NCBI GenBank assembly: GCA_041666045.1 | Contig: JBAYHR010000005.1 | Location: forward strand, 1-53,373 | Direction: 5' to 3' | Source: Minisyncoccota bacterium | GTDB taxonomy: Bacteria > Patescibacteriota > Minisyncoccia > Phycocordibacterales > UBA9973 | Length of the DNA: 53,373 nucleotides | Shown here: in pieces, positions 1-53,373 of the stretch | Layout of the letters: each line of letters opens with the position of its first letter | Numbering within the stretch: the first letter of the stretch is position 1 | The notes under the pieces: model-generated | The model's input: the letters and a program-made list of their open reading frames with translations, nothing else | Database searches by the model: none | Told to the model about the DNA's origin: nothing | Program-made: the position numbers and the translations under genes

Positions 1-40
1 ATAAAATTCTTTGAAAATATTGGTTTTGTTAGTTAATTTG

Positions 41-82
41 GTGGATTATTTTAGCCCCTTTATGGGAGTTGAAATAATTCAC
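41..82. repeat. imperfect inverted repeat / hairpin (gtggattattttagcccc - tttat - gggagttgaaataattcac)
   Basis: About 18-nt arms with 3 mismatches, read directly. Lies upstream of the first ORF; could be the terminator of an upstream gene. Confidence 0.3.
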
Positions 83-113
83 TAAATTTCTAAATTTTAA
101 AAACCAAAAAGTT

Positions 114-404
114 ATGAAAACAATTATTTTTTTACTTAAATTTTTGTGGAGAATTATAAAAGGAATTTTCACTTTCTTTGGGAACGATGAAGATGGTTCT
201 GATGTTGCTTATACTGGTTCATTTGTCTGTGGACTTATGTGTAGTATAATTTTGTATTTTGAACAATCATTAAAAATAAATTTTTTCTTCTTTTTTATTT
301 TGGCATTTGTAGGTTCTTTTATTTGTGCATATATTATTTGTTTAATAGTAGCAAGTAGAGGAGATCCTGAAGATGTTAGAGGTGATGATCTTAATGGATT
401 CTAA
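114..404 (+). CDS. hypothetical small membrane protein
   Basis: 96-aa ORF with two hydrophobic segments and an acidic C-terminal tail. No family recognised. Confidence 0.35.
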   Translation: MKTIIFLLKFLWRIIKGIFTFFGNDEDGSDVAYTGSFVCGLMCSIILYFEQSLKINFFFFFILAFVGSFICAYIICLIVASRGDPEDVRGDDLNGF

Positions 405-449
405 TATAAATTTAAAAAAGCTGACAATACGTTGGCTTTTTTTATTTTT

Positions 450-1097
450 CTAAAAAGCTTCGAGTAAAAACTTTTCAAAAGCGGATTCGGCGTCTATTCC
501 CTCTTTGCGGGCTTCGGGTAAAAGATAAGAAAGTTTGCTTGCAAAATTATTTATTTCTTCTTCTTTAAATTTACCAAAATTCTTTTTTAGAATCATATCT
601 TTCGCTTTCCAAAACAAAACCCCGATAAGCTCTTCCATTCCTACTCCTTTATCTATAGCTTGTCTAAAATGAATCCATAAATTCAACTTGTCTCTTTTTT
701 CAAAATCATAAGCTAAAATAAAATTATCATATTTTTCTTTTTTCTCTTTCGGTAATTCAAAAATATTTAATTCTGCCCGAGCTTTCCTAAAAGCATCTAA
801 AATAGGCTTGTTTAATTTACTCTCAATAAAAACAAAATCATTTTGGGATTCGCTTATCAATTCTAATTTTTTTAAAATAAAATCTCTTATTTCTTCTCTT
901 TCAAAAATATCTGAAAATATTACAACTGATTTTGAGAAAAAAAGTCCACTTCCAGAATAAAAACTCTCAACTTGCATAGGATTAAAATCATTTTTGCTAA
1001 TAAAAAAAGTTTCTACACTTTTGGGTATAGATTTTATAAATTTTTCAGAAGCGCTATATTTACTTTTTGAATCATCCCCAGCAAAAAGATATATCAT
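450..1097 (-). CDS. possible DNA polymerase III delta subunit-like protein (short)
   Basis: 215 aa. The N-terminus MIYLFAGDDS... and overall helical pattern resemble HolA, but the protein is much shorter than canonical delta. Confidence 0.4.
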   Translation of the reverse strand: MIYLFAGDDSKSKYSASEKFIKSIPKSVETFFISKNDFNPMQVESFYSGSGLFFSKSVVIFSDIFEREEIRDFILKKLELISESQNDFVFIESKLNKPILDAFRKARAELNIFELPKEKKEKYDNFILAYDFEKRDKLNLWIHFRQAIDKGVGMEELIGVLFWKAKDMILKKNFGKFKEEEINNFASKLSYLLPEARKEGIDAESAFEKFLLEAF

Positions 1098-1100
1098 AAA

Positions 1101-1643
1101 TTACAACTTTACTGATTTTTTATATTCAAGATACGGATCACCATATTTATCAGCTAAAATAACCTCTTCTTTTTTTAGGAAAACAAACTTAGTAACAATA
1201 AAAGAAATAATTGTAGAAAATATTATAAAAATAGCATTTGCTAAAATTCCAAAACCTAACATTAAAATAAAAAGTCCCCAATGAGTTGGATTTTTAGTAA
1301 ACGAATACGGTCCATTTAAAAAAGTTTCTTTTGTTATATTTTCTTTTATCTTTTCTTTCTTAAATTTATTTGAAGCATTTTGTGCCCAAATTATTAAAAT
1401 AGATGCAAAAATAAGCAAAACCACACTAATAGGCATTAATATATTTTGATAAGGAATATCTATTCTAAAAAAAGCATCCAAAGAAATACCAACTAAAAGC
1501 ATAACAAAATAAAAAGTATAAGAATGCGCTTGTATCGCGTGCACACTCAACTGGGGAATAGCCTTCATTTTCGAAAAAGCCTCACTTTTCTCTATTTTTA
1601 CTATCTCTTCTTTAATATCCATACAAATACAATTATACAACAA
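1101..1643 (-). CDS. isoprenylcysteine carboxyl / phospholipid methyltransferase family membrane protein
   Basis: Multi-pass hydrophobic protein with NGPYSFTKNPTHWGLFILMLGFGI, matching the GPY..RHP.Y.G motif of the ICMT/PEMT family. An alternative start (MDIKEE) lies at 1622. Confidence 0.55.
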   Translation of the reverse strand: MLYNCICMDIKEEIVKIEKSEAFSKMKAIPQLSVHAIQAHSYTFYFVMLLVGISLDAFFRIDIPYQNILMPISVVLLIFASILIIWAQNASNKFKKEKIKENITKETFLNGPYSFTKNPTHWGLFILMLGFGILANAIFIIFSTIISFIVTKFVFLKKEEVILADKYGDPYLEYKKSVKL

Positions 1644-1658
1644 AAAATAACAAAAATA

Positions 1659-4082
1659 CTATTTCGCTTCACCTAAATTATTTCCACACCCAAAATGCAC
1701 TGAAAGAGGAATATCGGTCTTAAAATGCAAATATGACCTTTCTAAGACGCTTTCCATGGCATTTTCTATTATTTTTTCAGCTTGTTTAATAACATCTTCT
1801 TCTATTTCATAAACCAATTCATCGTGTATTTGGAGAACCAAGTGTACTTTTGACAATAAACCTGCTTTTTCTAAATCTTCATGAGCATAACGAATAGCAA
1901 GCTTAATAAGATCTGCGGCCGTCCCCTGTACAGGAGCATTTGTAGCTGTACGCTCTGCCATATTTTTCAAAAATGGAATTCTTGATTTTATATTTGGAAA
2001 ATATCTTTTTCTACCAAATAAAGTTTCACTATATGTATTTTGGACAGCAAAATCTTTTACACTTTCTAAATAATCTCGCACTCCAGAAAATTGATTGAAA
2101 TAATTATCATAAAACTTTTGAGCTTCTTCACGAGTTCCTCCTAAGTTTTTCTTCAAACTAGAAACTCCCATTCCATAAATAATTCCAAAATTTATAACTT
2201 TAGCCCTGCGACGCATTTCATTATCAACTTTTTCTATTGGTACATTAAAAACAAAAGATGCTACACCAGCATGAATATCTTTTTTTTCACGAAAAATTTG
2301 TGTCATTTTTTTATCACCTGAAAGCATTGCTACGACTCGAAGCTCAATCTGACTATAATCAAATGCTGACAATTTGTATCCTTTCTGCGCTACAAATCCT
2401 CCTCTGATTCTTCTCCCTAATTCTGATTTAATTGGCAAGTTTTGTAAATTTGGGTCTTGAGAAGAAAATCTTCCTGTCGTCGTACCGTTTTGCAAAAACT
2501 TCGCATGTAATCTGCCATCATCACTAACCATTTTAGGAATCACATCGATGTAAGTAGAAAGAAGTTTTTGTAATTCTCTATGAGCCATTATTTCTTTTAT
2601 TATCGGATTACCTTCTTCAAGCTCTTCAAGAACTGAAATTTTTGTAGAAAAAGATCCACTCGCATTTTTTTTCTTACTTGATTTCATCCCCATCTTATCA
2701 AAAAGAACTTCTCCTAATTGCTTTGGAGAGTTTATATTAAACTCTGTTCCAGCCATTTCATATATTTTTTTAGTAATTTTATCTAATTCTTTATGATATT
2801 CTTTTGATAAATCTTCAAAATATTTTTTATCTATAAGGATTCCACGGTCTTCCATAGCTTTCACTATATGAATGATAGGTTTTTCAACTTCTTCAAAAAC
2901 AAGAGTTAGTTTTTCATCTTTCAATTTATTTAAAATATATTCTTCTGCTGTTTTAAAAGAGCTTGTTTTTGCATACAATAAAATATCATCAAGTGTTGGA
3001 CTCGTCATATCTGAATTTATAAGCCATAAAGCAATAGATGTTTGTTGTAATTGGTCTGGATCTACCAAGGAAGAATTATCTCCAGAAAGCGAGTTCAGAG
3101 AATTTTCGAGCTGGTCTGGACCCAAGCCGAGGACCCGAGAAAATTCTTCTGAACTCGCTTTCTGACTATTCTCAAAAAAACCTCTTAAACGTGAAAACAA
3201 ACTTCTAAATTCAAATTCAGAAAAAATTTGTTCAACTTTTTTCAAATCTGCATTTTCCCAAAAAGTTTTTTCTGGTAAAACAAAATTTATTGGAGCATCA
3301 GTTCTAATCGTTGCCAAGGTTTTTGAAAACAAAGCTTCTTCTTCGTTTTCTTTTACAAGATTAATTATTCTTTCTTTTATACCAGCTTTTTTAAAAGATT
3401 CAGGATCTTTTTTTATTTTTTTATAAATATCTTCAATCGTTCCAAAATTTACTATTAAATCTGTAGCTGTTTTTTCTCCTATCCCCTTAATACCAATAAT
3501 ATTATCTGATGGATCCCCTCTCAATCCTTTGTAGTCTGGTAAAAGTTTTGGCCCAAAACCAAAACGCGCCACAACCGCATCTTCGTCATATAAAATCGTA
3601 TCATTAATTCCTTTCTTTAATGTATAAACTTGAACTTTTTTATCATCCACTAATTGCATCGTATCCATATCTCCAGATGCAATAATTATTTTAATATTTT
3701 TATCTTTTTTAAATTGTTCAGCTATTGTTCCGAGCAAATCGTCAGCTTCAAAACCTGGTGAATCATAAACTGGGATATTAAATGCTTCAAAAATTTTTCT
3801 AGAATTTTTTAATTGAAATATTAAAGCATCATCCGCTTTTGCTCTACCTGCTTTGTAAGCTTCATACGCTTCATGTCGAAAAGTCTTTTGTGGAAGATCA
3901 TAACAAGCCACAATATAGTCTGGTTTTAAATCAGTAATAATCTTCATTAACATTGAAGAAAGACCATACAATGCGCCAGTTGGTTCTCCTTTTGACGATA
4001 AAAACTCAGGCAAGGCATGATAAGCGCGATGTATTATCGCATGAGAATCTAGCAACACTAGAAGTTTTGTTTTATCTTTCAT
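1659..4082 (-). CDS. polA: DNA polymerase I
   Basis: 807 aa. N-terminal 5-prime nuclease domain, and family A polymerase motifs DYSQIELRV, RRRAKVINFGIIYG and QIHDELV. The short linker leaves no full proofreading domain. Carries the GC-rich insertion at 3084-3164. Confidence 0.92.
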   Translation of the reverse strand: MKDKTKLLVLLDSHAIIHRAYHALPEFLSSKGEPTGALYGLSSMLMKIITDLKPDYIVACYDLPQKTFRHEAYEAYKAGRAKADDALIFQLKNSRKIFEAFNIPVYDSPGFEADDLLGTIAEQFKKDKNIKIIIASGDMDTMQLVDDKKVQVYTLKKGINDTILYDEDAVVARFGFGPKLLPDYKGLRGDPSDNIIGIKGIGEKTATDLIVNFGTIEDIYKKIKKDPESFKKAGIKERIINLVKENEEEALFSKTLATIRTDAPINFVLPEKTFWENADLKKVEQIFSEFEFRSLFSRLRGFFENSQKASSEEFSRVLGLGPDQLENSLNSLSGDNSSLVDPDQLQQTSIALWLINSDMTSPTLDDILLYAKTSSFKTAEEYILNKLKDEKLTLVFEEVEKPIIHIVKAMEDRGILIDKKYFEDLSKEYHKELDKITKKIYEMAGTEFNINSPKQLGEVLFDKMGMKSSKKKNASGSFSTKISVLEELEEGNPIIKEIMAHRELQKLLSTYIDVIPKMVSDDGRLHAKFLQNGTTTGRFSSQDPNLQNLPIKSELGRRIRGGFVAQKGYKLSAFDYSQIELRVVAMLSGDKKMTQIFREKKDIHAGVASFVFNVPIEKVDNEMRRRAKVINFGIIYGMGVSSLKKNLGGTREEAQKFYDNYFNQFSGVRDYLESVKDFAVQNTYSETLFGRKRYFPNIKSRIPFLKNMAERTATNAPVQGTAADLIKLAIRYAHEDLEKAGLLSKVHLVLQIHDELVYEIEEDVIKQAEKIIENAMESVLERSYLHFKTDIPLSVHFGCGNNLGEAK
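3084..3164 (-). repeat. 81-nt GC-rich palindromic insertion element, in frame in polA
   Basis: Arms cagaaagcgagttcagagaattttc / gaaaattcttctgaactcgctttctg flank the core gagctggtctggacccaagccgaggacccga. The core is homologous to the cca element at 50197-50282. Confidence 0.7.
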
Positions 4083-4104
4083 AATTATAAAAATTATAGC
4101 ATTT

Positions 4105-4539
4105 TTAAATAGTTTTTATTTTAAAACTCCTATACCCTTCTTTTGTATGAGATATTAAAACCTTATGATGCTTTTTGGGTATAGATTTTATTATATTTTC
4201 AGGCCATTCAATAAAAACTATATGTTTTGGATTAGCAATTATCTCTTTCCACCCAATATGAATCAACTCTTTTTCATTTTTTAAACGATAAGCATCCAAA
4301 TGAAATAAATTTTCAAAATCTTTATGTTTTAAAGCATAACGCTTCATAATTACAAAAGTTGGACTGTTTATTTTTCTTTTTATCCCTAAATTTTTTGCAA
4401 AAAAGTGAGAGAAGGTTGTTTTCCCAGTTCCCAGTTCACCATATAAGCCAACAATAGTAGCTCCTTTTTTATTAGGATTTATTTTTTTTAAAAATGCTTT
4501 TGCTATTTCTTCTGTTTCTTTTGTGTTTTGGGAAATCAT
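4105..4539 (-). CDS. tsaE: tRNA t6A37 biosynthesis ATPase TsaE (YjeE)
   Basis: 144 aa. Walker A motif GELGTGKTTF, with typical size and layout. Confidence 0.8.
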   Translation of the reverse strand: MISQNTKETEEIAKAFLKKINPNKKGATIVGLYGELGTGKTTFSHFFAKNLGIKRKINSPTFVIMKRYALKHKDFENLFHLDAYRLKNEKELIHIGWKEIIANPKHIVFIEWPENIIKSIPKKHHKVLISHTKEGYRSFKIKTI

Positions 4540-4603
4540 ATCTATTTTATGATTTTAACATACTCTTTAATTTAAAGTTAAAATAAGTTATACTTAATCC
4601 AAT

Positions 4604-6301
4604 ATGGCAGATTTTGATGAAGAAAAACAAAATAAACAATTAGAAGACATACATAAACTAGAAGAAGAGCAATTAGTGGCAATATTAGCTCAATCAAAAT
4701 ATAACTTGCCTTATATTGATCTTTCTCGTTTAGGAATAGACAACGAAGCGCTTAGAGCAATAGATGAAAAAGACGCGCGCGAAATGAAAATTGCACCTTT
4801 TAAACTTTCTGGAAAAAATATTCTTATAGCACTTCGCTCACCTTCAGACGAACTAATCGCAAAAATAAAAGAACAAGTTGAAAGAAAAAATTTAGTTCCT
4901 ACTTTTTATATGGCATCTTTAGCAAGTTTAACTAAAGTTTGGGACAGATATAAAGAAATTTCAATGGCTGAAAGTTCAAAAACTGGGGGCTTGGATATTT
5001 CTGCAGAAATTTTACATGACACTGCAAAAAATATTGAAAAAATGCAAGATATTGAAAAATTAATAAAAGAAGCAATGGAAGGAAATCAAATACATAAAAT
5101 TTCTCGCATACTTGAAATTATACTTGCTGGCGCAATTGCAATCAAAGCTTCAGACGTACACATAGAACCAGAAAAAGAACAAAGCAGATTGAGACTTCGC
5201 TTAGATGGCGTTCTTCAAGATGTAATGTTTTTCGGATCTGATGTGTATCATTTGCTTAATTCCAGAATAAAACTTTTGTCTGGAATGAAACTAACTTCAA
5301 AAATTGCGCAAGATGGACGTTTTAGTATTATGGAAGAAAATGAGGAATTAAATATTCGTACTTCCCTTATTCCCGGAGCTTATGGTGAATCTATTGTTAT
5401 GCGTATTTTGGATCCAAAATCTATTCAAGTAAATCTTGAAGATATCGGGATAGAACCATATCTTTTTTCTGTAATACAACAAGAAATAGCTAAACCAAAC
5501 GGCTTAATATTAGTAACAGGACCAACCGGATCCGGAAAAACCACAACTTTATATGCTTTTTTAAGAAAAATATATTCTTCAGAAATAAAGATTATAACCA
5601 TTGAAGATCCAATAGAATATCACTTAGACGGAATTACTCAAACTCAAACAGATTCTAAAAAAGGTTATACGTTCTTAGAAGGTTTACGTTCAGCTCTTCG
5701 ACAAGACCCAGACGTAGTAATGGTCGGAGAAATTCGAGACAATGAAACTGCAAAAATTGCTGTCGAATCAGCTCTTACTGGACACTTAGTTTTCTCAACT
5801 CTACACACAAACAATGCGGCTGGAGTTATTCCCCGCCTTATTGATCTTGATGTAAATCCAAAAATTATGGTTTCCGCGCTTTCCCTTTCAATCGCTCAAC
5901 GTTTGGTGCGTAAGCTTTGCCAAGTTTGTAAAAAAGAAAAAGCTCTTACAGAAGAAGAAACAAAAGTTATAAAAATAATAATGGATAGTATAAAAGAAGA
6001 AGGAAAAGATTTAAAAAATTATAATATCAATCCTGACGCACCTTTCAAAATTTTCTCATCTGTTGGTTGTGAAAAATGTAATATGACAGGATTTAAAGGA
6101 CGAATAGGTATCTTTGAAGCCATTAAAACAGACGAAGCAATTGAAAAAATAATGCCTGAAAATCCTAGTGAACGTGAAATTAAAAAAGTTGCGCGAGCGC
6201 AAGGTATACTTTCAATGCGCCAAGATGGAATCGTAAAAATTTTAAATGGTATTACTTCAATAGAAGAAGTGCAAAGCGTCGTTGATTTAAACGAAGAATA
6301 A
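4604..6301 (+). CDS. GspE/PilB-family type II secretion / type IV pilus assembly ATPase
   Basis: 565 aa. Walker A GPTGSGKTTTLY, motifs DPDVVMVGEIRD and HLVFSTLHTN, and a C-terminal tetracysteine motif (CQVCKK...CEKCNMTG). Confidence 0.88.
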   Translation: MADFDEEKQNKQLEDIHKLEEEQLVAILAQSKYNLPYIDLSRLGIDNEALRAIDEKDAREMKIAPFKLSGKNILIALRSPSDELIAKIKEQVERKNLVPTFYMASLASLTKVWDRYKEISMAESSKTGGLDISAEILHDTAKNIEKMQDIEKLIKEAMEGNQIHKISRILEIILAGAIAIKASDVHIEPEKEQSRLRLRLDGVLQDVMFFGSDVYHLLNSRIKLLSGMKLTSKIAQDGRFSIMEENEELNIRTSLIPGAYGESIVMRILDPKSIQVNLEDIGIEPYLFSVIQQEIAKPNGLILVTGPTGSGKTTTLYAFLRKIYSSEIKIITIEDPIEYHLDGITQTQTDSKKGYTFLEGLRSALRQDPDVVMVGEIRDNETAKIAVESALTGHLVFSTLHTNNAAGVIPRLIDLDVNPKIMVSALSLSIAQRLVRKLCQVCKKEKALTEEETKVIKIIMDSIKEEGKDLKNYNINPDAPFKIFSSVGCEKCNMTGFKGRIGIFEAIKTDEAIEKIMPENPSEREIKKVARAQGILSMRQDGIVKILNGITSIEEVQSVVDLNEE

Positions 6302-6348
6302 AAACCCAAATTTATAATTTGAGTTTTTAAAAATTAGAAACTAAAAAA

Positions 6349-6491
6349 GCATTAATCTCCAAACAATCCTTTTAGGGCTATGCCCCGAAAGTAATAAATT
6401 CTTGAAGGATAGCACCAGCGAACTAATAAAAGTGCCAGAACGTCCTACGCAAACTTATATAACCAATGGCTGATTGCTTAGAGATTAATGC
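6349..6491. ncRNA. candidate structured RNA or palindromic element of unknown class
   Basis: A 20-nt closing inverted repeat, gcattaatctccaaacaatc / gattgcttagagattaatgc (2 mismatches), encloses about 100 nt with at least two internal hairpins (ctttTAgggcTATgcccCGaaag; ggatagcac...gtgcc...gtcc). It sits in a 319-nt intergenic gap. No SRP, 6S, RNase P or tmRNA signature was recognised. Confidence 0.3.
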
Positions 6492-6620
6492 TCTCTAAAA
6501 AATAAAACAAGGTCTTAAACCTCTTGTATTAAGTATACTATATTCCCGACGAATCAAATGGTATAATGTGGATACTGTGTTGATAATGTACTTAGCATAG
6601 TCTAGCATATAATAAAATCA

Positions 6621-7664
6621 ATGTCAAGTGATAAAACTAAAAAAATAAATAAAACACCCACAGAAAAAGAATTAAATTCTAGCGAATCTTTCTTAGATCA
6701 AGCTCTCCGCCCTACCCATTGGGATGAATATATCGGCCAAAAACACATAAAAGACAACGTTAAAATACTCTTGAAGGCTGCAGAGGAACGCGGACATATT
6801 CCTGAGCATATATTATTTTACGGACCACCAGGACTAGGAAAAACTACCCTCGCTCACCTCATCGCCCGTGAAACTGGCAAGCAAATGAAGATAACTTCTG
6901 GTCCAGCCATAGAAAAAGTTGGAGATTTGGCTTCAATTCTTACCAATCTGTCTCCTGGAGATATCATCTTTATAGACGAAATTCATAGACTCAATAAAAT
7001 GGTTGAAGAAATACTTTACCCAGCCATGGAGTCTGGTGTTTTAGATATAATTATCGGAAAAGGACCCTCTGCTCGCACAATTCAACTTGATCTTCCTCCT
7101 TTTACTTTAATAGCTGCTACCACTCGTGTCGCACTTGTCTCTTCCCCTCTACGCTCACGTTTCTCTGGTGGAGTTTTTAGATTAGAGTTTTATTCAAATG
7201 AAGAAATTGCACAAATAATAAAAAGATCTAGTAAGTTACTTGATACAGAATTAGAAGAACAAGCTTTGTGTGAAATAGCACAAAGAAGTAGATTCACACC
7301 AAGAACAGCGAATTACTTTTTAAAAAGATGTCGTGATTATGCTCAAGTAAATAAAAAACAATTAGATAAAGAAACCGTGAAGGGTGCTCTTAATATGCTT
7401 TCAATAGATGAAATTGGATTAAATTCTTCTGATAGAAAATTTTTAGAAATATTAATTGAAAAATTCAAAGGTGGACCTGTTGGATTAAAAACAATGGCTG
7501 CTGCCCTCTCTGAGGAAGAAGCAACTATTGAAGAAGTTATTGAACCATATTTAATACAGCTTGGACTTCTTGATCGCACCCCAAAAGGAAGAATTGCCAC
7601 AAAAAAAGCATATAAGCATTTGGGATTTGATTTTCCAGAAAATTTACAAAATAAACTTTTATAA
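6621..7664 (+). CDS. ruvB: Holliday junction branch migration ATPase RuvB
   Basis: 347 aa with GPPGLGKTTLA, IIFIDEIHRL and a typical C-terminal winged-helix region. Confidence 0.95.
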   Translation: MSSDKTKKINKTPTEKELNSSESFLDQALRPTHWDEYIGQKHIKDNVKILLKAAEERGHIPEHILFYGPPGLGKTTLAHLIARETGKQMKITSGPAIEKVGDLASILTNLSPGDIIFIDEIHRLNKMVEEILYPAMESGVLDIIIGKGPSARTIQLDLPPFTLIAATTRVALVSSPLRSRFSGGVFRLEFYSNEEIAQIIKRSSKLLDTELEEQALCEIAQRSRFTPRTANYFLKRCRDYAQVNKKQLDKETVKGALNMLSIDEIGLNSSDRKFLEILIEKFKGGPVGLKTMAAALSEEEATIEEVIEPYLIQLGLLDRTPKGRIATKKAYKHLGFDFPENLQNKLL

Positions 7665-7668
7665 ATTT

Positions 7669-8064
7669 TTAGCCAATAAAAATATTATTCCCATCTGAAT
7701 AACCTTCAATTACTTCAACTTTTTCATTAGTAAAATATTCTATAGTATTTAATTCAATTGTTTTTTTAAATAATTCATTTGAATAAAGAGGTGGTGCACC
7801 TTCTGCACGAGATATAGTTATATGTGGATATTTATTTTTTGATTTTGTATTTTCAACAAGAAGATCGTCACCAAACTCATCATATGCACGACCAATTATT
7901 TTTATTGTTGATCCTTTACCAATTTCAATTCTGTTTAAATTACTAGGTTTAAATTCAATAGTTGAGTGATGCCCAAAAATTTTCTTATGTTTTGGTGGAA
8001 ATCTTTTTAATAGATCTGATACATCTTTAACAAAAAAAGCTGTATATCTTATATTTTCTTTCAT
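7669..8064 (-). CDS. hypothetical protein, possible 2H phosphoesterase-like
   Basis: 131 aa with two H-x-T/S-x motifs (HHSTIEF and PHITIS), as in the 2H/LigT superfamily. Weak call. Confidence 0.3.
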   Translation of the reverse strand: MKENIRYTAFFVKDVSDLLKRFPPKHKKIFGHHSTIEFKPSNLNRIEIGKGSTIKIIGRAYDEFGDDLLVENTKSKNKYPHITISRAEGAPPLYSNELFKKTIELNTIEYFTNEKVEVIEGYSDGNNIFIG

Positions 8065-8126
8065 ATTTTAAGTATATCATGGTTAATCAATTTGCTCTTT
8101 TATTATAAAAACCCTAAAATTGAGTT

Positions 8127-8666
8127 ATGTCAGGACATAATAAATGGGCGCAAATAAAACACAAAAAAGCGATTACTGATTCAAAGAAAAGTAAAATCTT
8201 TTCTAAACTTGTACGTTTTATATCAGTTGAAGCAAAATTAGCAAAAGGCGATCTTAATGCACCAGGACTTCGCGCTTCAATAGAAAAAGCAAAAAAAGTA
8301 AATATGCCTAAAGATATTATTGAAAAAGCTGTCAAAAAAGCTTCTGAGCCTTCAGCTCAAATGGATTCAATCACTTATGAAGCATACGGTCCAGGAGGAG
8401 TGGCTATAATAATAGAAACACTTACTGATAGTAGAAATAGAACAGCGCAAGATATAAAACATATTCTTTCTAAAAATGGATTTGCTCTTTCTAGTATAGG
8501 TGGAGCCGTTTGGGCTTTTTCTAGAGAACAAACGCCTGAAGGTATCGTTTATAATCCAACTACCACTGTCCCCCTTTCTGACGAAGATTTAGAATTATTA
8601 GATAAATTAGTTGATGACTTAGAAGAAAATGATAATATCCAAGATATATATACTAATGCAGAATAA
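8127..8666 (+). CDS. yebC: YebC/PmpR family DNA-binding regulator (short form)
   Basis: N-terminus MSGHNKWAQIKHKKA is the family signature. At 179 aa it is shorter than the usual protein of about 240 aa. Confidence 0.85.
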   Translation: MSGHNKWAQIKHKKAITDSKKSKIFSKLVRFISVEAKLAKGDLNAPGLRASIEKAKKVNMPKDIIEKAVKKASEPSAQMDSITYEAYGPGGVAIIIETLTDSRNRTAQDIKHILSKNGFALSSIGGAVWAFSREQTPEGIVYNPTTTVPLSDEDLELLDKLVDDLEENDNIQDIYTNAE

Positions 8667-8691
8667 AAAAATAAATTACGAATTAGAAAAA

Positions 8692-8712
8692 TACCAAGGG
8701 TTTCCCTTGGTA
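8692..8712. repeat. REP-like palindrome copy 1 (TACCAAGGG-TTT-CCCTTGGTA)
   Basis: Perfect 9-bp stem, followed by TTTT. Lies between the convergent yebC and ORF 8731-9330, so it may double as a terminator. Confidence 0.75.
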
Positions 8713-8730
8713 TTTTAAAAATCAATAGAA

Positions 8731-9330
8731 TTATTTAGTAAAGCGAAAACTATTATAAAATGCTTCAAAATCTGAAGTCTCCTGAGCGTCATTGCTAATA
8801 ATATAAAGTGCACCATTTCGCTTTATATAAACCATTTTAGATGCCCAATTATAAGGTTCTTTGTTGGGAGTAAACGTTACAAGTAATGCCGACATGCCAT
8901 TTATGTTTATATCTTCCTTTATCTCTTTACCATCAATCTCACTTGCTGTAGTTTTCAAGATTTGTGGAAGTTCTGCTTCTTTGTAACCCACACTAACCTC
9001 CCACATGTATCCTCCTTTTTTGGCATAGTATCCACTTTCATTTTTATCTAAAAGGATACCAAAAATAGCACAATTATTTTCAGAAACCCAACCCTTATTG
9101 CTTGGATATTTTATACTATAACCATTCATTGTGTTTGTACAAGTTGCCCAATCTGCTGTTTTGTCTAGAGTTTGCGTTGTGGTTGGAATAGACGTTTGTG
9201 GTAAATTGTTTACCAAAGTATTTTTTTCTTTCTGTTTTGAATTATTTAAGAAAAAATAACCTAACCCTACAACTAATAAAATTATTATAATAACCAACAA
9301 AATCGTATTTAATTTTGATTTGTTTTCCAT
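8731..9330 (-). CDS. hypothetical membrane-anchored / secreted protein
   Basis: 199 aa with an N-terminal TM anchor (LNTILLVIIIILLVVGLGYFF). No family recognised. Bracketed by REP copies 1 and 2. Confidence 0.5.
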   Translation of the reverse strand: MENKSKLNTILLVIIIILLVVGLGYFFLNNSKQKEKNTLVNNLPQTSIPTTTQTLDKTADWATCTNTMNGYSIKYPSNKGWVSENNCAIFGILLDKNESGYYAKKGGYMWEVSVGYKEAELPQILKTTASEIDGKEIKEDININGMSALLVTFTPNKEPYNWASKMVYIKRNGALYIISNDAQETSDFEAFYNSFRFTK

Positions 9331-9379
9331 ATTTTAATTATATCATGAATTCAGATAATATGGATTGCTACCAAGTTGC

Positions 9380-9400
9380 TACCAAGGGGAACCCTTGGTA
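9380..9400. repeat. REP-like palindrome copy 2 (TACCAAGGG-GAA-CCCTTGGTA)
   Basis: Perfect 9-bp stem. Its loop GAA is the reverse complement of the copy 3 loop TTC, so it is inverted relative to copy 3. A partial extra half-site, gctaccaagtt, lies at 9367-9377. Confidence 0.75.
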
Positions 9401-9410
9401 TAATGTATAA

Positions 9411-10067
9411 ATGGAAAGAAAAGAAAACTTTATACAAGGAGAATTGTATCATATTTATAATCGTGGAGTGGAAAAACGAATAATATTTCAAGGTGTTTCA
9501 GATTATAAAAGATTTTTAGCACTTTTATATATAGCCAATAGTGAAAATACTGTACAACTTCGTAATGATTTTTTAAAAACAAATTCACTTGATGAAATTT
9601 TTGAAAAAGATCGTGGCAAACAACTTGTAGCTATAGGCGCTTATTGTTTAATGCCAAATCATTTTCATCTACTTCTTACTCCCCTAATAGACGGGGGAAT
9701 ATCAAAATTTATGCTCAAACTTCAAACTGGCTATTCAATGTATTTTAATAAAAAAAATGACAGAGTTGGTGCTTTATTTCAAGGAATATTTAAATCACAA
9801 CATATATCTGATGATATATATTTAAAATATATTTATGCTTACATCCATCTTAATCCAGCAAAATTAAAAAATTCTAATTGGAAAACACAATCAAAAAGTT
9901 TTTTAAATCAATTAAAAAACTTTATCGCTGAATATTCTTATTCCAGCCTAAAAGAATATATTTTGAACAAATTTAAAATAATAAATCCTAAACCCTTTCC
10001 TGTTGATAAAAAAGATATCTCAAATTACAATTCCATTGTAGATGATTTTAGTGAGGGTATTTACTAA
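9411..10067 (+). CDS. IS200/IS605-like Y1 (HUH) transposase, REP-associated tyrosine transposase (RAYT)-like
   Basis: 218 aa. HUH motif in CLMPNHFHLLL and the catalytic Tyr region YIYAYIHLNPA. Confidence 0.75.
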   Translation: MERKENFIQGELYHIYNRGVEKRIIFQGVSDYKRFLALLYIANSENTVQLRNDFLKTNSLDEIFEKDRGKQLVAIGAYCLMPNHFHLLLTPLIDGGISKFMLKLQTGYSMYFNKKNDRVGALFQGIFKSQHISDDIYLKYIYAYIHLNPAKLKNSNWKTQSKSFLNQLKNFIAEYSYSSLKEYILNKFKIINPKPFPVDKKDISNYNSIVDDFSEGIY

Positions 10068-10096
10068 GATACCAAGGGTTCCCCTTGGTATCTTAG
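10064..10096. repeat. REP-like palindrome copy 3 (ctaagaTACCAAGGG-TTC-CCCTTGGTAtcttag)
   Basis: 15-bp perfect stem, overlapping the stop codon of the transposase gene. Confidence 0.75.
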
Positions 10097-10117
10097 TAAT
10101 AATGCTAAAATTTAAAT

Positions 10118-10597
10118 ATGAAAATTTTAGGAATTGATCCGGGTTTTGAAAGACTTGGGGTCGCAGTGTTAGAAAAAAATAAAAGTGATAAAAAAGAAAA
10201 AGTAATTTTTTCAGAGTGTTTTCACACCTCTCCAAAATTAGAATTTTCTGAAAGACTTAAATTAATCGGTGAAGAAGTTAAAAACATAATAAAAAAATAT
10301 AAACCTGAAGTTTTATCTATTGAAACTTTATTTTTAACAACAAATCAAAAAACTGTAATGCATGTGGCAGAAGCAAGAGGGGTTGTGATTTATGAAGCAA
10401 TAAAAGCAAATTTAAAAATTTTTGAAGCTTCTCCTCCGCAAATAAAAATAGCTACGACTGGTTACGGAAAAGCGGATAAAAATCAAATAATTAAAATGGT
10501 AAAAATATTAGTTGATATAGATAATTCTAAAAAATCTGATGATGAATTAGATGCGATAGCCATAGCATTGACTGCCTTTGCTTGTATGCGAAATTAA
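10118..10597 (+). CDS. ruvC: crossover junction endodeoxyribonuclease RuvC
   Basis: 159 aa with MKILGIDPGFERLG and the C-terminal DELDAIAIAL motif. Confidence 0.9.
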   Translation: MKILGIDPGFERLGVAVLEKNKSDKKEKVIFSECFHTSPKLEFSERLKLIGEEVKNIIKKYKPEVLSIETLFLTTNQKTVMHVAEARGVVIYEAIKANLKIFEASPPQIKIATTGYGKADKNQIIKMVKILVDIDNSKKSDDELDAIAIALTAFACMRN

Positions 10598-10691
10598 AAA
10601 CATAAACTTCCGAGTTATCCACATATTTTATTGCCAAGAACTCTGTATTTTGGTACAAAATAGGAAATTAAAAAATAATTTTTTATTAATA

Positions 10692-10745
10692 CCTGCCCGC
10701 AATGCTTTCATTGCATAGCTAATGCAGGCGGGGGTCGTTTTTAGA
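10692..10745 (+). terminator. GC-rich structured element followed by a T-run (possible ruvC terminator)
   Basis: In cctgcccgcaatgctttcattgcatagctaatgcaggcggggg, cctgc pairs with gcagg and encloses the hairpin gcaatg-cttt-cattgc. It is followed by tcgttttt. Confidence 0.3.
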
Positions 10746-10763
10746 AATTAAAAAATATATAAT

Positions 10764-10922
10764 ATGGACGATGAAGAATTAGCAGAAGAAAAAAGTTTCA
10801 AAGCAAGTGATCTTGATGATGAAACTTTTGTTGACGATATTGACGAACCATTAGAACCACCAGAAGGTGGAGTTGATCTTGGAGACGATGAGGAAGAAGA
10901 CCCAGATAGCCACTTTCATTAA
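10764..10922 (+). CDS. small highly acidic protein (52 aa), unknown function
   Basis: Not in the ORF track (below its size cut-off). ATG at 10764, TAA at 10920-10922, product MDDEELAEEKSFKASDLDDETFVDDIDEPLEPPEGGVDLGDDEEEDPDSHFH. A strong terminator follows directly. Confidence 0.4.
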   Translation: MDDEELAEEKSFKASDLDDETFVDDIDEPLEPPEGGVDLGDDEEEDPDSHFH

Positions 10923-10929
10923 AATAAAA

Positions 10930-10952
10930 AACCGCCCATTGGGCGGTTTTTT
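10930..10952. terminator. bidirectional rho-independent terminator
   Basis: aaaaaaccgcccattgggcggtttttta: a GC stem flanked by an A-run and a T-run, between the convergent acidic ORF and tyrS. Confidence 0.65.
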
Positions 10953-12147
10953 ATTTAACTATAATTTTTACAAACCTTTTCTTGCCAATTTTAAGAGTTA
11001 AATTCTTTGTTATTTTTATATTAAAATCAGATATATGTTTATTTTCAATTAAATCATGAATTGCATTACCTTCTACTAATCTTCTCCATTCTCCTTTTGA
11101 AGATAAAATATTATTTTTTACCAAAACATCCGCCAATAAATCTCCAGCGCTACATTTTACTTCTTCCATCTCGTCTGGAATTTCTTTCTTAGAAAAAACA
11201 TTTTCCCAATTTTCTTCTGCCTTTTCAGCTTCTTTTTTAGAATGATAAAAAGAAATTATTTCTTTTGCCAATATTTTTTTAAATATCATTGGGTTTTCTC
11301 CGTTTTTTATAGAATTCTCTATTTTGTTTATTTCATCTATTCCCATATTCGTTGTAAGTAAAAAATATTTTGTAATAAGCTCATCTTTTAAAGACATAAC
11401 TTTACCAAACATTTCTTCTGGTGTATCAATAACAGAAATTATATTACCCCAAGAAGAAGACATTTTTCGTCCATCTGTTCCTTCAAGCATTGAAAGAACC
11501 ATAATATCTTGTTCTTTTTGTCCATATCTTTTTTGAACAATTCTTCCCGCTTTTAAATTAAAAAGCTGGTCAAAACCACCAATCTCAACATCTGCCTTAA
11601 CAACAACACTGTCATATCCTTGCAATGCGGGATATAAAAATTCAACCATAAAAATATCTTGTCCTGCATCTAATCTTTCTTTAAAATTTCTTCTTTTGGT
11701 CATCTGTTGAACAGTAAAACACTCCAGCAGTTGTCCTATTTCAAAAAAATTCATTTTCTTTAGCCATTCTGAATTATATCTAACTTCTACATTTTTAATA
11801 TCTAAAATAAGAGCAACTTGTTTTATATATTTTTTTAAATTACTTTTTATCTGCTCGTCTGTAAGCATTGGTCTTTTCTCTAATTTATCGGACGGATCTC
11901 CTATTTTTGCTGTATAATCACCAACAATAAAAACAATGTGGTGTCCTAAATCTTGAAAAGCTTTTAACTTAAGAAGGGTTACTGCCCGTCCAAGATGTAT
12001 GTATGGACTAGTAGGATCAATTCCCAACTTAATTCTTAATTTTTTACCAGAAAGAAGTTTTTCTTTTAAATCTTCTTTTATAAAAATATCTTCAACCCCC
12101 CTGGTCAAAACATCATCTATTTGTTTTTCATCCGTTATAACTTTCAT
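10951..12147 (-). CDS. tyrS: tyrosyl-tRNA synthetase
   Basis: 398 aa. HIGH-type motif (PYIHLGRA), KMSKS-type motif (KMSSSWGN) and a C-terminal S4-like domain. Confidence 0.9.
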   Translation of the reverse strand: MKVITDEKQIDDVLTRGVEDIFIKEDLKEKLLSGKKLRIKLGIDPTSPYIHLGRAVTLLKLKAFQDLGHHIVFIVGDYTAKIGDPSDKLEKRPMLTDEQIKSNLKKYIKQVALILDIKNVEVRYNSEWLKKMNFFEIGQLLECFTVQQMTKRRNFKERLDAGQDIFMVEFLYPALQGYDSVVVKADVEIGGFDQLFNLKAGRIVQKRYGQKEQDIMVLSMLEGTDGRKMSSSWGNIISVIDTPEEMFGKVMSLKDELITKYFLLTTNMGIDEINKIENSIKNGENPMIFKKILAKEIISFYHSKKEAEKAEENWENVFSKKEIPDEMEEVKCSAGDLLADVLVKNNILSSKGEWRRLVEGNAIHDLIENKHISDFNIKITKNLTLKIGKKRFVKIIVK

Positions 12148-12188
12148 TCTATGGATTATAACACATAATCTGCTATGATTATAAAAAC

Positions 12189-14705
12189 ATGATAAAAAGA
12201 TCTAAAAATAAAAGATTTATGAAAAACTTAGTACTTTTTGGCGCTGGAGCTTTTATTTTTATAATTGGAGCTGGAATAATTTGGATTTCTTCTTTTAAAA
12301 TACCAGATTTTCGATCTTTTGAAGATAGAAAATTAATAAATTCTACAAAAATATATGACCGTACTGGAGAAATTCTTCTTTATGACATACATCAAGATGT
12401 AAAAAGAACAAATATTTCTTTTAACAGCATGGGCTCAAATATTAAAAATGCTACCGTGGCCGTCGAAGATTCAGAATTTTACAACCATAAAGGAATAAGA
12501 ATCACCTCAATTCTAAGAGCAACAATCTGGGCAAAACTAACAGGTAAAAAAGTTACTGGCGCTTCAACAATTACTCAACAATTAGTAAAAAATACTTTAC
12601 TTAATTCACAACAAACAATTGGCAGAAAAATAAAAGAATGGGTATTGGCAATAAAAATAGACCAATCAATGCCAAAAGAGAAAATTTTGGAATATTATTT
12701 AAATGAAGCTCCTTATGGAGGTAATATTTATGGAATTGAAGAAGCAGCTAAAACATACTTTGCAAAAACAGCACAAGACTTAACGCTTTCAGAAGCTGCC
12801 TATTTAGCGGCAATGCCCCAATCACCAACAACACTTTCTCCTTATGGTAAAAATAAAGCAAAATTAGACGAAAGAAAAAATTTTGTTCTTTTTAGAATGA
12901 AAGAAGTTGGTTTTATAACAGAAGAGGAATACAATAAAGCAAAAAATGAAATAATTACTTTTCAACCACAAGCAACTGGTGGAATAAAAGCTCCACATTT
13001 TGTTTTCTTTATTAAAGATTATTTGGAACAAAAATATGGAGCAAGTGTAGTGGAACAAGGTGGACTAAAAGTCATAACAACAATTGATTATAATTTACAA
13101 GCAAAAGGAGAACAAATCGTAAAAGAAGGGGCACTGCAAAATGAAAAAGACTGGAATGGAGAAAACGCTGGACTTGTAGCAATTGACCCAAAAACTGGTC
13201 AAATTATAACAATGGTTGGATCTCGTGATTATTTTGATAAAAATATAGATGGTAATTACAATATAGCCACAGCACACAGACAGCCTGGGTCTTCTTTTAA
13301 GCCTTTTATTTACGCCACAGCCTTCAATAAGGGCTTTACACCAAACTCAGTACTGTTTGACTTACCAACAGAATTTTCTACTACCTGCGATGCTTATGGA
13401 AAGCCATTACCAGGACATAGCAAAAGTAATTGTTATAAACCAGATAATTATGATGGAAAATTTCGTGGACCAATAAGTTTACGAAATGCACTAGGACAAT
13501 CAATAAATATTCCAGCTGTAAAACTTTTCTATTTAGTTGGACTTCAAAATGCCCTAAAAACATCTGAAGATATGGGAATAAGCACACTTACTGACATAAA
13601 TAGATATGGACTTACTTTGGTTATCGGAGGCGGAGAAGTTTCATTACTTGATATGACCTCAGCTTATAGTGTGTTTGCAAACAACGGAATAAGAAATCCA
13701 TACACTGGAATCTTAAAAATTGAAGATATGAATGGAAAAGTTCTGGAAGAATTCGCGCAAAAACCGCAAGAAATTTTACCTAAAAACACAGCCTTAATTA
13801 TTTCTGACATTTTGTCTGATAATGTTGCTCGCACTCCAACCTTCGGCGCGAATTCAGTATTAAATATTCCAGGCAAAGATATTGCTGTAAAAACAGGAAC
13901 CACAAACAGCAATAAAGATGCTTGGACTATTGGATACACTCCCTCTATTTCTGTTGGTGTGTGGGCTGGAAACAATAATAACACTCCAATGAAAAAAGGA
14001 GGTTCGGCTGTCGCTGGGCCTATTTGGAATAAATTTATAAACGAAGCGTTAAAAATCTTGCCTGATGAAAAATTTGAAAAACCAAACATAGAAACCGATC
14101 CCGAAAAATTAAAACCTGTTTTGCGTGGATTATGGCAAGGCAATGAACATTTTTTTATAGATAAAATTTCTGGAAAATTAGCTAATGAATTTACTCCTAG
14201 TGAGACAAAACAAGAAAAAGTTATAACAAACGTGCATTCAATTCTTTATTGGATAAACAGAGATGATATTTTAGGACAACCACCAGTAAATCCACAAGAT
14301 GATTCACAGTTTAATCATTGGGAAATTCCTGTACAAAATTGGTGGACACAAAATAAAGGAAAATATAAAATAACGACATTAGCTGAAATTCCACAAACAA
14401 TAGATGATGTACATACTGAAACAAACAAACCAAATATTTTAATTATTGAACCAAATACAACAACAAGCTATTTACCTGACCAAAAAATTCAACTTAAAAT
14501 TTTAAGTACTGGTAGTTTTCCCCTTCAAAAAATAGATGTTTTTGTGAATGATATTTATTTAGGAACATCTAACTCTCCATTTAATTTTTCTTTTATTCCT
14601 TCCGATCTTGATAATTTAAAAAGTGAAAATGAATTAAAAATAATATCTTACGACACTGTTTATAATAGAGGAGAAAATACTTCTGTTTTTAAAATACAAG
14701 AATAA
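12189..14705 (+). CDS. class A penicillin-binding protein (transglycosylase/transpeptidase, PBP1A-like)
   Basis: 838 aa. N-terminal TM anchor, GT51 motifs (EDSEFYNHKGI, TITQQLVKN), transpeptidase motifs SSFKP and KTGTT, plus a C-terminal extension of about 190 aa. Confidence 0.9.
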   Translation: MIKRSKNKRFMKNLVLFGAGAFIFIIGAGIIWISSFKIPDFRSFEDRKLINSTKIYDRTGEILLYDIHQDVKRTNISFNSMGSNIKNATVAVEDSEFYNHKGIRITSILRATIWAKLTGKKVTGASTITQQLVKNTLLNSQQTIGRKIKEWVLAIKIDQSMPKEKILEYYLNEAPYGGNIYGIEEAAKTYFAKTAQDLTLSEAAYLAAMPQSPTTLSPYGKNKAKLDERKNFVLFRMKEVGFITEEEYNKAKNEIITFQPQATGGIKAPHFVFFIKDYLEQKYGASVVEQGGLKVITTIDYNLQAKGEQIVKEGALQNEKDWNGENAGLVAIDPKTGQIITMVGSRDYFDKNIDGNYNIATAHRQPGSSFKPFIYATAFNKGFTPNSVLFDLPTEFSTTCDAYGKPLPGHSKSNCYKPDNYDGKFRGPISLRNALGQSINIPAVKLFYLVGLQNALKTSEDMGISTLTDINRYGLTLVIGGGEVSLLDMTSAYSVFANNGIRNPYTGILKIEDMNGKVLEEFAQKPQEILPKNTALIISDILSDNVARTPTFGANSVLNIPGKDIAVKTGTTNSNKDAWTIGYTPSISVGVWAGNNNNTPMKKGGSAVAGPIWNKFINEALKILPDEKFEKPNIETDPEKLKPVLRGLWQGNEHFFIDKISGKLANEFTPSETKQEKVITNVHSILYWINRDDILGQPPVNPQDDSQFNHWEIPVQNWWTQNKGKYKITTLAEIPQTIDDVHTETNKPNILIIEPNTTTSYLPDQKIQLKILSTGSFPLQKIDVFVNDIYLGTSNSPFNFSFIPSDLDNLKSENELKIISYDTVYNRGENTSVFKIQE

Positions 14706-14963
14706 TTACCTTATATTGTGCGGAGATTTTTTACCTAAATTTTCTTTCAATTTCAAAAAGATTTTATTTTTTTTGAAAAAAATTTCATTTTTATAAATTG
14801 GTTTTATGTTCAAATAAACCGTTCCATTTTTTATTTTTATATCTTCAGATTTTATCTGTAAATTAATAACTTCAGAAATTATATTTTTTATTGATTCCTT
14901 TTTAATTTCTTCTGATATGAGAAGATTTTGAAATTTTAAAAGCAGATCTTTTATTTCTATCAT
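14706..14963 (-). CDS. hypothetical protein downstream of dnaN (position typical of DUF721-like proteins)
   Basis: 85-aa ORF tightly coupled to dnaN (1-nt gap). The family assignment rests on context only. Confidence 0.35.
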   Translation of the reverse strand: MIEIKDLLLKFQNLLISEEIKKESIKNIISEVINLQIKSEDIKIKNGTVYLNIKPIYKNEIFFKKNKIFLKLKENLGKKSPHNIR

Positions 14964-14964
14964 A

Positions 14965-16062
14965 TTATCTATTCATTGGCATTATAAGATAAATAAATGA
15001 TGAATCGGAAACCGGAGCTACAACCATTGGCTTAGAAGCTTCATTTAATTTTATAGAAATACTATCGGTCGTAATAGATTGGAAACAATCAAGAAAATAT
15101 TTATAATTAAAACCAAGTTCTATGTTTTCACCTGTTATTGCGGAATCTAATTGTGTTTTGTTTTCTCCAATATCATTATTTGAAGAGGAAAGTTCAAAAA
15201 TTTTTTCTTTAGCTAAAATTTTTAAGTTTACTTGATTAAATTTATCTGAAAAGATATTAGAAATTTTTAATGCATTTAATAAATCTTGTTTTAAAACCAC
15301 CACTTCTGTTTTAAATTCTTTTGGAATAATTTGAGTATAATCTGGGAAAATTCCATCAATAACGCGTGATGTTAAATAAATATCCTCTGAAGAAAATGAA
15401 ATCTGGTTTTTATTAAAACAAACCTTAATATCACCAGAAAATTCTCCAAAAACCCTTAATATTTCTGGTATATTTTTAAAAGGAATAAGTATTCCATTAA
15501 TTTCTTCAAGTCCTTTTACTTTAACCCTTTTTTCAGCCAATCTAAAAGAATCTGTTGAAACAAACATTAAATTATCTTCCTTTGAATAAATAAAAACACT
15601 TGAAATTTCGGGCTTTATGTCGGATACAGACGAACTATAATAAACTGACTTTATTCCATCTATTAATTTTTTAGATTCTATTTCAAAAGATTTTCCAGAA
15701 ACCATTGGTATGGTCGGAAAATCATCGTGAGCTTGTCCTTTTAATTTTATTTGATTCTTTTTTGTTTTAATTAATAAATTTCCATCTTCACCTGTTAAAT
15801 ATATATTTTCATTTTGAAAAATATTAGAAAAAACACCAACTAAAACTGATCCTGAAACTGCTACAATTCCTTCTTTTTCAACTTTTGCAGGAATTTCAAT
15901 TTCAACACCAAGACTTAAATTTGTAGCCCTAAGTTTTAAGGATTTTCCAGATGCAATAAAAAGAATAGAATTTAAAACGGGTAATGTTAAATTTTTTCCA
16001 GTAATTTTTTCTACTTGATTTATCGCATTTTTAATTTTTTCAATATTACATTCTATTTTCAT
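14965..16062 (-). CDS. dnaN: DNA polymerase III beta sliding clamp
   Basis: 365 aa with a three-domain clamp-like pattern, immediately downstream of dnaA. Confidence 0.9.
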   Translation of the reverse strand: MKIECNIEKIKNAINQVEKITGKNLTLPVLNSILFIASGKSLKLRATNLSLGVEIEIPAKVEKEGIVAVSGSVLVGVFSNIFQNENIYLTGEDGNLLIKTKKNQIKLKGQAHDDFPTIPMVSGKSFEIESKKLIDGIKSVYYSSSVSDIKPEISSVFIYSKEDNLMFVSTDSFRLAEKRVKVKGLEEINGILIPFKNIPEILRVFGEFSGDIKVCFNKNQISFSSEDIYLTSRVIDGIFPDYTQIIPKEFKTEVVVLKQDLLNALKISNIFSDKFNQVNLKILAKEKIFELSSSNNDIGENKTQLDSAITGENIELGFNYKYFLDCFQSITTDSISIKLNEASKPMVVAPVSDSSFIYLIMPMNR

Positions 16063-16301
16063 ATATTTGTTTATATCTTATATATTTAATCTATTAATAT
16101 TATTAGGTCTGTTTATAAGTGGATAAGTCTATTTTAAATTATTTTATATACTTATTTTAAATTTATTTTAAATTTTATTATTCTAATAACTTTTAATTTA
16201 ATATTTAACTTTTTTGTTTTTATAATTTTTTAACTTTTTAATCTTTTTTATTAACACATTTTATTTTAATTATTATTAATTTTTCAACTGTTTATTAACA
16301 C
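16063..16301. promoter_or_regulatory. candidate oriC / DNA unwinding region (dnaA-dnaN intergenic)
   Basis: Extremely AT-rich 239-bp spacer with reiterated ttttaa/atttta tracts and one DnaA-box-like 9-mer (TTATCCACT on the minus strand, 16118-16126). Confidence 0.4.
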
Positions 16302-17645
16302 CTATTTAAACATTACTCTTATCTGTTCTAGTTCTTGAAGAAGTTGCGGATCATTTTTTAAATCAGTTTTTATTTTTAAATATGAATGTATTACTGTTGT
16401 ATGATCTTTTCCTCCCAGCTTTTGTCCTATTAAAGGATAAGAAACATTAAAATCTTCTCTTAATAAATACATAACAATTTGTCTTGCTTTGACTATCTCT
16501 TTTCTCCTTGTTTTTTCGTAAATTGATGATTCTTCAAGTCCATAATGATCACTAACTATTTTTACAACATCTTTTATTGCAACATTTTTTTTAGGTTTTA
16601 TATTGTTTTTTAATAAATTTTTTATTTCAGAAATAGAAAGAGGCTTATTTTTTAAGCGGTATTGGCAGATAATAGCATTTAGGCTTCCCTCAAGTTCACG
16701 AATATTGCCTTGTATAACAGAAGCAACATATTCTACTATTTCTTTATCTAATTCAATATTTAGTTCTTGTAATTTTACTTTTAAAATTGCTAGGCGAGAT
16801 TCATATTCTGGTTCAGAAACGTCCACAATCATTCCCGCGGAAAATCTAGACTTCAAACGATCTGCTAGTTCAGGAATATAGTTTGGGTGTTTGTCTGAAG
16901 AAAAAATAATTTGCTTATTATTTTCATGAAAAGTGTTAAATGTATGGAAAAGTTCTTCTTGGATTTTTTCCATTTTACCAATGAATTGTATGTCATCTAT
17001 GATTAAAAGATCATATTTGCGATATTTTTCTTTAAAAGAATTTGCTTTGTTTCCTTGGAGAGAATTAATAAAATCAGTGGCAAATTTTTCCAATGTCATA
17101 TAATGCACTTTTTTGTTTGGATATTTTTCTTTAATTGAGTTTCCAACAGCTTGAATTAAGTGGGTTTTACCAAGTCCAGTACCTCCATACACAAAAAATG
17201 GATTATATTTTGTTCCCGGGCTTTCTATTATTGCTTGAGATGCCGCATATGCAAGTTCATTAAATGCTCCAACGATAAAAGAATTAAAATGATATCTTGG
17301 ATTTAGATTATCTTCTGGATTTATATATAAGTCCTTTAGTGGTAATTCTTTATTTGCGTAAATTTCATTCATTTTAGGCAATTCTTGCTTAGCGGCTTCT
17401 GTTTTTGTGATTATATATTCCACTCCACGCATATTTTCATATGTGTCTGCTATTGTTTTAGTTATTAGTTTATGATATTTATTTTTAAGCCAATCACGAA
17501 CAAATTCATTCGGTACGCCTATATAAACAATACCCCCATCTTCTTTTAAAATACATGTGTTTTTAAACCACGTACTGAAATTTGCTTTTGAGACACCTGT
17601 CTCAATCTCAACTAAACAATTTTTCCAAAGCTGTTTTGTATCCAT
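16302..17645 (-). CDS. dnaA: chromosomal replication initiator DnaA
   Basis: 447 aa with GGTGLGKTHL, LLIIDDIQF and the C-terminal DNA-binding signature GGKDHTTVIHS. Confidence 0.95.
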   Translation of the reverse strand: MDTKQLWKNCLVEIETGVSKANFSTWFKNTCILKEDGGIVYIGVPNEFVRDWLKNKYHKLITKTIADTYENMRGVEYIITKTEAAKQELPKMNEIYANKELPLKDLYINPEDNLNPRYHFNSFIVGAFNELAYAASQAIIESPGTKYNPFFVYGGTGLGKTHLIQAVGNSIKEKYPNKKVHYMTLEKFATDFINSLQGNKANSFKEKYRKYDLLIIDDIQFIGKMEKIQEELFHTFNTFHENNKQIIFSSDKHPNYIPELADRLKSRFSAGMIVDVSEPEYESRLAILKVKLQELNIELDKEIVEYVASVIQGNIRELEGSLNAIICQYRLKNKPLSISEIKNLLKNNIKPKKNVAIKDVVKIVSDHYGLEESSIYEKTRRKEIVKARQIVMYLLREDFNVSYPLIGQKLGGKDHTTVIHSYLKIKTDLKNDPQLLQELEQIRVMFK

Positions 17646-17793
17646 TGGTTAATATTATACTATTCTAATTAATGATTTGAATTTAAAAAACGTATTAACT
17701 ATGTTTATAATCTGTTGATAACTTTTTAGACCACACAATTTGTTTTTATAAAAATGTATTGATTTATTCCTGATAATATTATAGACTCTAATT

Positions 17794-17928
17794 ATGTCAC
17801 AAACATATCAACCAAATAAAAGAAAAAGAGCAAAAACACATGGATTCTTAGTTAGATCTAAAACAAAAAATGGACAGAACGTTCTTCTTCGAAGAAGAAG
17901 AAAAGGGCGTGCAAAACTTACTGTTTAA
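17794..17928 (+). CDS. rpmH: 50S ribosomal protein L34
   Basis: Not in the ORF track (44 aa). Translation is [44 protein letters not shown]. Confidence 0.9.
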
Positions 17929-17932
17929 TTAA

Positions 17933-18295
17933 ATGCTTCCTAAAAAAAATAGAGCCAACAAAAAGGCAATAGATCAAATCTTTCAAAAAGGTAGGTTTTT
18001 TAGTTCTAGTAATTTAACTTTTAAATTTATTTTAAATAAAAACACAAATCAACCAATGATTTCTTTCATTGTTCCTAAAACTGTTGTAAAAAAGGCAATT
18101 GTACGTAATTTATTAAGAAGACGCGGTTATGCTGTTTTAGAAAAGTATATAAAAGATTTCCCTGTTAGTATGGTAGGGGCTTTTATTTTTGGTAAAAAAA
18201 GTCTTGAAGTTTTTGGAAAGAGAAAAAATAAAAATTATAATCCAATTTTAAATCTTAAAAATGAAATTAAAATCATTATTAATAAAATTCATTAA
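17933..18295 (+). CDS. rnpA: RNase P protein component
   Basis: 120 aa, basic, starts MLPKKNRANKK..., in the conserved rpmH-rnpA-yidD-yidC order. Confidence 0.8.
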   Translation: MLPKKNRANKKAIDQIFQKGRFFSSSNLTFKFILNKNTNQPMISFIVPKTVVKKAIVRNLLRRRGYAVLEKYIKDFPVSMVGAFIFGKKSLEVFGKRKNKNYNPILNLKNEIKIIINKIH

Positions 18296-18551
18296 TCCCG
18301 TTAGAAGCAGGTCGCCCCAAGGTGACCGTAGCACTCACTTTTTAGTGAGGGCGGCTTCTAACGGGATTAATTTCTACCAACGTTTTTTGAGTCCACTAAA
18401 GAAACCGAGTTGTGTTTTTTATCCTTCTTGTTCAGAGTATTCAAAACAAGCAATAAATAAATATGGTGTTTTAAAAGGTTTTAAACTTTCTTTTCTTCGT
18501 ATTATTCGTTGCCATCCTTGGCAAAAAAATCATATTGACCCCGTTAAATAA
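18261..18551 (+). CDS. yidD: membrane protein insertion efficiency factor YidD, with a 27-codon palindromic insertion near the N-terminus
   Basis: Core FYQRFLSP...CVFYPSCSEYSKQAI...RIIRCHPW is the YidD signature. Removing 18291-18371 gives a normal N-terminus of the form MKLKSLLIKFIN-FYQRF. Confidence 0.75.
   Translation: MKLKSLLIKFINPVRSRSPQGDRSTHFLVRAASNGINFYQRFLSPLKKPSCVFYPSCSEYSKQAINKYGVLKGFKLSFLRIIRCHPWQKNHIDPVK
18291..18371. repeat. 81-nt GC-rich palindromic insertion element, in frame in yidD and overlapping the rnpA stop
   Basis: Perfect 18-nt arms attaatcccgttagaagc / gcttctaacgggattaat. The core has two sub-hairpins (ggtcgcc..ggtgacc and ctcac..gtgag). The arms resemble those of murI insertion 1. 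Confidence 0.7.
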
Positions 18552-18629
18552 AAACTTAATTATAAATTTTTTCTAGTAAGCAAAATGAACCTAGTAGTCA
18601 CAGGCGAAAAGCTTTATAATTAAGTTTTT
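18550..18629. repeat. 80-nt hairpin element between yidD and yidC (possible terminator)
   Basis: Perfect 17-nt arms aaaaacttaattataaa / tttataattaagttttt. The core ends in caggcgaaaa, the same 10-mer found in the 48281 element. Confidence 0.55.
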
Positions 18630-18671
18630 CTAAAATTTTGCTTTTTTAACATTTTCATATAGAATAAGAAA

Positions 18672-19427
18672 ATGTTAACTCAAATTTGGGATGTTGCATT
18701 ATATAAGCCACTTGTTAATGCTTTGGCGTTTTTAGTTTCCGTTGTTCCGGGTGGGGACATTGGTATTGCTGTTATAATTCTTACTTTATTAGTTAAAACT
18801 GCTTTATATCCATTATCGCAACGTTCTATTGAAAGTCAGGCTAAAATGAATCTTCTTTCTCCAGAGCTTAAAAAAATTAAAGCAAGCGGAGCAAGTAAAG
18901 AAGAACAAGCAAAACAAACGATGGAACTTTATAAAAAACACAAAACAAACCCTTTTTCTGGGTGTCTTTTGGTTTTAATACAAATTCCTATTATTTTTGC
19001 TTTATATTATGTTTTTTATAAAGGAATAAATTTTGATAGTGGAATTCTTTATTCTTTTGTCCATATTCCAGATAATATAAATATGAATTTTCTTGGGCTT
19101 ATTGATATTGGTAAAAAAAGTCTAATTTTAGCCATATTGGCTGGTTTATCACAGTTTTTTCAAGCATATTATATGCCTAAACCAGCTGTTTCTTCTGATA
19201 AGGGTGGTGGTTTTGCAGAAAGTTTTGGTAAGAGTATGAATATGCAAATGAAATACATTTTCCCTTTTGTAGTTACTTTTATTGCGTATAGTATTTCTGG
19301 CGCTATTGCATTATATTGGATTACAAGTAATGTTTTTGCCATAGGTCAGCAAATTCATGCCAAAAAGAAGAAATTTAGTATTATAGTTCATGGCCACAAA
19401 TTAGAAACACAAGCAGAAAAGAAGTAG
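18672..19427 (+). CDS. yidC: membrane protein insertase YidC (short, Gram-positive type)
   Basis: 251 aa, polytopic, with motifs such as LYPLSQRS and NPFSGCLLVLIQIPI. Confidence 0.9.
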   Translation: MLTQIWDVALYKPLVNALAFLVSVVPGGDIGIAVIILTLLVKTALYPLSQRSIESQAKMNLLSPELKKIKASGASKEEQAKQTMELYKKHKTNPFSGCLLVLIQIPIIFALYYVFYKGINFDSGILYSFVHIPDNINMNFLGLIDIGKKSLILAILAGLSQFFQAYYMPKPAVSSDKGGGFAESFGKSMNMQMKYIFPFVVTFIAYSISGAIALYWITSNVFAIGQQIHAKKKKFSIIVHGHKLETQAEKK

Positions 19428-19447
19428 TTATAAAGTTCATTAAATCT

Positions 19448-19936
19448 ATGAATAAGAATGAAATACAAAATTTAATAAAAGAATTAATTGAGAAAACAAC
19501 TATAAGTGTAAAAGATATTACTATTACTGAAGATAATGGTAAAACAACATGGTTTTCAGTTGAAGTTTCTGATCCGCATTTTTTTATAGGACGTAGTGGT
19601 GAAGGTCTTTCAGCGTTAAATCACATAGTTAGAAGAATAGTTGAATCTAAACAACTATCTATGTCCGACATAGGCACAGGAAACACTGAAAATATGTCAA
19701 TTTTAGTTGATATTAATGGTTTTCAAAAAAAGAGAACAGAAAATATCCATGCAATAGCGCATATGATGGCAGAACGCGCTAGATATTTTAAATCAAATAT
19801 AGAAATTGATCCAATGTCAGCTTTTGAGCGTAGAATTGTGCATGAATTTTTATCTAATGAAACAGATTTAAAAACCGAATCAACAGGGGAAGGATTATCT
19901 CGCAGAGTTGTAATAAAATACATAGGAACTATATAA
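19448..19936 (+). CDS. jag: Jag/KhpB RNA-binding protein (KH + R3H)
   Basis: 162 aa with the R3H region FERRIVHEFLS, in the conserved position after yidC. Confidence 0.85.
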   Translation: MNKNEIQNLIKELIEKTTISVKDITITEDNGKTTWFSVEVSDPHFFIGRSGEGLSALNHIVRRIVESKQLSMSDIGTGNTENMSILVDINGFQKKRTENIHAIAHMMAERARYFKSNIEIDPMSAFERRIVHEFLSNETDLKTESTGEGLSRRVVIKYIGTI

Positions 19937-19956
19937 AAACTTTATTATTCCAGTTT

Positions 19957-21306
19957 TTATTTTAAGTTAAGTTTCCAAAGATAAGAATCTTTTTTGTTTA
20001 CAAAAAATAGATAATTTTCACCTTCATCTAATGTAAGTTTTATAGTATCTATATCTTCTCCCCCATTAGTTGAGACCATATCTGAAATTATGGTTGTCCT
20101 TCCATCTGAAATATTTATTTTCCAAAGTTCATCTGAAAAAGAAGTTTCTCCCATATACCATGAGTCTGGATATTCTTTTGTTTCAATAAATTTAGGTACA
20201 GCGCAATATATTACGTCACTTGTTTTGTTCCAAACACACTTTTCTGGCAAAGTTTGTATTCCAAGCGTATTAATTTCTCTTGTATTTACATTATAAACAC
20301 TAAGAGATAAATTATTGTTTCCATATAAAACTAGTTTTCCATCTGGGCTCATTAGTGTTGTGAGACCATTTATTCCACCTAATATTTTATTAAAATCTTT
20401 TCTGTCTGGATTTATTGCATACATATATCCTGGCACATTTGCAGACGGCTTGGATGTAAGAGTAATTATATTTTTATTTGGCCAAAATGATGTCCATTCT
20501 GTAAATGAAGAATCGAATACTTGAGATTTTTTATTAGTAAGTGGGTCTAATGTTATTCCGACGGTAGTATTCCCTGTGTTAAATAAATAAAAAATTTTTG
20601 AGCTATTAGGAGAAATACTTACATCTGTGACATTTTCTGGCAAAAATATCCCACTTATTTCATTGCCCCCTGTTGTGTCTGCGCCTAAAAATTCTTTTGG
20701 CAAACTTCCTATAAAGCTTTCTATTGTTATTCCATCAGATTTCAAATATCTCATTATCACAGATTCCCCACTGTTTGCCAAATATGATTCACGAACTGCT
20801 GGTATTATGGTTTCTGAGAATTTTCTTTCGTCTATTTTATCAGCGAAAGTTTGATAAATGTTTCCTGTTGCTCTATCCACATATCTTAAAGCTGGCACGA
20901 ATTCAGTCGGTGGTGGGGTAGGTTTAGTTGTTTCTGTTGTGGTTGATTGTGGTGAGCTTGTTAAATCTATTTGTTCTACTGGAATTACTGTTGGCACATC
21001 TTTAAATCTTTCTTTCATAAATATTCCATATCCAGCTATTGGCATACTGGAAACTTTATTTAATTTAACTATTGGCGTTTCTGTCGTTGAATTTAACTCA
21101 AACCCTGAAATATCAGCTGGAGGAATTGTGTCTGTTGTTTGTGTGGCTGGCTTGCTGGTTGGAAAAAATTGAGAAAAGAAGTTTGTGCCTGTTGTTGTTC
21201 CTGTTTGACCAACTGTTCCTGAATTAGAAAAATATAAATATCCAAAAGTAACAATTACTATTGTTACTAATGCTATTATTAAAAGTTTTAAATTTCTTTT
21301 TGACAT
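19957..21306 (-). CDS. membrane-anchored secreted protein with a PD40/TolB-like beta-propeller signature
   Basis: 449 aa. N-terminal TM anchor, a T/P-rich linker, and PD40-like motifs such as MSPDGKLVLYGNN. Confidence 0.4.
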   Translation of the reverse strand: MSKRNLKLLIIALVTIVIVTFGYLYFSNSGTVGQTGTTTGTNFFSQFFPTSKPATQTTDTIPPADISGFELNSTTETPIVKLNKVSSMPIAGYGIFMKERFKDVPTVIPVEQIDLTSSPQSTTTETTKPTPPPTEFVPALRYVDRATGNIYQTFADKIDERKFSETIIPAVRESYLANSGESVIMRYLKSDGITIESFIGSLPKEFLGADTTGGNEISGIFLPENVTDVSISPNSSKIFYLFNTGNTTVGITLDPLTNKKSQVFDSSFTEWTSFWPNKNIITLTSKPSANVPGYMYAINPDRKDFNKILGGINGLTTLMSPDGKLVLYGNNNLSLSVYNVNTREINTLGIQTLPEKCVWNKTSDVIYCAVPKFIETKEYPDSWYMGETSFSDELWKINISDGRTTIISDMVSTNGGEDIDTIKLTLDEGENYLFFVNKKDSYLWKLNLK

Positions 21307-21320
21307 AAAATTAAATATTT

Positions 21321-22694
21321 TTAGCTTCCATCATCAGACCAGTGCCATGATTCACTGGCTAAATTTTTTAAACCATATGTTTTTGCATTATTAGAAAGCC
21401 ATTTAAAACAAACACTATTTTTTCCACCTGATTTTTCCATACTTTGTCCATTGCATGTAAAATCAATTGCTTTTCCTGATTCATGTTTTGAGTGGCCAGG
21501 TCTAGCTGTTGGAGGTTTGCATGTATTAGATGGTGAAGTATATATATCTGGGCATTTATGTTTTTTTCTGAGGTCTATTTGTTGATCATAAGTTCTTGCT
21601 CCCCAACCAGAGAGTATAATATTTACTTTTTTAGCCGCAGCAAGCATTTTTTGTGAATTTTCAGAAATAGATTTACATACGTTTATTTTTGTTGGTGATC
21701 CATAGGTGGTAATGTTTGTGTATCCTTCCTTGCAAGTACCTGTTGGGCTTGTAAGATTTGATGTACCTTCCCATGGTGCTAATTCTGTTTCAGGATCTAT
21801 TGTTAATGTTGCTTGTTCTAGTTTACTTAATCCTACATTAAGCAGATCCGGATTTAAAGTATTTAATATTGCATAAGAGCCAAGCGCTAATATAAGTCCT
21901 AATATTGCATGTGTTATTCTTTCTTTTCCTTCATTTTTTCCTGAAACAAGTTCACTCGTCATATATTCTATTCCACCCATTACAATCATTATCATTGAAA
22001 GAACTGCTGCAATGCCGATGAATATTTGTATCATCATATTTAAATAACCAGCAAAGCCTGTTCCCGGCGTGCAACCTTTATCTGTTGGGCCACAAGGGAC
22101 GCAAGTTTCTACTCCACCCTCAGTCGTGCATTTTTGAGTGCCAAGTTTTATACAAGTAGTTTTTGGAGGATTTGAATTATCTTGTGTGCAATTGGTTTCC
22201 CCTACTCCTGGCAATGGAGCTAAAGGATAATAATTTTCCTCTGTTTTTGTATTATTCTCCGTTGTTGGAATTATTGTATTATAAATTATTACTGGTTTTG
22301 AATTTGATTCAGTGCCTGTAGTTTTTGAAAAAGTTGCTGTTTTGTCTCCTATTCGCACATTAACTTGATAAGAAACACCTTGAACTAAAGTATTTTTAGT
22401 ATTATAAACAGCTTGATTGTTTATTATTTTTTCTATTATTGATTCTTCTTCTGTTGTTTTTGCATCAATTGTTTTAAAAAGTTTTACACTGGCGGAAGTG
22501 TTGTCTGGAACGTTTGTTGTATTAATTGAAATTAACCATGACCATCGGTCTGTTTGTGTGTTTAAGTCTTCTTTTTCTAATTTTAATGTAAGTGTTGGAT
22601 CAGCCGCTAAGCTTGCAATAGGAAAAACTAAACTAACCAAAAATAGCGTTAAAAAAGAAAAACTTATTATTTTTTTTATTTTAGAAATTAACAT
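21321..22694 (-). CDS. fusion protein: secreted N-domain + T4SS-pilin-like (TrbC/VirB2-like) two-TM module + M15 (VanY-like) peptidase
   Basis: 457 aa. Signal peptide and a Cys-rich linker. The two-TM module is FAGYLNMMIQIFIGIAAVLSMIMIVMGGIEYMTS...AILGLILALGSYAILNTL. The C-terminus has HSKHESGKAIDF and SWHWSDDG, typical of zinc D-Ala-D-Ala carboxypeptidases. Confidence 0.5.
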   Translation of the reverse strand: MLISKIKKIISFSFLTLFLVSLVFPIASLAADPTLTLKLEKEDLNTQTDRWSWLISINTTNVPDNTSASVKLFKTIDAKTTEEESIIEKIINNQAVYNTKNTLVQGVSYQVNVRIGDKTATFSKTTGTESNSKPVIIYNTIIPTTENNTKTEENYYPLAPLPGVGETNCTQDNSNPPKTTCIKLGTQKCTTEGGVETCVPCGPTDKGCTPGTGFAGYLNMMIQIFIGIAAVLSMIMIVMGGIEYMTSELVSGKNEGKERITHAILGLILALGSYAILNTLNPDLLNVGLSKLEQATLTIDPETELAPWEGTSNLTSPTGTCKEGYTNITTYGSPTKINVCKSISENSQKMLAAAKKVNIILSGWGARTYDQQIDLRKKHKCPDIYTSPSNTCKPPTARPGHSKHESGKAIDFTCNGQSMEKSGGKNSVCFKWLSNNAKTYGLKNLASESWHWSDDGS

Positions 22695-23649
22695 TGATTT
22701 CTTTTTCCAAATTTAAAAACATGCTTTTAATATTATTTATTGTAACTTTTACAGTTGAGTTTCCTATTTGCCCCGCTTCTGGCCTTATTCCAAGCTCATT
22801 TTTTGGATTAGGGGTAGTTATATCAGAACCGCCAAGCAACCATTTGAATTCCAGATCAGAAGAATTTAAATTTTTAGGTGAGAAAAAATAAGGCTCGGCA
22901 ATAAAAATTATTCCACTTTGATCTATTACAAATCCATTATCTATAGCTTTTTCGTATTTTGTGCCAAGATTTAAATCTTTCTGATAAAAAACTATTTTTG
23001 GATTTATTGGATTTATTGTTATTTTTCCTTGTCCGCTATTATTTCCTGCTAAATTTGATGTTGTTACTTCTACTGTATTTTGTTTGTCTAAAAAACTATT
23101 TTTGAATATGTAATAATTTTTTTTATAACCAGAAGAATCTGGTTTATTTGTATCATCTAGTTTCCAATTATAACTAAGGCCTGCGCTGTCGCGTGAATTA
23201 GTCAAAGCAACGATTTTTAATGTTCCTTCTCTTGCATTAAGGGCTTTTCCTTTATAAAATGGCGGTGTGTAAGAATCAGGCGCTTCCCAAAGCATATCTA
23301 TGTCGCTTGGAGTTATAATTATTTTTTTATTAATAAAAGATCCGTCAGAAGTTTGTATTTCCACTTCAAGAATTGTTTGAAGTCCGGTACTTGCGGTGGT
23401 AAAAGAAAAATCTTTCTTACCAACAGCTTGTATTGATAGTTGTCCGTTTAATTTCCAAGAAATATTTGCTTTATTCAAATCAGTTGAAAAAGTTGCGACA
23501 GATGCTTTTACTTCTTCGTTTGCTTTGGGATAGTTAGGATTTATACTGAGAACAACATCTGCACTTTGTACTTGCGCGTATACAGAAAAAGCGAAAAATA
23601 CATATATAAAAGCAGAAAATAAAATTGTAATCTTTCTTGCCATATTCAC
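22681..23649 (-). CDS. secreted beta-rich protein, unknown function
   Basis: 322 aa with a signal peptide (FAFSVYAQV). No family recognised. Overlaps the next gene by 14 nt. Confidence 0.45.
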   Translation of the reverse strand: MNMARKITILFSAFIYVFFAFSVYAQVQSADVVLSINPNYPKANEEVKASVATFSTDLNKANISWKLNGQLSIQAVGKKDFSFTTASTGLQTILEVEIQTSDGSFINKKIIITPSDIDMLWEAPDSYTPPFYKGKALNAREGTLKIVALTNSRDSAGLSYNWKLDDTNKPDSSGYKKNYYIFKNSFLDKQNTVEVTTSNLAGNNSGQGKITINPINPKIVFYQKDLNLGTKYEKAIDNGFVIDQSGIIFIAEPYFFSPKNLNSSDLEFKWLLGGSDITTPNPKNELGIRPEAGQIGNSTVKVTINNIKSMFLNLEKEINVNF

Positions 23650-23665
23650 ATTATATCACACATTT

Positions 23666-25501
23666 TTATCCTTTAGCTTCTTCTAATTCTTGTTTTTCCT
23701 TTTTAATTGAAAGAATTTGAGATGGATCAGAAGTTATTATTTGGTCTTCTGTATAAGAAGATATTACCTTTATTGCCACGTGTTTTAATCCTGCGAAGAA
23801 TATTCCCTCTCCCACGCCCGATTCTAGAAGTAAATATTTTTCTTCATCTGTAAGATTAAATGTTTTTTGTAATACGTCTATAGTAGAGGGTGATTGTTTA
23901 AGAAGGATTTGAATTGATGAGTTGGTAACAATAGGCACTCCATAAGGAGATTTCATAAAGTCTGCAGCGTCTTGGGTTATGGTCATAAGTCCTAAATAAT
24001 ATTTTCTTCCTCTTTTTGCTATAGAATATAAAAATGACGCAGTATCTTCAGATTTCATCATCCACCAAGCTTCGTCCACAACCAATAAGCGCTTTTTTAA
24101 GTTTTTACGGATAGCATTCCAAATATAATGAGTAACTATATACATGGCTATTGGTTTTAATTCATCTTCCATATCACGAACAGAAAATACTACGAATTTT
24201 TTATTAATATCAACATTGGAAGGTTTGTTTAAAAATGTAGACCAAGAACCGCGTGTATATTTGATAAGTCTTTGAACAACAGAATCACTTCCTTCCATTC
24301 CAGAAAGTACCATCTCAAAGTCTGAAAGAAGTGGCGGTTCAATATTTGTAAAATCAGATTCTGGTGTTATGTCTTTTATCGCATAAGTTTCTGAAATAGC
24401 GCGGTCCACCATAGAATCTTCTTCTGGGGTAAGACCACCTAACATAAGCCTGAAAAGACCCACTAAATTGATAATATTTGAACGTAATACATCTTCCGCT
24501 GTTTCATCTTCTCTCGGCATTGGCAAGTCAAACGGGTTGATATGGTGATCAGAAGACAAAGATATATTAAAATATCTTCCACCAACTGCTTCTGCTAAGT
24601 ATTCATATTCTCGTTCTGGGTCTATAACTATCACATCAATATCAAACATTAAAGATCTTAAAATTTCCAGTTTTGTGGCATAAGATTTTCCAGATCCAGA
24701 TTTGGCAAAAGTTACAGAGTTGTAGTTTTCTAATGAAAATCTGTCAAAAATAACTAGACTTGAATTGTGCCTGTTTACTCCATAAAGTATCCCTTTGTCT
24801 GAGGTTAAGTCAAAAGAGATAAATGGAAAGATGCTTGAAAGCGGTTCAGAATTTAATTTTTGGTGAATACCTAAAATATCATTACCTATTGGTATAACGC
24901 TTTTAAATCCATCTTCTTGTTGAAATAATGCCGGTTTAATATATATTAATTTTGATTCAAGAATGGATTTTATTTCACTTTCAATTTTAAAAAGTTCCAT
25001 ATCATTATCGGCATATATTGTAATATATACACCAACATCAAACATTTTTTCTTGCGCCTGCATTAAATTATCACGGAGACCTTCTAAGTCTTGATATGCA
25101 GTATCTAGCATTGGGTCACGCACCATGCCTTTAGATTCACGCACACTTATTTGACTTTGAACCTCAGCAACCTTTTTTTGAAATTGTCGCAGTGCCAAAG
25201 AAGTATCTATCGGATGTATAAAAATTGAAACATCAAAAACTTTATCCAAGTTTATTATTGGAGAAAACCAGTTATCAGTCAAGAATTTGGGATAAGATAT
25301 TATAAAAAAAGTACGCGCTATTTTATCACCCAAATTTATAGATTTTGATTCTATTTTTAAAGCTGATGGAGCTATGACGTCTTGGAGTTCAAGCGTTGCT
25401 GATTCGTAGATTTCCGCAGGCATTACTGCTAATACAGAAGCACTTGCTCCTTCGTTTGTTTCTATCTTCTTTTTTCCTAATAATGTATCTAAAAATGACA
25501 T
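23666..25501 (-). CDS. VirB4/TraE-like type IV secretion ATPase (C-terminal two thirds)
   Basis: 611 aa. Walker A FAKSGSGKSY, Walker B LLVVDEAWWMM, and the region IARTFFIISYPKFLTDNWF typical of Gram-positive VirB4 homologues. Confidence 0.75.
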   Translation of the reverse strand: MSFLDTLLGKKKIETNEGASASVLAVMPAEIYESATLELQDVIAPSALKIESKSINLGDKIARTFFIISYPKFLTDNWFSPIINLDKVFDVSIFIHPIDTSLALRQFQKKVAEVQSQISVRESKGMVRDPMLDTAYQDLEGLRDNLMQAQEKMFDVGVYITIYADNDMELFKIESEIKSILESKLIYIKPALFQQEDGFKSVIPIGNDILGIHQKLNSEPLSSIFPFISFDLTSDKGILYGVNRHNSSLVIFDRFSLENYNSVTFAKSGSGKSYATKLEILRSLMFDIDVIVIDPEREYEYLAEAVGGRYFNISLSSDHHINPFDLPMPREDETAEDVLRSNIINLVGLFRLMLGGLTPEEDSMVDRAISETYAIKDITPESDFTNIEPPLLSDFEMVLSGMEGSDSVVQRLIKYTRGSWSTFLNKPSNVDINKKFVVFSVRDMEDELKPIAMYIVTHYIWNAIRKNLKKRLLVVDEAWWMMKSEDTASFLYSIAKRGRKYYLGLMTITQDAADFMKSPYGVPIVTNSSIQILLKQSPSTIDVLQKTFNLTDEEKYLLLESGVGEGIFFAGLKHVAIKVISSYTEDQIITSDPSQILSIKKEKQELEEAKG

Positions 25502-25505
25502 AAAA

Positions 25506-26153
25506 TTAATTTGTTTGTTCTAATTGTATCTTCCCTTCCAATTCGCCAGGATTAAATACTTTATAAAATACTTCTACAACTTCTTCTGTGCCAAGTTGGG
25601 CTGATTTTATTCCACAACGCGCAAGTCCTTGTTGTATTACACTCACTCTTTGTTCCATTTGTGATCTTTTTTCTTCAAAGTCTGCTTGTTCTGTAGCTTT
25701 TATTTCCTCTTTACTTTTTTTGGAAAATAATCCGCCAAATATTCCAGCTTCTGATTTTAATGTTGTGTGCGTGTAAGGAACTATAATAAAAAAACTTTTT
25801 GTCATTATGCTTACTGATTCTGTAAAATTTCTAATAAAATCTATATATTCTCTAGTTTGCAATTTAAGCAATGGCTCGTTTTGCACTTTCATTCTGTTTT
25901 CTAAAAGTAAAAGATAAGGACGAATATCTAATTTTCTTGATTGAATGGATATTTGTATGGAAAAATCTAATGTGTTTAAGAAACTTTGAAATTGAAGTAT
26001 TGTCGCTTTTTGTTCGTCATATGATTTTAAAGATAAGTTTGTTGAATTTGCCAATACAATAGAACGCAGTCCCCCATCTTTTAATACTATAATACCATCA
26101 CGGACTTCCTTGATTGGCACGAACTCTTGAGTTGCTTTTGCTGATATGGCCAT
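25506..26153 (-). CDS. VirB4 N-terminal-domain-like protein (apparent split of VirB4)
   Basis: Start taken at MAISAKATQEFVPIKEVRDGIIVLKDGG...ANSTNLSLKSYDEQKATILQFQSFLNTLDF, which resembles the extreme N-terminus of Gram-positive VirB4/TcpF/Orf16-type ATPases. The stop lies 4 nt before the ATPase ATG. Confidence 0.45.
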   Translation of the reverse strand: MAISAKATQEFVPIKEVRDGIIVLKDGGLRSIVLANSTNLSLKSYDEQKATILQFQSFLNTLDFSIQISIQSRKLDIRPYLLLLENRMKVQNEPLLKLQTREYIDFIRNFTESVSIMTKSFFIIVPYTHTTLKSEAGIFGGLFSKKSKEEIKATEQADFEEKRSQMEQRVSVIQQGLARCGIKSAQLGTEEVVEVFYKVFNPGELEGKIQLEQTN

Positions 26154-26173
26154 ATATTTTAAATTAAAAATTA

Positions 26174-26599
26174 TTATTTTTCTTTTTTTAAATCTAGAAC
26201 GTCTAGACTCCATGCTAAATCTTTTAATTTACTTCCACTAAGTCTTACTGTTTCTTTATTCAGTATTTGGTTTGTTTGTTGTATCGCAATTTCAGTTTTT
26301 TGTTTAACATTTATTTTATTTTCTCTTCTTTTCCAAATATAAAGCTTATCTTGAAAAAAGAATTTGAAACCAGACTCAAGCATATTTATAAAAGGTTTTC
26401 CATTTGGACGATAGAAGGTAAGAGCCAAAGAAAATGATGCAACTAAAGCCATTGGGATAAAACCTAATAATAACCCTAATAATTTATATAAAACAAAACA
26501 CAAACCTCCTCCCCCAGCCAAATAAATAAATTGCCTAAAGGTAAATGGTCCAAATATTTTATCTTCTATGTCTAAAAATTGTGGTACTTTAAACTGCAT
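26174..26599 (-). CDS. PrgI/VirB3-like small membrane protein
   Basis: 141 aa. MQFKVPQFLDIEDKIFGPFTFRQFIYLAGGG followed by two TM helices, and positioned directly upstream of VirB4. Confidence 0.5.
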   Translation of the reverse strand: MQFKVPQFLDIEDKIFGPFTFRQFIYLAGGGGLCFVLYKLLGLLLGFIPMALVASFSLALTFYRPNGKPFINMLESGFKFFFQDKLYIWKRRENKINVKQKTEIAIQQTNQILNKETVRLSGSKLKDLAWSLDVLDLKKEK

Positions 26600-26613
26600 A
26601 ATTTTATTTTACA

Positions 26614-27366
26614 CTACTCAGGCATTTCACGATATGGGTCTACTTTAACTGAAAAAGATGGTGAAGTGGAAGCTGTGGCGCCGGATGTTGGTTTTATTGT
26701 CGCTCCTAATGGAACTTTTACGCCAATATCTTTTGGACCTTCTGGTGTTTTGGAAGTTTTAGACATATTGTTTAGAGAATATTCTGTTTTTGTATTTGGT
26801 ATTTGGAAAGAACCGGAAAGTTTTTGCGCTGAGATTGATTGCATTATTTTTTTATTTTGCATTTCTTTTGCGATAAGTTCAGGATCTTCAATTTTTTTAA
26901 TCATTTCATCTCTTGAATCACCACTCCTCCCGTCCCCTCCTCCATAAGGCGGGGAAGCTTGCCCCCCCTCCTTTTCAAGGAGGGGGTTGGGGGTGGTAAT
27001 TTCTATCCCTGCGTTATTTAATATTTCATCGTCTTTTTTTTCTTCTTGTTTCCCATACAAAGACATTAATTTTTCTCTTATCTCTTTTAAGATTTTTTCA
27101 TTTACTTCATTTACTATTTTTTTGTTTTTATCATCTGGTAACTGCAGACTTCCTTTTACAGATGCTTCAAATTTGTCTGGATGAACAAAGCCAAACATAA
27201 CCATATGCGTTTCAAGAGATAATTGTCCCATTTGTTCCACAGTAAGATTATTTTCCTTGCCTATTTCTGTGATTTTTTCATCAACATTTACAGCCATAAT
27301 CGCCCATCTTAAATCTTCTGGTAAACTCTCAAACTTTTTTTGTATTTCTTCTAATGTTATTTCCAT
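26614..27366 (-). CDS. hypothetical protein carrying a GC-rich repeat insertion
   Basis: 250 aa. Helical N-domain and a low-complexity C-terminal half. The segment TTPNPLLEKEGGQASPPYGGGDGRSGDS is encoded by the repeat at 26921-26997. Confidence 0.5.
   Translation of the reverse strand: MEITLEEIQKKFESLPEDLRWAIMAVNVDEKITEIGKENNLTVEQMGQLSLETHMVMFGFVHPDKFEASVKGSLQLPDDKNKKIVNEVNEKILKEIREKLMSLYGKQEEKKDDEILNNAGIEITTPNPLLEKEGGQASPPYGGGDGRSGDSRDEMIKKIEDPELIAKEMQNKKIMQSISAQKLSGSFQIPNTKTEYSLNNMSKTSKTPEGPKDIGVKVPLGATIKPTSGATASTSPSFSVKVDPYREMPE
26921..26997. repeat. GC-rich hairpin repeat (about two tandem units), in frame
   Basis: cccctcc-tccataa-ggcgggg, then aagcttg, then ccccccctcc-ttttcaa-ggaggggg-ttgggggtgg. 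Same architecture as 36630-36667. Confidence 0.65.
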
Positions 27367-27392
27367 ACTATTTTTTATTTAACTAATAATAT

Positions 27393-30300
27393 TTATTTTG
27401 TTGGTGTTGATGGTGTAGAGGGTGGTGTTACAGGTGGTGTTGATGGTTGTGATTTAAAACTAGGAGTATTTTCGCTTTTTGTTGTTGTCGCTGTTGGTGT
27501 ATTTGCTTTTGCTTTGTCTTTTTTGAAATTATATTCTTGATTTTTTAGAGTATTAACCTCTTTTAATGCGGTTCTTAGTTTTTCTAGTCTTGCTGTTTCT
27601 ATTGTATTATTAAATAATCTTTCTTTAGTTTTTGTTGTGTCTTGTTTGTCATTAATAAGCTTTCTAAGAGTAAGTTTTTCTTCTTCTGCGGCTATTGCTA
27701 ATTTGGTTAGAGCTTTTGTTATTTCTGTTTGAGCTTCTTCATCTATTGTAAATCCTTGTTCTCTGTTTCCTTTTACTAAATTTACAAAATTTCCTTTCTC
27801 GTCTTTCGTTATATTATTTCCCTTCTCCAACAGATCATAATTTTTACCCAACTCTTCTGTTATATGGCTTAATTTTTCTTCAATATTTCCAAGAGTTTTT
27901 ATTTGTCTACCCATAGCTGCTCGTGTTAATCTCTCAGATTCTTGTTGTTTCAAACCTTCTCCAACAACTGAACCAGCTCCTAATCCAAATCCACCAAGTC
28001 CGCCAACCATTGCTCCTGCAACTCCTCCTCCTATCATTCCAGCTCCTACTATTCCTCCTATACCACCAGTTGCTCCTGCTAATGCCACACCAATTGCCAA
28101 TTTTGTACTTTTTGCTCTTTCATCCAATATTTTTTCTTTTTCTTCACTAAGTTCTTTTTGTGTATAATTTGGATTAATTGCTTGAAGATTTGCTTTTGCT
28201 TTATCTTCAATTTTATTTCCAGTTCCAGCCAAATCATCTGCTGTTTTAACTGCAGTATAAGCAACTGAAGATACAAATCCTGTTTTTCCAATATTGTCAT
28301 TAAATACTTGCATTCTGTGATTATTTAATTGTTCAGCAGTTGTAATATCACTTCCGTCAGAATTTTTTAAACGATTAGATCTCTTTTCATTCCAAGTTTT
28401 CACTTCAGCGTCTGTCATCTTTGTTTTTGTGGTTTCAAATTCTTCCATAGCTTTCTTATTTCTATTTTCAAGAGTCTTTTGATACCCTCCTTCTTTAACG
28501 CCTAATCCAACCATTTGCGCGCCTTTAGTTAAATTAAGACCAGCCATTCCTGCCAATCCGCCAAGCGGAGATTTTCTTGCGTCAAAAGAAGATTTAGTAG
28601 CAGCAGTTGTTGCTTTAAGCATTAATCTTGCGGCAAAACCGCCTAATCCTTTTTCTTCAGCTTTTGATTTAATACTTTCGCCCGCTTTACTTCTTAATAA
28701 GTAAGAAGTTCCCGCTCCAACAGTTCCGCGAGCCAGAAGAGCTCCAGCGCCAAGTGCTACCCCGCCGACTAACCCTGTTGCCATTCCTCCATATTTACTC
28801 AAAGTTGCGCCTAATTGTCCAGAATAATCAACTGCCAGTTTTTTTGCTTGCATTAAAAGGATAAAAATAATAGAAAATGGAATTATTGTTTTCATTAATC
28901 GTTGTATAAAATCCTGTGAATTTGATGCATAACCAATAGCTTCTTTTCCAAGGTCTGTAAATAAAACTATTATATATAAAAAGAATAAAAAAATAGGAGC
29001 GAGAAAAGCCGCTTTTAACAAATCATCCCACCATTTTTTATGGCCGAAACCGGGAATATCAAAAGGGACAGTATATGATGCAAAAGCTAGAGGTGCAAAA
29101 ATCATAGCTAACCAAAGAGAAACAACTCTACTAACAAAAAGTATTGCAACAACAAAGAACATATAAGCAGAGTAGAGAGTTAATGCTATAAGCAATAAAG
29201 TTATAAAAACAAATTTTCCACGAGACATGTCATACATATCTGCTGATACAATTTCTTGCGGATTAAAACCCTTAATAAGACCTACTGATATTGATTTTTG
29301 ACCACCACTACCTGGTGGTAAAGGAGCTCCATTTTTATCTACAGATGTAATTTGATTATAAAATACCTTGGCTAGTATATTTGATGCGTCAATAATCACT
29401 TCTGTAAAAAATAAACTAAAATTTATAAGTAAGGCAATTATAATAATAGCGCTTATTAATTTTTTGTTATTTGTCACATTTAAACTAAGTATTGTTTTGA
29501 TTGCTATATATAAAAGAGCAATTATAAAAAAGATATTTGCAATATCTCGTATTATTCCCCAACCTTTTGTAACGAAGGGTGATGTATATGAATCACTATT
29601 TGTTGAATAATAAATAAAAAAATCAAGAAAACTTCCTGCCATATTGGCAATCCACGCTGATACTTCCCAGATAAAATAAGTTACACCAGCGATACAACCT
29701 ATCACTTGGTCTATCCCTAAAACTCCGCAGTTAAAAGAATATCCTGCTGTCGTTGGAGTAATGTCAGTAATACTATTGTTGTTTTCTCCTGTTGGATTGC
29801 TAATTATATCTTGCATTGCTTGTTGGTCGCCATTGTATAGACCTTCTCTAGGAGTTTTAAATTTTATTTCTAAAGGTGTTGATTTTATTTGATAATAATC
29901 TTTTTTAGTAGAATTTAATAAATTTACTCCTCCTCCTTCACCATTTGTTTCAGATCTATAATAAAGTTTTGCAACATAATTTGTATCAGGTGTTAGTTTA
30001 GTTACTAATATTTTTCCTGAGATAGTATTTAAAATATTGCTTGTTAAATAAAGAGCATATGATTTTTGATCTAATAAGTTAGTTGGTGGAACTATTAATT
30101 TATTTTCAGTATTAAAAATAGTTAATAATACAGCATTTTCTTGATATGTATTCATAGTTGCAAGATCAACATATTTCCATTCTTCTTTTTCACCTTGTCC
30201 AGGAATTATTTCAAAGTTAAATCCAGCACTAGCGCTAGTTGGACCACTTCCACTGAATGAACCAAATACTTCAAAAGTACTTTGATTTAACAAATTTTCA

Positions 30301-30452
30301 TAAAGAGAATAATCTTCAGCGTTTGCTTTATTTATTTTAGTTTCCAAAGCCAATTGCCCATTTTGTTTTTCAAAAACTGGAGAAATAGGCGCAAGCAAAA
30401 TAGCTATTACTATAAAAGATATTAGAATTTTTGATAAAAATTTTCTTTTCAT
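27393..30452 (-). CDS. VirB6/TrbL-like polytopic membrane protein with secreted N-domain and Gly/Ala-rich plus coiled-coil C-terminal region
   Basis: 1019 aa. Signal/anchor, a soluble domain of about 240 aa, a block of many TM helices (about aa 250-560), GxxxG-rich segments, and a PT-rich tail. Confidence 0.45.
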   Translation of the reverse strand: MKRKFLSKILISFIVIAILLAPISPVFEKQNGQLALETKINKANAEDYSLYENLLNQSTFEVFGSFSGSGPTSASAGFNFEIIPGQGEKEEWKYVDLATMNTYQENAVLLTIFNTENKLIVPPTNLLDQKSYALYLTSNILNTISGKILVTKLTPDTNYVAKLYYRSETNGEGGGVNLLNSTKKDYYQIKSTPLEIKFKTPREGLYNGDQQAMQDIISNPTGENNNSITDITPTTAGYSFNCGVLGIDQVIGCIAGVTYFIWEVSAWIANMAGSFLDFFIYYSTNSDSYTSPFVTKGWGIIRDIANIFFIIALLYIAIKTILSLNVTNNKKLISAIIIIALLINFSLFFTEVIIDASNILAKVFYNQITSVDKNGAPLPPGSGGQKSISVGLIKGFNPQEIVSADMYDMSRGKFVFITLLLIALTLYSAYMFFVVAILFVSRVVSLWLAMIFAPLAFASYTVPFDIPGFGHKKWWDDLLKAAFLAPIFLFFLYIIVLFTDLGKEAIGYASNSQDFIQRLMKTIIPFSIIFILLMQAKKLAVDYSGQLGATLSKYGGMATGLVGGVALGAGALLARGTVGAGTSYLLRSKAGESIKSKAEEKGLGGFAARLMLKATTAATKSSFDARKSPLGGLAGMAGLNLTKGAQMVGLGVKEGGYQKTLENRNKKAMEEFETTKTKMTDAEVKTWNEKRSNRLKNSDGSDITTAEQLNNHRMQVFNDNIGKTGFVSSVAYTAVKTADDLAGTGNKIEDKAKANLQAINPNYTQKELSEEKEKILDERAKSTKLAIGVALAGATGGIGGIVGAGMIGGGVAGAMVGGLGGFGLGAGSVVGEGLKQQESERLTRAAMGRQIKTLGNIEEKLSHITEELGKNYDLLEKGNNITKDEKGNFVNLVKGNREQGFTIDEEAQTEITKALTKLAIAAEEEKLTLRKLINDKQDTTKTKERLFNNTIETARLEKLRTALKEVNTLKNQEYNFKKDKAKANTPTATTTKSENTPSFKSQPSTPPVTPPSTPSTPTK

Positions 30453-30495
30453 AATTTCAGCACACCTTTAACTAAATTCTACCACGAAATGATTT

Positions 30496-32448
30496 TTATT
30501 TCTTAAAATAATACTCATATCCATAAGTATTTCTTAAGTTTCCAGTCATACTTTGTATGTTGACTATTCTTCCATTGAAATATTCGTATACTGTTAGTTT
30601 GTTTCCAATTAGGATAAGTTGATAAGCTGCAATATCTGGTGTGACTACTCTTATTTCTTTTCCATTTCCATTTACATAACCAAAACTTCTTGCAAATAAA
30701 TCTGCAAGATACCAAGCAAAAGTTTCTAAATTAGCTCCTTCCGCATAGCCATATCTTTTTGCAAGATTTGGATTTGCAATTATTTGTCGCGCAAAAACTG
30801 TTTCAATTCCTTCATGATAGTGAACGATTGCATCAGATGGCGCATTTGCATTTTGCCCTACTGTTAGAGTTGTTGTCGTTGTTGATCCATTTGTTGCTCC
30901 TGTGCCTGTTGTAACTTGATTATAAACACCGCCTTGATTTATGTAAGGTTCTTTTGTTTGTGGCTCAAACACATCAGATTCTTCTTGCATTCCTTGTCCA
31001 TTTCCAGATGTTTTTGTTGTAAAACTTAAATCACCTCCATAAAAAGTTTTTGAAACTTCTGGAGGTTTTACAACTGTTTTTGCCACAAGATGAAATTTAT
31101 ATTTTGTTCCCGCTTTTAATCCAGACAAAAGAAAACTCACATCTCCGTAAGAATTAGTATGATGACTTTGGTTGCTTGAAGTTATTGCAATCCATGGATT
31201 TTTTGTTACTGACGTTCCAACAGTGCTTATTTCATTTGGTGTGTCTTTTTTATATTCAAAATAAGTTTCAACTGCTTTTGTAGAATTGTAAGATCCTTTT
31301 AACCAAGCGGATGTTTGATTTACAACTGTTGCATTATTGGTTGTTACTGTGGTTTGTATGCATTCAGGACAAGGAAGAGTTGTAAAGTTTTTAACTTCCC
31401 CATATTTGATTCCATTCTTACTGGAAACGATTGCGCAATAATAATATTTTGTACTTTCTTGTAGACCACTTATTTCTTGAAAAAAACCTTGTTGGCCACC
31501 ACCTACAGTTATATTTCTGTCTACTGTTGAAATCATATTGCTTCCGTAAATATCTTTACAAAATATTGGTGGTACTGTTTCATCTGAATATCTGAAATAT
31601 GCAGTTGTTGGTTCTGTGTCGGGAGTTGCTGAACCTCTCAACGTAGCTTCTGTATCAGAAATATTATTTGTAATATTATTATTACAAATAGTAGGAGGAG
31701 TTAGATTGGTTTCTGTTGTTCCACAAGTTGTAATTTCAGCGTCAAAAGGAATTTCATCGTTAAACGTTATATCAATCGGTAATAATGTGTTTAAAGTTTT
31801 GAAATTTTTAATTTGACCATAAGAGGTTCCAGCGCTGTTTTTGGTTACAATCCTAAAATAATATAACGTATTCAATTCAAGATCCTTTATACTTTGGTTT
31901 GTTGAACCAGAACCACCAAGATCTTGTGGTGTTGTAGATAGCATAGATATGCTATTGGTTAAAGAAAAATCTTTGTCATATTGAAACCAAACACTAGTGC
32001 TGTTTCCAACGAATGTTGTCCAAGACCCGTTTAATTTAGCTGTAGTTCCAGTTATATTTGAGACGATATCAGATGTTGTGGATACAGGTAAGGTTGATGT
32101 TGGTAAGGTTATAAAATCTATCCAACCAGCACAATGTGTTGTTCCGTCACGTTCAAAACAAGCGCGAGAATAATAAGAAGTATTTGGTGAAAAACCAGTA
32201 ATAGTTTTACTAAATGGACCCTTATAGTGTTTTTCTTTTGGTGTTGTGAATTTGTTAGTTTCAAACCAAGTATCAAACGATCTGTTTCCATCAACATCAA
32301 AATAACCATTTAGAGTTGCGCTTGTGTTAGTAATGTTGGTTGTAGGATAATTATATACACTCCATGCAAAAACTGAAATAGGTATTGCTAAAAAAGAAAA
32401 AGAGAGAATTATTGCAAATATAGAAATTTTTAAAATTTGTTTTTTCAT
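30496..32448 (-). CDS. secreted protein with about four divergent FN3/Ig-like repeats and a unique C-terminal domain
   Basis: 650 aa with a signal peptide. The recurring module pattern is T..A.L.G.....WF.Y..........Y(Y)....(V).....G..YG....F.T. Confidence 0.5.
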   Translation of the reverse strand: MKKQILKISIFAIILSFSFLAIPISVFAWSVYNYPTTNITNTSATLNGYFDVDGNRSFDTWFETNKFTTPKEKHYKGPFSKTITGFSPNTSYYSRACFERDGTTHCAGWIDFITLPTSTLPVSTTSDIVSNITGTTAKLNGSWTTFVGNSTSVWFQYDKDFSLTNSISMLSTTPQDLGGSGSTNQSIKDLELNTLYYFRIVTKNSAGTSYGQIKNFKTLNTLLPIDITFNDEIPFDAEITTCGTTETNLTPPTICNNNITNNISDTEATLRGSATPDTEPTTAYFRYSDETVPPIFCKDIYGSNMISTVDRNITVGGGQQGFFQEISGLQESTKYYYCAIVSSKNGIKYGEVKNFTTLPCPECIQTTVTTNNATVVNQTSAWLKGSYNSTKAVETYFEYKKDTPNEISTVGTSVTKNPWIAITSSNQSHHTNSYGDVSFLLSGLKAGTKYKFHLVAKTVVKPPEVSKTFYGGDLSFTTKTSGNGQGMQEESDVFEPQTKEPYINQGGVYNQVTTGTGATNGSTTTTTLTVGQNANAPSDAIVHYHEGIETVFARQIIANPNLAKRYGYAEGANLETFAWYLADLFARSFGYVNGNGKEIRVVTPDIAAYQLILIGNKLTVYEYFNGRIVNIQSMTGNLRNTYGYEYYFKK

Positions 32449-32453
32449 ATTTT

Positions 32454-35048
32454 TTAGTAAACATTAAATCTTTTTTCAAATCCTCTAGTTACAACACCAC
32501 AATTGTCTATACCCCAACTTGCTTGTTCTATATTGAGTGGCAATGGTGCTTGAATAATGGCAACTCCAACAATATTTCCAGAATCATTTTTTTCAAATGC
32601 TTCTGGACATAGAGGGGATGTTATTGGAATAACAAAACTAAGTTCATTAAAAGGTGTATTAAAATTATTGTAATAAGCGGCACCATATAAAAATCCATTA
32701 TTTGGGTCATTGCCACCAGAATTAGTAGGAGTTATCATTGGTTGTATATTTACTGAATTATACGGTATATTATATGGTTCTATTGCATCTCCAGGATAAA
32801 GATGATCTATTGTGTAAGGATAAGCTTGTCTTCTTACATATTTGCTGTATATTGATTTGTCTGTTGTCCAAACAGTGTGTAGAAACTTTTCACAACCAAA
32901 ATCTCCTTCCAATAAATTATTTTTGACATAATTTTTTTCATCTAAAGTTTGTTTATAAAGATTATCAATGTTTGCTATATCATCACCATTTACAAAATAA
33001 CCAGACAATCTAGCAAAAGCTGTTACAACTTCGCTTGATGGATCATCAAAATTTGCATCCGGTATTGCATTAGAACCCGTTTGTTCTATTAATTCTTTAA
33101 AGTTTTTAAGTCTTGTAATTATACTTTTTCTAAAAGCGATTTCTGCCATATTATTTTCAATTATTTGTTGATAGCCGGTAATTTTTAGAAATTCTGCATG
33201 AGACTCAAGTGTTACATCAGGCATATATTTAGCAGAATATTCAGTTGATGAAAAATAATATTTATTTATTATATTTTTATAACTTTTAAAAATTTTTTGA
33301 AACAACTCAGTTATTCCTTCTTTGTCGGTAATTTGTGTTTGGTCAGCATCCATTCTAACATCAAGAACATCTTCTAAAAAAGTCGCTATGTCTTTATTTT
33401 CAGCCTTAGCACTTACACCTAATAAATTGTCAATTGTTGTATTAAGACCTCCGCTTAATGTTGAACCTAACTCATACCATCCTTGTCCTGCTTGCCACCA
33501 TTTTGGATTGGATTTCATTGTATTGCCATTTATTGCTTCTAGTGTTGTGTTTTCCCAATCTGGATTAGGTCCTGGAATACAATAATCAAGTTGACGAATC
33601 CATTTTATTAAATCTCCAAGAGCAGTATTATAAGAATCTAATTTGATTAAATATGTTCTTTGTTCATCAACTAATGCCTGAGTAACTCCTGTTTTAAGAT
33701 CAAAGTTTGGATTATTTTGAAGCCAAGGTGTCATATATGATTCAGGGAATTGTGTGCCAGAGTTTTGTGTGTTTGTTTGGTTAAAAAGATATCCAAGATC
33801 AATATTTTCAGATGATGATGTATCATTATTATTATTTGAAAGAGCTGTCATTCCCTCATTCATTAATTTTGAAGAAAATCTTGCCATAGCAGCATCCAAA
33901 ATAGCTGCAATTGCATCGTTTAATGTTTCTGCATCTAAAAGCGCGTGATTTTCAAATCCCACAGTAGCTGTTAAATGGTCGGCTACATATTTACCAGGTG
34001 TGCTATATTCCCATTTATTACATATTCTTGAACTTTTATCACCACTACGTGCCTTCGCATCTTCTTCTTTAGAAAGTCCTGTTGGACTAGCGCAATATTC
34101 TTGTCCAAGAATTCCACTAGATTGTAGTAAAGATTCACGTTTATTATTTGCTGTAGAACTTTCTGTGCCTGCCAAGCGTTTACTCAATTCATTTGAAGCT
34201 TCTAAATTAAAACCAAGCGGATTATTATAAGGTACTTGAGTTAATGCATTCCATGCTCCCCATCCGCCTTGTGAAAAATCTTCACTAAAACTCACAGCAG
34301 TATATTCAGGTGTAGTTTGTTGTATTAATTCATTTAAAGAATACTGCGCTTGGTCTGCAAAACGTTGGTTGAATTTATTGGCTTCATTCATTAAAAATGC
34401 TTTTCCAAAAGGAAATTTATTTGGGTCATTAATTTCTAAACCAAAACCAAGTATTTCATTTTTTGCTATATCTTTAAAAAACTTGCTTGGATCTGTTATA
34501 AACAATGGGCCATCGCTATTCTTGCCATTTATCCAATCAATTATACTTAAAGTTAAAGTTTTTATAAGCACATTAACAACCGCTTTGCCTATAGCGTTTA
34601 GACAATTATCATTTTTATCTATTGAAGCTATGCCTTGGAGTGCTGCTATATTTATTGCTTTAATTTCTGCTAATGTGATTCCATGTTCAGTTAATTGTTT
34701 AATCATTGTTGGACTGGTAATTTGAACTGAATTAGCAGCTTCTATTCCAGCTTCTGTTGCGGTGCCTAAAATTGGCGCAATTTTACCTTTCATTAAATCC
34801 TTTAAATATTGTGGAGTTATTCCTTCTTCTTTAAATAAATTAACCATTGCTTGTTGTTTTGCATGTTTTTTACAACCTGGAAATTTTAATATGGCTGGGG
34901 CAAGACTTGAAATAATTCCAGTTGCTGAAGGTGTGACATATCCAGACGCTGATTGTGCATTAGCTTTTTTTATACTTAAAAAAGGCATTGTTGTCATGCT
35001 TATGATTACAAACAAGCCAATTATTGAATTTTTGAAATTTTTTCTCAT
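32454..35048 (-). CDS. large secreted protein, unknown function
   Basis: 864 aa with a signal peptide (MPFLSIKKANAQS). No motif recognised. Confidence 0.5.
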   Translation of the reverse strand: MRKNFKNSIIGLFVIISMTTMPFLSIKKANAQSASGYVTPSATGIISSLAPAILKFPGCKKHAKQQAMVNLFKEEGITPQYLKDLMKGKIAPILGTATEAGIEAANSVQITSPTMIKQLTEHGITLAEIKAINIAALQGIASIDKNDNCLNAIGKAVVNVLIKTLTLSIIDWINGKNSDGPLFITDPSKFFKDIAKNEILGFGLEINDPNKFPFGKAFLMNEANKFNQRFADQAQYSLNELIQQTTPEYTAVSFSEDFSQGGWGAWNALTQVPYNNPLGFNLEASNELSKRLAGTESSTANNKRESLLQSSGILGQEYCASPTGLSKEEDAKARSGDKSSRICNKWEYSTPGKYVADHLTATVGFENHALLDAETLNDAIAAILDAAMARFSSKLMNEGMTALSNNNNDTSSSENIDLGYLFNQTNTQNSGTQFPESYMTPWLQNNPNFDLKTGVTQALVDEQRTYLIKLDSYNTALGDLIKWIRQLDYCIPGPNPDWENTTLEAINGNTMKSNPKWWQAGQGWYELGSTLSGGLNTTIDNLLGVSAKAENKDIATFLEDVLDVRMDADQTQITDKEGITELFQKIFKSYKNIINKYYFSSTEYSAKYMPDVTLESHAEFLKITGYQQIIENNMAEIAFRKSIITRLKNFKELIEQTGSNAIPDANFDDPSSEVVTAFARLSGYFVNGDDIANIDNLYKQTLDEKNYVKNNLLEGDFGCEKFLHTVWTTDKSIYSKYVRRQAYPYTIDHLYPGDAIEPYNIPYNSVNIQPMITPTNSGGNDPNNGFLYGAAYYNNFNTPFNELSFVIPITSPLCPEAFEKNDSGNIVGVAIIQAPLPLNIEQASWGIDNCGVVTRGFEKRFNVY

Positions 35049-35062
35049 TTCTAATTCGTAAT

Positions 35063-36034
35063 TTATTCAGTTATTATATCATTATTACTTGATAATACAG
35101 ATAATATTGTTTTTAAATTCTCAACCGATATTATTAAATCATCACTATATTGTTGATATTGAGAAAGTCCTGAAAGACCAATTATCGGATCGTCTATAAC
35201 TTTAATCATATTTCGCACAGAAACACCTGTATTGTTTGCGCTATTAATAATTGGCAAATGATATTGCGTCAAACTTTCCGGTACTTTTAATTCTATCATT
35301 TTTTGAGCAAATTCCTGATATGCGTTGGCTATATTTGTTAATTTATCTATTGAGTCTTTTGAATTTTGTGTATTTTCAGAACCAACTATATTGCTGACTA
35401 TTTCAAGTTCATCCCCAAGTCCTTCTGTTTTGTATTTTTCAAATATTTTTTGTGCAGTTGTATAATAAATGATTTGCTCACCTGCTCCGTCATTTGCGCT
35501 TAAATTAATATCTTTTTCTGTATATTTATTAATCAAATTAGGGTCAATAATATTTTGTCCTAAACTTGCCGACACATTGTTGATTGTAGTTTGGTCTATT
35601 TGTCCGCTCTGTTTCATTGCTGTCAAAGAAGCAAAAAATTGTTGAGCAAATTTATCAGTTTCTGTTAAACCATCTCCGCTTGTTGTTAATTCACTTTCAT
35701 TTGACAGTTTTAAATCATCCCTTTTTTGTTTTATATAATCGATATCTTTTGTATCATTAAAAGTTATTTCTTTGTTTGGATCTGTTCCCCAAAGCGCTTC
35801 TTCCCAATCCATTACCCCATCTCTATCAGTATCTTTTTGAAGAAGATTATCAATTGTTATTTTTTCATTTTGCAATTTTGCTTGTTTATTTAATGCAATA
35901 TAGCTGTTTTTACCAAAGAAAATACTGGAAATTATAAAAAATATAAGCCCTAGAACAATAACTCCAATTATTAAATAAGTGAATTTTTTGCTTGGCAGAT
36001 ATTTTAAATATTTTTCATCAATAAGTCTTTTCAT
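35063..36034 (-). CDS. membrane-anchored protein with a thrombospondin type-3-like Ca-binding motif
   Basis: 323 aa with an N-terminal TM anchor and the motif DTDRDGVMDWEEALWGTDP. Confidence 0.45.
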   Translation of the reverse strand: MKRLIDEKYLKYLPSKKFTYLIIGVIVLGLIFFIISSIFFGKNSYIALNKQAKLQNEKITIDNLLQKDTDRDGVMDWEEALWGTDPNKEITFNDTKDIDYIKQKRDDLKLSNESELTTSGDGLTETDKFAQQFFASLTAMKQSGQIDQTTINNVSASLGQNIIDPNLINKYTEKDINLSANDGAGEQIIYYTTAQKIFEKYKTEGLGDELEIVSNIVGSENTQNSKDSIDKLTNIANAYQEFAQKMIELKVPESLTQYHLPIINSANNTGVSVRNMIKVIDDPIIGLSGLSQYQQYSDDLIISVENLKTILSVLSSNNDIITE

Positions 36035-36085
36035 TACAACATTATTATATCATTAATGTATTTTTTATGGTATACTAATACATAT

Positions 36086-36457
36086 ATGAAAGATATTTTT
36101 AAAAAAAGAAAAGCATTAATGTTTTCTGTTTTAATATTAGTGGTATTTTTTATGTCCACTACTTCGCTTGTATATGGCGCTGGTCTTTCTTGGTTTGGTG
36201 GTAATATTAAAAGTGTAATACCATGTACATGCAGTGGCGGTTCTAAGGTAACTATTATGGGATTACCAACATTTTTTAGTGGTTCATATCTTTATATGCC
36301 TGGTGAAACACAAGTAAGAGGTAAGGGTAATGTTGTTTCTGGTAGACAAATTCTCGGTCTTTATTCATTTGGAGGTACTTGCAAAGTAGTGGTTGGAGAA
36401 GCATGTATAAATTTACGTATTTCTAAAGGTACAATGACAATGATTGGCACTAATTAA
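36086..36457 (+). CDS. small secreted Cys-containing protein
   Basis: Start taken at MKDIFKKRKALMFSVLILVVFF (the ORF track starts at 36056). Has a signal peptide and six Cys. It is the only plus-strand gene in the block. Confidence 0.45.
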   Translation: MKDIFKKRKALMFSVLILVVFFMSTTSLVYGAGLSWFGGNIKSVIPCTCSGGSKVTIMGLPTFFSGSYLYMPGETQVRGKGNVVSGRQILGLYSFGGTCKVVVGEACINLRISKGTMTMIGTN

Positions 36458-37251
36458 TTTTTAGCAATATTTATCCAGTTTAAAAGCGATAAATCTTCTG
36501 CTCTTTTGTTTCCTAAATCTTGCGTTAGGTCTTGCCTAACGCATTTTTTTAAATTTGATGAAAGCTTTTTGCGTTTATGAGCAAAACCAGCGTGAATTAT
36601 TTCCCAGAATTTCTCTTCATTAATATATTCCCCCTCTCCTTTATAAGGAGAGGGTTGGGGTGAGGTGAAAAGTTTTCTTGAGATATTTTTTATTGCTATT
36701 ATTGCAGAATCAACTTTTGGCGCTGGTGAAAAATATCGCGCGGGTACCTTCATTATCATTTTTGGTTCTCCGTAGGCTTTTACAGAAACAGAAAGAATAC
36801 TTTCTTTTTTATCGTTTGCAATTATTCTTTTTGCAACTTCATGTTGAACCATCAACACCATAGTATTTGGTTGGTTTTTTTCTGTGAGAAATTTTTTTAA
36901 AATTGCTCCTGTTATATTATAAGGAATATTTGCTATTATTTTATAGTCTTGCTCAAAAATAATTTGCTTAATATTAAATTTTAAAATATCATCTTCTGCT
37001 AAAATTAATTTTTTATTTTCTATTTCTTTTTTAAATTTTTCTTGCAATAATTGAAAAAGATTACGATCTTTTTCAACAGCTATTACACAATTGGATTTTT
37101 CCAAGAGTTTTTCTGTAAGTACTCCTTTCCCGGGACCAATTTCTAAAATAATATCATCTGATAAAATTTCTCCAGCTTCAATTATTTTTTTAAGGGCAAT
37201 ATTAGATTTTAAAAAATTCTGCCCTAATGATTTTTTTGCTTTATGTATCAT
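36454..37251 (-). CDS. rsmA: 16S rRNA (adenine1518/1519-N6) dimethyltransferase RsmA/KsgA
   Basis: 265 aa with KSLGQNFL, EIGPGKGVLT and NIPYNIT. Carries the insertion TSPQPSPYKGEGEY. Confidence 0.9.
   Translation of the reverse strand: MIHKAKKSLGQNFLKSNIALKKIIEAGEILSDDIILEIGPGKGVLTEKLLEKSNCVIAVEKDRNLFQLLQEKFKKEIENKKLILAEDDILKFNIKQIIFEQDYKIIANIPYNITGAILKKFLTEKNQPNTMVLMVQHEVAKRIIANDKKESILSVSVKAYGEPKMIMKVPARYFSPAPKVDSAIIAIKNISRKLFTSPQPSPYKGEGEYINEEKFWEIIHAGFAHKRKKLSSNLKKCVRQDLTQDLGNKRAEDLSLLNWINIAKN
36630..36667. repeat. GC-rich hairpin repeat, in frame in rsmA
   Basis: ccccctctcc-tttataa-ggagaggg-ttggggtgaggtg. Same family as 26961-26997. Confidence 0.65.
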
Positions 37252-39266
37252 ATATAAATTGTTTTAATTTGATCTCCCTCCCCTTCTTTTTCTAAAATAT
37301 CAGCTGGAATATCCGCAATAAATTCTGATGGAGCATTTATTTGTCTTGATCCGAATATTGTACGGAAGTTTGCAAATGATAAAAATAATTTTTCTTTTGC
37401 GCGAGTAAGTGCTACATAAAAAAGTCTGCGTTCTTCTTCAGCGTCTTCTGTCTTATTGTCTTTTTGATGAGGGAAGAGTCCGTATTCTAATCCTGTTATA
37501 AAAACATATTTGAATTCTAATCCTTTTGATGCATGTACTGTCATTAGTTTAACAGCGTTTACTTTTTCCTTCTTCTCCCCACCGTCTATTAATGAATCTT
37601 GATCTGATGCAAGCGACGCATCTTCTAGAAGTTTTTCTATTCCAGTTCCGTCTTCTAGGTAGTCATATTTTAATGCTAAAGTTGCTAATTCCTTTATATT
37701 TTCAAGCCTTTCTAGGTCTTCTTCTGTCCCAGTGGAAAGCTCAGTTTCAATACCAGATTTTTTAACCGTGAATTTTATTACCTCAGAAGCTTTAGAATTT
37801 TTAATTTTTTCTTTTATTTCTTCTAATGTATTATAAAAATTATTAATTTTTAATTGCATTTTTATTGGCAAAGTTTCTCTTTCTCCGGAAAAAATTTTAG
37901 CAAGAGTTGTTTTCCCTATTCCTCTCGTTGGGAAATTTATTATTCTTTTTATGTCAGATAAACTTTCAGGATTTAATGCTGCGCGTAAATATGCGAGCGT
38001 ATCTTTTATTTCTTTTCTTTCAAAAAATTTAATACCAAGTACTTGATATGGGATATTATATCGAAGCATTGCTTCTTCTAATACCCGAGATTGGAAATTT
38101 GCGCGGTATAAAATTGCAATCTCAGATAGATCTGAGGATTTATTTTGGAGGGGTGTCTCGCAGATTGACGAGTCGAGAGGCAGCGCTGAGCGAGCACACT
38201 CAGACAGCGACCCATCCAAAATAGAATCCTCAGGTCTATCTTGAATCTCTAAAATTTTTGTTGCTACGAATTCTGCTTCATCGTTTTCATCCAATGCTTC
38301 ATATAGAGATATTTTTTCTCCTATTTCATTTTTTGTGAAAAGATTTTTGTCAGGTCGGTATTTATTTTTTTTTATTACTTCATTCGCTGCTTCGAGAATG
38401 TTTTGAGTTGAACGATAATTTTCTTCAAGAAGAATAATTTTTGCATTTGGATAATCTTTTTCAAAGTTTAATATATTTTTTAGATTTGCTCCACGCCAAG
38501 AATAAATATTTTGATCGGCATCTCCAACAACACAAATATTTTTATTGTTTTCAGAAAGTAAACGAGACATTAAATACTGCACCTCGTTTGTGTCTTGATA
38601 CTCGTCTATGTGAATGTATTTCCATTTTTCTTGATATATTTTTCTTATTTTCTCATTTTCTTTTAATAATTTTGTCGCTTTTAAAAGTAAATCATCAAAA
38701 TCTAATGAATTTTCTTTCATTTTTCTCTTTTCATAAATATTCCAAACTTGGGCAACAATTTTTCCTAAATAATCAACAGATTTTTCTGCATAATCAGATA
38801 GATGTGTGAATTTTCCTTTTTCTCGGCTGATTATATTTTTTATTTTTTTAGGCTCATATTGTTTTGGGTCTAAATTTAGCTCTTTTATAGTTTCTTTTAT
38901 TATTGAAATTGAATCTGATTCGTCTAAAATAGTAAAATATCTTGTTAATCCTAGTATTTTTGCATTTTCTTTTATTATATGGACACCAAGAGAGTGAAAT
39001 GTTGATACGAAAGGGATGGTATTTTGTCCTTTAGCGCTTTTTTCTATTTCTGAAATTATACGTTCACGCATTTCTTTTGCGGCTTTATTTGTGAAGGTTA
39101 CAGCTAAAATATTATCTGGAGAAATACCATTTTTTATTAAATTTATTATTCTGTGCGTTATTGTTTTTGTCTTTCCTGCGCCAGCTCCAGCAACAATAAG
39201 AAGCGGGCCTTCTATATGGCTGGCAGCTTCTTTTTGTGCACTATTTAATCCTTTTAAATGCTCCAT
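37248..39266 (-). CDS. ATP-dependent DNA helicase UvrD/PcrA
   Basis: 672 aa with AGAGAGKTKTITHRI, IHIDEYQDTN and VHASKGLEF. Carries an insertion of about 39 aa. Confidence 0.9.
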   Translation of the reverse strand: MEHLKGLNSAQKEAASHIEGPLLIVAGAGAGKTKTITHRIINLIKNGISPDNILAVTFTNKAAKEMRERIISEIEKSAKGQNTIPFVSTFHSLGVHIIKENAKILGLTRYFTILDESDSISIIKETIKELNLDPKQYEPKKIKNIISREKGKFTHLSDYAEKSVDYLGKIVAQVWNIYEKRKMKENSLDFDDLLLKATKLLKENEKIRKIYQEKWKYIHIDEYQDTNEVQYLMSRLLSENNKNICVVGDADQNIYSWRGANLKNILNFEKDYPNAKIILLEENYRSTQNILEAANEVIKKNKYRPDKNLFTKNEIGEKISLYEALDENDEAEFVATKILEIQDRPEDSILDGSLSECARSALPLDSSICETPLQNKSSDLSEIAILYRANFQSRVLEEAMLRYNIPYQVLGIKFFERKEIKDTLAYLRAALNPESLSDIKRIINFPTRGIGKTTLAKIFSGERETLPIKMQLKINNFYNTLEEIKEKIKNSKASEVIKFTVKKSGIETELSTGTEEDLERLENIKELATLALKYDYLEDGTGIEKLLEDASLASDQDSLIDGGEKKEKVNAVKLMTVHASKGLEFKYVFITGLEYGLFPHQKDNKTEDAEEERRLFYVALTRAKEKLFLSFANFRTIFGSRQINAPSEFIADIPADILEKEGEGDQIKTIYI
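38124..38241. repeat. about 118-nt GC-rich palindromic insertion element, in frame in uvrD
   Basis: Arms of about 32 nt, agatagatctgaggatttattttggaggggt / acccatccaaaatagaatcctcaggtctatct (2 mismatches, 1 indel). The GC-rich core has sub-hairpins (ctgag..ctcag). Confidence 0.65.
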
Positions 39267-39286
39267 GCTCTATAATATAGCACAGA

Positions 39287-39592
39287 TTATTCTCCTATTT
39301 GATCCATTATATTAGAAGTTTTATTTTTGAATTTTTCAGCTTCTTCTTTAACTATTTTTTCAAAATCTTTTACTTTATCTTTTAGAAAAGAAAAAATTTC
39401 TTCAGGTTTTCCTTCATTATCAAGAATTTTTTCAAAATCATCTTGATCTTTTTCTGACATTGTTTCCATAACGCGCATTAATACATTTTGATAAATTACA
39501 GCTCCTGTACGAATTAAAATTTCTTCAGCTTCTTCTCTTGGAAGATTGTCTAGATCAAGTATTTCAATTATATTTTTTTCTATTGGATTCAT
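39287..39592 (-). CDS. hypothetical small helical acidic protein
   Basis: 101-aa ORF. No family recognised. Confidence 0.45.
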   Translation of the reverse strand: MNPIEKNIIEILDLDNLPREEAEEILIRTGAVIYQNVLMRVMETMSEKDQDDFEKILDNEGKPEEIFSFLKDKVKDFEKIVKEEAEKFKNKTSNIMDQIGE

Positions 39593-39613
39593 ATATTTTT
39601 AATTAATTATAAT

Positions 39614-42600
39614 TTAAAGTTTAATTTTATTTTGTAATCCATTTAATATCACAAATTTTTCACAACGCAGTAAATATTCATTTGGTGTTTCCCCTATTTG
39701 GATAAGTGTTTGTGGAATAGGTTCAAGACCAGTAACTTCATGAAGATTTTTAAAATGTAAAATTAGAGATTTGTATGTTTCATTTGTATTGTTTATGTTT
39801 GTATGAAGCATTTTTTCAGCAGTTAATTGATGAGAGTCTTTTATTGCATACCACGCGTGATTATTTTCTTCATTAGGAAAAATGTGTTCTATATTATTTT
39901 CATGCATTATATTTACTTGTTCTAATTGTTGAGGTGATAATGCTTTGTCTAAAAGTTCCGTTGTTGTTATGTTTTTTAGCAAGTAATTATGCGCCATATT
40001 TTTTACACTTCCCATTGAATTTTTAGAATGACGCGCAATTTCCTCAGGTCTTGCTTGCATTAATTCATTTTCATTTTTTATTTCCACAGTATTTTCTATG
40101 TGTTTTGGTGTTTCTATAGCGTTCATTGTTTCCATCTTTTCATAATTTGCATCATGAACACCTATATTTGTTTCCGGAGTTTCTTGTGTTGGGAGATCAT
40201 ATTCTGATGGATTATTTATATGATTTTGTTCTATGTTTTCACCGGTAACTGCATCTTCTTGTGGTGGAATTGCGTATGGATTTTGATTATTTTGAATATT
40301 ATCATTTGTGTGATTTATATTTTTATTCGAATCAAACATGTCTCCCTTATATTGTTCTGCGATATCTCCCTTAATTAAAACTTGATTGTGTTCAACCCCT
40401 TTCATATCGGTATATTCTGTTTCTATTTGTCCTGATGGAACTTTGTCTCCATAATAATCATGTATTTCTTTTTTTAGATCATCGATAGTTTGAATAGCTC
40501 CACGAGAACTATATTGGACTTCAATTTTATGTCCATCTGCGCCAACAAAAGTTACTGTCCCGTGTTGAACATTCATACTTTCCGCTTCAGTTTCTGGATT
40601 ATACATTCCAAGTTTAATTGCATCCTGAGTAGAATTTGTTTGCATAAATTCTTGTATGCCTTTTGATTCAGTTACTTTATTTATTTCTTCTGTTAGGTTT
40701 TCTTTTGGAATATTCTTTAGTTCTTCAGTTTTTATGTTTAGGTTTTCGTTTTGATTTATATTTGCAACATTTCCTTTTGGAACATTTTGATTTTGTAATT
40801 GTTCATGATTTACAGGGGTATTTTCAGTGTGTATATTTGTTTTTGGCTCTAAGTTTCCATTGATATTTGCTTGTTCAGGAGATAGTCCATGAGCTAGACT
40901 TCCCATTTCATAAGAAGCAAGTCCTCCAGCTGCTAGTGTTATCAATGATTTTGTTATTAAGCGTTCTCTTTTTGCTTTTCTTTCCCTTTCTAATATTTCA
41001 GCATATTCTTTTTTATTTTTTACAAAACTTGTGTCAAAAGATTCTTCGGCAAATATTTTTGATAATTCTTTTTCTTCCGTTTCTCTTTTTTCAGTTGAAG
41101 TTTTTTTATTAAATAACCAGTTGTAAGCTTTTGTGCTGTATTCAAAAATTTTATTTGCAGTTTGTCCAGTAATACTTCCAGCAATTCCACGTGCTAATCT
41201 AGTTCCAGCATAAGAGGCCAATGCTCCTGCTCCTAAAGATGCTCCAGATGGGACAAATGCAACAATTCCTGTTGTTAATAGAGTAGTAACAGCTATTTTT
41301 GCTGCTCTGTTTTTCCATTTTATTTTTGATTTACTTTCATCAAACCATTGTTTTGAATATAAATCTAACGCTTTTTTCCATAATGCTTTTTCTTTAGCAG
41401 GAAGTTTTTCTGCTTTTAAAGAATTTAATAAACTTTGTTCCTCTATTATTATTTTTGTAAAGATTTCGTTTGATTTATAGCGTTTTAATTCAACTTTTTG
41501 TTCTTCTGCTGATAATTTAGACTTTTTAAGTTCTTCTTCTTTTTCAGCATACATTTTTTTACCGTATTCTATCGTAGATTTTTCATATTCTTTTTCTAGA
41601 TCTTTTAAGAATTTTGGAGTATCTCCCTCTTTAACTTCTGATCCAAAAATTTTTCTGCTAACATTTGTAAACCAACTAGAACTCTTTTTTCTATCTTTTA
41701 GAAATTGTCTGTATCCTCTAGCGTACATTTCACGGGTGGTATCAAGTTCTAATTCTATGTAACCAAATTCTATGTTTTTTATAATTTCATTTATTTCTAA
41801 TGTTTTGTACGAAAAGATTGCTTGTTCTCTTTTAGATAAAGATTTAAAAGCCCAAACTTTTTTGGCAATGTTTTTTAATCTTTCATCACTAACTTTATTA
41901 TTATCAACATAATCTTTATATTCTTGATCAGATATATTTTCTTCTTCTGTTTTTATTGATTTTGGTTCATTTTTTACTTGATTTTTTTCTTCAGCTATTT
42001 CTTTTTTTACAAATTTCTCATAAAGCTTTTCATTTAAAATTTTTATTTCCTTTTTGTTTCCAATTTTTATAGTTTCTGCAAGTTCATTTTCAAGTTTGTT
42101 TTTTTCTTTAATAGCTATTTCCTTTTCTGCAATTTGTTTAAAAATATTTGTGAATGATTTATTTGCTTTTTGAATAGTTTCTTCGTCTTTTTTATTAATA
42201 TAGTTCTTATAACCCCTGCCAGGAGCAATATAATCTTCTGTTGCGGGCACTTTCTTTTCTTCATCTGTTGAAGTTGTCATTAATTCTTTTTTAATCCATT
42301 TAAACCTCTCTCTTTTTGGTTTATTTTCTTCTTCATCAGATATTTCTTCATTTTTTACCTCACTTTCTTTTTCTATTTTTTTCATTCCCATATCGGTAAA
42401 TTCCAAAACATCTCCTGCTTTGTAAGTTTTTTCTTCAGTATTTGTATTTTTGGGTGCTGTTATATCTTTTTCAATGACATTTTCCGCTTTTTCTATGCTT
42501 TCTTCCCCCTTTTTACTTAAGTCTGGCACATCATCTGACTTTTCAAACTTAGCAGTAATAAGATTACTTATTCCTTTTGCTAAGTTTTCAGGGTCAGTTT

Positions 42601-42628
42601 TTATTTTTAATAGGTTGTCTCTTTTCAT
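39614..42628 (-). CDS. large charged coiled-coil protein with a central membrane-spanning region
   Basis: 1004 aa. The N-terminal half is K/E-rich. Central Gly/Ala-rich hydrophobic segments include AVTTLLTTGIVAFVPSGASLGAGALASYAG and LITLAAGGLASYEMGSLAHGL. The C-terminal half is N/Q-rich. Confidence 0.5.
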   Translation of the reverse strand: MKRDNLLKIKTDPENLAKGISNLITAKFEKSDDVPDLSKKGEESIEKAENVIEKDITAPKNTNTEEKTYKAGDVLEFTDMGMKKIEKESEVKNEEISDEEENKPKRERFKWIKKELMTTSTDEEKKVPATEDYIAPGRGYKNYINKKDEETIQKANKSFTNIFKQIAEKEIAIKEKNKLENELAETIKIGNKKEIKILNEKLYEKFVKKEIAEEKNQVKNEPKSIKTEEENISDQEYKDYVDNNKVSDERLKNIAKKVWAFKSLSKREQAIFSYKTLEINEIIKNIEFGYIELELDTTREMYARGYRQFLKDRKKSSSWFTNVSRKIFGSEVKEGDTPKFLKDLEKEYEKSTIEYGKKMYAEKEEELKKSKLSAEEQKVELKRYKSNEIFTKIIIEEQSLLNSLKAEKLPAKEKALWKKALDLYSKQWFDESKSKIKWKNRAAKIAVTTLLTTGIVAFVPSGASLGAGALASYAGTRLARGIAGSITGQTANKIFEYSTKAYNWLFNKKTSTEKRETEEKELSKIFAEESFDTSFVKNKKEYAEILERERKAKRERLITKSLITLAAGGLASYEMGSLAHGLSPEQANINGNLEPKTNIHTENTPVNHEQLQNQNVPKGNVANINQNENLNIKTEELKNIPKENLTEEINKVTESKGIQEFMQTNSTQDAIKLGMYNPETEAESMNVQHGTVTFVGADGHKIEVQYSSRGAIQTIDDLKKEIHDYYGDKVPSGQIETEYTDMKGVEHNQVLIKGDIAEQYKGDMFDSNKNINHTNDNIQNNQNPYAIPPQEDAVTGENIEQNHINNPSEYDLPTQETPETNIGVHDANYEKMETMNAIETPKHIENTVEIKNENELMQARPEEIARHSKNSMGSVKNMAHNYLLKNITTTELLDKALSPQQLEQVNIMHENNIEHIFPNEENNHAWYAIKDSHQLTAEKMLHTNINNTNETYKSLILHFKNLHEVTGLEPIPQTLIQIGETPNEYLLRCEKFVILNGLQNKIKL

Positions 42629-42674
42629 AAGTTATTTAAATTATATCATTTTTTAATAAAAAGTAAAGTTTTTA

Positions 42675-43775
42675 TTATTCTAAAATTTTTACATCGTTTT
42701 CCATTTTTTGTATTATATCTTCCCACCTTTTTTCATCAAAAGCATTTTTTTCTTGCATTATAAAAATAAATAATTTCCCTGCTTTTTTATCAACTTTAAT
42801 AAAATTTGGCAGAATATGTTCTTTGAAAGTTTTATCGAAAACATTAATACAACGATAACTTATCCCTTTTGAGCTTGCTGTATCAAGCATTTTTTCTGTT
42901 CTTTCTTCTTTTTCTTTTGGATATATTATGTGAATTCCTAGATTGTTTATTTTATCGCCATTTATATCATATCCCAATAATTTTAAACCACCATTTTCTC
43001 CATAAAGTTTTTTATCTTTTTCTGTAATATAATCAGTAAACATATATATTCCAGCTGGTGTTGTATATCCAGCAGTTTGATCCCCTTTTTCTCTTCCTAT
43101 TCCAACGGTATCTTTTGTTACAACTCTTCCCTGTTTGGTTATTTCATAAACTGTAGGACTTTTTAGATTACTTTTATCTAAAAGATAGAATTTATCTTGT
43201 ATAATTTCTCTATTTTTAAATAATCCTATTGGTTTTTCTAAATCATTTGGAATTTGTTCTTTTAAGAAAATCTTTTCATTTTTATATGTTTTTATATTTT
43301 CTGTATCAATTTTAGGGTTTGTTATATTTGTTTTGTTTTTTAATTCTTCATTTTCAGTAGTTTGTTTATTGTTTTTTTTACCAGAAAATGGCGCTAAAAG
43401 AATGGCACCTATTAATATTATTTTTTTTATCCATCCTGTAGCTGTTTTATCGTTTTTTATTATTTTTTCAATTTTTTCCTCGCTTTCTTTAGATATTTTA
43501 CCTTGCTCTATTGCTTCTTCTACTATCATATAAGTTTCTAATTCTTCTTTTGTGGCAGGAATATTGTATTTTTTTAAAAGTTCTAAAAGTTTTAGAATTC
43601 TATTCTCTTCTGGTTCTTTTGTGACCTCTTCAATAAGGTGGTCTATTAAATATTTAATTCTTTTTTCTTTAGATATATTATTTTCATCACCTTTTAATTC
43701 ATCAGATAAAAAAGTTTGATCGTTTTTAGCGACATTTTCTTGTTGATTTATTTTATTTCCTAAATTTTCTGGCAT
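42675..43775 (-). CDS. membrane-anchored protein with an L,D-transpeptidase (YkuD)-like C-terminal domain
   Basis: 366 aa with a central TM (IILIGAILLAPF). The C-domain has LGIHIIYP...SSKGISYRCINVF, resembling the H...S-x-G-C-I-R/N catalytic motif. Confidence 0.45.
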   Translation of the reverse strand: MPENLGNKINQQENVAKNDQTFLSDELKGDENNISKEKRIKYLIDHLIEEVTKEPEENRILKLLELLKKYNIPATKEELETYMIVEEAIEQGKISKESEEKIEKIIKNDKTATGWIKKIILIGAILLAPFSGKKNNKQTTENEELKNKTNITNPKIDTENIKTYKNEKIFLKEQIPNDLEKPIGLFKNREIIQDKFYLLDKSNLKSPTVYEITKQGRVVTKDTVGIGREKGDQTAGYTTPAGIYMFTDYITEKDKKLYGENGGLKLLGYDINGDKINNLGIHIIYPKEKEERTEKMLDTASSKGISYRCINVFDKTFKEHILPNFIKVDKKAGKLFIFIMQEKNAFDEKRWEDIIQKMENDVKILE

Positions 43776-43795
43776 TCCTTTATTTTATCATATAA

Positions 43796-43832
43796 ATAAA
43801 AAAAGCCGTTCTTTTATAGAAACGGCTTTTTA
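43796..43832. terminator. rho-independent terminator (bidirectional shape)
   Basis: aaaaaaagccgtt-cttttataga-aacggcttttt, located 3-prime of gene 43843-44667 on the minus strand. Confidence 0.65.
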
Positions 43833-43842
43833 TTGTTTGACT

Positions 43843-44667
43843 TTATCTGTCCATTGGATCAAGTGTGTATCCAAGGCTCTCAAGTTTTTTAATTTCGTCT
43901 TTTTTATCTGCAAGATCACTTTTTCTAACACGGATGATCTTTTTTTCTTCATTAACATCAATATTACCTTTTTGAGGAATAGAAACTTTTATTGTTCCAA
44001 TTTTTTTAGAATTATTTATTGGAACAGAATTTTTCTGTTTAATGGCAGTATTATCAGCTATAACTGGAGCTTCAATTTTAACATTTTTGGCTTCCTTTTT
44101 TACTTCTTCTCCCTTTTCTTTTAATATTAAAATTTGTTTTGTTGCAAGAAGTTGTTTTAATGATGAGTCAGCTTCTGCTTTGTTTGCATTAGCTTCAGCT
44201 TTTGTTTGGTTTATCAAATCTTCTTTTTCTGCAAGTTGTTGTTCTAATAATGCTTTTGCATTTAGTTCCTTTTGCAGACGTTCAACATTCGCTTCATTTT
44301 TTTGTCTTTCCTGTTGAATTTGAGATTCATAGTAATTCTTAATAGAATCATCTTTTGCTTTTTCTAAGGCAGGATTACTTTTTGATGGAGTTTTTTTTGT
44401 TGGGGTTTTTTTAACTGGTTTTTTGTTCAACGATACATCAGAAGAATCTTTTTCTTCTTTTGAAACTTTTGATTTAGCTGTTTTTTTAACCGGTTTTTTT
44501 GTTTCTGTATTTAAAGAAACATTAAGAGAGTCTTTGCTTGCTTTTTCTTTTCTTATGCGTTCAACTCTTTCTTTTTGTGTTTCTTTTTTATTATTGCTTG
44601 TTTGTGCCTGGCACAAAAAACTTAACCCAAAAAGTAGGGTAATTAAGATAAAACATTTTGTTTTCAT
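43843..44667 (-). CDS. secreted lysine-rich coiled-coil protein
   Basis: 274 aa with a signal peptide (LLFGLSFLCQAQ) and an internal duplication (..VSLN..KKPVKKT.. twice). Confidence 0.5.
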   Translation of the reverse strand: MKTKCFILITLLFGLSFLCQAQTSNNKKETQKERVERIRKEKASKDSLNVSLNTETKKPVKKTAKSKVSKEEKDSSDVSLNKKPVKKTPTKKTPSKSNPALEKAKDDSIKNYYESQIQQERQKNEANVERLQKELNAKALLEQQLAEKEDLINQTKAEANANKAEADSSLKQLLATKQILILKEKGEEVKKEAKNVKIEAPVIADNTAIKQKNSVPINNSKKIGTIKVSIPQKGNIDVNEEKKIIRVRKSDLADKKDEIKKLESLGYTLDPMDR

Positions 44668-44849
44668 GATTTTTTTGATTTTTAGTTTAACATTTAGAAA
44701 TTTAATAGATTGCTTTAATCTCCAAAGAAAAGATCAAAGTAATCTATTAAATAATTCCTAAAAATCAATGTTTTCAATGATCTATGTACTTCTTATAGTA
44801 TAGCATATAAAACCTAACATTGTCAATGTTTGTTGGTAATAGTGTTATT

Positions 44850-45956
44850 TTATTCTTTTTCTATAATCTCCCGTTGTCCCATTAGTTCTTCTATTTTTTT
44901 TATCTTTTCAAGATTTTGTTTTGCGTTTTCTATTAATGCTGGTCGGTTATTTTTTAACATATGCTCATAAAAATCTTTTGCATCTTCTAAATTGTCTACA
45001 GGCGCTTCCGCAGTTAATTCTTCAGTTAATTTATTGATTTCATTAAAAATCTTTTGATTTTCTTTTTCTTCTTTCTTTTCTTCATTTGTTTCGTCTTTTT
45101 TCTCTGGCAGAGCATTCTTTTTTTCTTGCCATTCTTTATATTCTTTTTTGAATTTTTCATCCTGATAAAAATTAATCCATTTTTGTTTTAGAAAGTCTTT
45201 TAAATTTCTTTCGCTAAATCTTGTATAATCTTGAGATAGCACCTTTCCTTTTTTGTTTGTTTTATTTAAATTTAAACACCAAAGAAGTTTAGTTCCGTTT
45301 TTAATTTTTTCTACGCCCTCTATTTTATATTTTATTATTTCAATTTTTTCAGGTTCCCCATTTTTACTTACAACTTCTTTAAGTTCAAATTCTTCACCTT
45401 TTTTAAACTCTTTAATTGGTCCATCTGGCGCGATTTGAAAACTAAAATCTAACTTCTTTTCTTCCTTTTCAGGACTTTTGCTTATTACTTCTTCTTTTTT
45501 TTCTTCATTAATAATTATATTTTCCTTCTTTTTTACATCATCAGGCGCTTTTTGTATTTGAGTTTTTATATCATTCACAACTTCAACTGTTCTTTGTGAC
45601 TCTATTTCTTCTTCATTATTTTTTTCTTTTGGAAAGATTAATTGAATAATATTGCCATTTTTTTGTTCCCAACTTGTTTTTATCTCATTGTCGTTTTCTT
45701 CAGAGTTTTTCAGTTTAATTTCAAATTCTTTGTTTTCAGAGTTTTGTAATGTAATTTCAACGATAGTTCCATTTTTATTTGCTTGGATGTCAGTTATAAT
45801 CAAATCTCCTATTTTAGATCTAAGTTTTAGAGTATGCCCCTTTATATTTATACTTCTTCGAGTATAGAGTTTTTCTTCTTGTTCTTTTTGTTTTTTTAAA
45901 ACTTGAAGATTTTCTAGTCCTTTTCCTATTATTGTCATTTTTTCTTTTTTACTCAT
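44850..45956 (-). CDS. hypothetical K/E-rich protein
   Basis: 368-aa ORF. No family recognised. Confidence 0.45.
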   Translation of the reverse strand: MSKKEKMTIIGKGLENLQVLKKQKEQEEKLYTRRSINIKGHTLKLRSKIGDLIITDIQANKNGTIVEITLQNSENKEFEIKLKNSEENDNEIKTSWEQKNGNIIQLIFPKEKNNEEEIESQRTVEVVNDIKTQIQKAPDDVKKKENIIINEEKKEEVISKSPEKEEKKLDFSFQIAPDGPIKEFKKGEEFELKEVVSKNGEPEKIEIIKYKIEGVEKIKNGTKLLWCLNLNKTNKKGKVLSQDYTRFSERNLKDFLKQKWINFYQDEKFKKEYKEWQEKKNALPEKKDETNEEKKEEKENQKIFNEINKLTEELTAEAPVDNLEDAKDFYEHMLKNNRPALIENAKQNLEKIKKIEELMGQREIIEKE

Positions 45957-46064
45957 AGTATTTTATTATAGAATTTTTAGCTTTTAATGCCTAATTTTTA
46001 CTTAAAACTGCTTATATTATACTTAATTTAAAATAACCTGTCAATTTAGTTTTCCCCACTTCCA

Positions 46065-46093
46065 TTGACTTTTTGCTTGTTTTCGGCTATCCT
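46065..46093 (+). promoter_or_regulatory. sigma70-like promoter (TTGACT-17-TATCCT)
   Basis: Read directly. Lies about 75 nt upstream of the LysM-M23 ORF. Confidence 0.35.
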
Positions 46094-46097
46094 ATAA

Positions 46098-46166
46098 AAA
46101 TACTGATTAGGAGCAGGAAAGAAGTTGACCGAATTCTGAACAGACAGTAACCTTCGTAAGAATCTT
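46098..46166 (+). ncRNA. possible c-di-AMP (ydaO/yuaA-type) riboswitch-like leader, compact or degenerate
   Basis: gaCCGAAUucugaACAGacAGUAACCUuCGUAAGaauc resembles, from memory, the conserved 3-prime segment CCGAAUCCGUCAGCUAACCUCGUAAGCG of the B. subtilis ydaO leader. It sits upstream of a cell-wall hydrolase, a typical regulon member. Confidence 0.35.
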
Positions 46167-46169
46167 TGT

Positions 46170-47333
46170 TTGCAGTACAAATTTGGTCGTCCTGTGATTC
46201 TACCCTTATTTAAAAGGGCCAGAAAGGAAATCTTACGATATTTTGTTAGGCTTATAAAACCTCAATTTAAAATATTCAGCTCTGTCTTAGTATTTTCCCT
46301 ATTATTTGGGTTGTTTTTTGCACCTATGCAAGCAAAAGCAGGTTTCTTCTCTTCTATTTTTGGGATGGATGCTTCTGCAAATATTGAAGAGGTTTCAATA
46401 CAAGAAACTGATGCGACTTCTCAAAGTAGAGATTTGTCATTACAAGCAAATGTTTCTTCAGTTTTAGTTGATAATAAAGATTTAGTAAAAGAGGGTATAA
46501 ATGTGAATATTGTTTCTGATAATGCTCTTTTGCCATCAATGGGTGTCATGGGTGGAGCAGATGGTGGAGATGTCTCTTTTGATCAAATAAGTGTTTATGT
46601 GATAAGAAAAGACGACTCGATCTCTAAAATAGCTGAGATGTTTAATGTTTCAGAAAATACTATTTTATGGGCAAATGATATGAAAAAGGGTGATAAATTG
46701 GTTGAGGGTGAGACGCTTTTTATATTGCCAATTTCTGGTGTTAAACATACTGTTGTAAAAGGACAAACATTAAAAGGAATTGCTAAATTATACCAAGTAG
46801 ATGTTATTGATATAGCTGGTTTTAATGGGATTGCTTCAGATACAAAGTTGATAGTCGGAGATGAGCTTATTATTCCTGATGCTGAAATGTCAGATGAAGG
46901 AAGTAACAAGGTAGCTTCAAAGTCTAGTTCAAAAGAAGTTATTAAAAAAAATACAGGTAAAGATTTGGGTGGATATTTTATAAATCCAGTTCCAAATTAC
47001 AGGAGAATAAGTCAGAGGATTCACGGTAAAAATGGTGTTGACTTAGCTGCTTCAACTGGCACAAAGATTGTTGCTACCGCATCTGGAAAAGTTCTTCTTG
47101 CTCGTAATGGATATAATGGAGGTTATGGCAATATGACGATTATTCAACATCCCAATGGCACTCAGACTCTTTATGCTCATCAATCTAAACTTGCGGTACA
47201 TACCGGTGATCACGTTTCTCAAGGAGAAGTGATTGGTTATGTCGGATCAACAGGACGATCCACTGGTCCTCACTTACACTATGAAGTTCATGGCGCAAAG
47301 AATAATGCTGTTAGCCTAAGCACATATAATTAA
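46170..47333 (+). CDS. LysM-domain M23 family metallopeptidase
   Basis: 387 aa (TTG start in the track; the exact start is uncertain). N-terminal anchor, two LysM repeats, and M23 motifs HPNGTQTLYAH and GSTGRSTGPHLHYEV. Confidence 0.85.
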   Translation: MQYKFGRPVILPLFKRARKEILRYFVRLIKPQFKIFSSVLVFSLLFGLFFAPMQAKAGFFSSIFGMDASANIEEVSIQETDATSQSRDLSLQANVSSVLVDNKDLVKEGINVNIVSDNALLPSMGVMGGADGGDVSFDQISVYVIRKDDSISKIAEMFNVSENTILWANDMKKGDKLVEGETLFILPISGVKHTVVKGQTLKGIAKLYQVDVIDIAGFNGIASDTKLIVGDELIIPDAEMSDEGSNKVASKSSSKEVIKKNTGKDLGGYFINPVPNYRRISQRIHGKNGVDLAASTGTKIVATASGKVLLARNGYNGGYGNMTIIQHPNGTQTLYAHQSKLAVHTGDHVSQGEVIGYVGSTGRSTGPHLHYEVHGAKNNAVSLSTYN

Positions 47334-47377
47334 ACTTAAAGAAATCCCCACATTAACTTGTGGGGATTTTTGTTTAT

Positions 47378-48127
47378 CTATTCTAAAAGAGTTAGAGAGA
47401 TCATTGCTAAGATTCCAAGAAGTATGATTAGAAATTGCATCATAGAGTATTTTATTTTTTTAGTTTTTTGGAGTTCAGGAATTAAGTCTGCTACTGCAAT
47501 ATAAATAAATCCTCCAGCCGCAATTGGCAGGAACCATAAAGTAAAAGTTTCTGCAATATTTCCAAAAATTAAAGCGAGAATTACTCCTAATATAGCAGTA
47601 AGAGCTGATAAAAAATTAAGTAATAATGCACGTTTTTTTGTATATCCTGCATGTAAAAGCACTGCGAAATCCCCTATTTCTTGAGGGATTTCATGTAAAA
47701 TGACAGCTAAGGTTGTTGCTATTCCAATTGGAATACTTATTAAAAAACTTACACCAATAATTATTCCATCTATTAAATTATGAAAACAATCTGTAAAAAG
47801 TATTAATTTTCCTACTGGATGAATATGATTTATTTCCTTATCTTCGCCGTGATGATGCCAGTGAAAAAACTTTTCTATTATGAAGAAAATAATTATTCCC
47901 ACTATAATTAATATACTTACAATATTTGTGTTTGGTATTTTTATAAATGCTTCTGGAATTAGGTGAATAAAAGCATCACCTAATAGCGCACCAACTGCAA
48001 GACTTATAAAAATACTTACGTATTTTTTTATAATTTCTTCTTTAAAAGAAAGAGAAAATACTCCAATTAAAGAAACAAGACTAACTATTATTACGCTTAT
48101 AAATGCGTATATGTATGTTGTTATCAT
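47378..48127 (-). CDS. ZIP family (ZupT-like) metal transporter
   Basis: 249 aa, polytopic, with a His-rich loop (HWHHHGEDKEINHIH) and HEIPQEIGDFAVL. Confidence 0.85.
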   Translation of the reverse strand: MITTYIYAFISVIIVSLVSLIGVFSLSFKEEIIKKYVSIFISLAVGALLGDAFIHLIPEAFIKIPNTNIVSILIIVGIIIFFIIEKFFHWHHHGEDKEINHIHPVGKLILFTDCFHNLIDGIIIGVSFLISIPIGIATTLAVILHEIPQEIGDFAVLLHAGYTKKRALLLNFLSALTAILGVILALIFGNIAETFTLWFLPIAAGGFIYIAVADLIPELQKTKKIKYSMMQFLIILLGILAMISLTLLE

Positions 48128-48128
48128 G

Positions 48129-48199
48129 TGCGGGATGGGAGAATCGAACTCCCAACCACAGTTTGGAAAACTGTTATTTTACCATTAAACTAATCCCGC
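48129..48199 (-). tRNA. tRNA-Gly (anticodon UCC)
   Basis: Folded by hand. Acceptor GCGGGAT/ATCCCGC, anticodon stem ACAGT/ACTGT, loop TTTCCAA, T-arm GGGAG-TTCGATT-CTCCC. 71 nt, with no encoded CCA. Confidence 0.8.
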
Positions 48200-48203
48200 A
48201 ATG

Positions 48204-48274
48204 TCGGGCTGCTGGGAATCGAACCCAGTCTCCATGCTCCCAAAGCACGTGTACTACCGGTATACTACAGCCCG
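48204..48274 (-). tRNA. tRNA-Pro (anticodon UGG)
   Basis: Folded by hand. Acceptor CGGGCTG/CAGCCCG, anticodon loop TTTGGGA, T-arm CTGGG-TTCGATT-CCCAG. 71 nt, with no encoded CCA. Confidence 0.88.
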
Positions 48275-48280
48275 AATTTT

Positions 48281-48361
48281 AAAAAACTGGAACATAAAAA
48301 TTTTCTGGCGGACAAGACGAAACCAGTGCCCGCAGGCGAAAACTTTTATATTCCGGTTTTT
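48281..48361. repeat. about 80-nt hairpin element with a GC-rich core (possible yraN terminator)
   Basis: Arms aaaaaactggaacataaaaattttc / gaaaacttttatattccggttttt, core tggcggacaagacgaaaccagtgcccgcaggc. It shares caggcgaaaa with the 18550 element, and TTTTC...CCAGA..AAAA with the polA and cca elements. Confidence 0.5.
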
Positions 48362-48368
48362 AACTATA

Positions 48369-48812
48369 TCATAAAATAATATCATTCACCACTTTTATTT
48401 TTGCTTTTTTGTTTTTTAAATCTAAAAAGACAACCAAAAGGTCAACTTGCCATTCTTTTTCATCTGGCACTTTATTGGACAAAAGATAAGTTTGTATAGT
48501 TCGCGCCATTCGTTTTAATTTCCAAGGGTGCATATTATCTTCAGGCTTATATTCATCCAATGTTTCCGTCCCCTTTTGATTATTTTGGAGAACGGACAGG
48601 TCTTGTGAAACATAGTTTAAGTTTCTAGAAACAGATTTAACTTCAATAAAATAAAGTTTCTTTTCTTTTTCCGCAACAATATCAATTTCCCCCCATTTTT
48701 TTGTATAATTATTATCTAATATAGAAAAATTATGTTTCACAAGAAACCTTTCAGCTATATTTTCTCCTATTTTTCCTATTTTTTGTGTTTCTGAAGTAAA
48801 AACTTTAGGCAT
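48369..48812 (-). CDS. yraN: YraN family (UPF0102) endonuclease-like protein
   Basis: GEIDIVAEKEKKLYFIEVKS is the family core. Start placed at MPKVF (48812). The longer ORF to 48854 would translate the palindromic operator-like region. Confidence 0.7.
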   Translation of the reverse strand: MPKVFTSETQKIGKIGENIAERFLVKHNFSILDNNYTKKWGEIDIVAEKEKKLYFIEVKSVSRNLNYVSQDLSVLQNNQKGTETLDEYKPEDNMHPWKLKRMARTIQTYLLSNKVPDEKEWQVDLLVVFLDLKNKKAKIKVVNDIIL

Positions 48813-48822
48813 TCTTTTGTGT

Positions 48823-48852
48823 GTTTCATGAGAAACGTGTTTCACGTGAAAC
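48823..48852. promoter_or_regulatory. tandem palindromic sites GTTTC-N4-GAAAC x2 (operator-like)
   Basis: gtttcatgagaaac (48823-48836) and gtttcacgtgaaac (48839-48852, a perfect 14-bp palindrome), 11-40 nt upstream of the preferred yraN start. Confidence 0.35.
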
Positions 48853-49044
48853 AAATTACTTAATTTTTATGTCTTTTATTAAAATATCCTTATTTTTCAA
48901 CATATTTTTAATAAAATCGTACATAAAAGACAGTCTCAAATTATGTCCTTTATAAACAATACCCACATAGTTATCCACAGTTTTTCATAAAATCCTTATA
49001 TTTCAAGGGGAAAATAAATATGAATAAAGGACAGGTCGTTTTTG

Positions 49045-49116
49045 TGCACCCGGAGGGATTCGAACCCCCAACAACTGCTTCGAAGGCAGGTATGATATCC
49101 ATTTCACTACGGGTGC
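49045..49116 (-). tRNA. tRNA-Arg (anticodon UCG)
   Basis: Folded by hand. Acceptor GCACCCG/CGGGTGC, anticodon loop CTTCGAA, T-arm GGGGG-TTCGAAT-CCCTC. 72 nt, with no encoded CCA. Confidence 0.85.
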
Positions 49117-49234
49117 AATAATTTAATTATAGCTTATATTTTCTATTATTGAAAATTTATTTTAATTAAAATTGCAATAGATTAAAAAAAATATTATAAT
49201 TGTTTTATTAAAAAATAATTAGCAGTCATATTTA

Positions 49235-49305
49235 GCGGTCATGGTTTAGTGGTAGAACACGTCCTTGCCAAGGATGAGACGGGAGTTCGATTCTCCCTGG
49301 CCGCA
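49235..49305 (+). tRNA. tRNA-Gly (anticodon GCC)
   Basis: Folded by hand. Acceptor GCGGTCA/TGGCCGC, anticodon loop TTGCCAA, T-arm GGGAG-TTCGATT-CTCCC. 71 nt, with no encoded CCA. Confidence 0.9.
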
Positions 49306-49314
49306 CAAAATTTA

Positions 49315-50877
49315 GTGAATACACTAGAAAAAAATTTAATAAACAAAATTCCTCAAGAAGTTTCACATGTAACTGAAACCTTAGAAAAGGCTGGTTTTGA
49401 GGTGTATTTAGTTGGGGGATGTGTCCGTGATCTTTTAATGGATAAAGAGCCAAAAGACTGGGATATAACTACAAACGCAAAACCAGATCAGATTATAGGA
49501 CTTTTTGAAAAGACAGTTTATGAGAATATTTTTGGAACAGTAGCTATTATAAATAAAGATGTTTCACAAGAAACATTACGCCAAATAGAGGTTACTCCAT
49601 ATAGAATTGAGACAAAATATAGTGATTTTAGACACCCTGATGAAGTTAAATTTAGTGATAAGCTAGAAGATGACCTTAAGAGACGTGATTTTACAGTGAA
49701 TGCTGTGGCTTTAAGCTCTAAAGGACATCTAGTTGATTTATTTAATGGCATAAAGGACATTGAAAGTAAAACATTAAACACAGTGGGAGATCCAAATGAT
49801 CGTTTTAACGAAGATGCTTTACGAATGCTTCGGGCAGTACGCTTCGCTGTACAATTAGATTTTTCTGTGTCGTATGAAGTTTCTGAAAATATTATAAAAA
49901 ACTCAAGTTTAATTAAAAAAATTTCAGAAGAAAGAATTCGTGATGAATTTATAAAAATAATTATGTCACAAAATCCATCAATAGGAATTGTGATGTTGAA
50001 TAAATTTAATTTATTAAAAAATATAATTCCAGAATTAGAAGAAGGAATAAATTGCGAACAATCTGGTGAACATATTTATGATGTTTGGAATCATTTACTT
50101 CATGCATTACAACATTCAGCAGACAAAAATTGGCCTTTAGAAATAAGACTTTCTTCGCTTTTTCATGATATTGGTAAACCTAAGTCTAGAAGAATAGCAA
50201 TACGGGATAATAATTTTTCAGGTCCTCGGTTCTCCGGGTCCCTATCCCGGCCAGACCATGAAAAATCATCATCCCGTATTGCCAAAAAGTTGTATACTTT
50301 TTATGGTCATGAAGTTGTGAGTGCAAGAATGACAAAAAAGATTTTAGAGAGATTAAAATTTCCTAAAAAAGAAATTGAGCTTGTGGATAAACTTGTTCGC
50401 AATCATATGTTTTTTTCTGACACAGAACAAATTACGCTTTCTGCGGTGCGAAGAATTATTACAAAAGTCGGGAAAGAAAATATTTGGTCTCTTATGAATG
50501 TCCGTGAATGTGATAGAGTAGGAATGAAAAAGAAAGAAGCACCATATCGTTTGAGGAAATATTTTGCAATGATAGAGGAAGCATTACACGATCCTATCTC
50601 TGTTGGACAGCTTAAAATTGATGGAGAATTTATGATAAAGGACATCGGAATTAAGCCGGGACCTAGAATGGGCTGGATTTTGCATGCTCTTTTAGAAGAA
50701 ATTCTTGAAGATCCTTTAAAAAATACCATTGAGTATTTAAAGGACAAGGTTATTAACCTTGATAAACTTACTGATGCTAAATTAAAGATATTGGGAGAAA
50801 AGGGAAAAGAAAAAAAAGAAGACCTAGAAGAGGAAGAAGTTTTAAAACTTCATCAAAGACATGGTGTTCATAAATAA
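49315..50877 (+). CDS. cca: CCA-adding enzyme / tRNA nucleotidyltransferase with HD domain
   Basis: YLVGGCVRDLLM, DWDITT, RRDFTVNA and HD motif LFHDIGKP. The track ORF start (49249) overlaps tRNA-Gly, so the start is placed at the first in-frame GTG after the tRNA (49315). Carries an insertion of about 28 aa inside the HD domain. Confidence 0.85.
   Translation: MNTLEKNLINKIPQEVSHVTETLEKAGFEVYLVGGCVRDLLMDKEPKDWDITTNAKPDQIIGLFEKTVYENIFGTVAIINKDVSQETLRQIEVTPYRIETKYSDFRHPDEVKFSDKLEDDLKRRDFTVNAVALSSKGHLVDLFNGIKDIESKTLNTVGDPNDRFNEDALRMLRAVRFAVQLDFSVSYEVSENIIKNSSLIKKISEERIRDEFIKIIMSQNPSIGIVMLNKFNLLKNIIPELEEGINCEQSGEHIYDVWNHLLHALQHSADKNWPLEIRLSSLFHDIGKPKSRRIAIRDNNFSGPRFSGSLSRPDHEKSSSRIAKKLYTFYGHEVVSARMTKKILERLKFPKKEIELVDKLVRNHMFFSDTEQITLSAVRRIITKVGKENIWSLMNVRECDRVGMKKKEAPYRLRKYFAMIEEALHDPISVGQLKIDGEFMIKDIGIKPGPRMGWILHALLEEILEDPLKNTIEYLKDKVINLDKLTDAKLKILGEKGKEKKEDLEEEEVLKLHQRHGVHK
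50197..50282 (+). repeat. about 86-nt GC-rich palindromic insertion element, in frame in cca
   Basis: Perfect outer arms gcaatacgggat / atcccgtattgc and inner arms tttttcaggtc / gaccatgaaaaa. The core is ctcggttctccgggtccctatcccggcca. Confidence 0.7.
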
Positions 50878-50907
50878 ATTTCCCACATGTCAGACATATG
50901 GGAAATT

Positions 50908-51591
50908 TTAGAAGTCTTCATTTAGAAGACTATCTTTTGCAGGTTTGTAAAATATATTGTTTAAACCTTTTGTTAAATTATCAAAAAGTTTAGTGCTATA
51001 TGGAAAGAGATTAAAAACAATTGCTAGACTAAATAATGAAAGGGCAAATTTCCAAGAGTAAAAAGAAAGTGGAATAGCAATTAAAGAAAAAATTACTGGC
51101 ACCAGTGTGCGAATTGTACTGCCACGAATTTCTCTTTTACTTATCTCTGGATTCTTAATATGTTCTGAATATAAAACATAATTTCTCATCCAAAACAAAG
51201 AAAGTCCTATTAAAACCGTATGTATACCAAAAATAATAATAGCAAGTTTGCTTTGGCTGAAATGACCAAGCAGGTTTGAAGAAAATGGAACTAGAGCCAC
51301 TAACATAAAAAACAGCGCATTTATATTTGTAAGTTTTGTGTCAATATTTTTAGCATATACTGATACAAAAAAATGGTGTCCTCTCCAATATGTAAAAAGA
51401 AGTGCGAATGATAGCATATAGGCTATTAAAGAAGGTAATAAAGATTTTATTGCAATCCAAAGTTGTAAGTCGTTATATGACGACATGGCTGGTACTTTAA
51501 TTTCAAATACGATAATCGTCATAACTATGGCGAAAATTCCGTCTGAAAGTTCATCTAATCTTGCTGGTTTCATATTTGTATATAATACCAT
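50908..51591 (-). CDS. TMEM175-like (DUF1211) potassium channel family protein
   Basis: 227 aa with LDELSDGIFAIVMTIIVFEIKVP and a six-TM layout. Confidence 0.7.
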   Translation of the reverse strand: MVLYTNMKPARLDELSDGIFAIVMTIIVFEIKVPAMSSYNDLQLWIAIKSLLPSLIAYMLSFALLFTYWRGHHFFVSVYAKNIDTKLTNINALFFMLVALVPFSSNLLGHFSQSKLAIIIFGIHTVLIGLSLFWMRNYVLYSEHIKNPEISKREIRGSTIRTLVPVIFSLIAIPLSFYSWKFALSLFSLAIVFNLFPYSTKLFDNLTKGLNNIFYKPAKDSLLNEDF

Positions 51592-51698
51592 AAATTTAAA
51601 TTAAAAATAATATGTTAATATAGAGTTACCTGTCCCGTTAAAAATTCACTAATTTCGGGATAGATTTATAAGATTAATAATTTAAAATTTTTAATGGG

Positions 51699-52574
51699 AT
51701 GCGCATAGGAATTTTTGATTCAGGATTAGGGGGCTTAATTATTGCCAAAGCAATAAGGAAATTAATGCCAGAATATTACTATGTTTATCTTGGAGACACT
51801 AAAAGAGTGCCTTATGGGAATAGATCTCATGAGACAGTTTTTGAATTTACAAAACAAGCTGTTGATTATTTATTTAGAAAAGAAAATTGTGAAATTGTAA
51901 TTTTAGCTTGCAACACTGCTTCAGCGAGAGCGCTTAGAAGAATACAGCAAGAATATTTAGCAAAGAATTTTCCAGACAGAAAAGTGCTTGGAGTTTTGAT
52001 TCCAACAGCAGAAGAATGCGCTAAGTATAAAAGTGTAGGAATAATAGCCACAAATGGAACCGTTTTATCCAATACTTTTCTTGATGAAATAAAAAAGCTT
52101 TCTCAAAAAACAAAAGTTTTTCAAAATCCTGCGCCAATGCTTGTGTCTTTAGCAGAAGAAGGGGAGAAAGTTTTAGTAAAACCATTTATTGAAAAATATT
52201 TGAAACCATTTAAAGGAAAAAAAATACAAGCTTTAGCACTTGGTTGTACACATTATCCTTTTTATAAAAATGAAATTAGAAAGATTTTAGGAAAGAATCC
52301 CATTAGAGCCCGCGAGGGATCTAAAAGACCCTCTGCCTCTAACGGGGCAAGTATAAAGGTCATCTCTCAAGATGAAATAATTCCAAAGAAATTAAAAGAG
52401 TATTTTAAAAGACATCTAGAGGTAGAAAAATTATTGTCAAAAAAGCAAACCCCGAACCAGAGCAAAGCTCGGTACGGGGCAAGGATCCTCGTAACGGACA
52501 TCACAAAAAACGTAGAAAAATTAACCCAAAAATGGTTTGGAAAAGACGTTAAACCAGAATTAATAAGATTATAG
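51699..52574 (+). CDS. murI: glutamate racemase
   Basis: 291 aa with IGIFDSGLGGL, ILACNTAS and LGCTHYPF. Contains two GC-rich insertions. Confidence 0.9.
   Translation: MRIGIFDSGLGGLIIAKAIRKLMPEYYYVYLGDTKRVPYGNRSHETVFEFTKQAVDYLFRKENCEIVILACNTASARALRRIQQEYLAKNFPDRKVLGVLIPTAEECAKYKSVGIIATNGTVLSNTFLDEIKKLSQKTKVFQNPAPMLVSLAEEGEKVLVKPFIEKYLKPFKGKKIQALALGCTHYPFYKNEIRKILGKNPIRAREGSKRPSASNGASIKVISQDEIIPKKLKEYFKRHLEVEKLLSKKQTPNQSKARYGARILVTDITKNVEKLTQKWFGKDVKPELIRL
52298..52347. repeat. GC-rich hairpin insertion 1 in murI
   Basis: tcccattagagcc ... gcctctaacgggg with the inner hairpin gaggg-atctaaaaga-ccctc. The arms resemble the yidD element. Confidence 0.6.
52450..52479. repeat. GC-rich hairpin insertion 2 in murI
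   Basis: ccccgaaccagagc-aaa-gctcggtacgggg (imperfect), followed by caaggatcctcgtaacggac. Confidence 0.45.
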
Positions 52575-52601
52575 CCTTTAAAATAAAGGTTTTTATTGCT
52601 A

Positions 52602-52630
52602 TTGACTTTTGTGTTAAAAAGGTATACAAT
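52602..52630 (+). promoter_or_regulatory. near-consensus sigma70 promoter (TTGACT-17-TACAAT)
   Basis: Read directly. Lies about 90 nt upstream of the last CDS. Confidence 0.5.
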
Positions 52631-52721
52631 ATTAATGTAAAAGTAGAGTCCGCTTTTATGCTTTAAAGCGTTGAATTGGGCTTATATGTTCTTTAAATTT
52701 AAATAATAGGAGGAGTAAACA

Positions 52722-53373
52722 ATGAATCCAAAAAATTTAGCTTCAGGTGCACAGTGTTCCACACTGGCTAGTATGGTTGCAGTTGCTTTAACAAAGAAAT
52801 TTGATGGGCAACTTACATTTTCTCAAGCTCAAATTGCTATTACTGACAAAGATCAGATTGATGTAAATTTGCTTGCTGAAAAATTTGCTAATGAAATTTT
52901 TTCAATTTCCATTGATCCATGGGCTGAAGAAAAGAGAAAAATTTCTCATTTCTATAAAACCTGTTTCAATGAAAACAAATGGAAAAATCCTAATTGGGAA
53001 CAAGTGACAATTCCAACAGCTGATGAAAAGCTGAAACGTCCAGAATTTATTTTTGTTGAAACGATGACAGAAGATGACGCACTTGATGCTTATGCTTTAC
53101 GTTTTGGCAAAGACAAAGTATGGAAAGAATGGAGTGATTCGCTTGCAAAAGTGATTAAACGCGAAACAGTTCAAGCTAGACCAAAACAGAATTATGCAAT
53201 GCTTCACGTTGGTGGTGACGAACCCGATCTTCTCAATAAAAGTTATAATGATGGTATTTCTGAAAATATTATCTTTATGACTCCACTTGAAGGAATTATA
53301 TCTGCATTTCGTCACAGATTTGAAACTGGCAAGATGTATGATGTAAAAGGTGTTACCAGATTGTCGGCTCTTG
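52722..53373 (+). CDS. hypothetical protein, 3-prime partial (runs off the window)
   Basis: Not in the ORF track because no stop lies in the window. A strong SD (AGGAGG) sits 7 nt upstream of the ATG. Translation starts MNPKNLASGAQCSTLASMVAVALTKKFDGQ... GC content is visibly higher than in neighbouring genes. Confidence 0.6.
   Translation, partial: MNPKNLASGAQCSTLASMVAVALTKKFDGQLTFSQAQIAITDKDQIDVNLLAEKFANEIFSISIDPWAEEKRKISHFYKTCFNENKWKNPNWEQVTIPTADEKLKRPEFIFVETMTEDDALDAYALRFGKDKVWKEWSDSLAKVIKRETVQARPKQNYAMLHVGGDEPDLLNKSYNDGISENIIFMTPLEGIISAFRHRFETGKMYDVKGVTRLSAL

Follow-up and report, generated by a model that had tools for sequence, protein, structure and literature searches.

The GC-rich palindrome in the polA gene of the analysed contig (hereafter the window, a stretch of 53,373 nt) is probably old and internally shortened, a member of a family of mobile, non-autonomous hairpins that occurs in Nomurabacteria-like Paceibacteria (CPR/Patescibacteria) and is termed family A below. 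Family A is previously undescribed in CPR (Paceibacteria) and resembles the palindromic elements of Rickettsia (RPEs). The polA copy is best read as RPE-like and presumably selfish, a mobile hairpin that the protein tolerates because it falls in a disordered linker between two domains.

The host gene polA lies on the minus strand (1659..4082) and codes for a protein of 807 aa with Pfam 5′-nuclease and DNA_pol_A domains. The whole hairpin element, also read on the minus strand, spans 3083..3165 (83 nt) and matches positions 1-99 of the family A covariance model with 82 bits. In element orientation, it consists of the 5′ arm TCAGAAAGCGAGTTCAGAAGAATTTTC (3139..3165, minus strand; encoding ..QKASSEEF), the conserved core GGTCCTCGGcttgggtCCAGACC (3113..3135, minus strand; encoding part of RVLGLGPDQ), located by regular expression and alignment, and the 3′ arm GAAAATTCTCTGAACTCGCTTTCTG (3083..3107, minus strand; encoding ENSLNSLS). 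Positions 3083-3106 and 3141-3164 form a 24-nt inverted repeat with 88% ungapped complementarity, and 25/25 arm pairs are formed once a single bulged base is allowed. Folded as single-stranded DNA, the segment reaches −27.6 kcal/mol, compared to −10.2 ± 2.3 for shuffled sequences (z = −7.55; 0/200 shuffles equally good). GC content rises to 0.60 at 3089-3158, against 0.30 for the window. The earlier note had described a palindrome with arms of about 25 nt and one indel, a GC-rich core in an AT-rich gene and a length of 27 codons; the palindrome and its core are real, and 3084-3164 does comprise 81 nt read in frame in polA. The outermost pairs of the minimum-energy fold were uninformative about the element boundaries. 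The insert edges in polA are uncertain by ~7 nt, and the outermost CAGAAAG/CTTTCTG may be partly native, because locus L005, an empty allele, has CTTTCTG as well. With a core of 23 nt, compared to ~39 nt in the canonical form, the polA copy is an internally shortened member of family A.

The polA reading frame runs through the element as ...ENSQKASSEEFSRVLGLGPDQLENSLNSLSGDN..., with EEFSRVLGLGPDQLENSLNSLSG as the insert peptide stretch, and the element corresponds to about residues 306-333. The earlier note had placed it between the nuclease and polymerase domains and had suggested checking on a structural model for a surface loop. The placement is borne out: Pfam domains lie on either side of the insert, and in the AF2 model the insert falls within a segment with pLDDT <50 (residues 304-338) between helices 293-303 and 342-355, which is predicted to be a disordered interdomain linker. 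The DPDQLQ segment at 3051-3062, which had been taken for a degenerate partial copy of the element, is instead native, because element-free PolA orthologues also have this (V/I)DPxxLQ motif, which opens the next domain.

A second family A copy of the window is located in the HD-domain loop of cca (50194..50284, plus strand) and is likewise in frame. Its host ORF (49249..50877, plus strand) encodes an HD-domain protein, either a CCA-adding enzyme or a poly(A) polymerase (PF01743, PF12627, PF01966, PF13735); the true start is downstream of tRNA-Gly (49235-49306). The two hairpins have GGTCCTCGG..GGGTCC..AGACCA in common, and the cca copy is translated as IAIRDNNFSGPRFSGSLSRPDHEKSSSRIAK, that is, in another frame of the same core. 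The shared 9-mer by itself is not significant (2 matches with <=1 mismatch vs 0.94 expected). The element as a whole is significant: when the window was scanned with the covariance model, polA and cca scored 82 and 65 bits and the next match had 25 bits, and relatives have dozens of other copies. The core match between polA and cca claimed from the letters alone stands, as does the claim that each copy is oriented in the same way as its own host gene.

Family A elements are single long hairpins of 80-120 nt with an inner unit of the form TTTTCTC[A/G]-GGTCCTCGG-(variable small hairpin)-CCAGACC-..TCGAAAA, in which GGTC, GG and AGACC are invariant across 43 copies. Sequence conservation between copies is limited to the inner ~60 nt; identity of the outer arms is at chance level (0.52-0.61). 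The outer arms differ from site to site yet remain complementary: in the 43 copies 82.8% of arm cells are paired vs 63.8% in shuffled ones, and the covariation score is 0.466 vs 0.146 (0/500 shuffles as high), falling to <=0.19 when the partners are slid. All four Watson-Crick pairs occur within single arm columns (CG 11, AU 10, GC 9, UA 9). Between the window and locus L001, which diverge by 0.39 at fourfold sites, four arm pairs have been altered on both sides and 4/4 still pair. Among close relatives, arms differ by 12-22% compared to 34-44% for fourfold sites, and the core is kept across species in which neutral sites are saturated. The copy of L003 is degraded, with 20/25 arm pairs left and a mutated core. 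We also considered the outer arms as inverted duplications of the target flanks, and rejected this: empty alleles lack the arms altogether, and at an orthologous site (uvrC site 2) the arms are wholly different between species. With the gathering thresholds of Rfam 15, only four tRNAs were retrieved in the window and the element was unmatched; E-value searches of Rfam with two family A copies gave only chance-level matches, and no published description of the family was found in the literature, in agreement with the claim that none was known for this lineage.

As the earlier note had suggested, loci of relatives were scanned with a covariance model, R1. R1 produced 52 matches in the window and 1.44 Mb of related loci. 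Metagenome loci added at least seven matches, most of them between genes, and one more copy lies in a nifS-like gene, named by eye from its sequence. With ~60 copies in relatives, the family is not confined to the window. Its sites comprise the polA linker (both orientations), uvrA, uvrB (two sites), uvrC (two sites), cca, the nifS-like gene and intergenic DNA. In polA-centred loci family A is mostly intragenic, and 16/16 genic copies outside polA are in uvrA/B/C, which make up 10.7% of that DNA; the few metagenome copies are mostly intergenic. The pattern CAGGTCCTCGGN{5,35}CCAGACC proved too loose for metagenomes, true copies being found in 6/80 loci among the matches listed. In viral contigs the same pattern gave 90 matches, of which 0/80 loci examined passed the model; these sequences thus give no sign of phage carriage of family A. 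A census of host proteins with a 50-aa concatenated peptide query yielded no candidates.

The polA segment is an insertion, because close relatives with 83-84% identical PolA (P0009-13, locus L005) are devoid of it, and in orthologues that are more distant (57-70% identity) the linker is short. The expectation of an insertion was right, but the peptide is not private to this genome: about half of 120 Paceibacteria PolA homologues have family A at this site, in either orientation. In the PolA tree, empty alleles are intermingled with alleles holding family A, forward or reverse, or palindrome families C and D, and unrelated palindrome families are often found at the same sites as family A. The polA linker is a hot spot with rapid turnover, rather than the target of one recent event. 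Empty alleles were found in close relatives at every genic site checked, namely, polA, uvrA, uvrB (two), uvrC (two) and cca, where 12/120 homologues are empty at the element site. The empty uvrA allele ('IKIGDEEFIMS') lacks the entire hairpin, arms included, and comparison of filled and empty uvrA DNA, the one site compared, revealed no target-site duplication or direct repeat. The uvrB copy of L057 has complete polA-type arms and the same reading frame, which suggests that whole hairpins are copied between genes. Insertion at the tip of existing hairpins was considered but found no support at the sites checked; in L057 uvrB and P0146 cca, family A lies beside one family C half only. The same data bear on the view that the native linker became palindromic locally, by chance or by in-situ template-switch duplication, without relation to other loci. 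The outermost CTTTCTG shared with the empty L005 allele would fit it, but with the same core and inner arms in cca and ~60 copies elsewhere, and with empty alleles lacking the whole hairpin, this view is hardly credible.

All genic copies (46/46) and likewise ~75 polA orthologues preserve the host frame and are stop-free in it. Each of the seven copies in intergenic DNA has only about one open frame. Such a pattern is expected from selection on a translated insert and fits translation of the polA insert as 27 extra loop residues. 'Byp' elements of yeast mitochondria are GC-rich and are skipped by the ribosome or removed. The family A hairpin, rich in GC within AT-rich coding DNA, resembles them, and by analogy the polA segment could be cut from the mRNA or skipped; the likeness goes no further, and the preserved frames in genes, set against the intergenic copies, make this very improbable. 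Depending on the sense frame, host genes read the core as FSQVLGSPG, SGPRFSGS or RSSV; on the opposite strand it gives GLAGVGDPENRGPE. With all three frames and either strand in use, it must be the nucleic acid, rather than the protein, that is conserved.

Orientation can also change at a single site. In locus L206, whose PolA is 87% identical, the 83-nt element with its clade-specific 23-nt core recurs on the opposite polA strand, so that the truncated core has one orientation in the window, L001 and L003 and the other in L206, a difference between genomes. This would suit an intragenic inverton, in which the arms serve as recombination sites and programmed inversion of the core yields two PolA linker isoforms per population. 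However, this PolA is on record from three contigs, all of which encode an identical protein and hence a single orientation, no recombinase gene adjoins polA in the window, and isoforms of a linker predicted to be disordered would have no obvious consequence. In addition, with 23-39 bp the spacer is very short for synapsis by an invertase. Intragenic invertons have already been described (bioRxiv 10.1101/2023.03.11.532203), and family A resembles them in having a short segment of frame-neutral length inside a coding sequence, between inverted repeats, in both orientations with the frame kept; it differs in that both orientations are seen only between genomes, in the 23-39 bp size of the segment and in being a dispersed repeat. 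On balance, a programmed inverton is improbable. Core exchange is visible as well: the uvrA and uvrC copies of L015 share a 62-nt inner unit with 97% identity, while their outer arms are unrelated.

Whole hairpins thus come and go at a few sites that tolerate them, within conserved genes as well as between genes, and in situ the arms change in concert and the core can flip between them. Under the preferred reading, a mobile hairpin family, the conserved core may be the recognition site of a trans-acting enzyme that acts on single-stranded hairpin DNA, HUH/Y1 transposases, common in these genomes, being obvious, unproven candidates. Arm pairing might be kept by hairpin-templated correction (quasipalindrome template switching) or by arm-to-arm conversion; selection for mobility and/or templated correction would then maintain the arms, and a host-level function would be unneeded. 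Inner units may be swapped among the hairpins of one genome via ectopic gene conversion. The hot spots would reflect purifying selection, with inserts tolerated only by disordered loops, and local hopping or attraction to existing hairpins may contribute to them. No recent identical family A copies were seen, and we infer transposition from the distribution.

The window itself encodes a Y1 transposase-like gene (9411-10067; match to PF01797, Y1_Tnp), which scores 42 bits against REP_Tyr_transpos, where the cutoff is 80. Around this gene, at 8692, 9380 and 10070, stands the hairpin TACCAAGGGnnnCCCTTGGTA, and this bears no relation to the core of family A; a role of the gene as the mobiliser of family A is unproven. 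Y1 transposase-like genes with their own flanking hairpins are present in the window and at seven other loci, and the hairpins beside such genes in the lineage (TACCAAGGG.., TACGGAGGC..) are also unrelated to the core. No transposase linked to family A was found, nor, in ~1.5 Mb of related DNA, a parental insertion sequence whose terminal inverted repeats match. The missing transposase counts against mobility, as do the lack of recent identical copies and the low copy number (2 in the 53-kb window).

Some of these properties would also be expected of a structured element that benefits the host, an mRNA or DNA hairpin bound by a host factor, which could pause ribosomes at domain boundaries, influence how stable the mRNA is or how it is processed, or place polA and uvrABC under common regulation. 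Strong covariation together with an invariant core, arms evolving more slowly than fourfold sites, positions in domain linkers and loops, and the restriction of family A near polA to polA and uvrA/B/C all agree with a host function. The slow arms and conserved core are, by the same token, less telling for mobility, and the uvrA/B/C confinement is not obviously predicted by random insertion followed by selection. However, both orientations at one site would place different cores in the mRNA, presence and absence alternate in close relatives, unrelated palindrome families replace family A, the element decays in some lineages (L003), and orthologous genes function without it. Because of the two orientations, the alternating presence and the copies in cca, the nifS-like gene and intergenic DNA, a DNA-repair regulon signal is only a minority rival, and a host-beneficial element is on the whole unlikely. 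A further, unlikely possibility is a mobile or recombining unit of a new type, in which a ~60-nt core cassette moves between, flips within and is homogenised among resident coding hairpins via self-templating single-stranded intermediates, or that the core is a lineage-wide protein-binding signal within the coding regions of the repair genes polA-uvrABC. Unlike plain selfish insertion, this would explain the sharp boundary between core and arms and the covariation of the arms, as well as the confinement to polA/uvrABC in this neighbourhood and the reuse of sites by several families.

Among known systems, the closest in behaviour are RPEs (Ogata et al. 2000, as summarised in PMC10969869), hairpin repeats of ~100-150 bp that occur between genes and, in frame, within conserved genes of unrelated function. 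Family A is similar in being a stable, repeated hairpin, not itself coding-capable, in a small AT-rich genome where several families coexist, in its dispersal in unrelated genes and at least seven intergenic places, and in adding an in-frame peptide at a position predicted to be compatible with the fold. It differs in being shorter and alike only in the inner unit rather than over the whole length, in its site-specific, covarying outer arms and in-situ core inversion, and in that its sites are filled across species by another orientation, frame or family. The hosts belong to an unrelated lineage, Patescibacteria, and sequence kinship is not expected. The selfish, RPE-like interpretation of the earlier note is accordingly kept as an analogy, given the in-frame, dispersed copies and the disordered linker; the element is no member of the RPEs, and its selfishness is a deduction.

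REPs are 20-40 nt long and extragenic, with a conserved 5′ tetranucleotide. Family A shares with REP/REPIN-RAYT and IS200/IS605 systems a hairpin unit, insertion without target-site duplication and an imperfect stem that is conserved close to the tip, but it is 80-120 nt long and mostly intragenic in polA-centred loci, and the hairpins of Y1 genes do not match its core. Classical MITEs (ERIC, BOX, Correia, cyanobacterial) are likewise small and non-autonomous, with inverted-repeat ends and occasional in-frame fusions (PMC10969869), whereas family A lacks a target-site duplication at uvrA, the one site compared, its 'terminal repeats' vary between copies, and no parent IS was found in the related DNA searched. 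Stable inverted repeats in AT-rich translated sequences, with arms complementary despite sequence change, are also known from organelles. Yeast GC clusters are comparable hairpin elements of this kind. Others are the sponge RHEs (PMC2800124) and the coding palindromes of Nematomorpha mitochondria, both arms of which encode conserved protein regions, with selection acting on the amino acids (PMC6649704). Family A inserts differ from the latter in consisting of dispensable loop residues, in nucleotide-level conservation and in being dispersed repeats.

Much of the diversity of bacteria belongs to the CPR/Patescibacteria, whose proteins abound in lineage-specific inserts that lack an explanation. 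Our results suggest an origin for many of these, with several GC-rich hairpin families present in the same disordered loops of polA, uvrABC and cca products. If so, annotation of CPR genes and alignment of phylogenetic marker genes would be affected, and family A would provide, beside Rickettsia, a second, independent and far more diverse case of selfish palindromes adding peptide to conserved, probably essential proteins. The persistence of long hairpins in coding DNA, with concerted arms, core inversion and core exchange, could also be studied here in a natural setting, and the conserved core would predict an enzyme that recognises hairpins in organisms not yet grown alone.

The polA gene of the window (1659-4082, minus strand) codes for an 807-aa protein that has a 5'-nuclease and a DNA_pol_A domain, and contains an inverted repeat at 3083-3165 (minus strand) with 24-nt arms (3083-3106 and 3141-3164). 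Aligned without gaps, the arms are 88% complementary, and all 25 of 25 arm pairs form once one base is bulged. GC content reaches 0.60 at the hairpin versus 30% for the window overall. Folded as single-stranded DNA, the coding strand yields -27.6 kcal/mol compared to -10.2 +/- 2.3 for shuffled sequences (z = -7.55), and the opposite strand folds equally well. The hairpin is translated within the ORF as ENSQKASSEEFSRVLGLGPDQLENSLNSLSGDN. The arms, GC-rich core and in-frame read-through described in an earlier note are all confirmed, as is the core common to this hairpin and the one in cca (50194-50284, plus strand), GGTCCTCGG..GGGTCC..AGACCA, which has the same orientation relative to both host genes. 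The supposed partial copy at 3051-3062 turned out to be native PolA, its (V/I)DPxxLQ motif being shared by orthologues that lack the element.

The PolA homologues with 76-91% identity derive from MAGs of Minisyncoccia, Paceibacterota and Nomurabacteria, all CPR bacteria. When 120 of them are aligned, the interdomain linker joining 5' nuclease and polymerase is hypervariable and is represented by a few recurrent peptide types. The type found in the window, ..EFSQVLGSPGPxTPARPFENSL.., is present in 38-41 of the 120 sequences; in another 17, ..ESFGAGLAGVGDPENRGPEKTLL.. comes from this DNA in reverse complement. A second palindrome, unrelated to the first (family C), encodes ..RRSHSILEGQ..SGSSEYSSE.. 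in 22 homologues and a further one (family D) ..FLADKTKPVPAGEN.. in 7-10; the linker is short and free of any element in 13 and of other types in 19. These states are interleaved on the PolA tree, and the clade of the window itself, at PolA identities of 82% or more, includes forward, reverse, D-type and empty alleles. Among the polA loci examined (80 from GTDB genomes and six from close relatives), the reading frame over the linker is intact in every polA orthologue found, and at 57-70% identity the orthologues carry just a short, element-free linker. The short and empty linkers seen on aligning orthologues identify the polA segment as an insertion, as had been claimed, at a hot spot with rapid turnover. 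In an AlphaFold2 model of the window PolA, based on a 25-sequence alignment (mean pLDDT 71), residues 304-338, which include the insert, have pLDDT below 50 and are flanked by helices 293-303 and 342-355. The model is consistent with the insert site being a tolerated disordered linker.

The polA and cca hairpins belong to a dispersed family, hereafter family A. We collected 43 distinct copies by a simple pattern and aligned them (alignment A3). All copies have GGTC, GG and AGACC; the inner arms TTTTCTC[A/G] and TCGAAAA are nearly invariant, and an internal small hairpin varies between 3 and 45 nt. The outer arms (~15 nt each) are complementary, yet differ from site to site and from species to species. 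Scored on a structure that we specified ourselves, the arms covary: 82.8% of arm cells are paired compared to 63.8% after shuffling, and the covariation score is 0.466 versus 0.146, a value reached by none of 500 shuffles and falling to at most 0.19 when partners are slid by 1-3 columns. All four Watson-Crick pairs occur in similar numbers within single arm columns. A scan with the family A covariance model, a check proposed in the earlier note, revealed further copies in relatives, with 52 matches overall across the window and 1.44 Mb of loci. With filters off, the same model detected no copies in the window beyond the polA and cca pair, and no Rfam family matches family A.

Besides polA, family A is hosted by uvrA (one site), uvrB and uvrC (two sites each), cca and a nifS-like gene, the latter named by eye from sequence; intergenic copies occur in at least seven places. 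Whole hairpins have been gained and lost without target duplication. For each genic site there are empty alleles in other genomes, and at the uvrA site, where the empty form is IKIGDEEFIMSAKFAC and the filled form ..FG[29-30 aa]EEF.., comparison of filled and empty DNA showed the insert to be the entire hairpin, outer arms included, with no target-site duplication. Often these sites harbour a different palindrome family, or family A in opposite orientation. The cca site behaves likewise: among 120 homologues, 27-31 have family A in frame +0 (..SGPRFSGSLSxPDH..), four in frame +1 and seven in reverse, 18-21 have family C, and 12 are empty. Genic copies are in frame and stop-free, with about three of the six frames open and the host frame always among them (46 of 46). 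In the seven intergenic copies, about one frame is open. Since hosts read one and the same core in three different frames and from either strand, its conservation is not due to the peptide and lies at the nucleotide level.

The window polA copy is an old, shortened, still perfectly paired member of family A. Its 83-nt version with a 23-nt core (~39 nt in the canonical form) is common to two relatives, L001 (91% PolA identity) and L003 (89%), although the L003 copy is decaying, with 20 of 25 pairs left and a mutated core. The core is invertible in situ: in L206 (87% PolA identity) the same shortened form lies on the other polA strand, its core having been inverted between the arms rather than inserted separately. 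The arms of the window and L001 copies differ at 11 of 50 nucleotides, and the four pairs changed on both sides all still pair; at fourfold-degenerate sites of polA the difference is 39%. In another genome, L015, the uvrA and uvrC copies (19019-19114 and 21274-21371) are 97% identical over a 62-nt inner unit but have unrelated outer arms. The L015 uvrA arms resemble those of uvrA in L019, where the core is inverted and of another subfamily. It looks as if hairpins within one genome had exchanged the inner unit. In L057, the uvrB copy has full polA-type arms, which argues that whole hairpins are also copied between genes.

In the polA-centred loci L006-L085, uvrA, uvrB and uvrC constitute 10.7% of the DNA and hold all 16 of the 16 genic non-polA copies (five sites). 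Because these genes adjoin polA in those genomes (not in the window), local hopping is the simplest explanation of the confinement; permissive loops or a functional link may also account for it. The same confinement, together with arm change slower than that of fourfold sites, conservation of the core between species with saturated neutral sites and the sharp border separating the free arms from the conserved unit, leaves some room for a functional or mechanistically novel reading of family A, which we nevertheless regard as unlikely.

Genes for Y1/HUH transposases are frequent in the lineage, being present in the window (9411-10067), directly upstream of polA in L208 and in six more loci. The window gene, which has homologues near polA in seven other loci, matches PF01797 and, weakly, the REP-associated tyrosine transposase model (42 bits, cutoff 80); it is flanked by three copies of the hairpin TACCAAGGGnnnCCCTTGGTA (8692-8712, 9380-9400 and 10070-10090; none expected by chance). 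The IS200-like Y1_Tnp gene of L208 (2023-2649), located in the tsaE-polA gap, is flanked by TACGGAGGCaacGCCTCCGTA hairpins. Since both flanking hairpins are unrelated to the family A core, the transposase link is only a lead. The tsaE-polA gap has gained mobile genes in close relatives (L208 and L206), and in L206 a diversity-generating retroelement (bAvd and reverse transcriptase, 8619-9989) lies directly upstream of polA.

The window contains further hairpins. An 81-nt GC-rich perfect hairpin of a different family (18291-18371; 18-nt arms ATTAATCCCGTTAGAAGC) is read in frame as NPVRSRSPQGDRSTHFLVRAASNGI close to the YidD N-terminus, and the Pfam YidD match begins only downstream of it. The ORF 37248-39266, for a UvrD-like helicase, has a nested GC-rich palindrome of ~118 nt (38124-38241) in frame between its N-terminal and C-terminal helicase domains (peptide ..DRPEDSILDGSLSECARSALPLDSSICETPLQNKSSDLSE..). 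Four GC-rich hairpin-like islands within ORFs (26904-27015, 36628-36669, 52297-52352 and 52440-52507) include 'TPNPLLEKEGGQASPPYGGG' in an unassigned 250-aa ORF, 'SPQPSPYKGEGE' near the C-terminus of RsmA/KsgA and two in an Asp/Glu racemase; their peptide types recur as uvrA, uvrB and cca inserts of relatives. Intergenic hairpins at window 18550-18629 and L208 7618-7705, with 24-28-nt AT-rich arms ending ..TTTTC / GAAAA.. and a ~32-nt core, share the arm architecture of family A and have another core; similar arms occur in a relative. The intergenic hairpin at 10692-10737, CCTGCCCGCAATGC..GCAGGCGGGG, looks, judging from peptides only, like the DNA behind 'TPARNATHSDAGG'-type inserts at another PolA site (homologues P0089, P0109 and P0113). 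Finally, a 145-nt intergenic segment (6348-6492) between ruvB and a T2SSE-type ATPase gene, the latter named from orthologous loci, has a closing stem of 21 nt with 90% complementarity, exceeds its surroundings in GC content and matches no Rfam family at gathering score; it may be an unannotated structured RNA.

Family A behaves like the Rickettsia palindromic elements (RPE) as summarized in PMC10969869, without being a member of the RPE families, and is similar to the coding palindromes of organelles (PMC6649704). The lack of target duplication, as seen at the uvrA site, distinguishes it from MITEs, whereas its length (80-120 nt) and unrelatedness to the hairpins flanking Y1 genes set it apart from REP/RAYT systems. 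Full-text literature searches returned no in-frame palindromic elements in CPR/Patescibacteria, although absence there is no proof, and we know of no prior description. Family A is most aptly viewed as a new variant of RPE-type element with a distinctive structure. The earlier interpretation as RPE-like selfish DNA is thus essentially right: the RPE-like, in-frame, dispersed insertion is borne out, and the element is presumably selfish. A trans-acting enzyme handling single-stranded hairpins might recognize the core, and arm complementarity could be maintained by hairpin-templated correction and/or by propagation of intact hairpins only. Such templated correction is known from E. coli as quasipalindrome template switching (PMC7202029). 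The hot spots would be those few loops that can harmlessly take up 25-35 additional residues. Family A belongs to a broader phenomenon that involves several families in this lineage.

Follow-up and report, generated by a model that had tools for sequence, protein, structure and literature searches.

The palindrome that interrupts yidD in this Minisyncoccota genome is very probably a miniature, non-coding and non-autonomous, MITE-like copy of a family of tiny mobile elements bounded by [T/C]CCCGTTAGA...TCTAACGGG[A/G]. We analysed it within a stretch of 53,373 nt, referred to here as the window, and its features are collected in Table 1. The two arms (18291-18308 and 18354-18371) are 100% complementary over 18 nt and enclose a 45-nt spacer. 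As + strand RNA, the palindrome (18291-18371) is predicted to form a three-way junction, with two hairpins closed by an 18-bp stem, at -48.7 kcal/mol (mean of shuffled sequences -19.1, z = -9.98; none of 200 shuffles equalled it); the - strand folds at -44.1 kcal/mol (z = -7.85). GC content reaches 47% in the palindrome, in a genome of 30% GC. Complementarity and RNA fold agree with the original prediction of perfect 18-nt arms around two hairpins in a three-way-junction-like arrangement, but these arms do not represent an 18-nt terminal repeat, as their outer 6 nt are a direct duplication. The inverted terminus proper consists of T-CCCGTTAGAAGC, 12-13 nt in length, and the ATTAAT on either side is a target-site duplication rather than part of the arm. 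This hexamer is palindromic by chance.

The element core comprises 71 nt, T-CCCGTTAGAAGC...GCTTCTAACGGG-A, and the DNA gained by yidD amounts to 75 nt, i.e. 25 codons in a frame without stop. The latter value was obtained from two sources, a 25-aa alignment gap and a contig skipping exactly 75 nt, and replaces the 81 nt initially assigned to the element. Its supposed identity in length with the polA palindrome was a coincidence: that structure measures 82 nt from arm to arm, is 88% complementary and has other termini. At the gathering threshold, Rfam models identified only four tRNAs in the whole window and no family for the palindrome; in a permissive scan of 18240-18420 the best E-value was 0.22, far under gathering scores, with no match to an intron or ribozyme.

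Table 1. Positions of the yidD element, its host genes and related sites within the window.
Feature	Position	Strand	Basis and remarks
rnpA, upstream gene	17933..18295	+	ORF list; Pfam Ribonuclease_P, E 7.8e-10
yidD, 96 aa, host gene	18261..18551	+	ORF reads through element; Pfam YidD
Left target-site duplication copy, ATTAAT	18291..18296	+	Minimal core TTAA 18292-18295; holds rnpA stop TAA
Left terminal inverted repeat, T-CCCGTTAGA-AGC	18296..18308	+	Invariance, many loci, flanks of nuclease genes
Internal hairpin 1, GGTCGCC-CCAA-GGTGACC	18310..18327	+	MFE fold; G.T pair invariant
Internal hairpin 2, GC-A-CTCACT-TTTT-AGTGAG-G-GC	18331..18352	+	MFE fold
Right terminal inverted repeat, GCT-TCTAACGGG-A	18354..18366	+	Evidence as for left terminus
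Right target-site duplication copy, ATTAAT	18366..18371	+	Core TTAA 18367-18370
Orthologous empty site for nuclease form, start codon of PrgI-like gene, aaaatt-ATGCAGTTTAAAG	26593..26605	-	Comparison with L002
murI family member, 49-50 nt, single hairpin, T-CCCATTAGAG...CTCTAACGGG-G	52298..52347	+	In frame (NPIRAREGSKRPSASNGA)

In the encoded YidD protein, residues 34-95 align to positions 6-67 of the Pfam profile (E 1.9e-26), while residues ~12-36 (PVRSRSPQGDRSTHFLVRAASNGIN) derive from the element; YidD homologues of 69-71 aa show a 25-aa gap at this position of the alignment. With a length of 75 nt, divisible by three, and no stop in the PVR...SNG frame, the copy is probably tolerated and translated as 25 additional residues close to the N-terminus of YidD. 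The AlphaFold2 model of YidD with the insert is of low confidence (mean pLDDT 57.5, below 50 in the first half of the insert) and uninformative. The overlap of the left end with the rnpA stop codon had been recognised correctly, and the insertion leaves this stop intact.

Comparison of related yidD loci uncovered empty sites, so that the palindrome is indeed an inserted element, as had been proposed. It is present in eight yidD genes (window, L001, L002 and L211-L215) and absent from L003, L004, L216, P0008 and one contig of metagenome run X3; the closest relatives of the window are carriers of the empty site (P0008/L216, L003 and the X3 contig). Empty YidD relatives with 84-92% identity are missing exactly 25 aa, and at the DNA level the empty sites contain a single ATTAAT (L216) or ATTTCT (L003). 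The X3 contig skips 18291-18365, 75 nt, with 6 nt placeable on either side of the skip. The expectation that deleting the element restores a canonical YidD N-terminus is borne out in nature: P0008 reads MKLKPLLIKFINFYQRFLSP, and L216 has the corresponding DNA with its one ATTAAT.

Among the eight filled yidD loci, four show ATTAAT on both sides and four ATTAGT on both sides, one of the latter having drifted to ATTAGC on the right. Such matched but differing duplications point to repeated insertion at yidD and not to inheritance of a selected feature. We conclude from these sequences that a B-type element probably arrived at the same yidD site in three independent lineages, and in at least two. 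Simple targeting of ATKMAT is insufficient to account for this recurrence, which could reflect a homing-like specificity or selection at the level of the host. Around B-type copies at other loci, no extended target similarity was seen by eye. Homing by recombination with co-conversion of flanks is ruled out: the window flanks match those of the empty L003 and L216 and not those of the filled L001 and L002. In the family as a whole (flanks of 151 elements), the informative cases comprise 95 direct and 4 inverted repeats with the consensus ATKMAT; 32 elements have exact 6-nt repeats of varied sequence, among them ATGAAT, ATTCAT, ATTGAT and ATTAAT.

Conservation acts on nucleotides and structure rather than on the peptide. 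Neither of the two observations that would together have spoken against the original interpretation, a lack of empty sites and a peptide conserved as protein, was thus made. In the alignment of copies, 91.6% of the cells are paired, as opposed to 30-47% in slid controls, and both-sided changes occur in 10 pairs; the covariation score is 0.25 versus 0.13 in shuffled alignments (0/500 reach 0.25). Hairpin 1 has 98% of its cells paired and both-sided changes in two of seven pairs (8 copies). Hairpin 2 changes on both sides in three of eight pairs, its stem sequence varying among copies while pairing is kept. These compensatory stem changes alter the peptide (H>R, V>A, R>K, R>C). A constraint at the RNA level could lie behind the in-situ compensatory changes and the invariant G.T pair.

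Among the matches listed for species-representative genomes, the same termini delimit over 120 loci, spread across Patescibacteria, Omnitrophota and Planctomycetota; the 80 titled loci in these matches include ~50 from Patescibacteria, 9 from Planctomycetota and 5 from Omnitrophota. Many other contigs of the source metagenomes carry the element as well, and L001 and L002 harbour 5-6 copies per 20 kb each. Core sizes of the mini-copies range from 47 to ~120 nt. CCCGTTAGA is invariant in 13 B-type copies, and the outermost base pair of the termini covaries (T..A or C..G). Near-identical B-type copies reside in unrelated genes and in both orientations (L006, L067, L075, L014, L041). A tandem two-peptide query derived from the insert returned P0007 only. 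Copies within long ORFs (38 of 166, 23%) have a length divisible by three in 32 of 38 cases and use the PVR..SNG frame in 27 of 38, whereas the lengths of copies outside ORFs are split 43:53:32 modulo 3.

The window itself contains a second member in murI. As a lone 12-mer, the recurrence of the arm sequence there is not significant (14 matches versus 15.6 expected), but as a paired element with the same termini it stands, and the suggested kinship of the yidD and murI insertions with it. The murI copy has a 48-nt core in the PxR..SNG frame, folds at -22.7 kcal/mol (z -2.7) with weakened pairing, and shows no recognisable target duplication at 52298-52347. Its 49-nt subfamily also occurs in L051, L056, L059, L076, L001:10279 and L002:621. 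The other palindromes of the window (polA, cca, uvrD-like, ksgA and ORF 26614-27366) do not belong to the family, as their termini are different.

The full-length form of the family encodes a nuclease. Of 80 metagenomic loci with GIY-YIG homologues (61-100% identity), 70 have both termini, with at most one mismatch, on either side of the nuclease gene, and CCCGTTAGA lies upstream of 67 of the 78 scorable GIY-YIG genes. The units measure 271-304 nt between the termini, most commonly 276 nt, and their sole gene codes for a single-domain GIY-YIG protein of 79-84 aa (92 aa if called from the captured host ATG). This gene starts ~10-20 nt inside the left terminus and ends with a TAA within the right terminus TCTAACGGG. 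Pfam GIY-YIG covers residues 3-69 (E 8.8e-18), with no other domain above its curated cut-off; T5orf172 matches weakly, under its own cut-off. Twenty-six distinct intact nuclease proteins retain the GIY/YIG, Arg, His and Glu motifs. The best matches to solved structures are UPF0213 BH0048 and EF2693 (1zg2, E 2.7e-9; 1ywl, E 1e-5), and SLX1 matches weakly.

These full-length units sit at host start codons, in the same orientation as the host gene. The last base of the element (A/G) together with the duplicated TG rebuilds the host ATG or GTG. T-A forms the outer base pair in 54 units, C-G in 12 and T-G in 4; GGG is followed by ATG in 50 and by GTG in 9, and in 49 of 70 cases this codon begins an ORF of 60 codons or more. 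A 4-nt duplication accompanies 34 loci; TGAA and TGGA are its usual sequences, and the reverse complement was never encountered. For one unit, the orthologous empty site lies at 26599 of the window, in the start codon region of the PrgI-like gene (Table 1); the same gene start in L002 is filled, reading ATGCAAT, then a 276-nt element with an 84-aa GIY-YIG ORF, then ATGCAATTCAAAG.

We infer that the GIY-YIG nuclease is the enzyme that mobilises the family. It would recognise the stem of the paired termini and cut a few nucleotides outside; the stem would probably arise in DNA that is single-stranded or extruded, as shown for the similar Ssn nucleases. The GC-rich inner hairpins would hold the termini paired and may have been preserved by selection on the element lineage. 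Staggered cuts at A/TKMA/T, followed by host repair or ligation, would yield the 4-nt duplication. In yidD, the copy entered at the palindromic target A/TTAA/T, which was duplicated and left ATTAAT on both sides. Because GIY-YIG enzymes work by hydrolysis, with no covalent intermediate, the joining of strands needs something else, and we know of no established transposase of the GIY-YIG type. A strict cohesive-end cut-and-ligate scheme with one overhang per lineage is unsupported, as nuclease copies of 93-100% identity have TGCA(A), TGGA and TGAA duplications. In its boldest version, which we put forward tentatively and hold at somewhat below even chance, the ~280-bp units would be the smallest autonomous DNA transposons known and a new enzymatic class, with an ~80-residue Ssn-like GIY-YIG protein as sole gene product. 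They would insert at start codons, rebuild the host ATG/GTG with their own terminal base and borrow the translation signals of the host, and would be the source of in-frame mini-palindromes in essential genes across Patescibacteria, Omnitrophota and Planctomycetota.

An unseen transposase or host recombination might instead act on the termini, the GIY-YIG gene being a frequent passenger or a domesticated Ssn-like cutter that, e.g., restricts transforming ssDNA. DDE transposases typically leave short duplications of targets with a palindromic consensus, strand-transfer chemistry is not obvious for a hydrolytic nuclease of 80 aa, and the window has mini-copies with no GIY-YIG gene in its 53 kb. 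The Neisseria Ssn is moreover described as a modulator of transformation, not as transposing (PMC11893778). Against this, 70 of 80 loci contain no ORF between the termini other than that of the nuclease, whose stop codon lies within a terminus, and at orthologous sites the 276-nt unit occurs or is missing in its entirety, together with its own duplication. In ~1.1 Mb of loci, no further conserved gene was observed beside the elements, and we regard this explanation as unlikely. An inverted repeat arisen by chance, or an error of assembly, is refuted for all practical purposes as the origin of the palindrome. Nothing but an AT-rich background with many weak inverted repeats speaks for it, whereas the fold lies about 10 standard deviations below shuffles (z about -10), hundreds of related copies exist elsewhere, and matching contigs without a single difference come from two independent metagenome runs.

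The yidD copy may also be asked to serve its host, as an RNA that tunes rnpA/yidD coupled translation or mRNA stability, or as a useful peptide. It lies in a translationally coupled gene overlap, and eight divergent genomes carry it at one and the same codon of yidD, the element being ~95% identical among them and the flanks only ~70%; compensatory changes preserve the fold, and the G.U-type pair is invariant. On the other hand, the nearest relatives do without the element in an unchanged operon, near-identical B-type copies occur in unrelated genes in either orientation, the peptide is altered where the stem covaries, and the ATTAAT versus ATTAGT duplications indicate repeated insertion. A benefit to the host is thus improbable as the reason for its retention. 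Even less credit can be given to an intervening sequence whose 25 residues are never made, either because cleavage of the stem, for instance by RNase III, is followed by rejoining of the mRNA or because the ribosome bypasses it. A perfect 12-18-bp stem does juxtapose both junctions, and many short non-intron insertions are known in rRNA genes of the CPR (PMC11270868). RNA excision would, however, make a bias in length and a preference for stop-free frames unnecessary, and ORF-borne copies are multiples of three in 32 of 38 cases, compared with roughly a third outside ORFs; the Rfam searches described above likewise lend it no support. Nor do we know of an established bacterial pathway that religates mRNA in such a way.

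To our knowledge, the RPE-like in-frame palindromes of reduced genomes have lacked a mobilising enzyme for 25 years. The full-length relatives described here point to what moves in-frame palindromic repeats in ultra-small CPR bacteria. The family unites sharp termini and clean duplications with empty sites at orthologous positions and a full-length form that has a single gene. In combination, these features open the question of mobilisation to a direct test with short oligonucleotides and a protein of 84 residues. If the units are indeed minimal transposons, RPE-type palindromes of other reduced genomes may share this origin, and the repeated hit of one yidD codon would represent a homing-like choice of target. 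For annotation, the elements imply that gene calls in metagenome-assembled CPR genomes are inflated or distorted by PVR...SNG peptides, false N-terminal extensions and 'excinuclease ABC subunit C' labels. Some of the short non-intron insertions in CPR rRNA genes may likewise be due to them. The findings would extend the 2025 discovery of Ssn and its hairpin repeats to the Candidate Phyla Radiation and, relative to the text consulted, add signs in the genomes that elements were gained and lost, a targeting of start codons and the colonisation of coding regions (PMC11893778).

Several known systems resemble the family in part. With the RPEs, reportedly described by Ogata et al. in 2000, it has in common in-frame copies that are read through, here in yidD and murI and in 32 of 38 ORF copies. 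RPEs are said to be palindromic, in frame in essential genes of a reduced genome, translated and tolerated, with conservation of nucleotides and structure; they measure about 100-150 bp and are not known to possess an autonomous partner, a clear duplication or a preference for start codons. The present family differs in its 71-nt size, termini of 10-13 nt, 4-6-nt duplication and nuclease-encoding full-length form, and is probably unrelated in sequence. Its host is of the Patescibacteria type, while RPEs belong to Rickettsiales.

Classical MITEs are deletion derivatives of insertion sequences with a DDE transposase. In bacteria, elements such as the Correia elements and the Coxiella QMITEs are short and non-coding, have terminal repeats and a duplication, are polymorphic for filled and empty sites and sometimes add peptides to ORFs (PMC10969869, PMC5896051). 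Common termini, varying duplications, presence/absence polymorphism and small, non-coding, multi-copy members are all seen here too; yet the interior of our mini-copies consists of independent structured modules and is no deletion remnant of the nuclease gene, the only gene associated with the family. REP/BIME sequences with RAYT (Y1/HUH) and IS200/IS605 rely on HUH chemistry with covalent intermediates and no target duplication, and REPs are extragenic. They are similar in that a small single-domain nuclease gene lies between hairpin repeats, its supposed substrate, which are recognised as structured single strands; the present family is set apart by its GIY-YIG fold and its 4-nt duplication and often lies within genes or at start codons. 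GIY-YIG homing endonucleases (I-TevI, Seg) possess a separate DNA-binding domain and invade the same allele through gene conversion; we know of none with inverted termini, a duplication or miniature derivatives. They share with our nuclease the catalytic fold and a selfish life between or within host genes, but its single domain, its many unrelated sites and its inverted termini with duplications speak against its being such an enzyme. The group I intron endonuclease model scored 21 bits against a cut-off of 56.

A search of the literature on the termini, on GIY-YIG proteins with inverted repeats or duplications, on MITEs in the CPR and on UPF0213/YhbQ yielded no description of the element, nor any account in which elements of this kind show signs of mobility, target start codons or have copies in frame; the closest match was PMC11893778. 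According to that paper, Ssn proteins are single-domain GIY-YIG nucleases of 94 aa that bind hairpin repeats flanking their own genes and cut ssDNA just upstream, also when the hairpin halves are on separate strands; Ssn and its repeats (NTS/SRM, dRS3) occur in Neisseria, Wolbachia, Rickettsia and others, and their IS-like architecture is remarked upon (Chenal et al., Nat Commun 2025, PMC11893778). The text consulted does not mention target-site duplications, empty sites, start-codon insertion or Patescibacteria. Its SRM consensus, HGTCWYN(0-2)YYVSBRHN(0-5)WNVSBRGN(0-2)RNCYNB, had no match on either strand of the 53-kb window or of 205 kb around 80 nuclease genes. In that system (PMC11893778), Ssn genes have a full hairpin at each flank and their NTS rarely lie in genes (2%), whereas each flank of the present elements is one half-palindrome with the gene inside the loop, and 23% of the copies are in ORFs, in frame. 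The two systems share a single-domain GIY-YIG protein of ~80-94 aa with no extra DNA-binding domain, encoded between inverted repeats that have been amplified genome-wide (PMC11893778).

The palindrome at the rnpA/yidD overlap lies in bacterial DNA of 30% GC with the gene order dnaA(-), rpmH, rnpA, yidD, yidC, jag, and a homology search with the 96-aa YidD assigns the host to the Patescibacteria/CPR bacteria, Paceibacteria/Nomurabacteria type. Its perfect arms and in-frame position within yidD were confirmed; the plus-strand RNA folds into a three-way junction of -48.7 kcal/mol (shuffled mean -19.1; z = -9.98), the minus strand into a structure nearly as stable. The synteny dnaN-dnaA-rpmH-rnpA-yidD-yidC-jag is common to the window and the related loci L001-L003, and the dnaA-rpmH intergenic stretch (17646-17793; GC 18-23%) is probably the replication origin region.

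The YidD search found the same 25-residue insert (xPVRSRSPQGDRSTRLLARAASNGIx) in seven further proteins; it is absent from dozens of 69-71-aa relatives, including the closest ones (identity outside the insert 92% for P0008 and 84-86% for P0009-P0011). The empty site of L216, the nearest relative, reads ...AAATTTATTAATTTTTATCAA, the filled site of the window ...AAATTCATTAAT[69 nt]ATTAATTTCTACCAA, and a soil-metagenome contig ~88-90% identical to the window lacks 75 nt (18291-18365), six letters being assignable to either side of the gap. Empty sites in the nearest relatives (P0008, L216 and the soil contig) thus bear out an inserted element: yidD gained 25 codons, frame preserved, by insertion at A|TTAA|T, where the target was duplicated. 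The original prediction of 81 nt with 18-nt arms holds for the extent of the palindrome, but not for the inserted DNA, which by sequence comparison measures 75 nt with true arms of 12-13 nt; the outer ATTAAT is the duplicated target, and the arms appear longer because this hexamer happens to be palindromic itself. The same codon carries an element of this double-hairpin (B) type, with ATTAAT duplications in four loci and ATTAGT duplications in four others, i.e. in at least two lineages and, since the window nests among empty relatives, probably in a third. Comparison of filled and empty loci revealed no flank co-conversion. Repeated occupation of one codon is a hint of additional specificity for the target, or of selection.

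A search for paired arms, as proposed originally, here with TCCCRTTAGA-N28-58-TCTAACGGG in one genome per species, matched at least 120 loci, so that the yidD palindrome belongs to a family with common termini. Among the matches listed, CPR classes form the majority (Saccharibacteria, Nomura-, Uhr-, Yanofsky-, Kaiser-, Levy-, Doudna-, Campbell- and Liptonbacteria), the other hosts being Omnitrophota, Planctomycetota, WOR-3 and a few proteobacterial metagenome-assembled genomes. The inner sequence is highly variable and groups into subfamilies: the B type (yidD, and unrelated genes in L006, L067, L014, L041 and L075), a 49-nt single hairpin (L051, L056, L059, L076, L001, L002 and the murI copy, whose suspected link to the yidD arms is hereby substantiated), other GC-rich double hairpins, and AT-rich forms containing AGCGGGAT as a third, internal motif, in some cases with a Shine-Dalgarno-like AAGGAGG box directly 5' of a start codon. 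In the AT-rich 77-nt copies L027:4315, L070:7194 and L072:1254, AAGGAGG/GGAAGGAGAG is found 8-14 nt 5' of the right terminus and the next ATG; such copies could give the downstream gene a ribosome-binding site. Related genomes contain 5-6 copies per 20 kb, and many further contigs of the source metagenomes carry the element. Only six IMG/VR contigs show the mini-element pattern (L205-L210); these may be real CPR phages or misclassified cellular contigs. A survey of CPR rRNA genes described GIY-YIG-encoding non-intron insertions and many short (<200 bp) ORF-less ones of unknown nature (PMC11270868), which may be members of this family.

In the related locus L002, the same termini and an ATTGCAT duplication enclose 276 nt with one 84-aa ORF containing a GIY-YIG domain (Pfam E 8.8e-18). 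Among solved structures, this nuclease is closest to the UPF0213 proteins BH0048 and EF2693, SLX1 ranking far lower, and its only database labels are 'GIY-YIG nuclease family protein', 'putative endonuclease' and 'excinuclease ABC subunit C'. A protein search yielded 492 metagenomic relatives; among the best 80 (61-100% identity), 70 loci are bracketed by both termini within one mismatch. These units span 271-304 nt, most commonly 276 nt; the nuclease start codon lies 10-20 nt inside the left terminus and its TAA stop within the right-terminus TCTAACGGG. Their outer base pair is T-A (54), C-G (12) or T-G (4), and the duplications are mainly TGAA or TGGA, never the reverse complement. The codon 3' of GGG is ATG in 50 units and GTG in 9, and starts a long ORF in 49 of the 70, so that the unit lies at the host start codon, co-oriented with the host gene, and its last base provides the A or G with which ATG or GTG is rebuilt. 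Some nuclease gene calls begin at a captured upstream ATG (MDPVRDHL-MFYY...). The nuclease-encoding unit is mobile: its L002 site (ATGCAAT|element|ATGCAATTCAAAG) has an orthologous empty counterpart in the window, at the PrgI-like gene start at 26599 (aaaatt-ATGCAGTTTAAAG). This gene belongs to a conserved secretion cluster (window ~21321-27366 and downstream genes of L001-L003) with TraG-like P-loop ATPase, TraC-like, PrgI-like and T4SS-pilin Pfam matches in syntenic loci, the type IV secretion-like system of patescibacteria.

The flanks bear a hallmark of transposition. Beyond CCC...GGG, the adjoining six bases of 151 elements form direct repeats in 95 informative cases versus inverted repeats in 4 (consensus ATKMAT). 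As the outermost base pair covaries (T..A or C..G), it is part of the terminus, and the duplication proper is ~4 nt, TKMA, inside a palindromic target A|TKMA|T. Of 150 miniature copies, 61 adjoin an ORF start (ORFs of at least 60 codons), against ~2% of random positions, a preference common to them and the nuclease-encoding units.

Long ORFs harbour 38 of 166 family copies; the core length is a multiple of three in 32 of these and the PVR...SNG frame is used by 27, each terminus having TAG or TAA in the middle frame. No length bias exists among copies outside ORFs (mod 3, 43:53:32). Ribosomes would therefore read through the insert, which would be translated, not removed, since frame-preserving selection would otherwise be senseless. 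In eight B-type copies, 91.6% of cells are paired and 10 pairs have changed on both sides (covariation score 0.25 versus 0.13 in shuffles, as high in 0/500), with just 30-47% pairing in a slid-register control; the non-pairing columns are those of the target duplication. A 13-sequence alignment, judged by eye, has the same pattern. Selection acts on the element's structure: compensatory changes between yidD copies lead to amino-acid substitutions (H>R with V>A, R>K with R>C), which by the yardstick set originally places conservation at the nucleotide or structure rather than the protein level.

Other palindromes of the window are listed below. Those in polA and cca have 24-nt arms (88-92% complementary) and a common inner core, GGTCCTCGG..GGGTCC..CCAGACC, with different outer arms; CCCGTTAGA termini are absent from both, neither has an obvious duplication, and the cca arms contain ACGGGAT/ATCCCGT. 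The third type (CCCCTCTCC-TTnnAA-GGAGAGGGTTGGGG) is multi-copy in related genomes, as BLAST with the ksgA version found two copies in L002 (11683-11722, 19210-19253) and one in L090. The helicase palindrome, the strongest fold of the window (~-60 kcal/mol), has no further copy within the ~1.1 Mb of loci compared. The second murI hairpin follows the family copy ~100 nt further downstream, and the MurI alignment to solved structures ends at residue ~200, just ahead of both inserts. The intergenic repeat, which has no Rfam match at the gathering threshold, may represent a further element or a structured RNA not yet annotated.

Palindromes and associated features of the window
Feature	Position	ORF or gap (strand)	Description
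yidD palindrome	18291-18371	18261-18551	perfect 18-nt inverted repeat around two GC-rich hairpins; in frame, no stop codon
rnpA stop codon	18293-18295		within first six bases of element
murI family copy	52298-52347		49-nt single hairpin
Second murI hairpin	52450-52479		small; CCCCGAACC..GGTACGGGG, in frame
polA palindrome	3083-3164	1659-4082 (-)	GC-rich, in frame
CCA-adding enzyme (cca) palindrome	50197-50282	49249-50877	GC-rich, in frame
Third type	26904-27015	26614-27366 (-)	in frame
Third type, ksgA/rsmA	36628-36669	36454-37251 (-)	in frame
UvrD/PcrA-like helicase palindrome	38125-38240	37248-39266 (-)	116 nt, near-perfect, in frame
Intergenic inverted repeat	6348-6492	gap 6310-6620	21-nt arms, 90% complementary, 103 nt between
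Hairpin	10061-10099	9411-10067	perfect 18 bp, 3-nt loop; overlaps ORF stop; terminator-like, but without clear T-run

The description that fits the yidD palindrome best is a miniature member of a family of palindromic, GIY-YIG-associated mobile elements, with the nuclease as a testable candidate enzyme. Once the termini have paired, in extruded or single-stranded DNA, the nuclease would recognise them and cut at a constant distance to their outside; the duplication would arise when the host repairs or ligates staggered cuts made at the palindromic target. GC-rich inner hairpins may be kept because they hold the termini together, and at start-codon sites might fold away to bring the host ribosome-binding site near the rebuilt ATG.

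The closest precedent for such a mode of action is the Ssn system, although membership of that family is not established. Chenal et al. 2025 (PMC11893778) describe these 94-aa single-domain GIY-YIG enzymes as binding hairpin repeats (NTS/SRM) on either side of their own genes and cutting ssDNA immediately upstream, even with the hairpin halves on two strands; the authors also point to the IS-like layout and to Rickettsia and Wolbachia as rich in repeats. The published SRM consensus has no match here, and neither the sections consulted nor term searches of the paper's text yield any word on CPR, target duplications, empty sites, in-frame colonisation or a targeting of start codons. The Ssn gene lies between two hairpins, whereas here the gene lies inside one split palindrome. 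For the mini-copy itself, Rickettsia palindromic elements (RPEs) and MITEs are the nearest analogues. The feature has an unusually clear anatomy and can be seen as a variant on the MITE/RPE and Ssn-repeat systems.

Follow-up and report, generated by a model that had tools for sequence, protein, structure and literature searches.

The genes at positions 19957-36457 of the window (the whole stretch of 53,373 nucleotides analysed) do form a type IV secretion cluster, which has a fixed chromosomal place next to the replication origin of an ultrasmall, Nomurabacteria-like bacterium. It very probably represents the Paceibacteria/Nomurabacteria version of a Patescibacteria-wide chromosomal type IV secretion system (T4SS), which derives from conjugation machinery of the monoderm (MPF_FATA) type, is passed on vertically next to oriC and has lost its role in conjugation. 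Relaxase-less, origin-proximal systems have been known in Patescibacteria since publications of 2023-2025, and this reading is therefore not new. The T4SS of Southlakia is essential, with no recognisable coupling protein or relaxase (Wang et al. 2023, Cell, PMC10633639), and a Patescibacteria VirB4 clade nested in MPF_FATA, with TrsD, PrgI, VirB6 and VirB2 neighbours near dnaA, dnaN, rnpA and ksgA, has been described (Quinonero-Coronel et al. 2025, Microb Genom, PMC12102498); a 2025 FEMS review also covers the patescibacterial system. Small additions of the present work are that VirB4 is more conserved than DnaA, that the sole pilin-like module of the locus is joined to interchangeable wall hydrolases, that the slot of an FN3-repeat gene is variable and adhesin-like, and that five conserved accessory families, of which one is cytoplasmic and four are exported or anchored, match no curated family.

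Core components of the apparatus

The VirB4 ATPase (23666-25501, minus strand, 611 aa) is of the MPF_FATA/CD1110 type, as indicated by matches to NCBIfam conju_CD1110 (373 bits, cutoff 325; profile positions 183-733 of 752 aligned), Pfam P-loop_TraG (1.7e-24) and the VirB4 C-terminal domain of PDB 4ag5 (E 3.7e-39). A Walker A-type motif, AKSGSGKS, is read from its translation, together with a Walker B motif, LLVVDE, at 472, and its homologues carry the names Nomurabacteria, Paceibacterota or Minisyncoccia. The preceding gene (25506-26153, minus strand) encodes a TrsD-like protein, that is, the VirB4 N-terminal domain as a gene of its own, which matches the N-terminal parts of VirB4 profiles (VirB4_plasma positions 93-277, E 4.6e-10; CD1110 positions 2-118) and, under the family cutoff, TrsD NF041427 (E 1.2e-5). 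This ORF ends in TAA in a reading frame differing from that of virB4 and is extendable to 26213, its start at 26153 agreeing with the family length (median 214 aa). A broken or split virB4 gene is ruled out, the N-domain being a separate ORF in 80/80 loci and VirB4 measuring 603-669 aa in all of them. The first-pass annotation, which described a VirB4 split in two ORFs, is corrected in this respect, the arrangement being a conserved TrsD-type one and not a broken gene. Median identity reaches 87% for VirB4 across 78 species and 74% for the TrsD-like protein in the same comparison, VirB4 identity exceeding that of DnaA in 49 of 53 loci, a sign of strong purifying selection.

The PrgI/VirB3-like membrane protein (26174-26599, minus strand, 141 aa; hydrophobic segment 27-45), already called as such, scores 38.8 bits against Pfam PrgI (cutoff 27), and its gene is found in 76-77 of the 80 loci. 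Beside it lies a conserved cytoplasmic protein of 250 aa with a C-terminal DPYRExPE motif (26614-27366, minus strand; 60-65/80 loci), which displays no transmembrane segment by hydropathy and no match in Pfam or NCBIfam; DUF5663 was compared, found unrelated and rejected.

Hydropathy, gene position and fold moderately support the 1019-aa polytopic membrane protein (27393-30452, minus strand) as VirB6-like. Its layout comprises a signal or transmembrane segment, an exo-domain of ~210 aa, 6-7 transmembrane helices and a long Gly/Ala and coiled C-tail, and the AF2 model of residues 225-650 (pLDDT 78, pTM 0.69) has TrwI/VirB6 8rt9_F as its best Foldseek PDB match (prob 0.99, E 0.1, TMt 0.47), with five more VirB6 chains among the matches. 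Pfam, NCBIfam and further profile searches returned no match to VirB6 or others, so that the earlier VirB6/TrbL-like call stands on topology, position and fold, without support from sequence profiles. The family holds 7,356 50%-identity clusters at E<=1e-30. Overall, checking the core parts by HMM and structure gave significant results for VirB3 and VirB4, and for VirB6 a fold match of moderate strength.

The fusion of a T4SS-pilin-like module to an M15 peptidase had been proposed as well and is borne out. The 457-aa protein (21321-22694, minus strand) carries a variable N-terminal exo-domain, a VirB2-like two-helix hairpin and a VanY (M15) peptidoglycan peptidase (41.8 bits, 1.2e-10); T4SS_pilin is matched slightly under the cutoff of 26.6 in the window copy (23.8 bits, 4.8e-5) and in 11/13 orthologues, TrbC/VirB2 in 3/13. 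A YxLAPLP motif is conserved in the family, and the C-terminal domain of the 13 orthologues is VanY in ten and M15_4, NlpC/P60 and Amidase_5 in one each. Scanning of the window revealed no other VirB2-like hairpin and no free pilin gene, and the protein may simply be a membrane-anchored hydrolase, not a pilin.

These components agree with the Patescibacteria-clade T4SS, as in Southlakia epibionticum SEML1_0006-0019, in VirB4 of MPF_FATA ancestry, TrsD, PrgI/VirB3, VirB6-like and VirB2-like neighbours and a wall hydrolase, and in a chromosomal location near dnaA, dnaN, rnpA and ksgA with no relaxase or T4CP nearby. On the contrary, the locus has no free-pilin array, its single hairpin being fused to an orthologue-variable hydrolase domain, its accessory exported proteins are class-specific and without curated family, and its VirB6 escapes sequence profiles. 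With pIP501 and pGO1 (pSK41), of the TrsD-containing subclass of MPF_FATA, it shares a separate TrsD/TraD gene preceding VirB4 and a monoderm architecture, VirB7/9/10 being absent in both. Its order VirB3-TrsD-VirB4-x-hydrolase matches the tra/trs order of these plasmids (VirB3-like, TrsD, VirB4, membrane protein, peptidoglycan hydrolase), and the TrsD link of this match is also supported by PMC12102498. Unlike them, the locus sits in the chromosome, is inherited vertically, has no relaxase, T4CP or oriT nearby, and uses an M15 peptidase in place of an SLT/CHAP enzyme; unlike Gram-positive systems, which have no VirB2-like module (PMC12857230), it carries one. No VirB8-like part was found.

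Exported accessory proteins and variable slots

The first-pass annotation had placed unfamilied surface proteins around the secretion parts, which holds for the 864-, 323-, 322- and 449-aa proteins, all without a curated family; the FN3 gene and a 133-aa ORF are variable and non-core. The secreted, mostly helical, Cys-containing protein of 864 aa (32454-35048, minus strand; signal peptide by hydropathy) belongs to a family with 50 invariant columns, including DxCxPGPxP (consensus DYCIPGPHP; DYCIPGPNP in the window), and was found in 46/80 loci, a count bounded by the 10-kb flank. All 120 homologues among the matches listed are unnamed or 'hypothetical', six having a stray precomputed Pfam match, and the fold search with its AF2 model (pLDDT 60.8) gave no meaningful match. 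The first gene of the block encodes an N-terminally anchored protein of 323 aa (35063-36034, minus strand; transmembrane segment 13-31) with a calcium-loop-like motif, DxDxDGxxDWEE, in which D68, D76, W77 and E79 are almost invariant; it was found in 36-39 of 80 loci, again bounded by the flank, and directly adjoins rsmA in about half of the loci reaching rsmA.

The signal-anchored, beta-rich protein of 322 aa (22681-23649, minus strand; 73-75/80 loci) probably carries Ig/PKD-like repeats, with weak PKD_3 and weak Ig_3 matches in 3/45 orthologues each and no match in a PDB sequence search. Likewise, the N-terminally anchored protein of 449 aa with a Thr/Pro linker (19957-21306, minus strand; 66-68/80 loci) contains a probable beta-propeller, its family profile matching TolB in the PDB at E 0.013 and its orthologues showing weak PD40 in 3/45 and PG_binding_1 in 5/45.

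The secreted FN3-repeat protein of 650 aa (30496-32448, minus strand; Pfam Pur_ac_phosph_N/fn3) has a homologue in only 14/80 loci; among 45 loci its slot is empty in 20 and lacks an ORF of at least 150 aa in four (24/45 together), the rest holding genes for 179-1180 aa. The single plus-strand ORF beside the block (36056-36457, 133 aa, signal peptide) has no homologue at 1e-5 among the 80 loci; elsewhere, rsmA adjoins the cluster in about half, and the others have an opposite-strand gene of 250-420 aa, one with PG_binding_1.

Putative role of the apparatus

By analogy with VirB, Prg and Tra systems, VirB4 hexamers would dock at the membrane through PrgI and TrsD and power both the assembly of a VirB6-based translocon and transport through it. 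The hairpin-tethered hydrolase would breach the wall where the machine assembles and may nucleate a short conduit resembling a pilus, and the exported proteins (323, 864, FN3, 322 and 449 aa) would form the extracellular part that touches the host cell. Relaxase-processed DNA is most likely not what the apparatus transports, and uptake of host macromolecules or nucleotides and export of effectors are about equally probable. In a cultivated Minisyncoccota strain, tubular structures were seen where the cells meet the host, together with uptake of host RNA (bioRxiv 10.64898/2026.06.21.733656).

Helicobacter pylori ComB and the archaeal Ced DNA importer are also chromosomal VirB4-family machines without relaxase, which import nucleic acid, and VirB4 here matches CedB weakly (NCBIfam, E 3.4e-9); nonetheless, ComB is diderm with VirB7-10 and the Ced membrane partners are unrelated, import by the present locus being a candidate role only. 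The Bordetella Ptl and Brucella VirB effector translocators similarly work without a coupling protein (PMC12102498; PMC12857230), although both, unlike this locus, belong to the diderm MPF_T type, possess the complete VirB2-11 set and have protein substrates that are known.

The apparatus might alternatively be a surface organelle only, an adhesive pilus or wall-spanning anchor for host attachment through which no substrate enters or leaves the host. The VirB2-like module, the Ig/FN3/propeller-type exported proteins, the variable adhesin-like slot and the established part of VirB4 in pilus biogenesis (cited in PMC12102498) would suit such an organelle, but considering that (i) the only VirB2-like hairpin sits inside a multidomain protein and (ii) Patescibacteria already adhere via type IV pili (PMC10633639), a PilB-type ATPase being encoded at 4604-6301, we regard it as unlikely.

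Chromosomal setting and inheritance

As first described, twelve genes, eleven of them on the minus strand (19957-36034), lie between jag/KhpB (19448-19936) and rsmA/ksgA (36454-37251; Pfam RrnaAD 1.1e-54), every ORF listed then corresponding to a real one; the count stands, the 250-aa cytoplasmic protein having gone undescribed. Adjacency to the replication origin is equally confirmed, with the complete oriC gene set (dnaN, dnaA, rpmH, rnpA, yidD, yidC) immediately past jag (14965-19936 with jag; Pfam and, for rpmH, translation) and dnaA 2.3 kb from the block. The other flank (36454-39266, minus strand) continues from rsmA into a UvrD/PcrA helicase (UvrD-helicase 3.3e-86).

The order uvrD-rsmA-[cluster]-jag-yidC-yidD-rnpA-dnaA-dnaN is shared, at one site, by ~80 species-level Nomurabacteria/Paceibacteria genomes, with rsmA and UvrD in the same position where related loci extend that far, and among the close relatives checked the block is conserved, neither absent nor patchy. 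Relaxase, T4CP (VirD4/TraG), integrase and VirB11 are missing from the window ORFs of at least 100 aa and from the precomputed Pfam matches of genes 10 kb beyond each end. Since, in addition, no att-like repeats were found at the block borders, vertical inheritance is indicated, not an ICE, and the proposed chromosomally fixed surface machine, as opposed to a conjugative element, withstands all the checks suggested with that proposal. The description "relaxase-less, coupling-protein-less" agrees with these searches, absence of the coupling protein being claimable for the ~73 kb covered of the 113-kb contig.

An alternative is that the locus still conjugates or releases DNA, its relaxase, coupling protein and oriT lying in another part of the chromosome; the ~73 kb inspected and the reported VirD4-like genes, present in most patescibacterial genomes (2,918 in a dataset of 3,035) and usually distant from virB4 (PMC12102498), would allow for this. 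Nonetheless, relaxases occur in just 103 of those 3,035 genomes and the Southlakia t4cp homologue is non-essential, its T4SS genes being essential (PMC12102498), and a fixed core-genome position with very high VirB4 conservation is atypical of a mobility function, which makes such a system quite improbable. An ICE or decayed ICE remnant inserted beside the origin, to which the monoderm conjugation ancestry of the parts, an IS200-like transposase (9411-10067) and a tyrosine recombinase ~21 kb right of the block might point, is scarcely credible and largely refuted, as ~80 species carry this block at this site, all its ORFs are intact, VirB4 is conserved above DnaA, GC content shows no step at the borders, and the recombinase is XerC/D-like and away from them.

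Packing of the block is operon-like, with intergenic gaps of -14 to +43 nt among the eleven co-directional genes. The coding strand shows just three weak terminator-like matches, all within ORFs and in a number that does not exceed chance expectation, and a terminator-like hairpin lies at 36521-36543.

A conserved block beside the replication origin

The window has a GC content of ~30%, and its left part carries a replication-origin gene set of the textbook type, formed by dnaN (14965-16062, minus strand), dnaA (16302-17645, minus strand), rpmH (17794-17928, plus strand), rnpA (17933-18295), yidD (18261-18551), yidC (18672-19427) and jag/KhpB (19448-19936), with rpmH recognized from its L34 translation and the others from Pfam matches. 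Eleven minus-strand ORFs begin 20 nt past jag and extend from 19957 to 36034, with intergenic gaps ranging from -14 to +43 nt. Beyond them lie a 133-aa ORF on the plus strand (36056-36457) and then, on the minus strand, rsmA/ksgA and a UvrD/PcrA helicase gene. The first-pass annotation had read this block as a type IV secretion system (T4SS)-like apparatus devoid of relaxase and coupling protein, and re-derivation of ORFs, gaps and flanks shows its coordinates and description to be accurate.

The first T4SS gene is separated from the divergent 133-aa ORF by only 21 nt (36034-36056), making the cluster promoter hard to place. Promoter and terminator scans were uninformative at 30% GC, promoter-like sites being fewer than in shuffled sequences. 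A strong terminator-like hairpin was located at 36521-36543 on the plus strand, inside the 3' end of rsmA (site 36454-36543).

Conservation was evaluated using one genome per GTDB species, which yielded 80 related loci whose titles name Nomurabacteria, Paceibacterota, Minisyncoccia or the like. VirB4 proteins of these loci are 76-94% identical, and synteny was assessed by comparing every window protein with them by tblastn and blastp. The order across these patescibacterial relatives is conserved, and reads uvrD-rsmA-323-864-(variable)-VirB6-like-250-prgI-trsD-virB4-322-hairpin-hydrolase-449 / jag-yidC-yidD-rnpA / dnaA-dnaN, numbers denoting proteins by their length in residues. Proximity to dnaA, dnaN, rnpA, rpmH and ksgA, the pattern of Paceibacteria, is displayed by the block and by the related loci alike.

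The possibility that the block is an integrative and conjugative element was considered and is ruled out by the following observations: (i) site and gene order are the same in ~80 species representatives, rather than showing patchy presence or a variable insertion site, (ii) no att-like direct repeats occur at the block borders, and (iii) no integrase, relaxase or type IV coupling protein (T4CP) is encoded at or near those borders. GC also shows no step at the borders. A Pfam scan of window ORFs of at least 100 aa (53 kb) returned no relaxase, VirD4/TraG/TcpA, integrase or VirB11, and no relaxase or T4CP family appeared in the precomputed Pfam hits of genes called in the 10 kb beyond each end (~73 kb in all). 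Thus, the absence of these four components from the window and the fixed, non-mobile position between jag and rsmA, both proposed earlier, are upheld. The term 'coupling-protein-less' holds for the ~73 kb covered but is not assertable for the genome, since VirD4-like genes are reported elsewhere in most patescibacterial genomes (PMC12102498). Given the shared site and order, the absence of mobility genes and a VirB4 more conserved than DnaA, the block is part of the core genome, inherited vertically and strongly selected.

Three further genes are of note in this context. A 565-aa T2SSE ATPase (4604-6301, plus strand) was assessed as a VirB11 candidate and rejected, its MshEN N-terminal domain identifying it as a PilB-type ATPase, that is, a type IV pilus component ~14 kb from the block. 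The only mobile-element-like gene of the window encodes a 218-aa protein with an IS200-like Y1 (HUH) transposase domain (9411-10067, plus strand; Pfam E 1.5e-8); it adjoins ruvC and is not a relaxase. Finally, a XerC/D-type tyrosine recombinase is found ~3 kb past the right end of the window (14523-15464 in L083, the locus coordinates used for that stretch of the contig), and, being ~21 kb from the block, it does not lie at its border.

Components recognizable as secretion machinery

The 611-aa ORF (23666-25501, minus strand) scores 373 bits against the NCBIfam model conju_CD1110 (cutoff 325), matches P-loop_TraG, AAA_10 and DUF87 in Pfam, and aligns with the crystallized VirB4 C-terminal domain 4ag5 at E 3.7e-39. 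Its translation contains a Walker A-type motif, AKSGSGKS, and a Walker B motif, LLVVDE. These features identify it as a monoderm-type (FATA / CD1110) VirB4 ATPase. Its best 120 homologues are 89-97% identical and all 582-623 aa long, with nearly all the source-named ones coming from Nomurabacteria, Paceibacterota or Minisyncoccia. The host is a patescibacterium and its VirB4 appears to group with other patescibacterial VirB4 proteins, as judged from homologue identity and source names.

A short ORF upstream of virB4 (215-235 aa) aligns with positions 93-277 of VirB4_plasma (E 4.6e-10) and with positions 2-118 of CD1110, while the 611-aa ORF takes the remaining profile positions (287-892 and 183-733, respectively). 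The short ORF also matches the TrsD/TraD family NF041427 at E 1.2e-5, under the curated cutoff, and the TrsD profile found no match in the PDB. The first-pass annotation had described a VirB4 split in two ORFs; homology of the short protein to the VirB4 N-domain supports this wording, but a broken gene is not what is observed. A frameshifted or pseudogenized VirB4 is ruled out by a clean TAA stop, by the next ORF lying in a different frame, and by a two-gene layout that is universal in relatives, the trsD-like gene being separate from and adjacent to virB4 in 80/80 related loci. This layout is the TrsD arrangement described in PMC12102498, where, of the T4SS components in Patescibacteria, TrsD is reported to be the most abundant. 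Regarding conservation, VirB4 exceeds DnaA (16302-17645) in 49 of 53 loci, with median identities of 87% and 82%, and is under stronger purifying selection; median identity for TrsD is 74%.

The 141-aa ORF reaches 38.8 bits against Pfam PrgI (cutoff 27), identifying a PrgI/VirB3 homologue near virB4. Both this protein and VirB4 therefore exceed their family cutoffs, in agreement with the initial calls.

Assignment of the 1019-aa protein, initially proposed as VirB6/TrbL-like, is less direct. Neither the protein nor 16 orthologues matched any Pfam or NCBIfam model, those for VirB6, TrbL and PrgH included, even at E<=1, and two profiles found no match among PDB sequences. When its profile was searched against 1.84 billion proteins, the matches listed were close relatives only, with no chaining to an annotated VirB6, and all 120 listed homologues are unnamed or 'hypothetical'. 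The family comprises 7,356 clusters at 50% identity (E<=1e-30) and has no curated model. Hydropathy indicates a signal or transmembrane segment, an exo-domain of ~210 aa, 6-7 transmembrane helices (residues 243-574) and an extended hydrophilic tail. Residues 225-650 were modelled with AlphaFold2 from 43 sequences (pLDDT 78, pTM 0.69), and the top PDB match of the model is TrwI/VirB6 of the R388 T4SS (8rt9_F) with a probability of 0.99 but an E value of 0.1, a target TM-score of 0.47 and an rmsd of 8.4; five more VirB6 chains are in the match list. In addition, 64-65 of the 80 loci place the gene two genes upstream of prgI. Predicted fold, topology and gene position thus lend moderate support to a VirB6-like protein, a likeness that does not in itself establish family membership, whereas sequence profiles do not back the earlier proposal.

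The 457-aa ORF combines a VanY (M15) peptidase domain (E 1.2e-10) with a two-helix hairpin of the T4SS_pilin type, as initially noted. The hairpin of the window protein scores 23.8 bits, under the cutoff of 26.6, and T4SS_pilin is matched by 11 of 13 orthologues (best E 4.2e-7) and TrbC/VirB2 by 3 of them. This hairpin is probably the VirB2-like pilin module near virB4. It sits inside a multidomain protein and is the only one in 53 kb, with no additional free pilin genes found in the window. The C-terminal hydrolase domain is exchanged among orthologues, where VanY, M15_4, NlpC/P60 or Amidase_5 are displayed. No mention of such a hairpin-hydrolase fusion was found in PMC12102498.

A separate 387-aa protein with LysM and M23 peptidase domains is encoded ~10 kb from the cluster (46170-47333, plus strand). 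Such domains are reported on some VirB1-like proteins (PMC12102498). In most relatives this gene does not lie in synteny with the block, a match being found in only 2 loci.

Accessory families and variable slots

Five conserved accessory families of the block matched no curated Pfam or NCBIfam model. The 449-aa anchored protein shows a weak TolB propeller match (E 0.013), with a few orthologues carrying PD40 or PG_binding_1, and the 323-aa protein combines an N-terminal anchor with a conserved DxDxDGxxDWEE motif. Fifty alignment columns are invariant in the 864-aa secreted protein; AlphaFold2 modelled it poorly (pLDDT 60.8), and only generic helical bundles came up in Foldseek, leading to no assignment. 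The 250-aa protein, absent from the first-pass annotation, has no transmembrane segment and a conserved DPYRExPE end, and a relationship to DUF5663 was ruled out. Weak Ig/PKD hints are the only features of the 322-aa protein, so that its consideration as a VirB8-like component finds no support. More generally, comparison at the sequence level detected no VirB8-like part (PrgL/TraM/TcpC, with an N-terminal transmembrane segment and an NTF2-like domain) among the anchored proteins of the cluster.

The slot occupied in the window by the FN3 gene contains no ORF of at least 150 aa in 24 of 45 loci, 20 of these without any gap, and genes of 179-1180 aa elsewhere. It is therefore a variable surface-protein slot flanked by two conserved genes. 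The position of the 133-aa plus-strand ORF is also variable, which rules it out as a core part; among the loci extending as far as rsmA, about half have rsmA directly adjoining the first gene of the cluster.

Relation to published systems and possible function

The block is a chromosomal T4SS of the Patescibacteria clade, MPF_FATA-derived, real, correctly read at first pass and already known, all main points of that reading being in the existing literature. According to Quinonero-Coronel et al. 2025 (PMC12102498), 2,417 of 3,035 patescibacterial genomes encode VirB4, and these proteins form a clade within MPF_FATA. In that study, TrsD, PrgI, VirB6 and VirB2-like genes occur near virB4, relaxases are found in only 103 genomes, T4CP genes are rarely near virB4, and in Paceibacteria and Microgenomatia virB4 is near dnaA, dnaN, rnpA, ksgA and rpmH. 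The block resembles these systems in its FATA-type VirB4, TrsD, PrgI and VirB2-like module, its proximity to dnaA and the lack of a relaxase or T4CP nearby. In Southlakia, Wang et al. 2023 (PMC10633639) showed that epibiotic growth requires a T4SS (SEML1_0006-0019) like Gram-positive conjugative systems, with pilins and without recognizable coupling protein or relaxase. This is the one species tested, and the possible functions discussed for the patescibacterial T4SS are to deliver effectors or to take up molecules from the host (2024 perspective PMC11665869; 2025 review PMC12857230). A 2026 preprint on a cultivated strain of Minisyncoccota describes RNA uptake from the host, along with possible T4SS pili.

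The genes present, their conservation and their non-mobile setting are observed; a mechanism can be proposed by analogy with VirB/Prg/Tra systems. VirB4 hexamers, held via PrgI and TrsD, would energize a VirB6-based translocon; the hairpin-tethered hydrolase would open the cell wall and may initiate a short conduit; and the exported proteins would make up the extracellular portion and contact the host. Import and export are rated about equally. A more specific and rather unlikely proposal is that the VirB2-type hairpin, permanently tethered to swappable wall hydrolases, together with the four exported or anchored families of 323, 864, 322 and 449 aa and a hypervariable adhesin slot, would constitute a previously undescribed extracellular half of the Paceibacteria machine, a host-piercing conduit importing host RNA or nucleotides. 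If true, it would explain the conservation of VirB4 above that of DnaA.

The locus brings no new principle, and provides a clean, well-conserved reference layout for Paceibacteria. Additions made here are minor, namely the hairpin fused to interchangeable hydrolases, the variable slot, the five accessory families without a model, the evidence for a VirB6 fold beyond profiles, and VirB4 conservation exceeding that of DnaA. Once co-cultures of Paceibacteria are easier to work with, these details could steer structural and genetic studies.

Other features were observed to the right of the block. Four K/E/N-rich ORFs of 1004, 366, 274 and 368 aa (39614-45956, minus strand) have no Pfam match and lie in a region of 26-27% GC with strongly negative AT skew; no match to them was found in the 80 related loci, within a comparison confined to the 10-kb flank. 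A cluster of four tRNAs (Gly-TCC, Pro-TGG, Arg-TCG and Gly-GCC) occupies 48128-49306. Past the right end of the window, by ~0.5-1.8 kb, a bAvd gene beside an RVT_1 reverse transcriptase gene (L083 12172-13524) looks like a diversity-generating retroelement, and the adjacent 271-aa ORF, which starts within the window at ~52722, could be its target.

Follow-up and report, generated by a model that had tools for sequence, protein, structure and literature searches.

A hairpin-forming insert in a patescibacterial CCA-adding enzyme gene, probably a copy of an in-frame palindromic repeat

Introduction

The DNA analysed here, a 53-kb window (the whole stretch of 53,373 nucleotides) from a bacterium of the Patescibacteria group, encodes a tRNA nucleotidyltransferase whose gene, referred to below as cca, contains a long GC-rich palindrome just after the HD motif. 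This arrangement raises the questions of whether the palindrome is part of the enzyme or is removed before the mature enzyme is made, and whether it belongs to the gene by descent, arose on the spot or is a copy of something that also resides elsewhere. An earlier note on the same DNA had related the palindrome to a second one in polA and had offered two fates for it: a peptide looped out of the fold, or an RNA segment that is removed or has a function of its own.

Results

The host enzyme and the place of the insert

From its sequence, the interrupted gene is identified as encoding a CCA-adding enzyme or class II nucleotidyltransferase with an HD domain: its product matches the Pfam families PolyA_pol, PolyA_pol_RNAbd, HD and tRNA_NucTran2_2, and its relatives in the PDB include CCA-adding enzymes and 3wfo. 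CCA-, CC- and A-adding activities are all compatible with this assignment, because the NCBIfam CCA families score just under their equivalog cut-offs. A longer mechanical ORF start at 49249 overlaps a tRNA-Gly gene (49235-49306), and the gene start was taken to be 49315.

The ORF reads HDIGKPKSRR-IAIRDNNFSGPRFSGSLSRPDHEKSSSRIA-KKLYTFYGHE, with the insert in frame as residues 294-323; the extra peptide claimed in the earlier note is present, but comprises 30 residues rather than about 28. In the AlphaFold model, residues 295-325 have a pLDDT below 50 and lie between strands 290-293 and 326-329, whereas the insert-free ortholog P0101 has the same predicted fold with only six low-confidence residues at the insert point; in the solved relative 3wfo/3wfp, nine residues join HDIGKP to VTFYEHD. 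According to these models, the insert most likely forms a disordered loop on the protein surface, at a beta-hairpin tip that follows closely on the HD motif, which agrees with the looped-out peptide of the earlier note, and orthologs with and without it are predicted to fold alike. Its description of the site as the core of the catalytic domain was too strong, since this hairpin tip accommodates between 0 and about 65 extra residues among orthologs, and the 30-residue loop would presumably have little effect on the enzyme.

The hairpin itself was described correctly in its coordinates and perfect outer arms, and it is a strong one. gcaatacgggat (50197-50208) is perfectly complementary to atcccgtattgc (50271-50282), the whole 24-nt arms (50197-50220 and 50259-50282) are 92% complementary, and the inner arms, tttttcaggtc and gacc-a-tgaaaaa, pair with a one-base bulge. 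The minimum free energy of the corresponding RNA is -42.5 kcal/mol (z = -8.3), compared with -18.4 +/- 2.9 kcal/mol for 200 dinucleotide shuffles, none of which was as stable as the element, and with a mean of -12.8 +/- 5.4 kcal/mol for all 100-nt windows across the 53 kb. The parts of the element and the other features of the window are collected in Table 1.

Table 1. Coordinates of the cca element, its parts and other features of the 53-kb window
Feature	Position	Strand	Basis or remarks
tRNA nucleotidyltransferase (CCA-adding type), HD/HDIG domain, 520 aa	49315..50877	+	Pfam, PDB relatives
Whole palindromic element in cca, 86 nt, GC-rich	50197..50282	+	Arms and core
Left outer arm, site-specific, encodes IAIRDN	50197..50213	+	15/17 positions pair in the cca copy
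Type A core	50214..50265	+	T-run, GGTCCTCGG, apical stem-loop, CCAGACC, A-run
Inner runs	TTTTT 50214-50218; AAAAA 50261-50265	+
Core clamps	GGTCCTCGG 50221-50229; CCAGACC 50251-50257	+
Apical stem-loop	50234-50250	+	CCGGG-TCCCTAT-CCCGG
Right outer arm, reverse complement of the left, encodes SSSRIA	50266..50282	+	Arm complementarity
Predicted tryptic peptides of the cca insert			DNNFSGPR, FSGSLSRPDHEK; insert/flank junction SSSR/IAK
Second type A copy, in frame in polA, linker after 5'-3' exonuclease domain	3083..3164	-	-45.4 kcal/mol
Y1_Tnp ORF, RAYT-like, HUH Y1 transposase	9411-10067		Flanked by TACCAAGGGnnnCCCTTGGTA hairpins
Another core family, in frame near the yidD N-terminus	18291..18371	+	18-nt perfect arms, -49.3 kcal/mol
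GC-rich double hairpin in ORF 26614-27366 (no Pfam match), probably same class	26919..26997	-	-45.3 kcal/mol
Short element (CCCCTCTCCTTTATAAGGAGAGGG), in frame in ksgA/rsmA, hotspot	36628..36665	-
Element with another core family (GGGTCGCTGTCT...CGTC...CTGCGAGACACCCC) at a hotspot in a uvrD/pcrA-like helicase gene, in frame	38122..38244	-	-62.9 kcal/mol
GC-rich murI hairpin (CCCATTAGAG...CTCTAACGGGG), in frame; of the same class but another family	52298..52345	+
Second murI hairpin, short and GC-rich, in frame (CCCCGAACC-GAGC-AAA-GCTC-GGTACGGGG)	52449..52480	+

A repeat family with a conserved core and divergent arms

The relation to the polA element holds at the level of the core. BLASTN of the cca element against the window returned no second full-length copy, and the two elements share TTTTC..GGTCCTCGG..GGGTCC..CCAGACCA..GAAAA, which is translated as FSGPRFSG in cca and as FSRVLGLGPDQ in polA; because the shared bases are read in different frames, the likeness resides in the DNA and not in the protein. 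The polA copy has a short apical module (CTTGGGT) and outer arms unrelated to those in cca, and polA orthologs in L185, L158, L175, L197 and L199 carry an element of this kind at the same site.

From these two copies we defined a 'type A' family, characterized by the clamp GGTCCTCGG...CCAGACC around a variable apical stem-loop. A regular expression for the clamp retrieved 21 cca copies and 12 copies elsewhere in 1.24 Mb of related genomes, and a metagenome scan gave matches in at least 120 contigs. The genome and metagenome scans yielded at least 136 distinct type A hairpin copies in AT-rich, Patescibacteria-like DNA from contigs with a GC content of at most 0.5; matches in GC-rich contigs, devoid of arms, were dismissed as chance, as were seven matches in viral contigs (GC 0.50-0.71), all of which likewise lack arms. 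The family appears to be widespread in Patescibacteria and is apparently undescribed: we found no prior description of it in CPR/Patescibacteria in the literature searched, which took in only a minority of the subscription papers.

Across 17 aligned copies the clamp columns do not vary, and the mean pairwise identity of type A copies amounts to 84% in the core, compared with 35% in the outer arms and 34% in the flanking background. Nevertheless, 84.9% of the cells are paired, versus 67.6% when shuffled and 31-55% with slid partners, and double-sided changes number 109, versus 38.5 in shuffles; the outer arms remain complementary even as their sequence drifts. The apical stem also covaries across copies (CCGGG/CCCGG versus CTGGG/CCCAG).

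The possibility that arms travel with the element was rejected, given that identical cores within one genome have unrelated arms. The three copies in a 3.8-kb contig (L101) have a genome-specific apical module that is identical in all of them, but their three arm pairs are unrelated; in L043, two copies have GCAGGAGTACCTGTCG in common, and the arms of three copies in L004 are unrelated. The left arm at ksgA (NQVIQKF, SEEIFKF, KQDIALQ) has a homologous counterpart in native coding DNA that the core-less allele of the window retains (KQIIFE), irrespective of the core family, and the right arm is the reverse complement of the left. We infer that the outer arms are made of local sequence, one arm being an inverted copy of adjacent coding DNA, a reading that draws mainly on this one well-resolved site, where core-less alleles could be deletion products.

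The cca site across orthologs

As the earlier note had proposed, the element is an insertion relative to the native loop; judging from 80 orthologous sites, it is not an old part of the HD domain: 29 sites are short and 51 carry a hairpin. The note's expectation of only a few residues at this point in most family members is borne out by the solved relative and by the 29 short sites, but not by the 51 with a hairpin insert. The occupied sites harbour at least 10 unrelated hairpin families, and the orthologs differ in how they read the clamp: frame 0 (NNLSGPRFSGSLS), frame 1 (FAQVLGSP...AQPDHSQKH) or antisense (ERSGRGRDPENRGPDKL). Some of the short alleles (LAEHTGSSKKK, LAEAGAGQKHTGSVNKKK, LAEGSAKKK) look like deletion remnants of elements.

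The orthologous enzymes of genomes with the conserved core are only about 70-84% identical. Because relatives have the same core at the same place with gradually diverged arms, the cca copy is probably old and vertically inherited. The site itself is a hotspot at which different core families have settled, been flipped, been doubled and been partly lost in different lineages. The sole other record of this genome (contig L081, found via the exact protein) is 100% identical to the window and thus shows no presence/absence polymorphism within the species.

Reading frame and orientation

Of the 136 type A copies listed, 105 lie in long ORFs (at least 150 codons), 79 in sense and 26 in antisense orientation. 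The consensus core is open in all three forward frames and in two of the three reverse frames; the 26 antisense copies within genes are confined to the two open ones, and not one of the type A copies listed breaks the frame of a gene. The sense to antisense ratio of 79:26 exceeds the 3:2 expected from the open frames, with the proviso that the copies are not phylogenetically independent. All nine inspected copies outside long ORFs follow closely on a stop codon and are flanked by two different genes. Since only in-frame, stop-free copies survive within genes, the element would be transcribed and translated along with the gene, and the cca insert is most likely translated rather than spliced out.

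Other hairpins and a Y1 transposase gene in the window

In addition to the two type A copies, the window contains at least six other hairpins within ORFs (Table 1). The uvrD hotspot is occupied in 20 of 24 orthologs, by up to three tandem elements, and its core family (cluster 0), in which CGTC occurs centrally, also sits at the cca site in L020 and L046. At the ksgA/rsmA site, 9 of 17 orthologs are empty and the rest carry at least five different elements; ksgA has two hotspots and polA one. A copy related to the yidD element (cluster 13) is found in L022 in the opposite orientation, and a relative of the first murI element (ATCCCGTTAGGGGCCGCGAGGG...CCTCTAACGGGAT) in L065. Yet another family of the related genomes (ATTCCCCTCTTGAGGGG...CCTCAAGAGGAGAAT, cluster 8) has fixed termini and a more MITE-like look.

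The Y1 protein of the window scores 42 bits against the NCBIfam RAYT family, the cut-off of which is 80. The hairpin TACCAAGGGnnnCCCTTGGTA occurs in three copies, all around the Y1 gene, and is unrelated to type A; no copy was found in the 208 loci fetched, nor was another Y1 gene in the 1.24 Mb of flanks. We therefore tie no mobilizing enzyme to type A, the hairpin flanking the Y1 gene being a different one.

Discussion

The most adequate explanation of the cca hairpin, and one that we consider probable, is that it represents a copy of a selfish, repeated, RPE-like palindromic element of AT-rich Paceibacteria/Nomurabacteria, the core of which is copied between sites, the arms of which are local and which is translated with its host genes. 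The copied unit would be the GC-rich core of about 50 nt, without the outer arms of 10-20 nt. Copying might proceed by transposition into hairpin loops or other permissive sites, or by gene conversion between copies; the arms could grow and be corrected by fold-back or template-switch replication, and recombination between them might flip the orientation. The element itself may have no function for the host. No transposition event was observed, and the copies compared revealed neither a defined target site nor a target duplication.

Removal of the segment, either after transcription, in the manner of an intron or an RNase-processed intervening sequence, or after translation, such that the mature enzyme lacks the insert, was the other fate envisaged in the earlier note, and appears very improbable. 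CPR bacteria do carry intervening sequences in rRNA genes, and the hairpin, given its high stability and defined ends, could plausibly serve as substrate for an RNase III-type enzyme. However, the ORF stays open wherever the cca site is occupied (51 sites), and among the genic copies listed the frame with stop codons is avoided throughout and none disrupts its gene's frame, a constraint that speaks against excision because an excised segment would not need it. Moreover, at 86 nt the element is far smaller than introns of group I or group II, cleavage without ligation would destroy an essential mRNA, and the insert, besides its small size, contains no intein motifs. At the gathering threshold, Rfam recognizes only tRNAs in the whole window, and scans of two elements at a permissive E-value produced only sub-threshold matches to miRNA precursor-like hairpins, with no match to an intron or ribozyme. 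Still less credible is a purely local history, whereby the hairpin was born by template-switch mutation in a variable loop and resembles the polA element by convergence or composition, or else belongs to the HD domain as a conserved segment of ancestral origin. The outer arms were apparently generated from local sequence and the loop is hypervariable in length, but a core of about 37-50 nt recurs, identical or nearly so, at no fewer than 136 places in different genes and intergenic DNA, and chance matches in GC-rich DNA have no arms; the stretch is not conserved as protein: 29 of 80 orthologs lack it, and so does the solved relative. In view of this recurrence we reject local convergence for the core and retain template switching for the arms only.

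The hairpins might alternatively be functional nucleic acid signals of the host, with the core a selected binding site or structure and the coding effect a tolerated side effect; the proposed roles include a site for a nucleoid, replication or recombination protein on the DNA, and a signal for mRNA stability, processing or ribosome pausing. Across diverged genomes the core keeps invariant unpaired bases together with the clamp and the covarying apical stem, a pattern that resembles purifying selection and could point to a function, such as a protein-binding site or RNA signal, rather than to pure selfishness. The core is conserved while the arms are randomized, and the apical modules are genome-specific and common to all copies in a genome, as if co-evolving with one binding protein. 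The sense bias among the copies listed, the many intergenic copies right after stop codons, where terminators and stabilizing hairpins sit, and the fact that the same sites are so often filled throughout a wide clade are in keeping with a signal as well. By contrast, a single site hosts at least 10 unrelated core families, is empty in many orthologs and accepts the same core either way round; the occupancy in either orientation therefore argues against an RNA signal, which would not survive inversion. Tandem doubles and triples along with partial deletions resemble turnover rather than maintenance, and no Rfam family matches. On balance, we regard a host-functional signal as unlikely, although a DNA-level role indifferent to orientation would be compatible with the data.

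Beyond the selfish-repeat reading of the cca copy, we tentatively raise the possibility that Patescibacteria harbour a new class of mobile 'hairpin-core' elements. Their GC-rich core of about 50 nt, free of stops in most frames, would be copied into pre-existing hairpin loops or permissive sites, perhaps by a single-stranded DNA enzyme of the RAYT-like Y1 type, their arms would arise by fold-back growth from adjacent coding DNA and be corrected by template switching, and their fixed hotspots in essential genes would be re-colonized, inverted and partly deleted time and again. If so, such elements would be a main source of length variation and disordered loops in the proteins of these minimal genomes. 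To our knowledge, in-frame selfish palindromes have been regarded as a curiosity almost unique to Rickettsia. A counterpart with a structure of its own, in an unrelated lineage with ultra-small genomes, suggests that compact, AT-rich, gene-dense genomes repeatedly channel repeats into permissive loops, and the combination of a conserved mobile core, local covarying arms and multi-family hotspots offers a testable model for the birth and upkeep of genic palindromes. In practical terms, the inserts make CPR proteins longer and more diverse, may mislead alignments, domain assignments and phylogenies, and serve as natural markers of permissive sites in essential enzymes.

Comparison with known systems

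The inverted repeats of Nematomorpha parallel type A in being long, well-paired repeats that lie within translated genes of a compact genome rich in AT and come and go between species, with arms that are kept complementary, for which template switching or conversion between the arms has been proposed. There, however, both arms encode conserved parts of proteins and no mobile core is shared, whereas type A adds extra loop sequence and has a shared GC-rich core. Bacterial MITEs, including Correia, ERIC, Nezha, QMITE1 and others that occur in frame (PMC10969869), are likewise small non-autonomous inverted repeats that form in-frame fusions with host ORFs. They differ in having conserved terminal inverted repeats, direct target-site duplications and a recognizable IS parent, none of which is seen in type A; the termini of type A, that is, the outer arms, differ at every site, and no flanking direct repeat is evident in the aligned copies.

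The REP/REPIN-RAYT systems resemble type A as short, GC-rich, imperfect palindromes with many copies, vertical persistence and genome-specific variants, and they go with a single-copy HUH Y1 gene that has hairpins of its own on its flanks, a kind of gene also present in the window. REPs are by definition extragenic, but most type A copies reside in long ORFs. Furthermore, according to PMC3733652, REPs are palindromes of 20-40 nt with a conserved GTAG or CGTC tag at one of their ends, and neither tetranucleotide is present at the ends of the type A core.

The closest parallel is with RPE-1 to RPE-10, palindromic repeats found in frame in Rickettsia genes (Ogata et al., 2000, 2002; as outlined in PMC10969869 and PMC6649704). 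In both cases, repeated palindromic DNA in a reduced, AT-rich genome occupies many unrelated housekeeping genes, always in frame, with the peptide placed where the fold tolerates it; both comprise several families, are regarded as selfish and have no known transposase. The differences concern the host phylum, the size (about 100-150 bp in Rickettsia, whereas the core here measures about 50 nt and the element with its arms 86 nt) and the architecture, because in type A only the core is the repeat unit, the arms being no more similar than background. RPEs are reported to decay (PMC6649704), whereas the arms of type A stay complementary and covary, and the fixed hotspots have been settled repeatedly by many families, in either orientation and in more than one frame. 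Given that the host is a bacterium of the Patescibacteria group, for which homology with the Rickettsia repeats is not expected, type A is, on its description, best likened to the RPEs as an analogue and not counted as a member.

An in-frame hairpin in the gene for the CCA-adding enzyme

The 86-nt element in cca is a GC-enriched palindrome in an AT-rich window (30% GC) and lies inside a 520-codon ORF (49315-50877), the product of which Pfam places among the class II tRNA nucleotidyltransferases, with an HD domain at the C-terminus. The 12-nt outer arms quoted in the earlier note are perfectly complementary, complementarity of the full 24-nt arms is 92%, and the RNA fold reaches -42.5 kcal/mol, compared with -18.4 +/- 2.9 in shuffles (z = -8.3); the hairpin is thereby confirmed. 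It contributes a 30-residue peptide, IAIRDNNFSGPRFSGSLSRPDHEKSSSRIA, between HDIGKPKSRR and KKLYTFYGHE. A 542-aa version of the ORF from a mechanical listing (49249-50877) begins within tRNA-Gly(GCC) (49235-49306); the true start is likely the GTG at 49315, as in the database protein P0002 (520 aa).

The motifs HDIGKPxxRR and KKxYTFYGHE are kept in all 120 best homologs, which come exclusively from Patescibacteria, Paceibacterota or Nomurabacteria (70-84% identity), and the stretch between them, about 9 to 74 residues long, includes many unrelated peptide types. Among 80 fetched genomic loci with a cca ortholog, 51 carry a strong hairpin at this site (-23 to -75 kcal/mol) and 29 have a short site. 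More distant orthologs have a common native loop, RRFDATKAGGKGKYTFYGHE, and in the solved relative 3wfo/3wfp only 9 residues separate HDIGKP from VTFYEHD. The insert is therefore not ancestral to the enzyme. In the AlphaFold2 model of the window protein (mean pLDDT 80), residues 295-325 have pLDDT < 50 and are flanked by short strands (290-293 and 326-329); P0101, an ortholog without the insert, is modelled with the same fold, uncertainty being confined to residues 301-306. The low pLDDT between two strands and the same fold in P0101 argue for a disordered loop, predicted to sit at the tip of a beta-hairpin following the HD motif, outside the catalytic core. The models thus favour the looped-out peptide envisaged in the earlier note and speak against its placement of the insertion in the catalytic-domain core.

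Conserved core and site-specific arms

The hairpin in polA and that in cca have TTTTC-GGTCCTCGG-...-CCAGACCA-GAAAA in common, which bears out the previously claimed kinship of the two elements, and their outer arms are unrelated. Because the common bases are translated in different frames, the likeness lies at the DNA level. The clamp pattern of the core family defined from these two hairpins (type A) was matched 21 times in cca and 12 times elsewhere in 1.24 Mb of related genomes, and it was also matched in at least 120 metagenome contigs; at least 136 distinct type A copies were retained after discarding GC-rich chance matches without arms. The polA linker holds type A at the window's site in five metagenome orthologs and another element in one.

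In an ungapped alignment of 17 copies, mean pairwise identity is 84% for the core (T-run to A-run), 35% for the outer arms and 34% for unrelated flanks. Paired cells make up 84.9% of the arms, versus 67.6% when shuffled and 31-55% with slid partners, and double-sided changes number 109, versus 38.5 in shuffles. No variation is seen in the clamp or at several unpaired bases, and the apical stem shows covariation (CCGGG/CCCGG versus CTGGG/CCCAG). Because the apical module differs between genomes and is common to the copies of one genome (three in locus L101, two in L043, three in L004), while the arms of these same copies are unrelated, it is the core that is copied or homogenised inside a genome, and the arms are a property of the site. 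One hotspot in ksgA has a left arm with homology to native coding DNA (KQIIFE) that the window's core-less allele retains, independently of the resident core family, and the right arm is the reverse complement of the left. The pattern suggests that the flank was duplicated in inverted orientation, whereby arms would arise through fold-back or template-switch synthesis, a mechanism already proposed for other coding palindromes (PMC6649704).

Hotspots and turnover

At least 10 insert families use the cca site. The clamp family is found there in frame 0 (NNLSGPRFSGSLS...), in frame 1 (FAQVLGSP...AQPDHSQKH) and in antisense (ERSGRGRDPENRGPDKL), and nested or tandem double elements also occur (e.g. 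L005, L024 and P0105); some short alleles (LAEHTGSSKKK, LAEGSAKKK) look like deletion remnants. The uvrD-like helicase site is occupied in 20 of 24 orthologs, by up to three tandem elements and in both orientations, L020 and L046 have the core family of the window's uvrD element at their cca site, and ksgA contains two hotspots. Arm divergence at orthologous sites tracks relatedness (L004 equals L006; L003, L009 and L016 are similar), so the window's cca copy is inherited rather than recent.

Six more GC-rich in-frame hairpins, of core families other than type A, lie in window ORFs (yidD, an unannotated ORF, ksgA, the uvrD-like helicase and, twice, murI), and the density of in-ORF elements is roughly one per 6-7 kb. 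A separate in-ORF family with fixed termini (ATTCCCCTCTTGAGGGGTG ... GTACTCCTCAAGAGGAGAAT), is present in two distinct genic positions; it resembles MITEs more closely than type A does and possibly has AATT at both junctions.

Positions of hairpins and associated features (window coordinates unless a locus is named)
Feature	Position	Context	Energy (kcal/mol)
cca hairpin	50197-50282	ORF 49315-50877	-42.5
polA hairpin	3083-3164	polA, 1659-4082, minus strand	-45.4
uvrD-like helicase element	38122-38244		
yidD hairpin	18291-18371	in frame	
Hairpin in unannotated 250-aa ORF	26919-26997	in frame	
ksgA hairpin	36628-36665	in frame	
murI hairpins (two)	52298-52345, 52449-52480	in frame	
Fixed-termini family	L017:47-129, L017:1778-1876, L042:2173-2264, L064:4066-4165		
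TACCAAGGGnnnCCCTTGGTA hairpin (three copies)	8692-8712, 9380-9400, 10070-10090		
PsbP-like (PsbP_2-like) ORF	8731-9330	minus strand; adjoins Y1 ORF	
Y1 ORF	9411-10067	plus strand	
GTTTCACGTGAAAC palindrome and near-copies	48823-48852		
GTTTCACGTGAAAC palindrome and near-copies, further positions	48734-48747, 49360-49373, 49561-49574		
ctgtggataactatgtgggtattgtttataaaggaca	about 48940-48985	minus strand; tRNA-Arg/UPF0102 spacer	
AT-rich hairpin, 100 nt, small GC tip	11-110	window start	-36
Long-range stem, 145 nt	6348-6492	spacer between ORFs 4604-6301 and 6621-7664	-36

Translation or removal

The ORF is open at each of the 51 occupied cca sites. The consensus core is free of stops in all three forward and two of the three reverse frames; two stop codons interrupt the remaining reverse frame, in which none of the 26 listed antisense genic copies is read. 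Outside long ORFs there are 31 listed copies, nine of them candidates for interrupted genes, and all nine are situated directly 3' of a natural stop and separate two distinct genes (map, polA, tpiA, ftsK, atpE and others). Removal of the segment from the RNA, the other option raised earlier, is unlikely, since an excised segment would be free of reading-frame constraint: the frame is kept at every occupied site, the stop-containing frame is unused and Rfam contains no match for the element. A host function of the conserved core is a less probable but serious alternative. On sequence grounds, we consider that the element is probably a selfish palindromic repeat, of a new variant type, whose copy in cca is inherited, lies in frame and is translated.

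A candidate mobiliser and other signals

Among the window's products is a protein resembling Y1 HUH transposases (Pfam Y1_Tnp; HUH motif LMPNHFHLL), the best NCBIfam match of which, under the cut-off, is 'REP-associated tyrosine transposase'. Copies of TACCAAGGGnnnCCCTTGGTA bracket the Y1 and PsbP_2-like ORFs in a REPtron-like layout (8692-10090), placed between yebC and ruvC, which are ordinarily adjacent. The yebC/TACO1-like ORF (8127-8666), only 179 aa long and with its second Pfam domain matching in two stretches, may be truncated or interrupted beside this unit. Because the TACCAAGGGnnnCCCTTGGTA hairpin is distinct from type A and absent elsewhere in the window and the 208 fetched loci, the Y1 protein as mover of type A is only a lead.

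The palindrome GTTTCACGTGAAAC and its near-copies (seven matches versus 0.1 expected) are located just upstream and at the start of a UPF0102/NERD-like gene (48369-48854, minus strand); many related loci have this motif pair conserved ahead of the ortholog, and it may serve as an operator or as part of a promoter. Within ctgtggataactatgtgggtattgtttataaaggaca, a DnaA-box-like TTATCCACA adjoins a conserved GTCCTTTATAAACA motif, and this block recurs in L003, L040 and L065. The structures at 11-110 and 6348-6492 had no Rfam match at the gathering threshold.

Relationship to known palindromic repeats

Type A shows neither the extragenic location and GTAG or CGTC tag that define REP/REPIN nor the conserved termini and target duplications that define MITEs. 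Its closest functional analogues are the Rickettsia palindromic elements, multi-family palindromic repeats whose insertions keep the frame of housekeeping genes and fall where the protein structure tolerates them (PMC10969869, PMC6649704). In the literature searched, coverage of which is incomplete, we found only analogues and no description of such elements from CPR/Patescibacteria. Compared with the Rickettsia elements, type A occurs in another phylum, is a shorter unit and repeats only its core, the arms being local and covarying, and fixed hotspots are re-used here by many families, orientations and frames. The element does not form a new category; it is a counterpart of the Rickettsia case that seems not to have been described before and has an intriguing mechanism.
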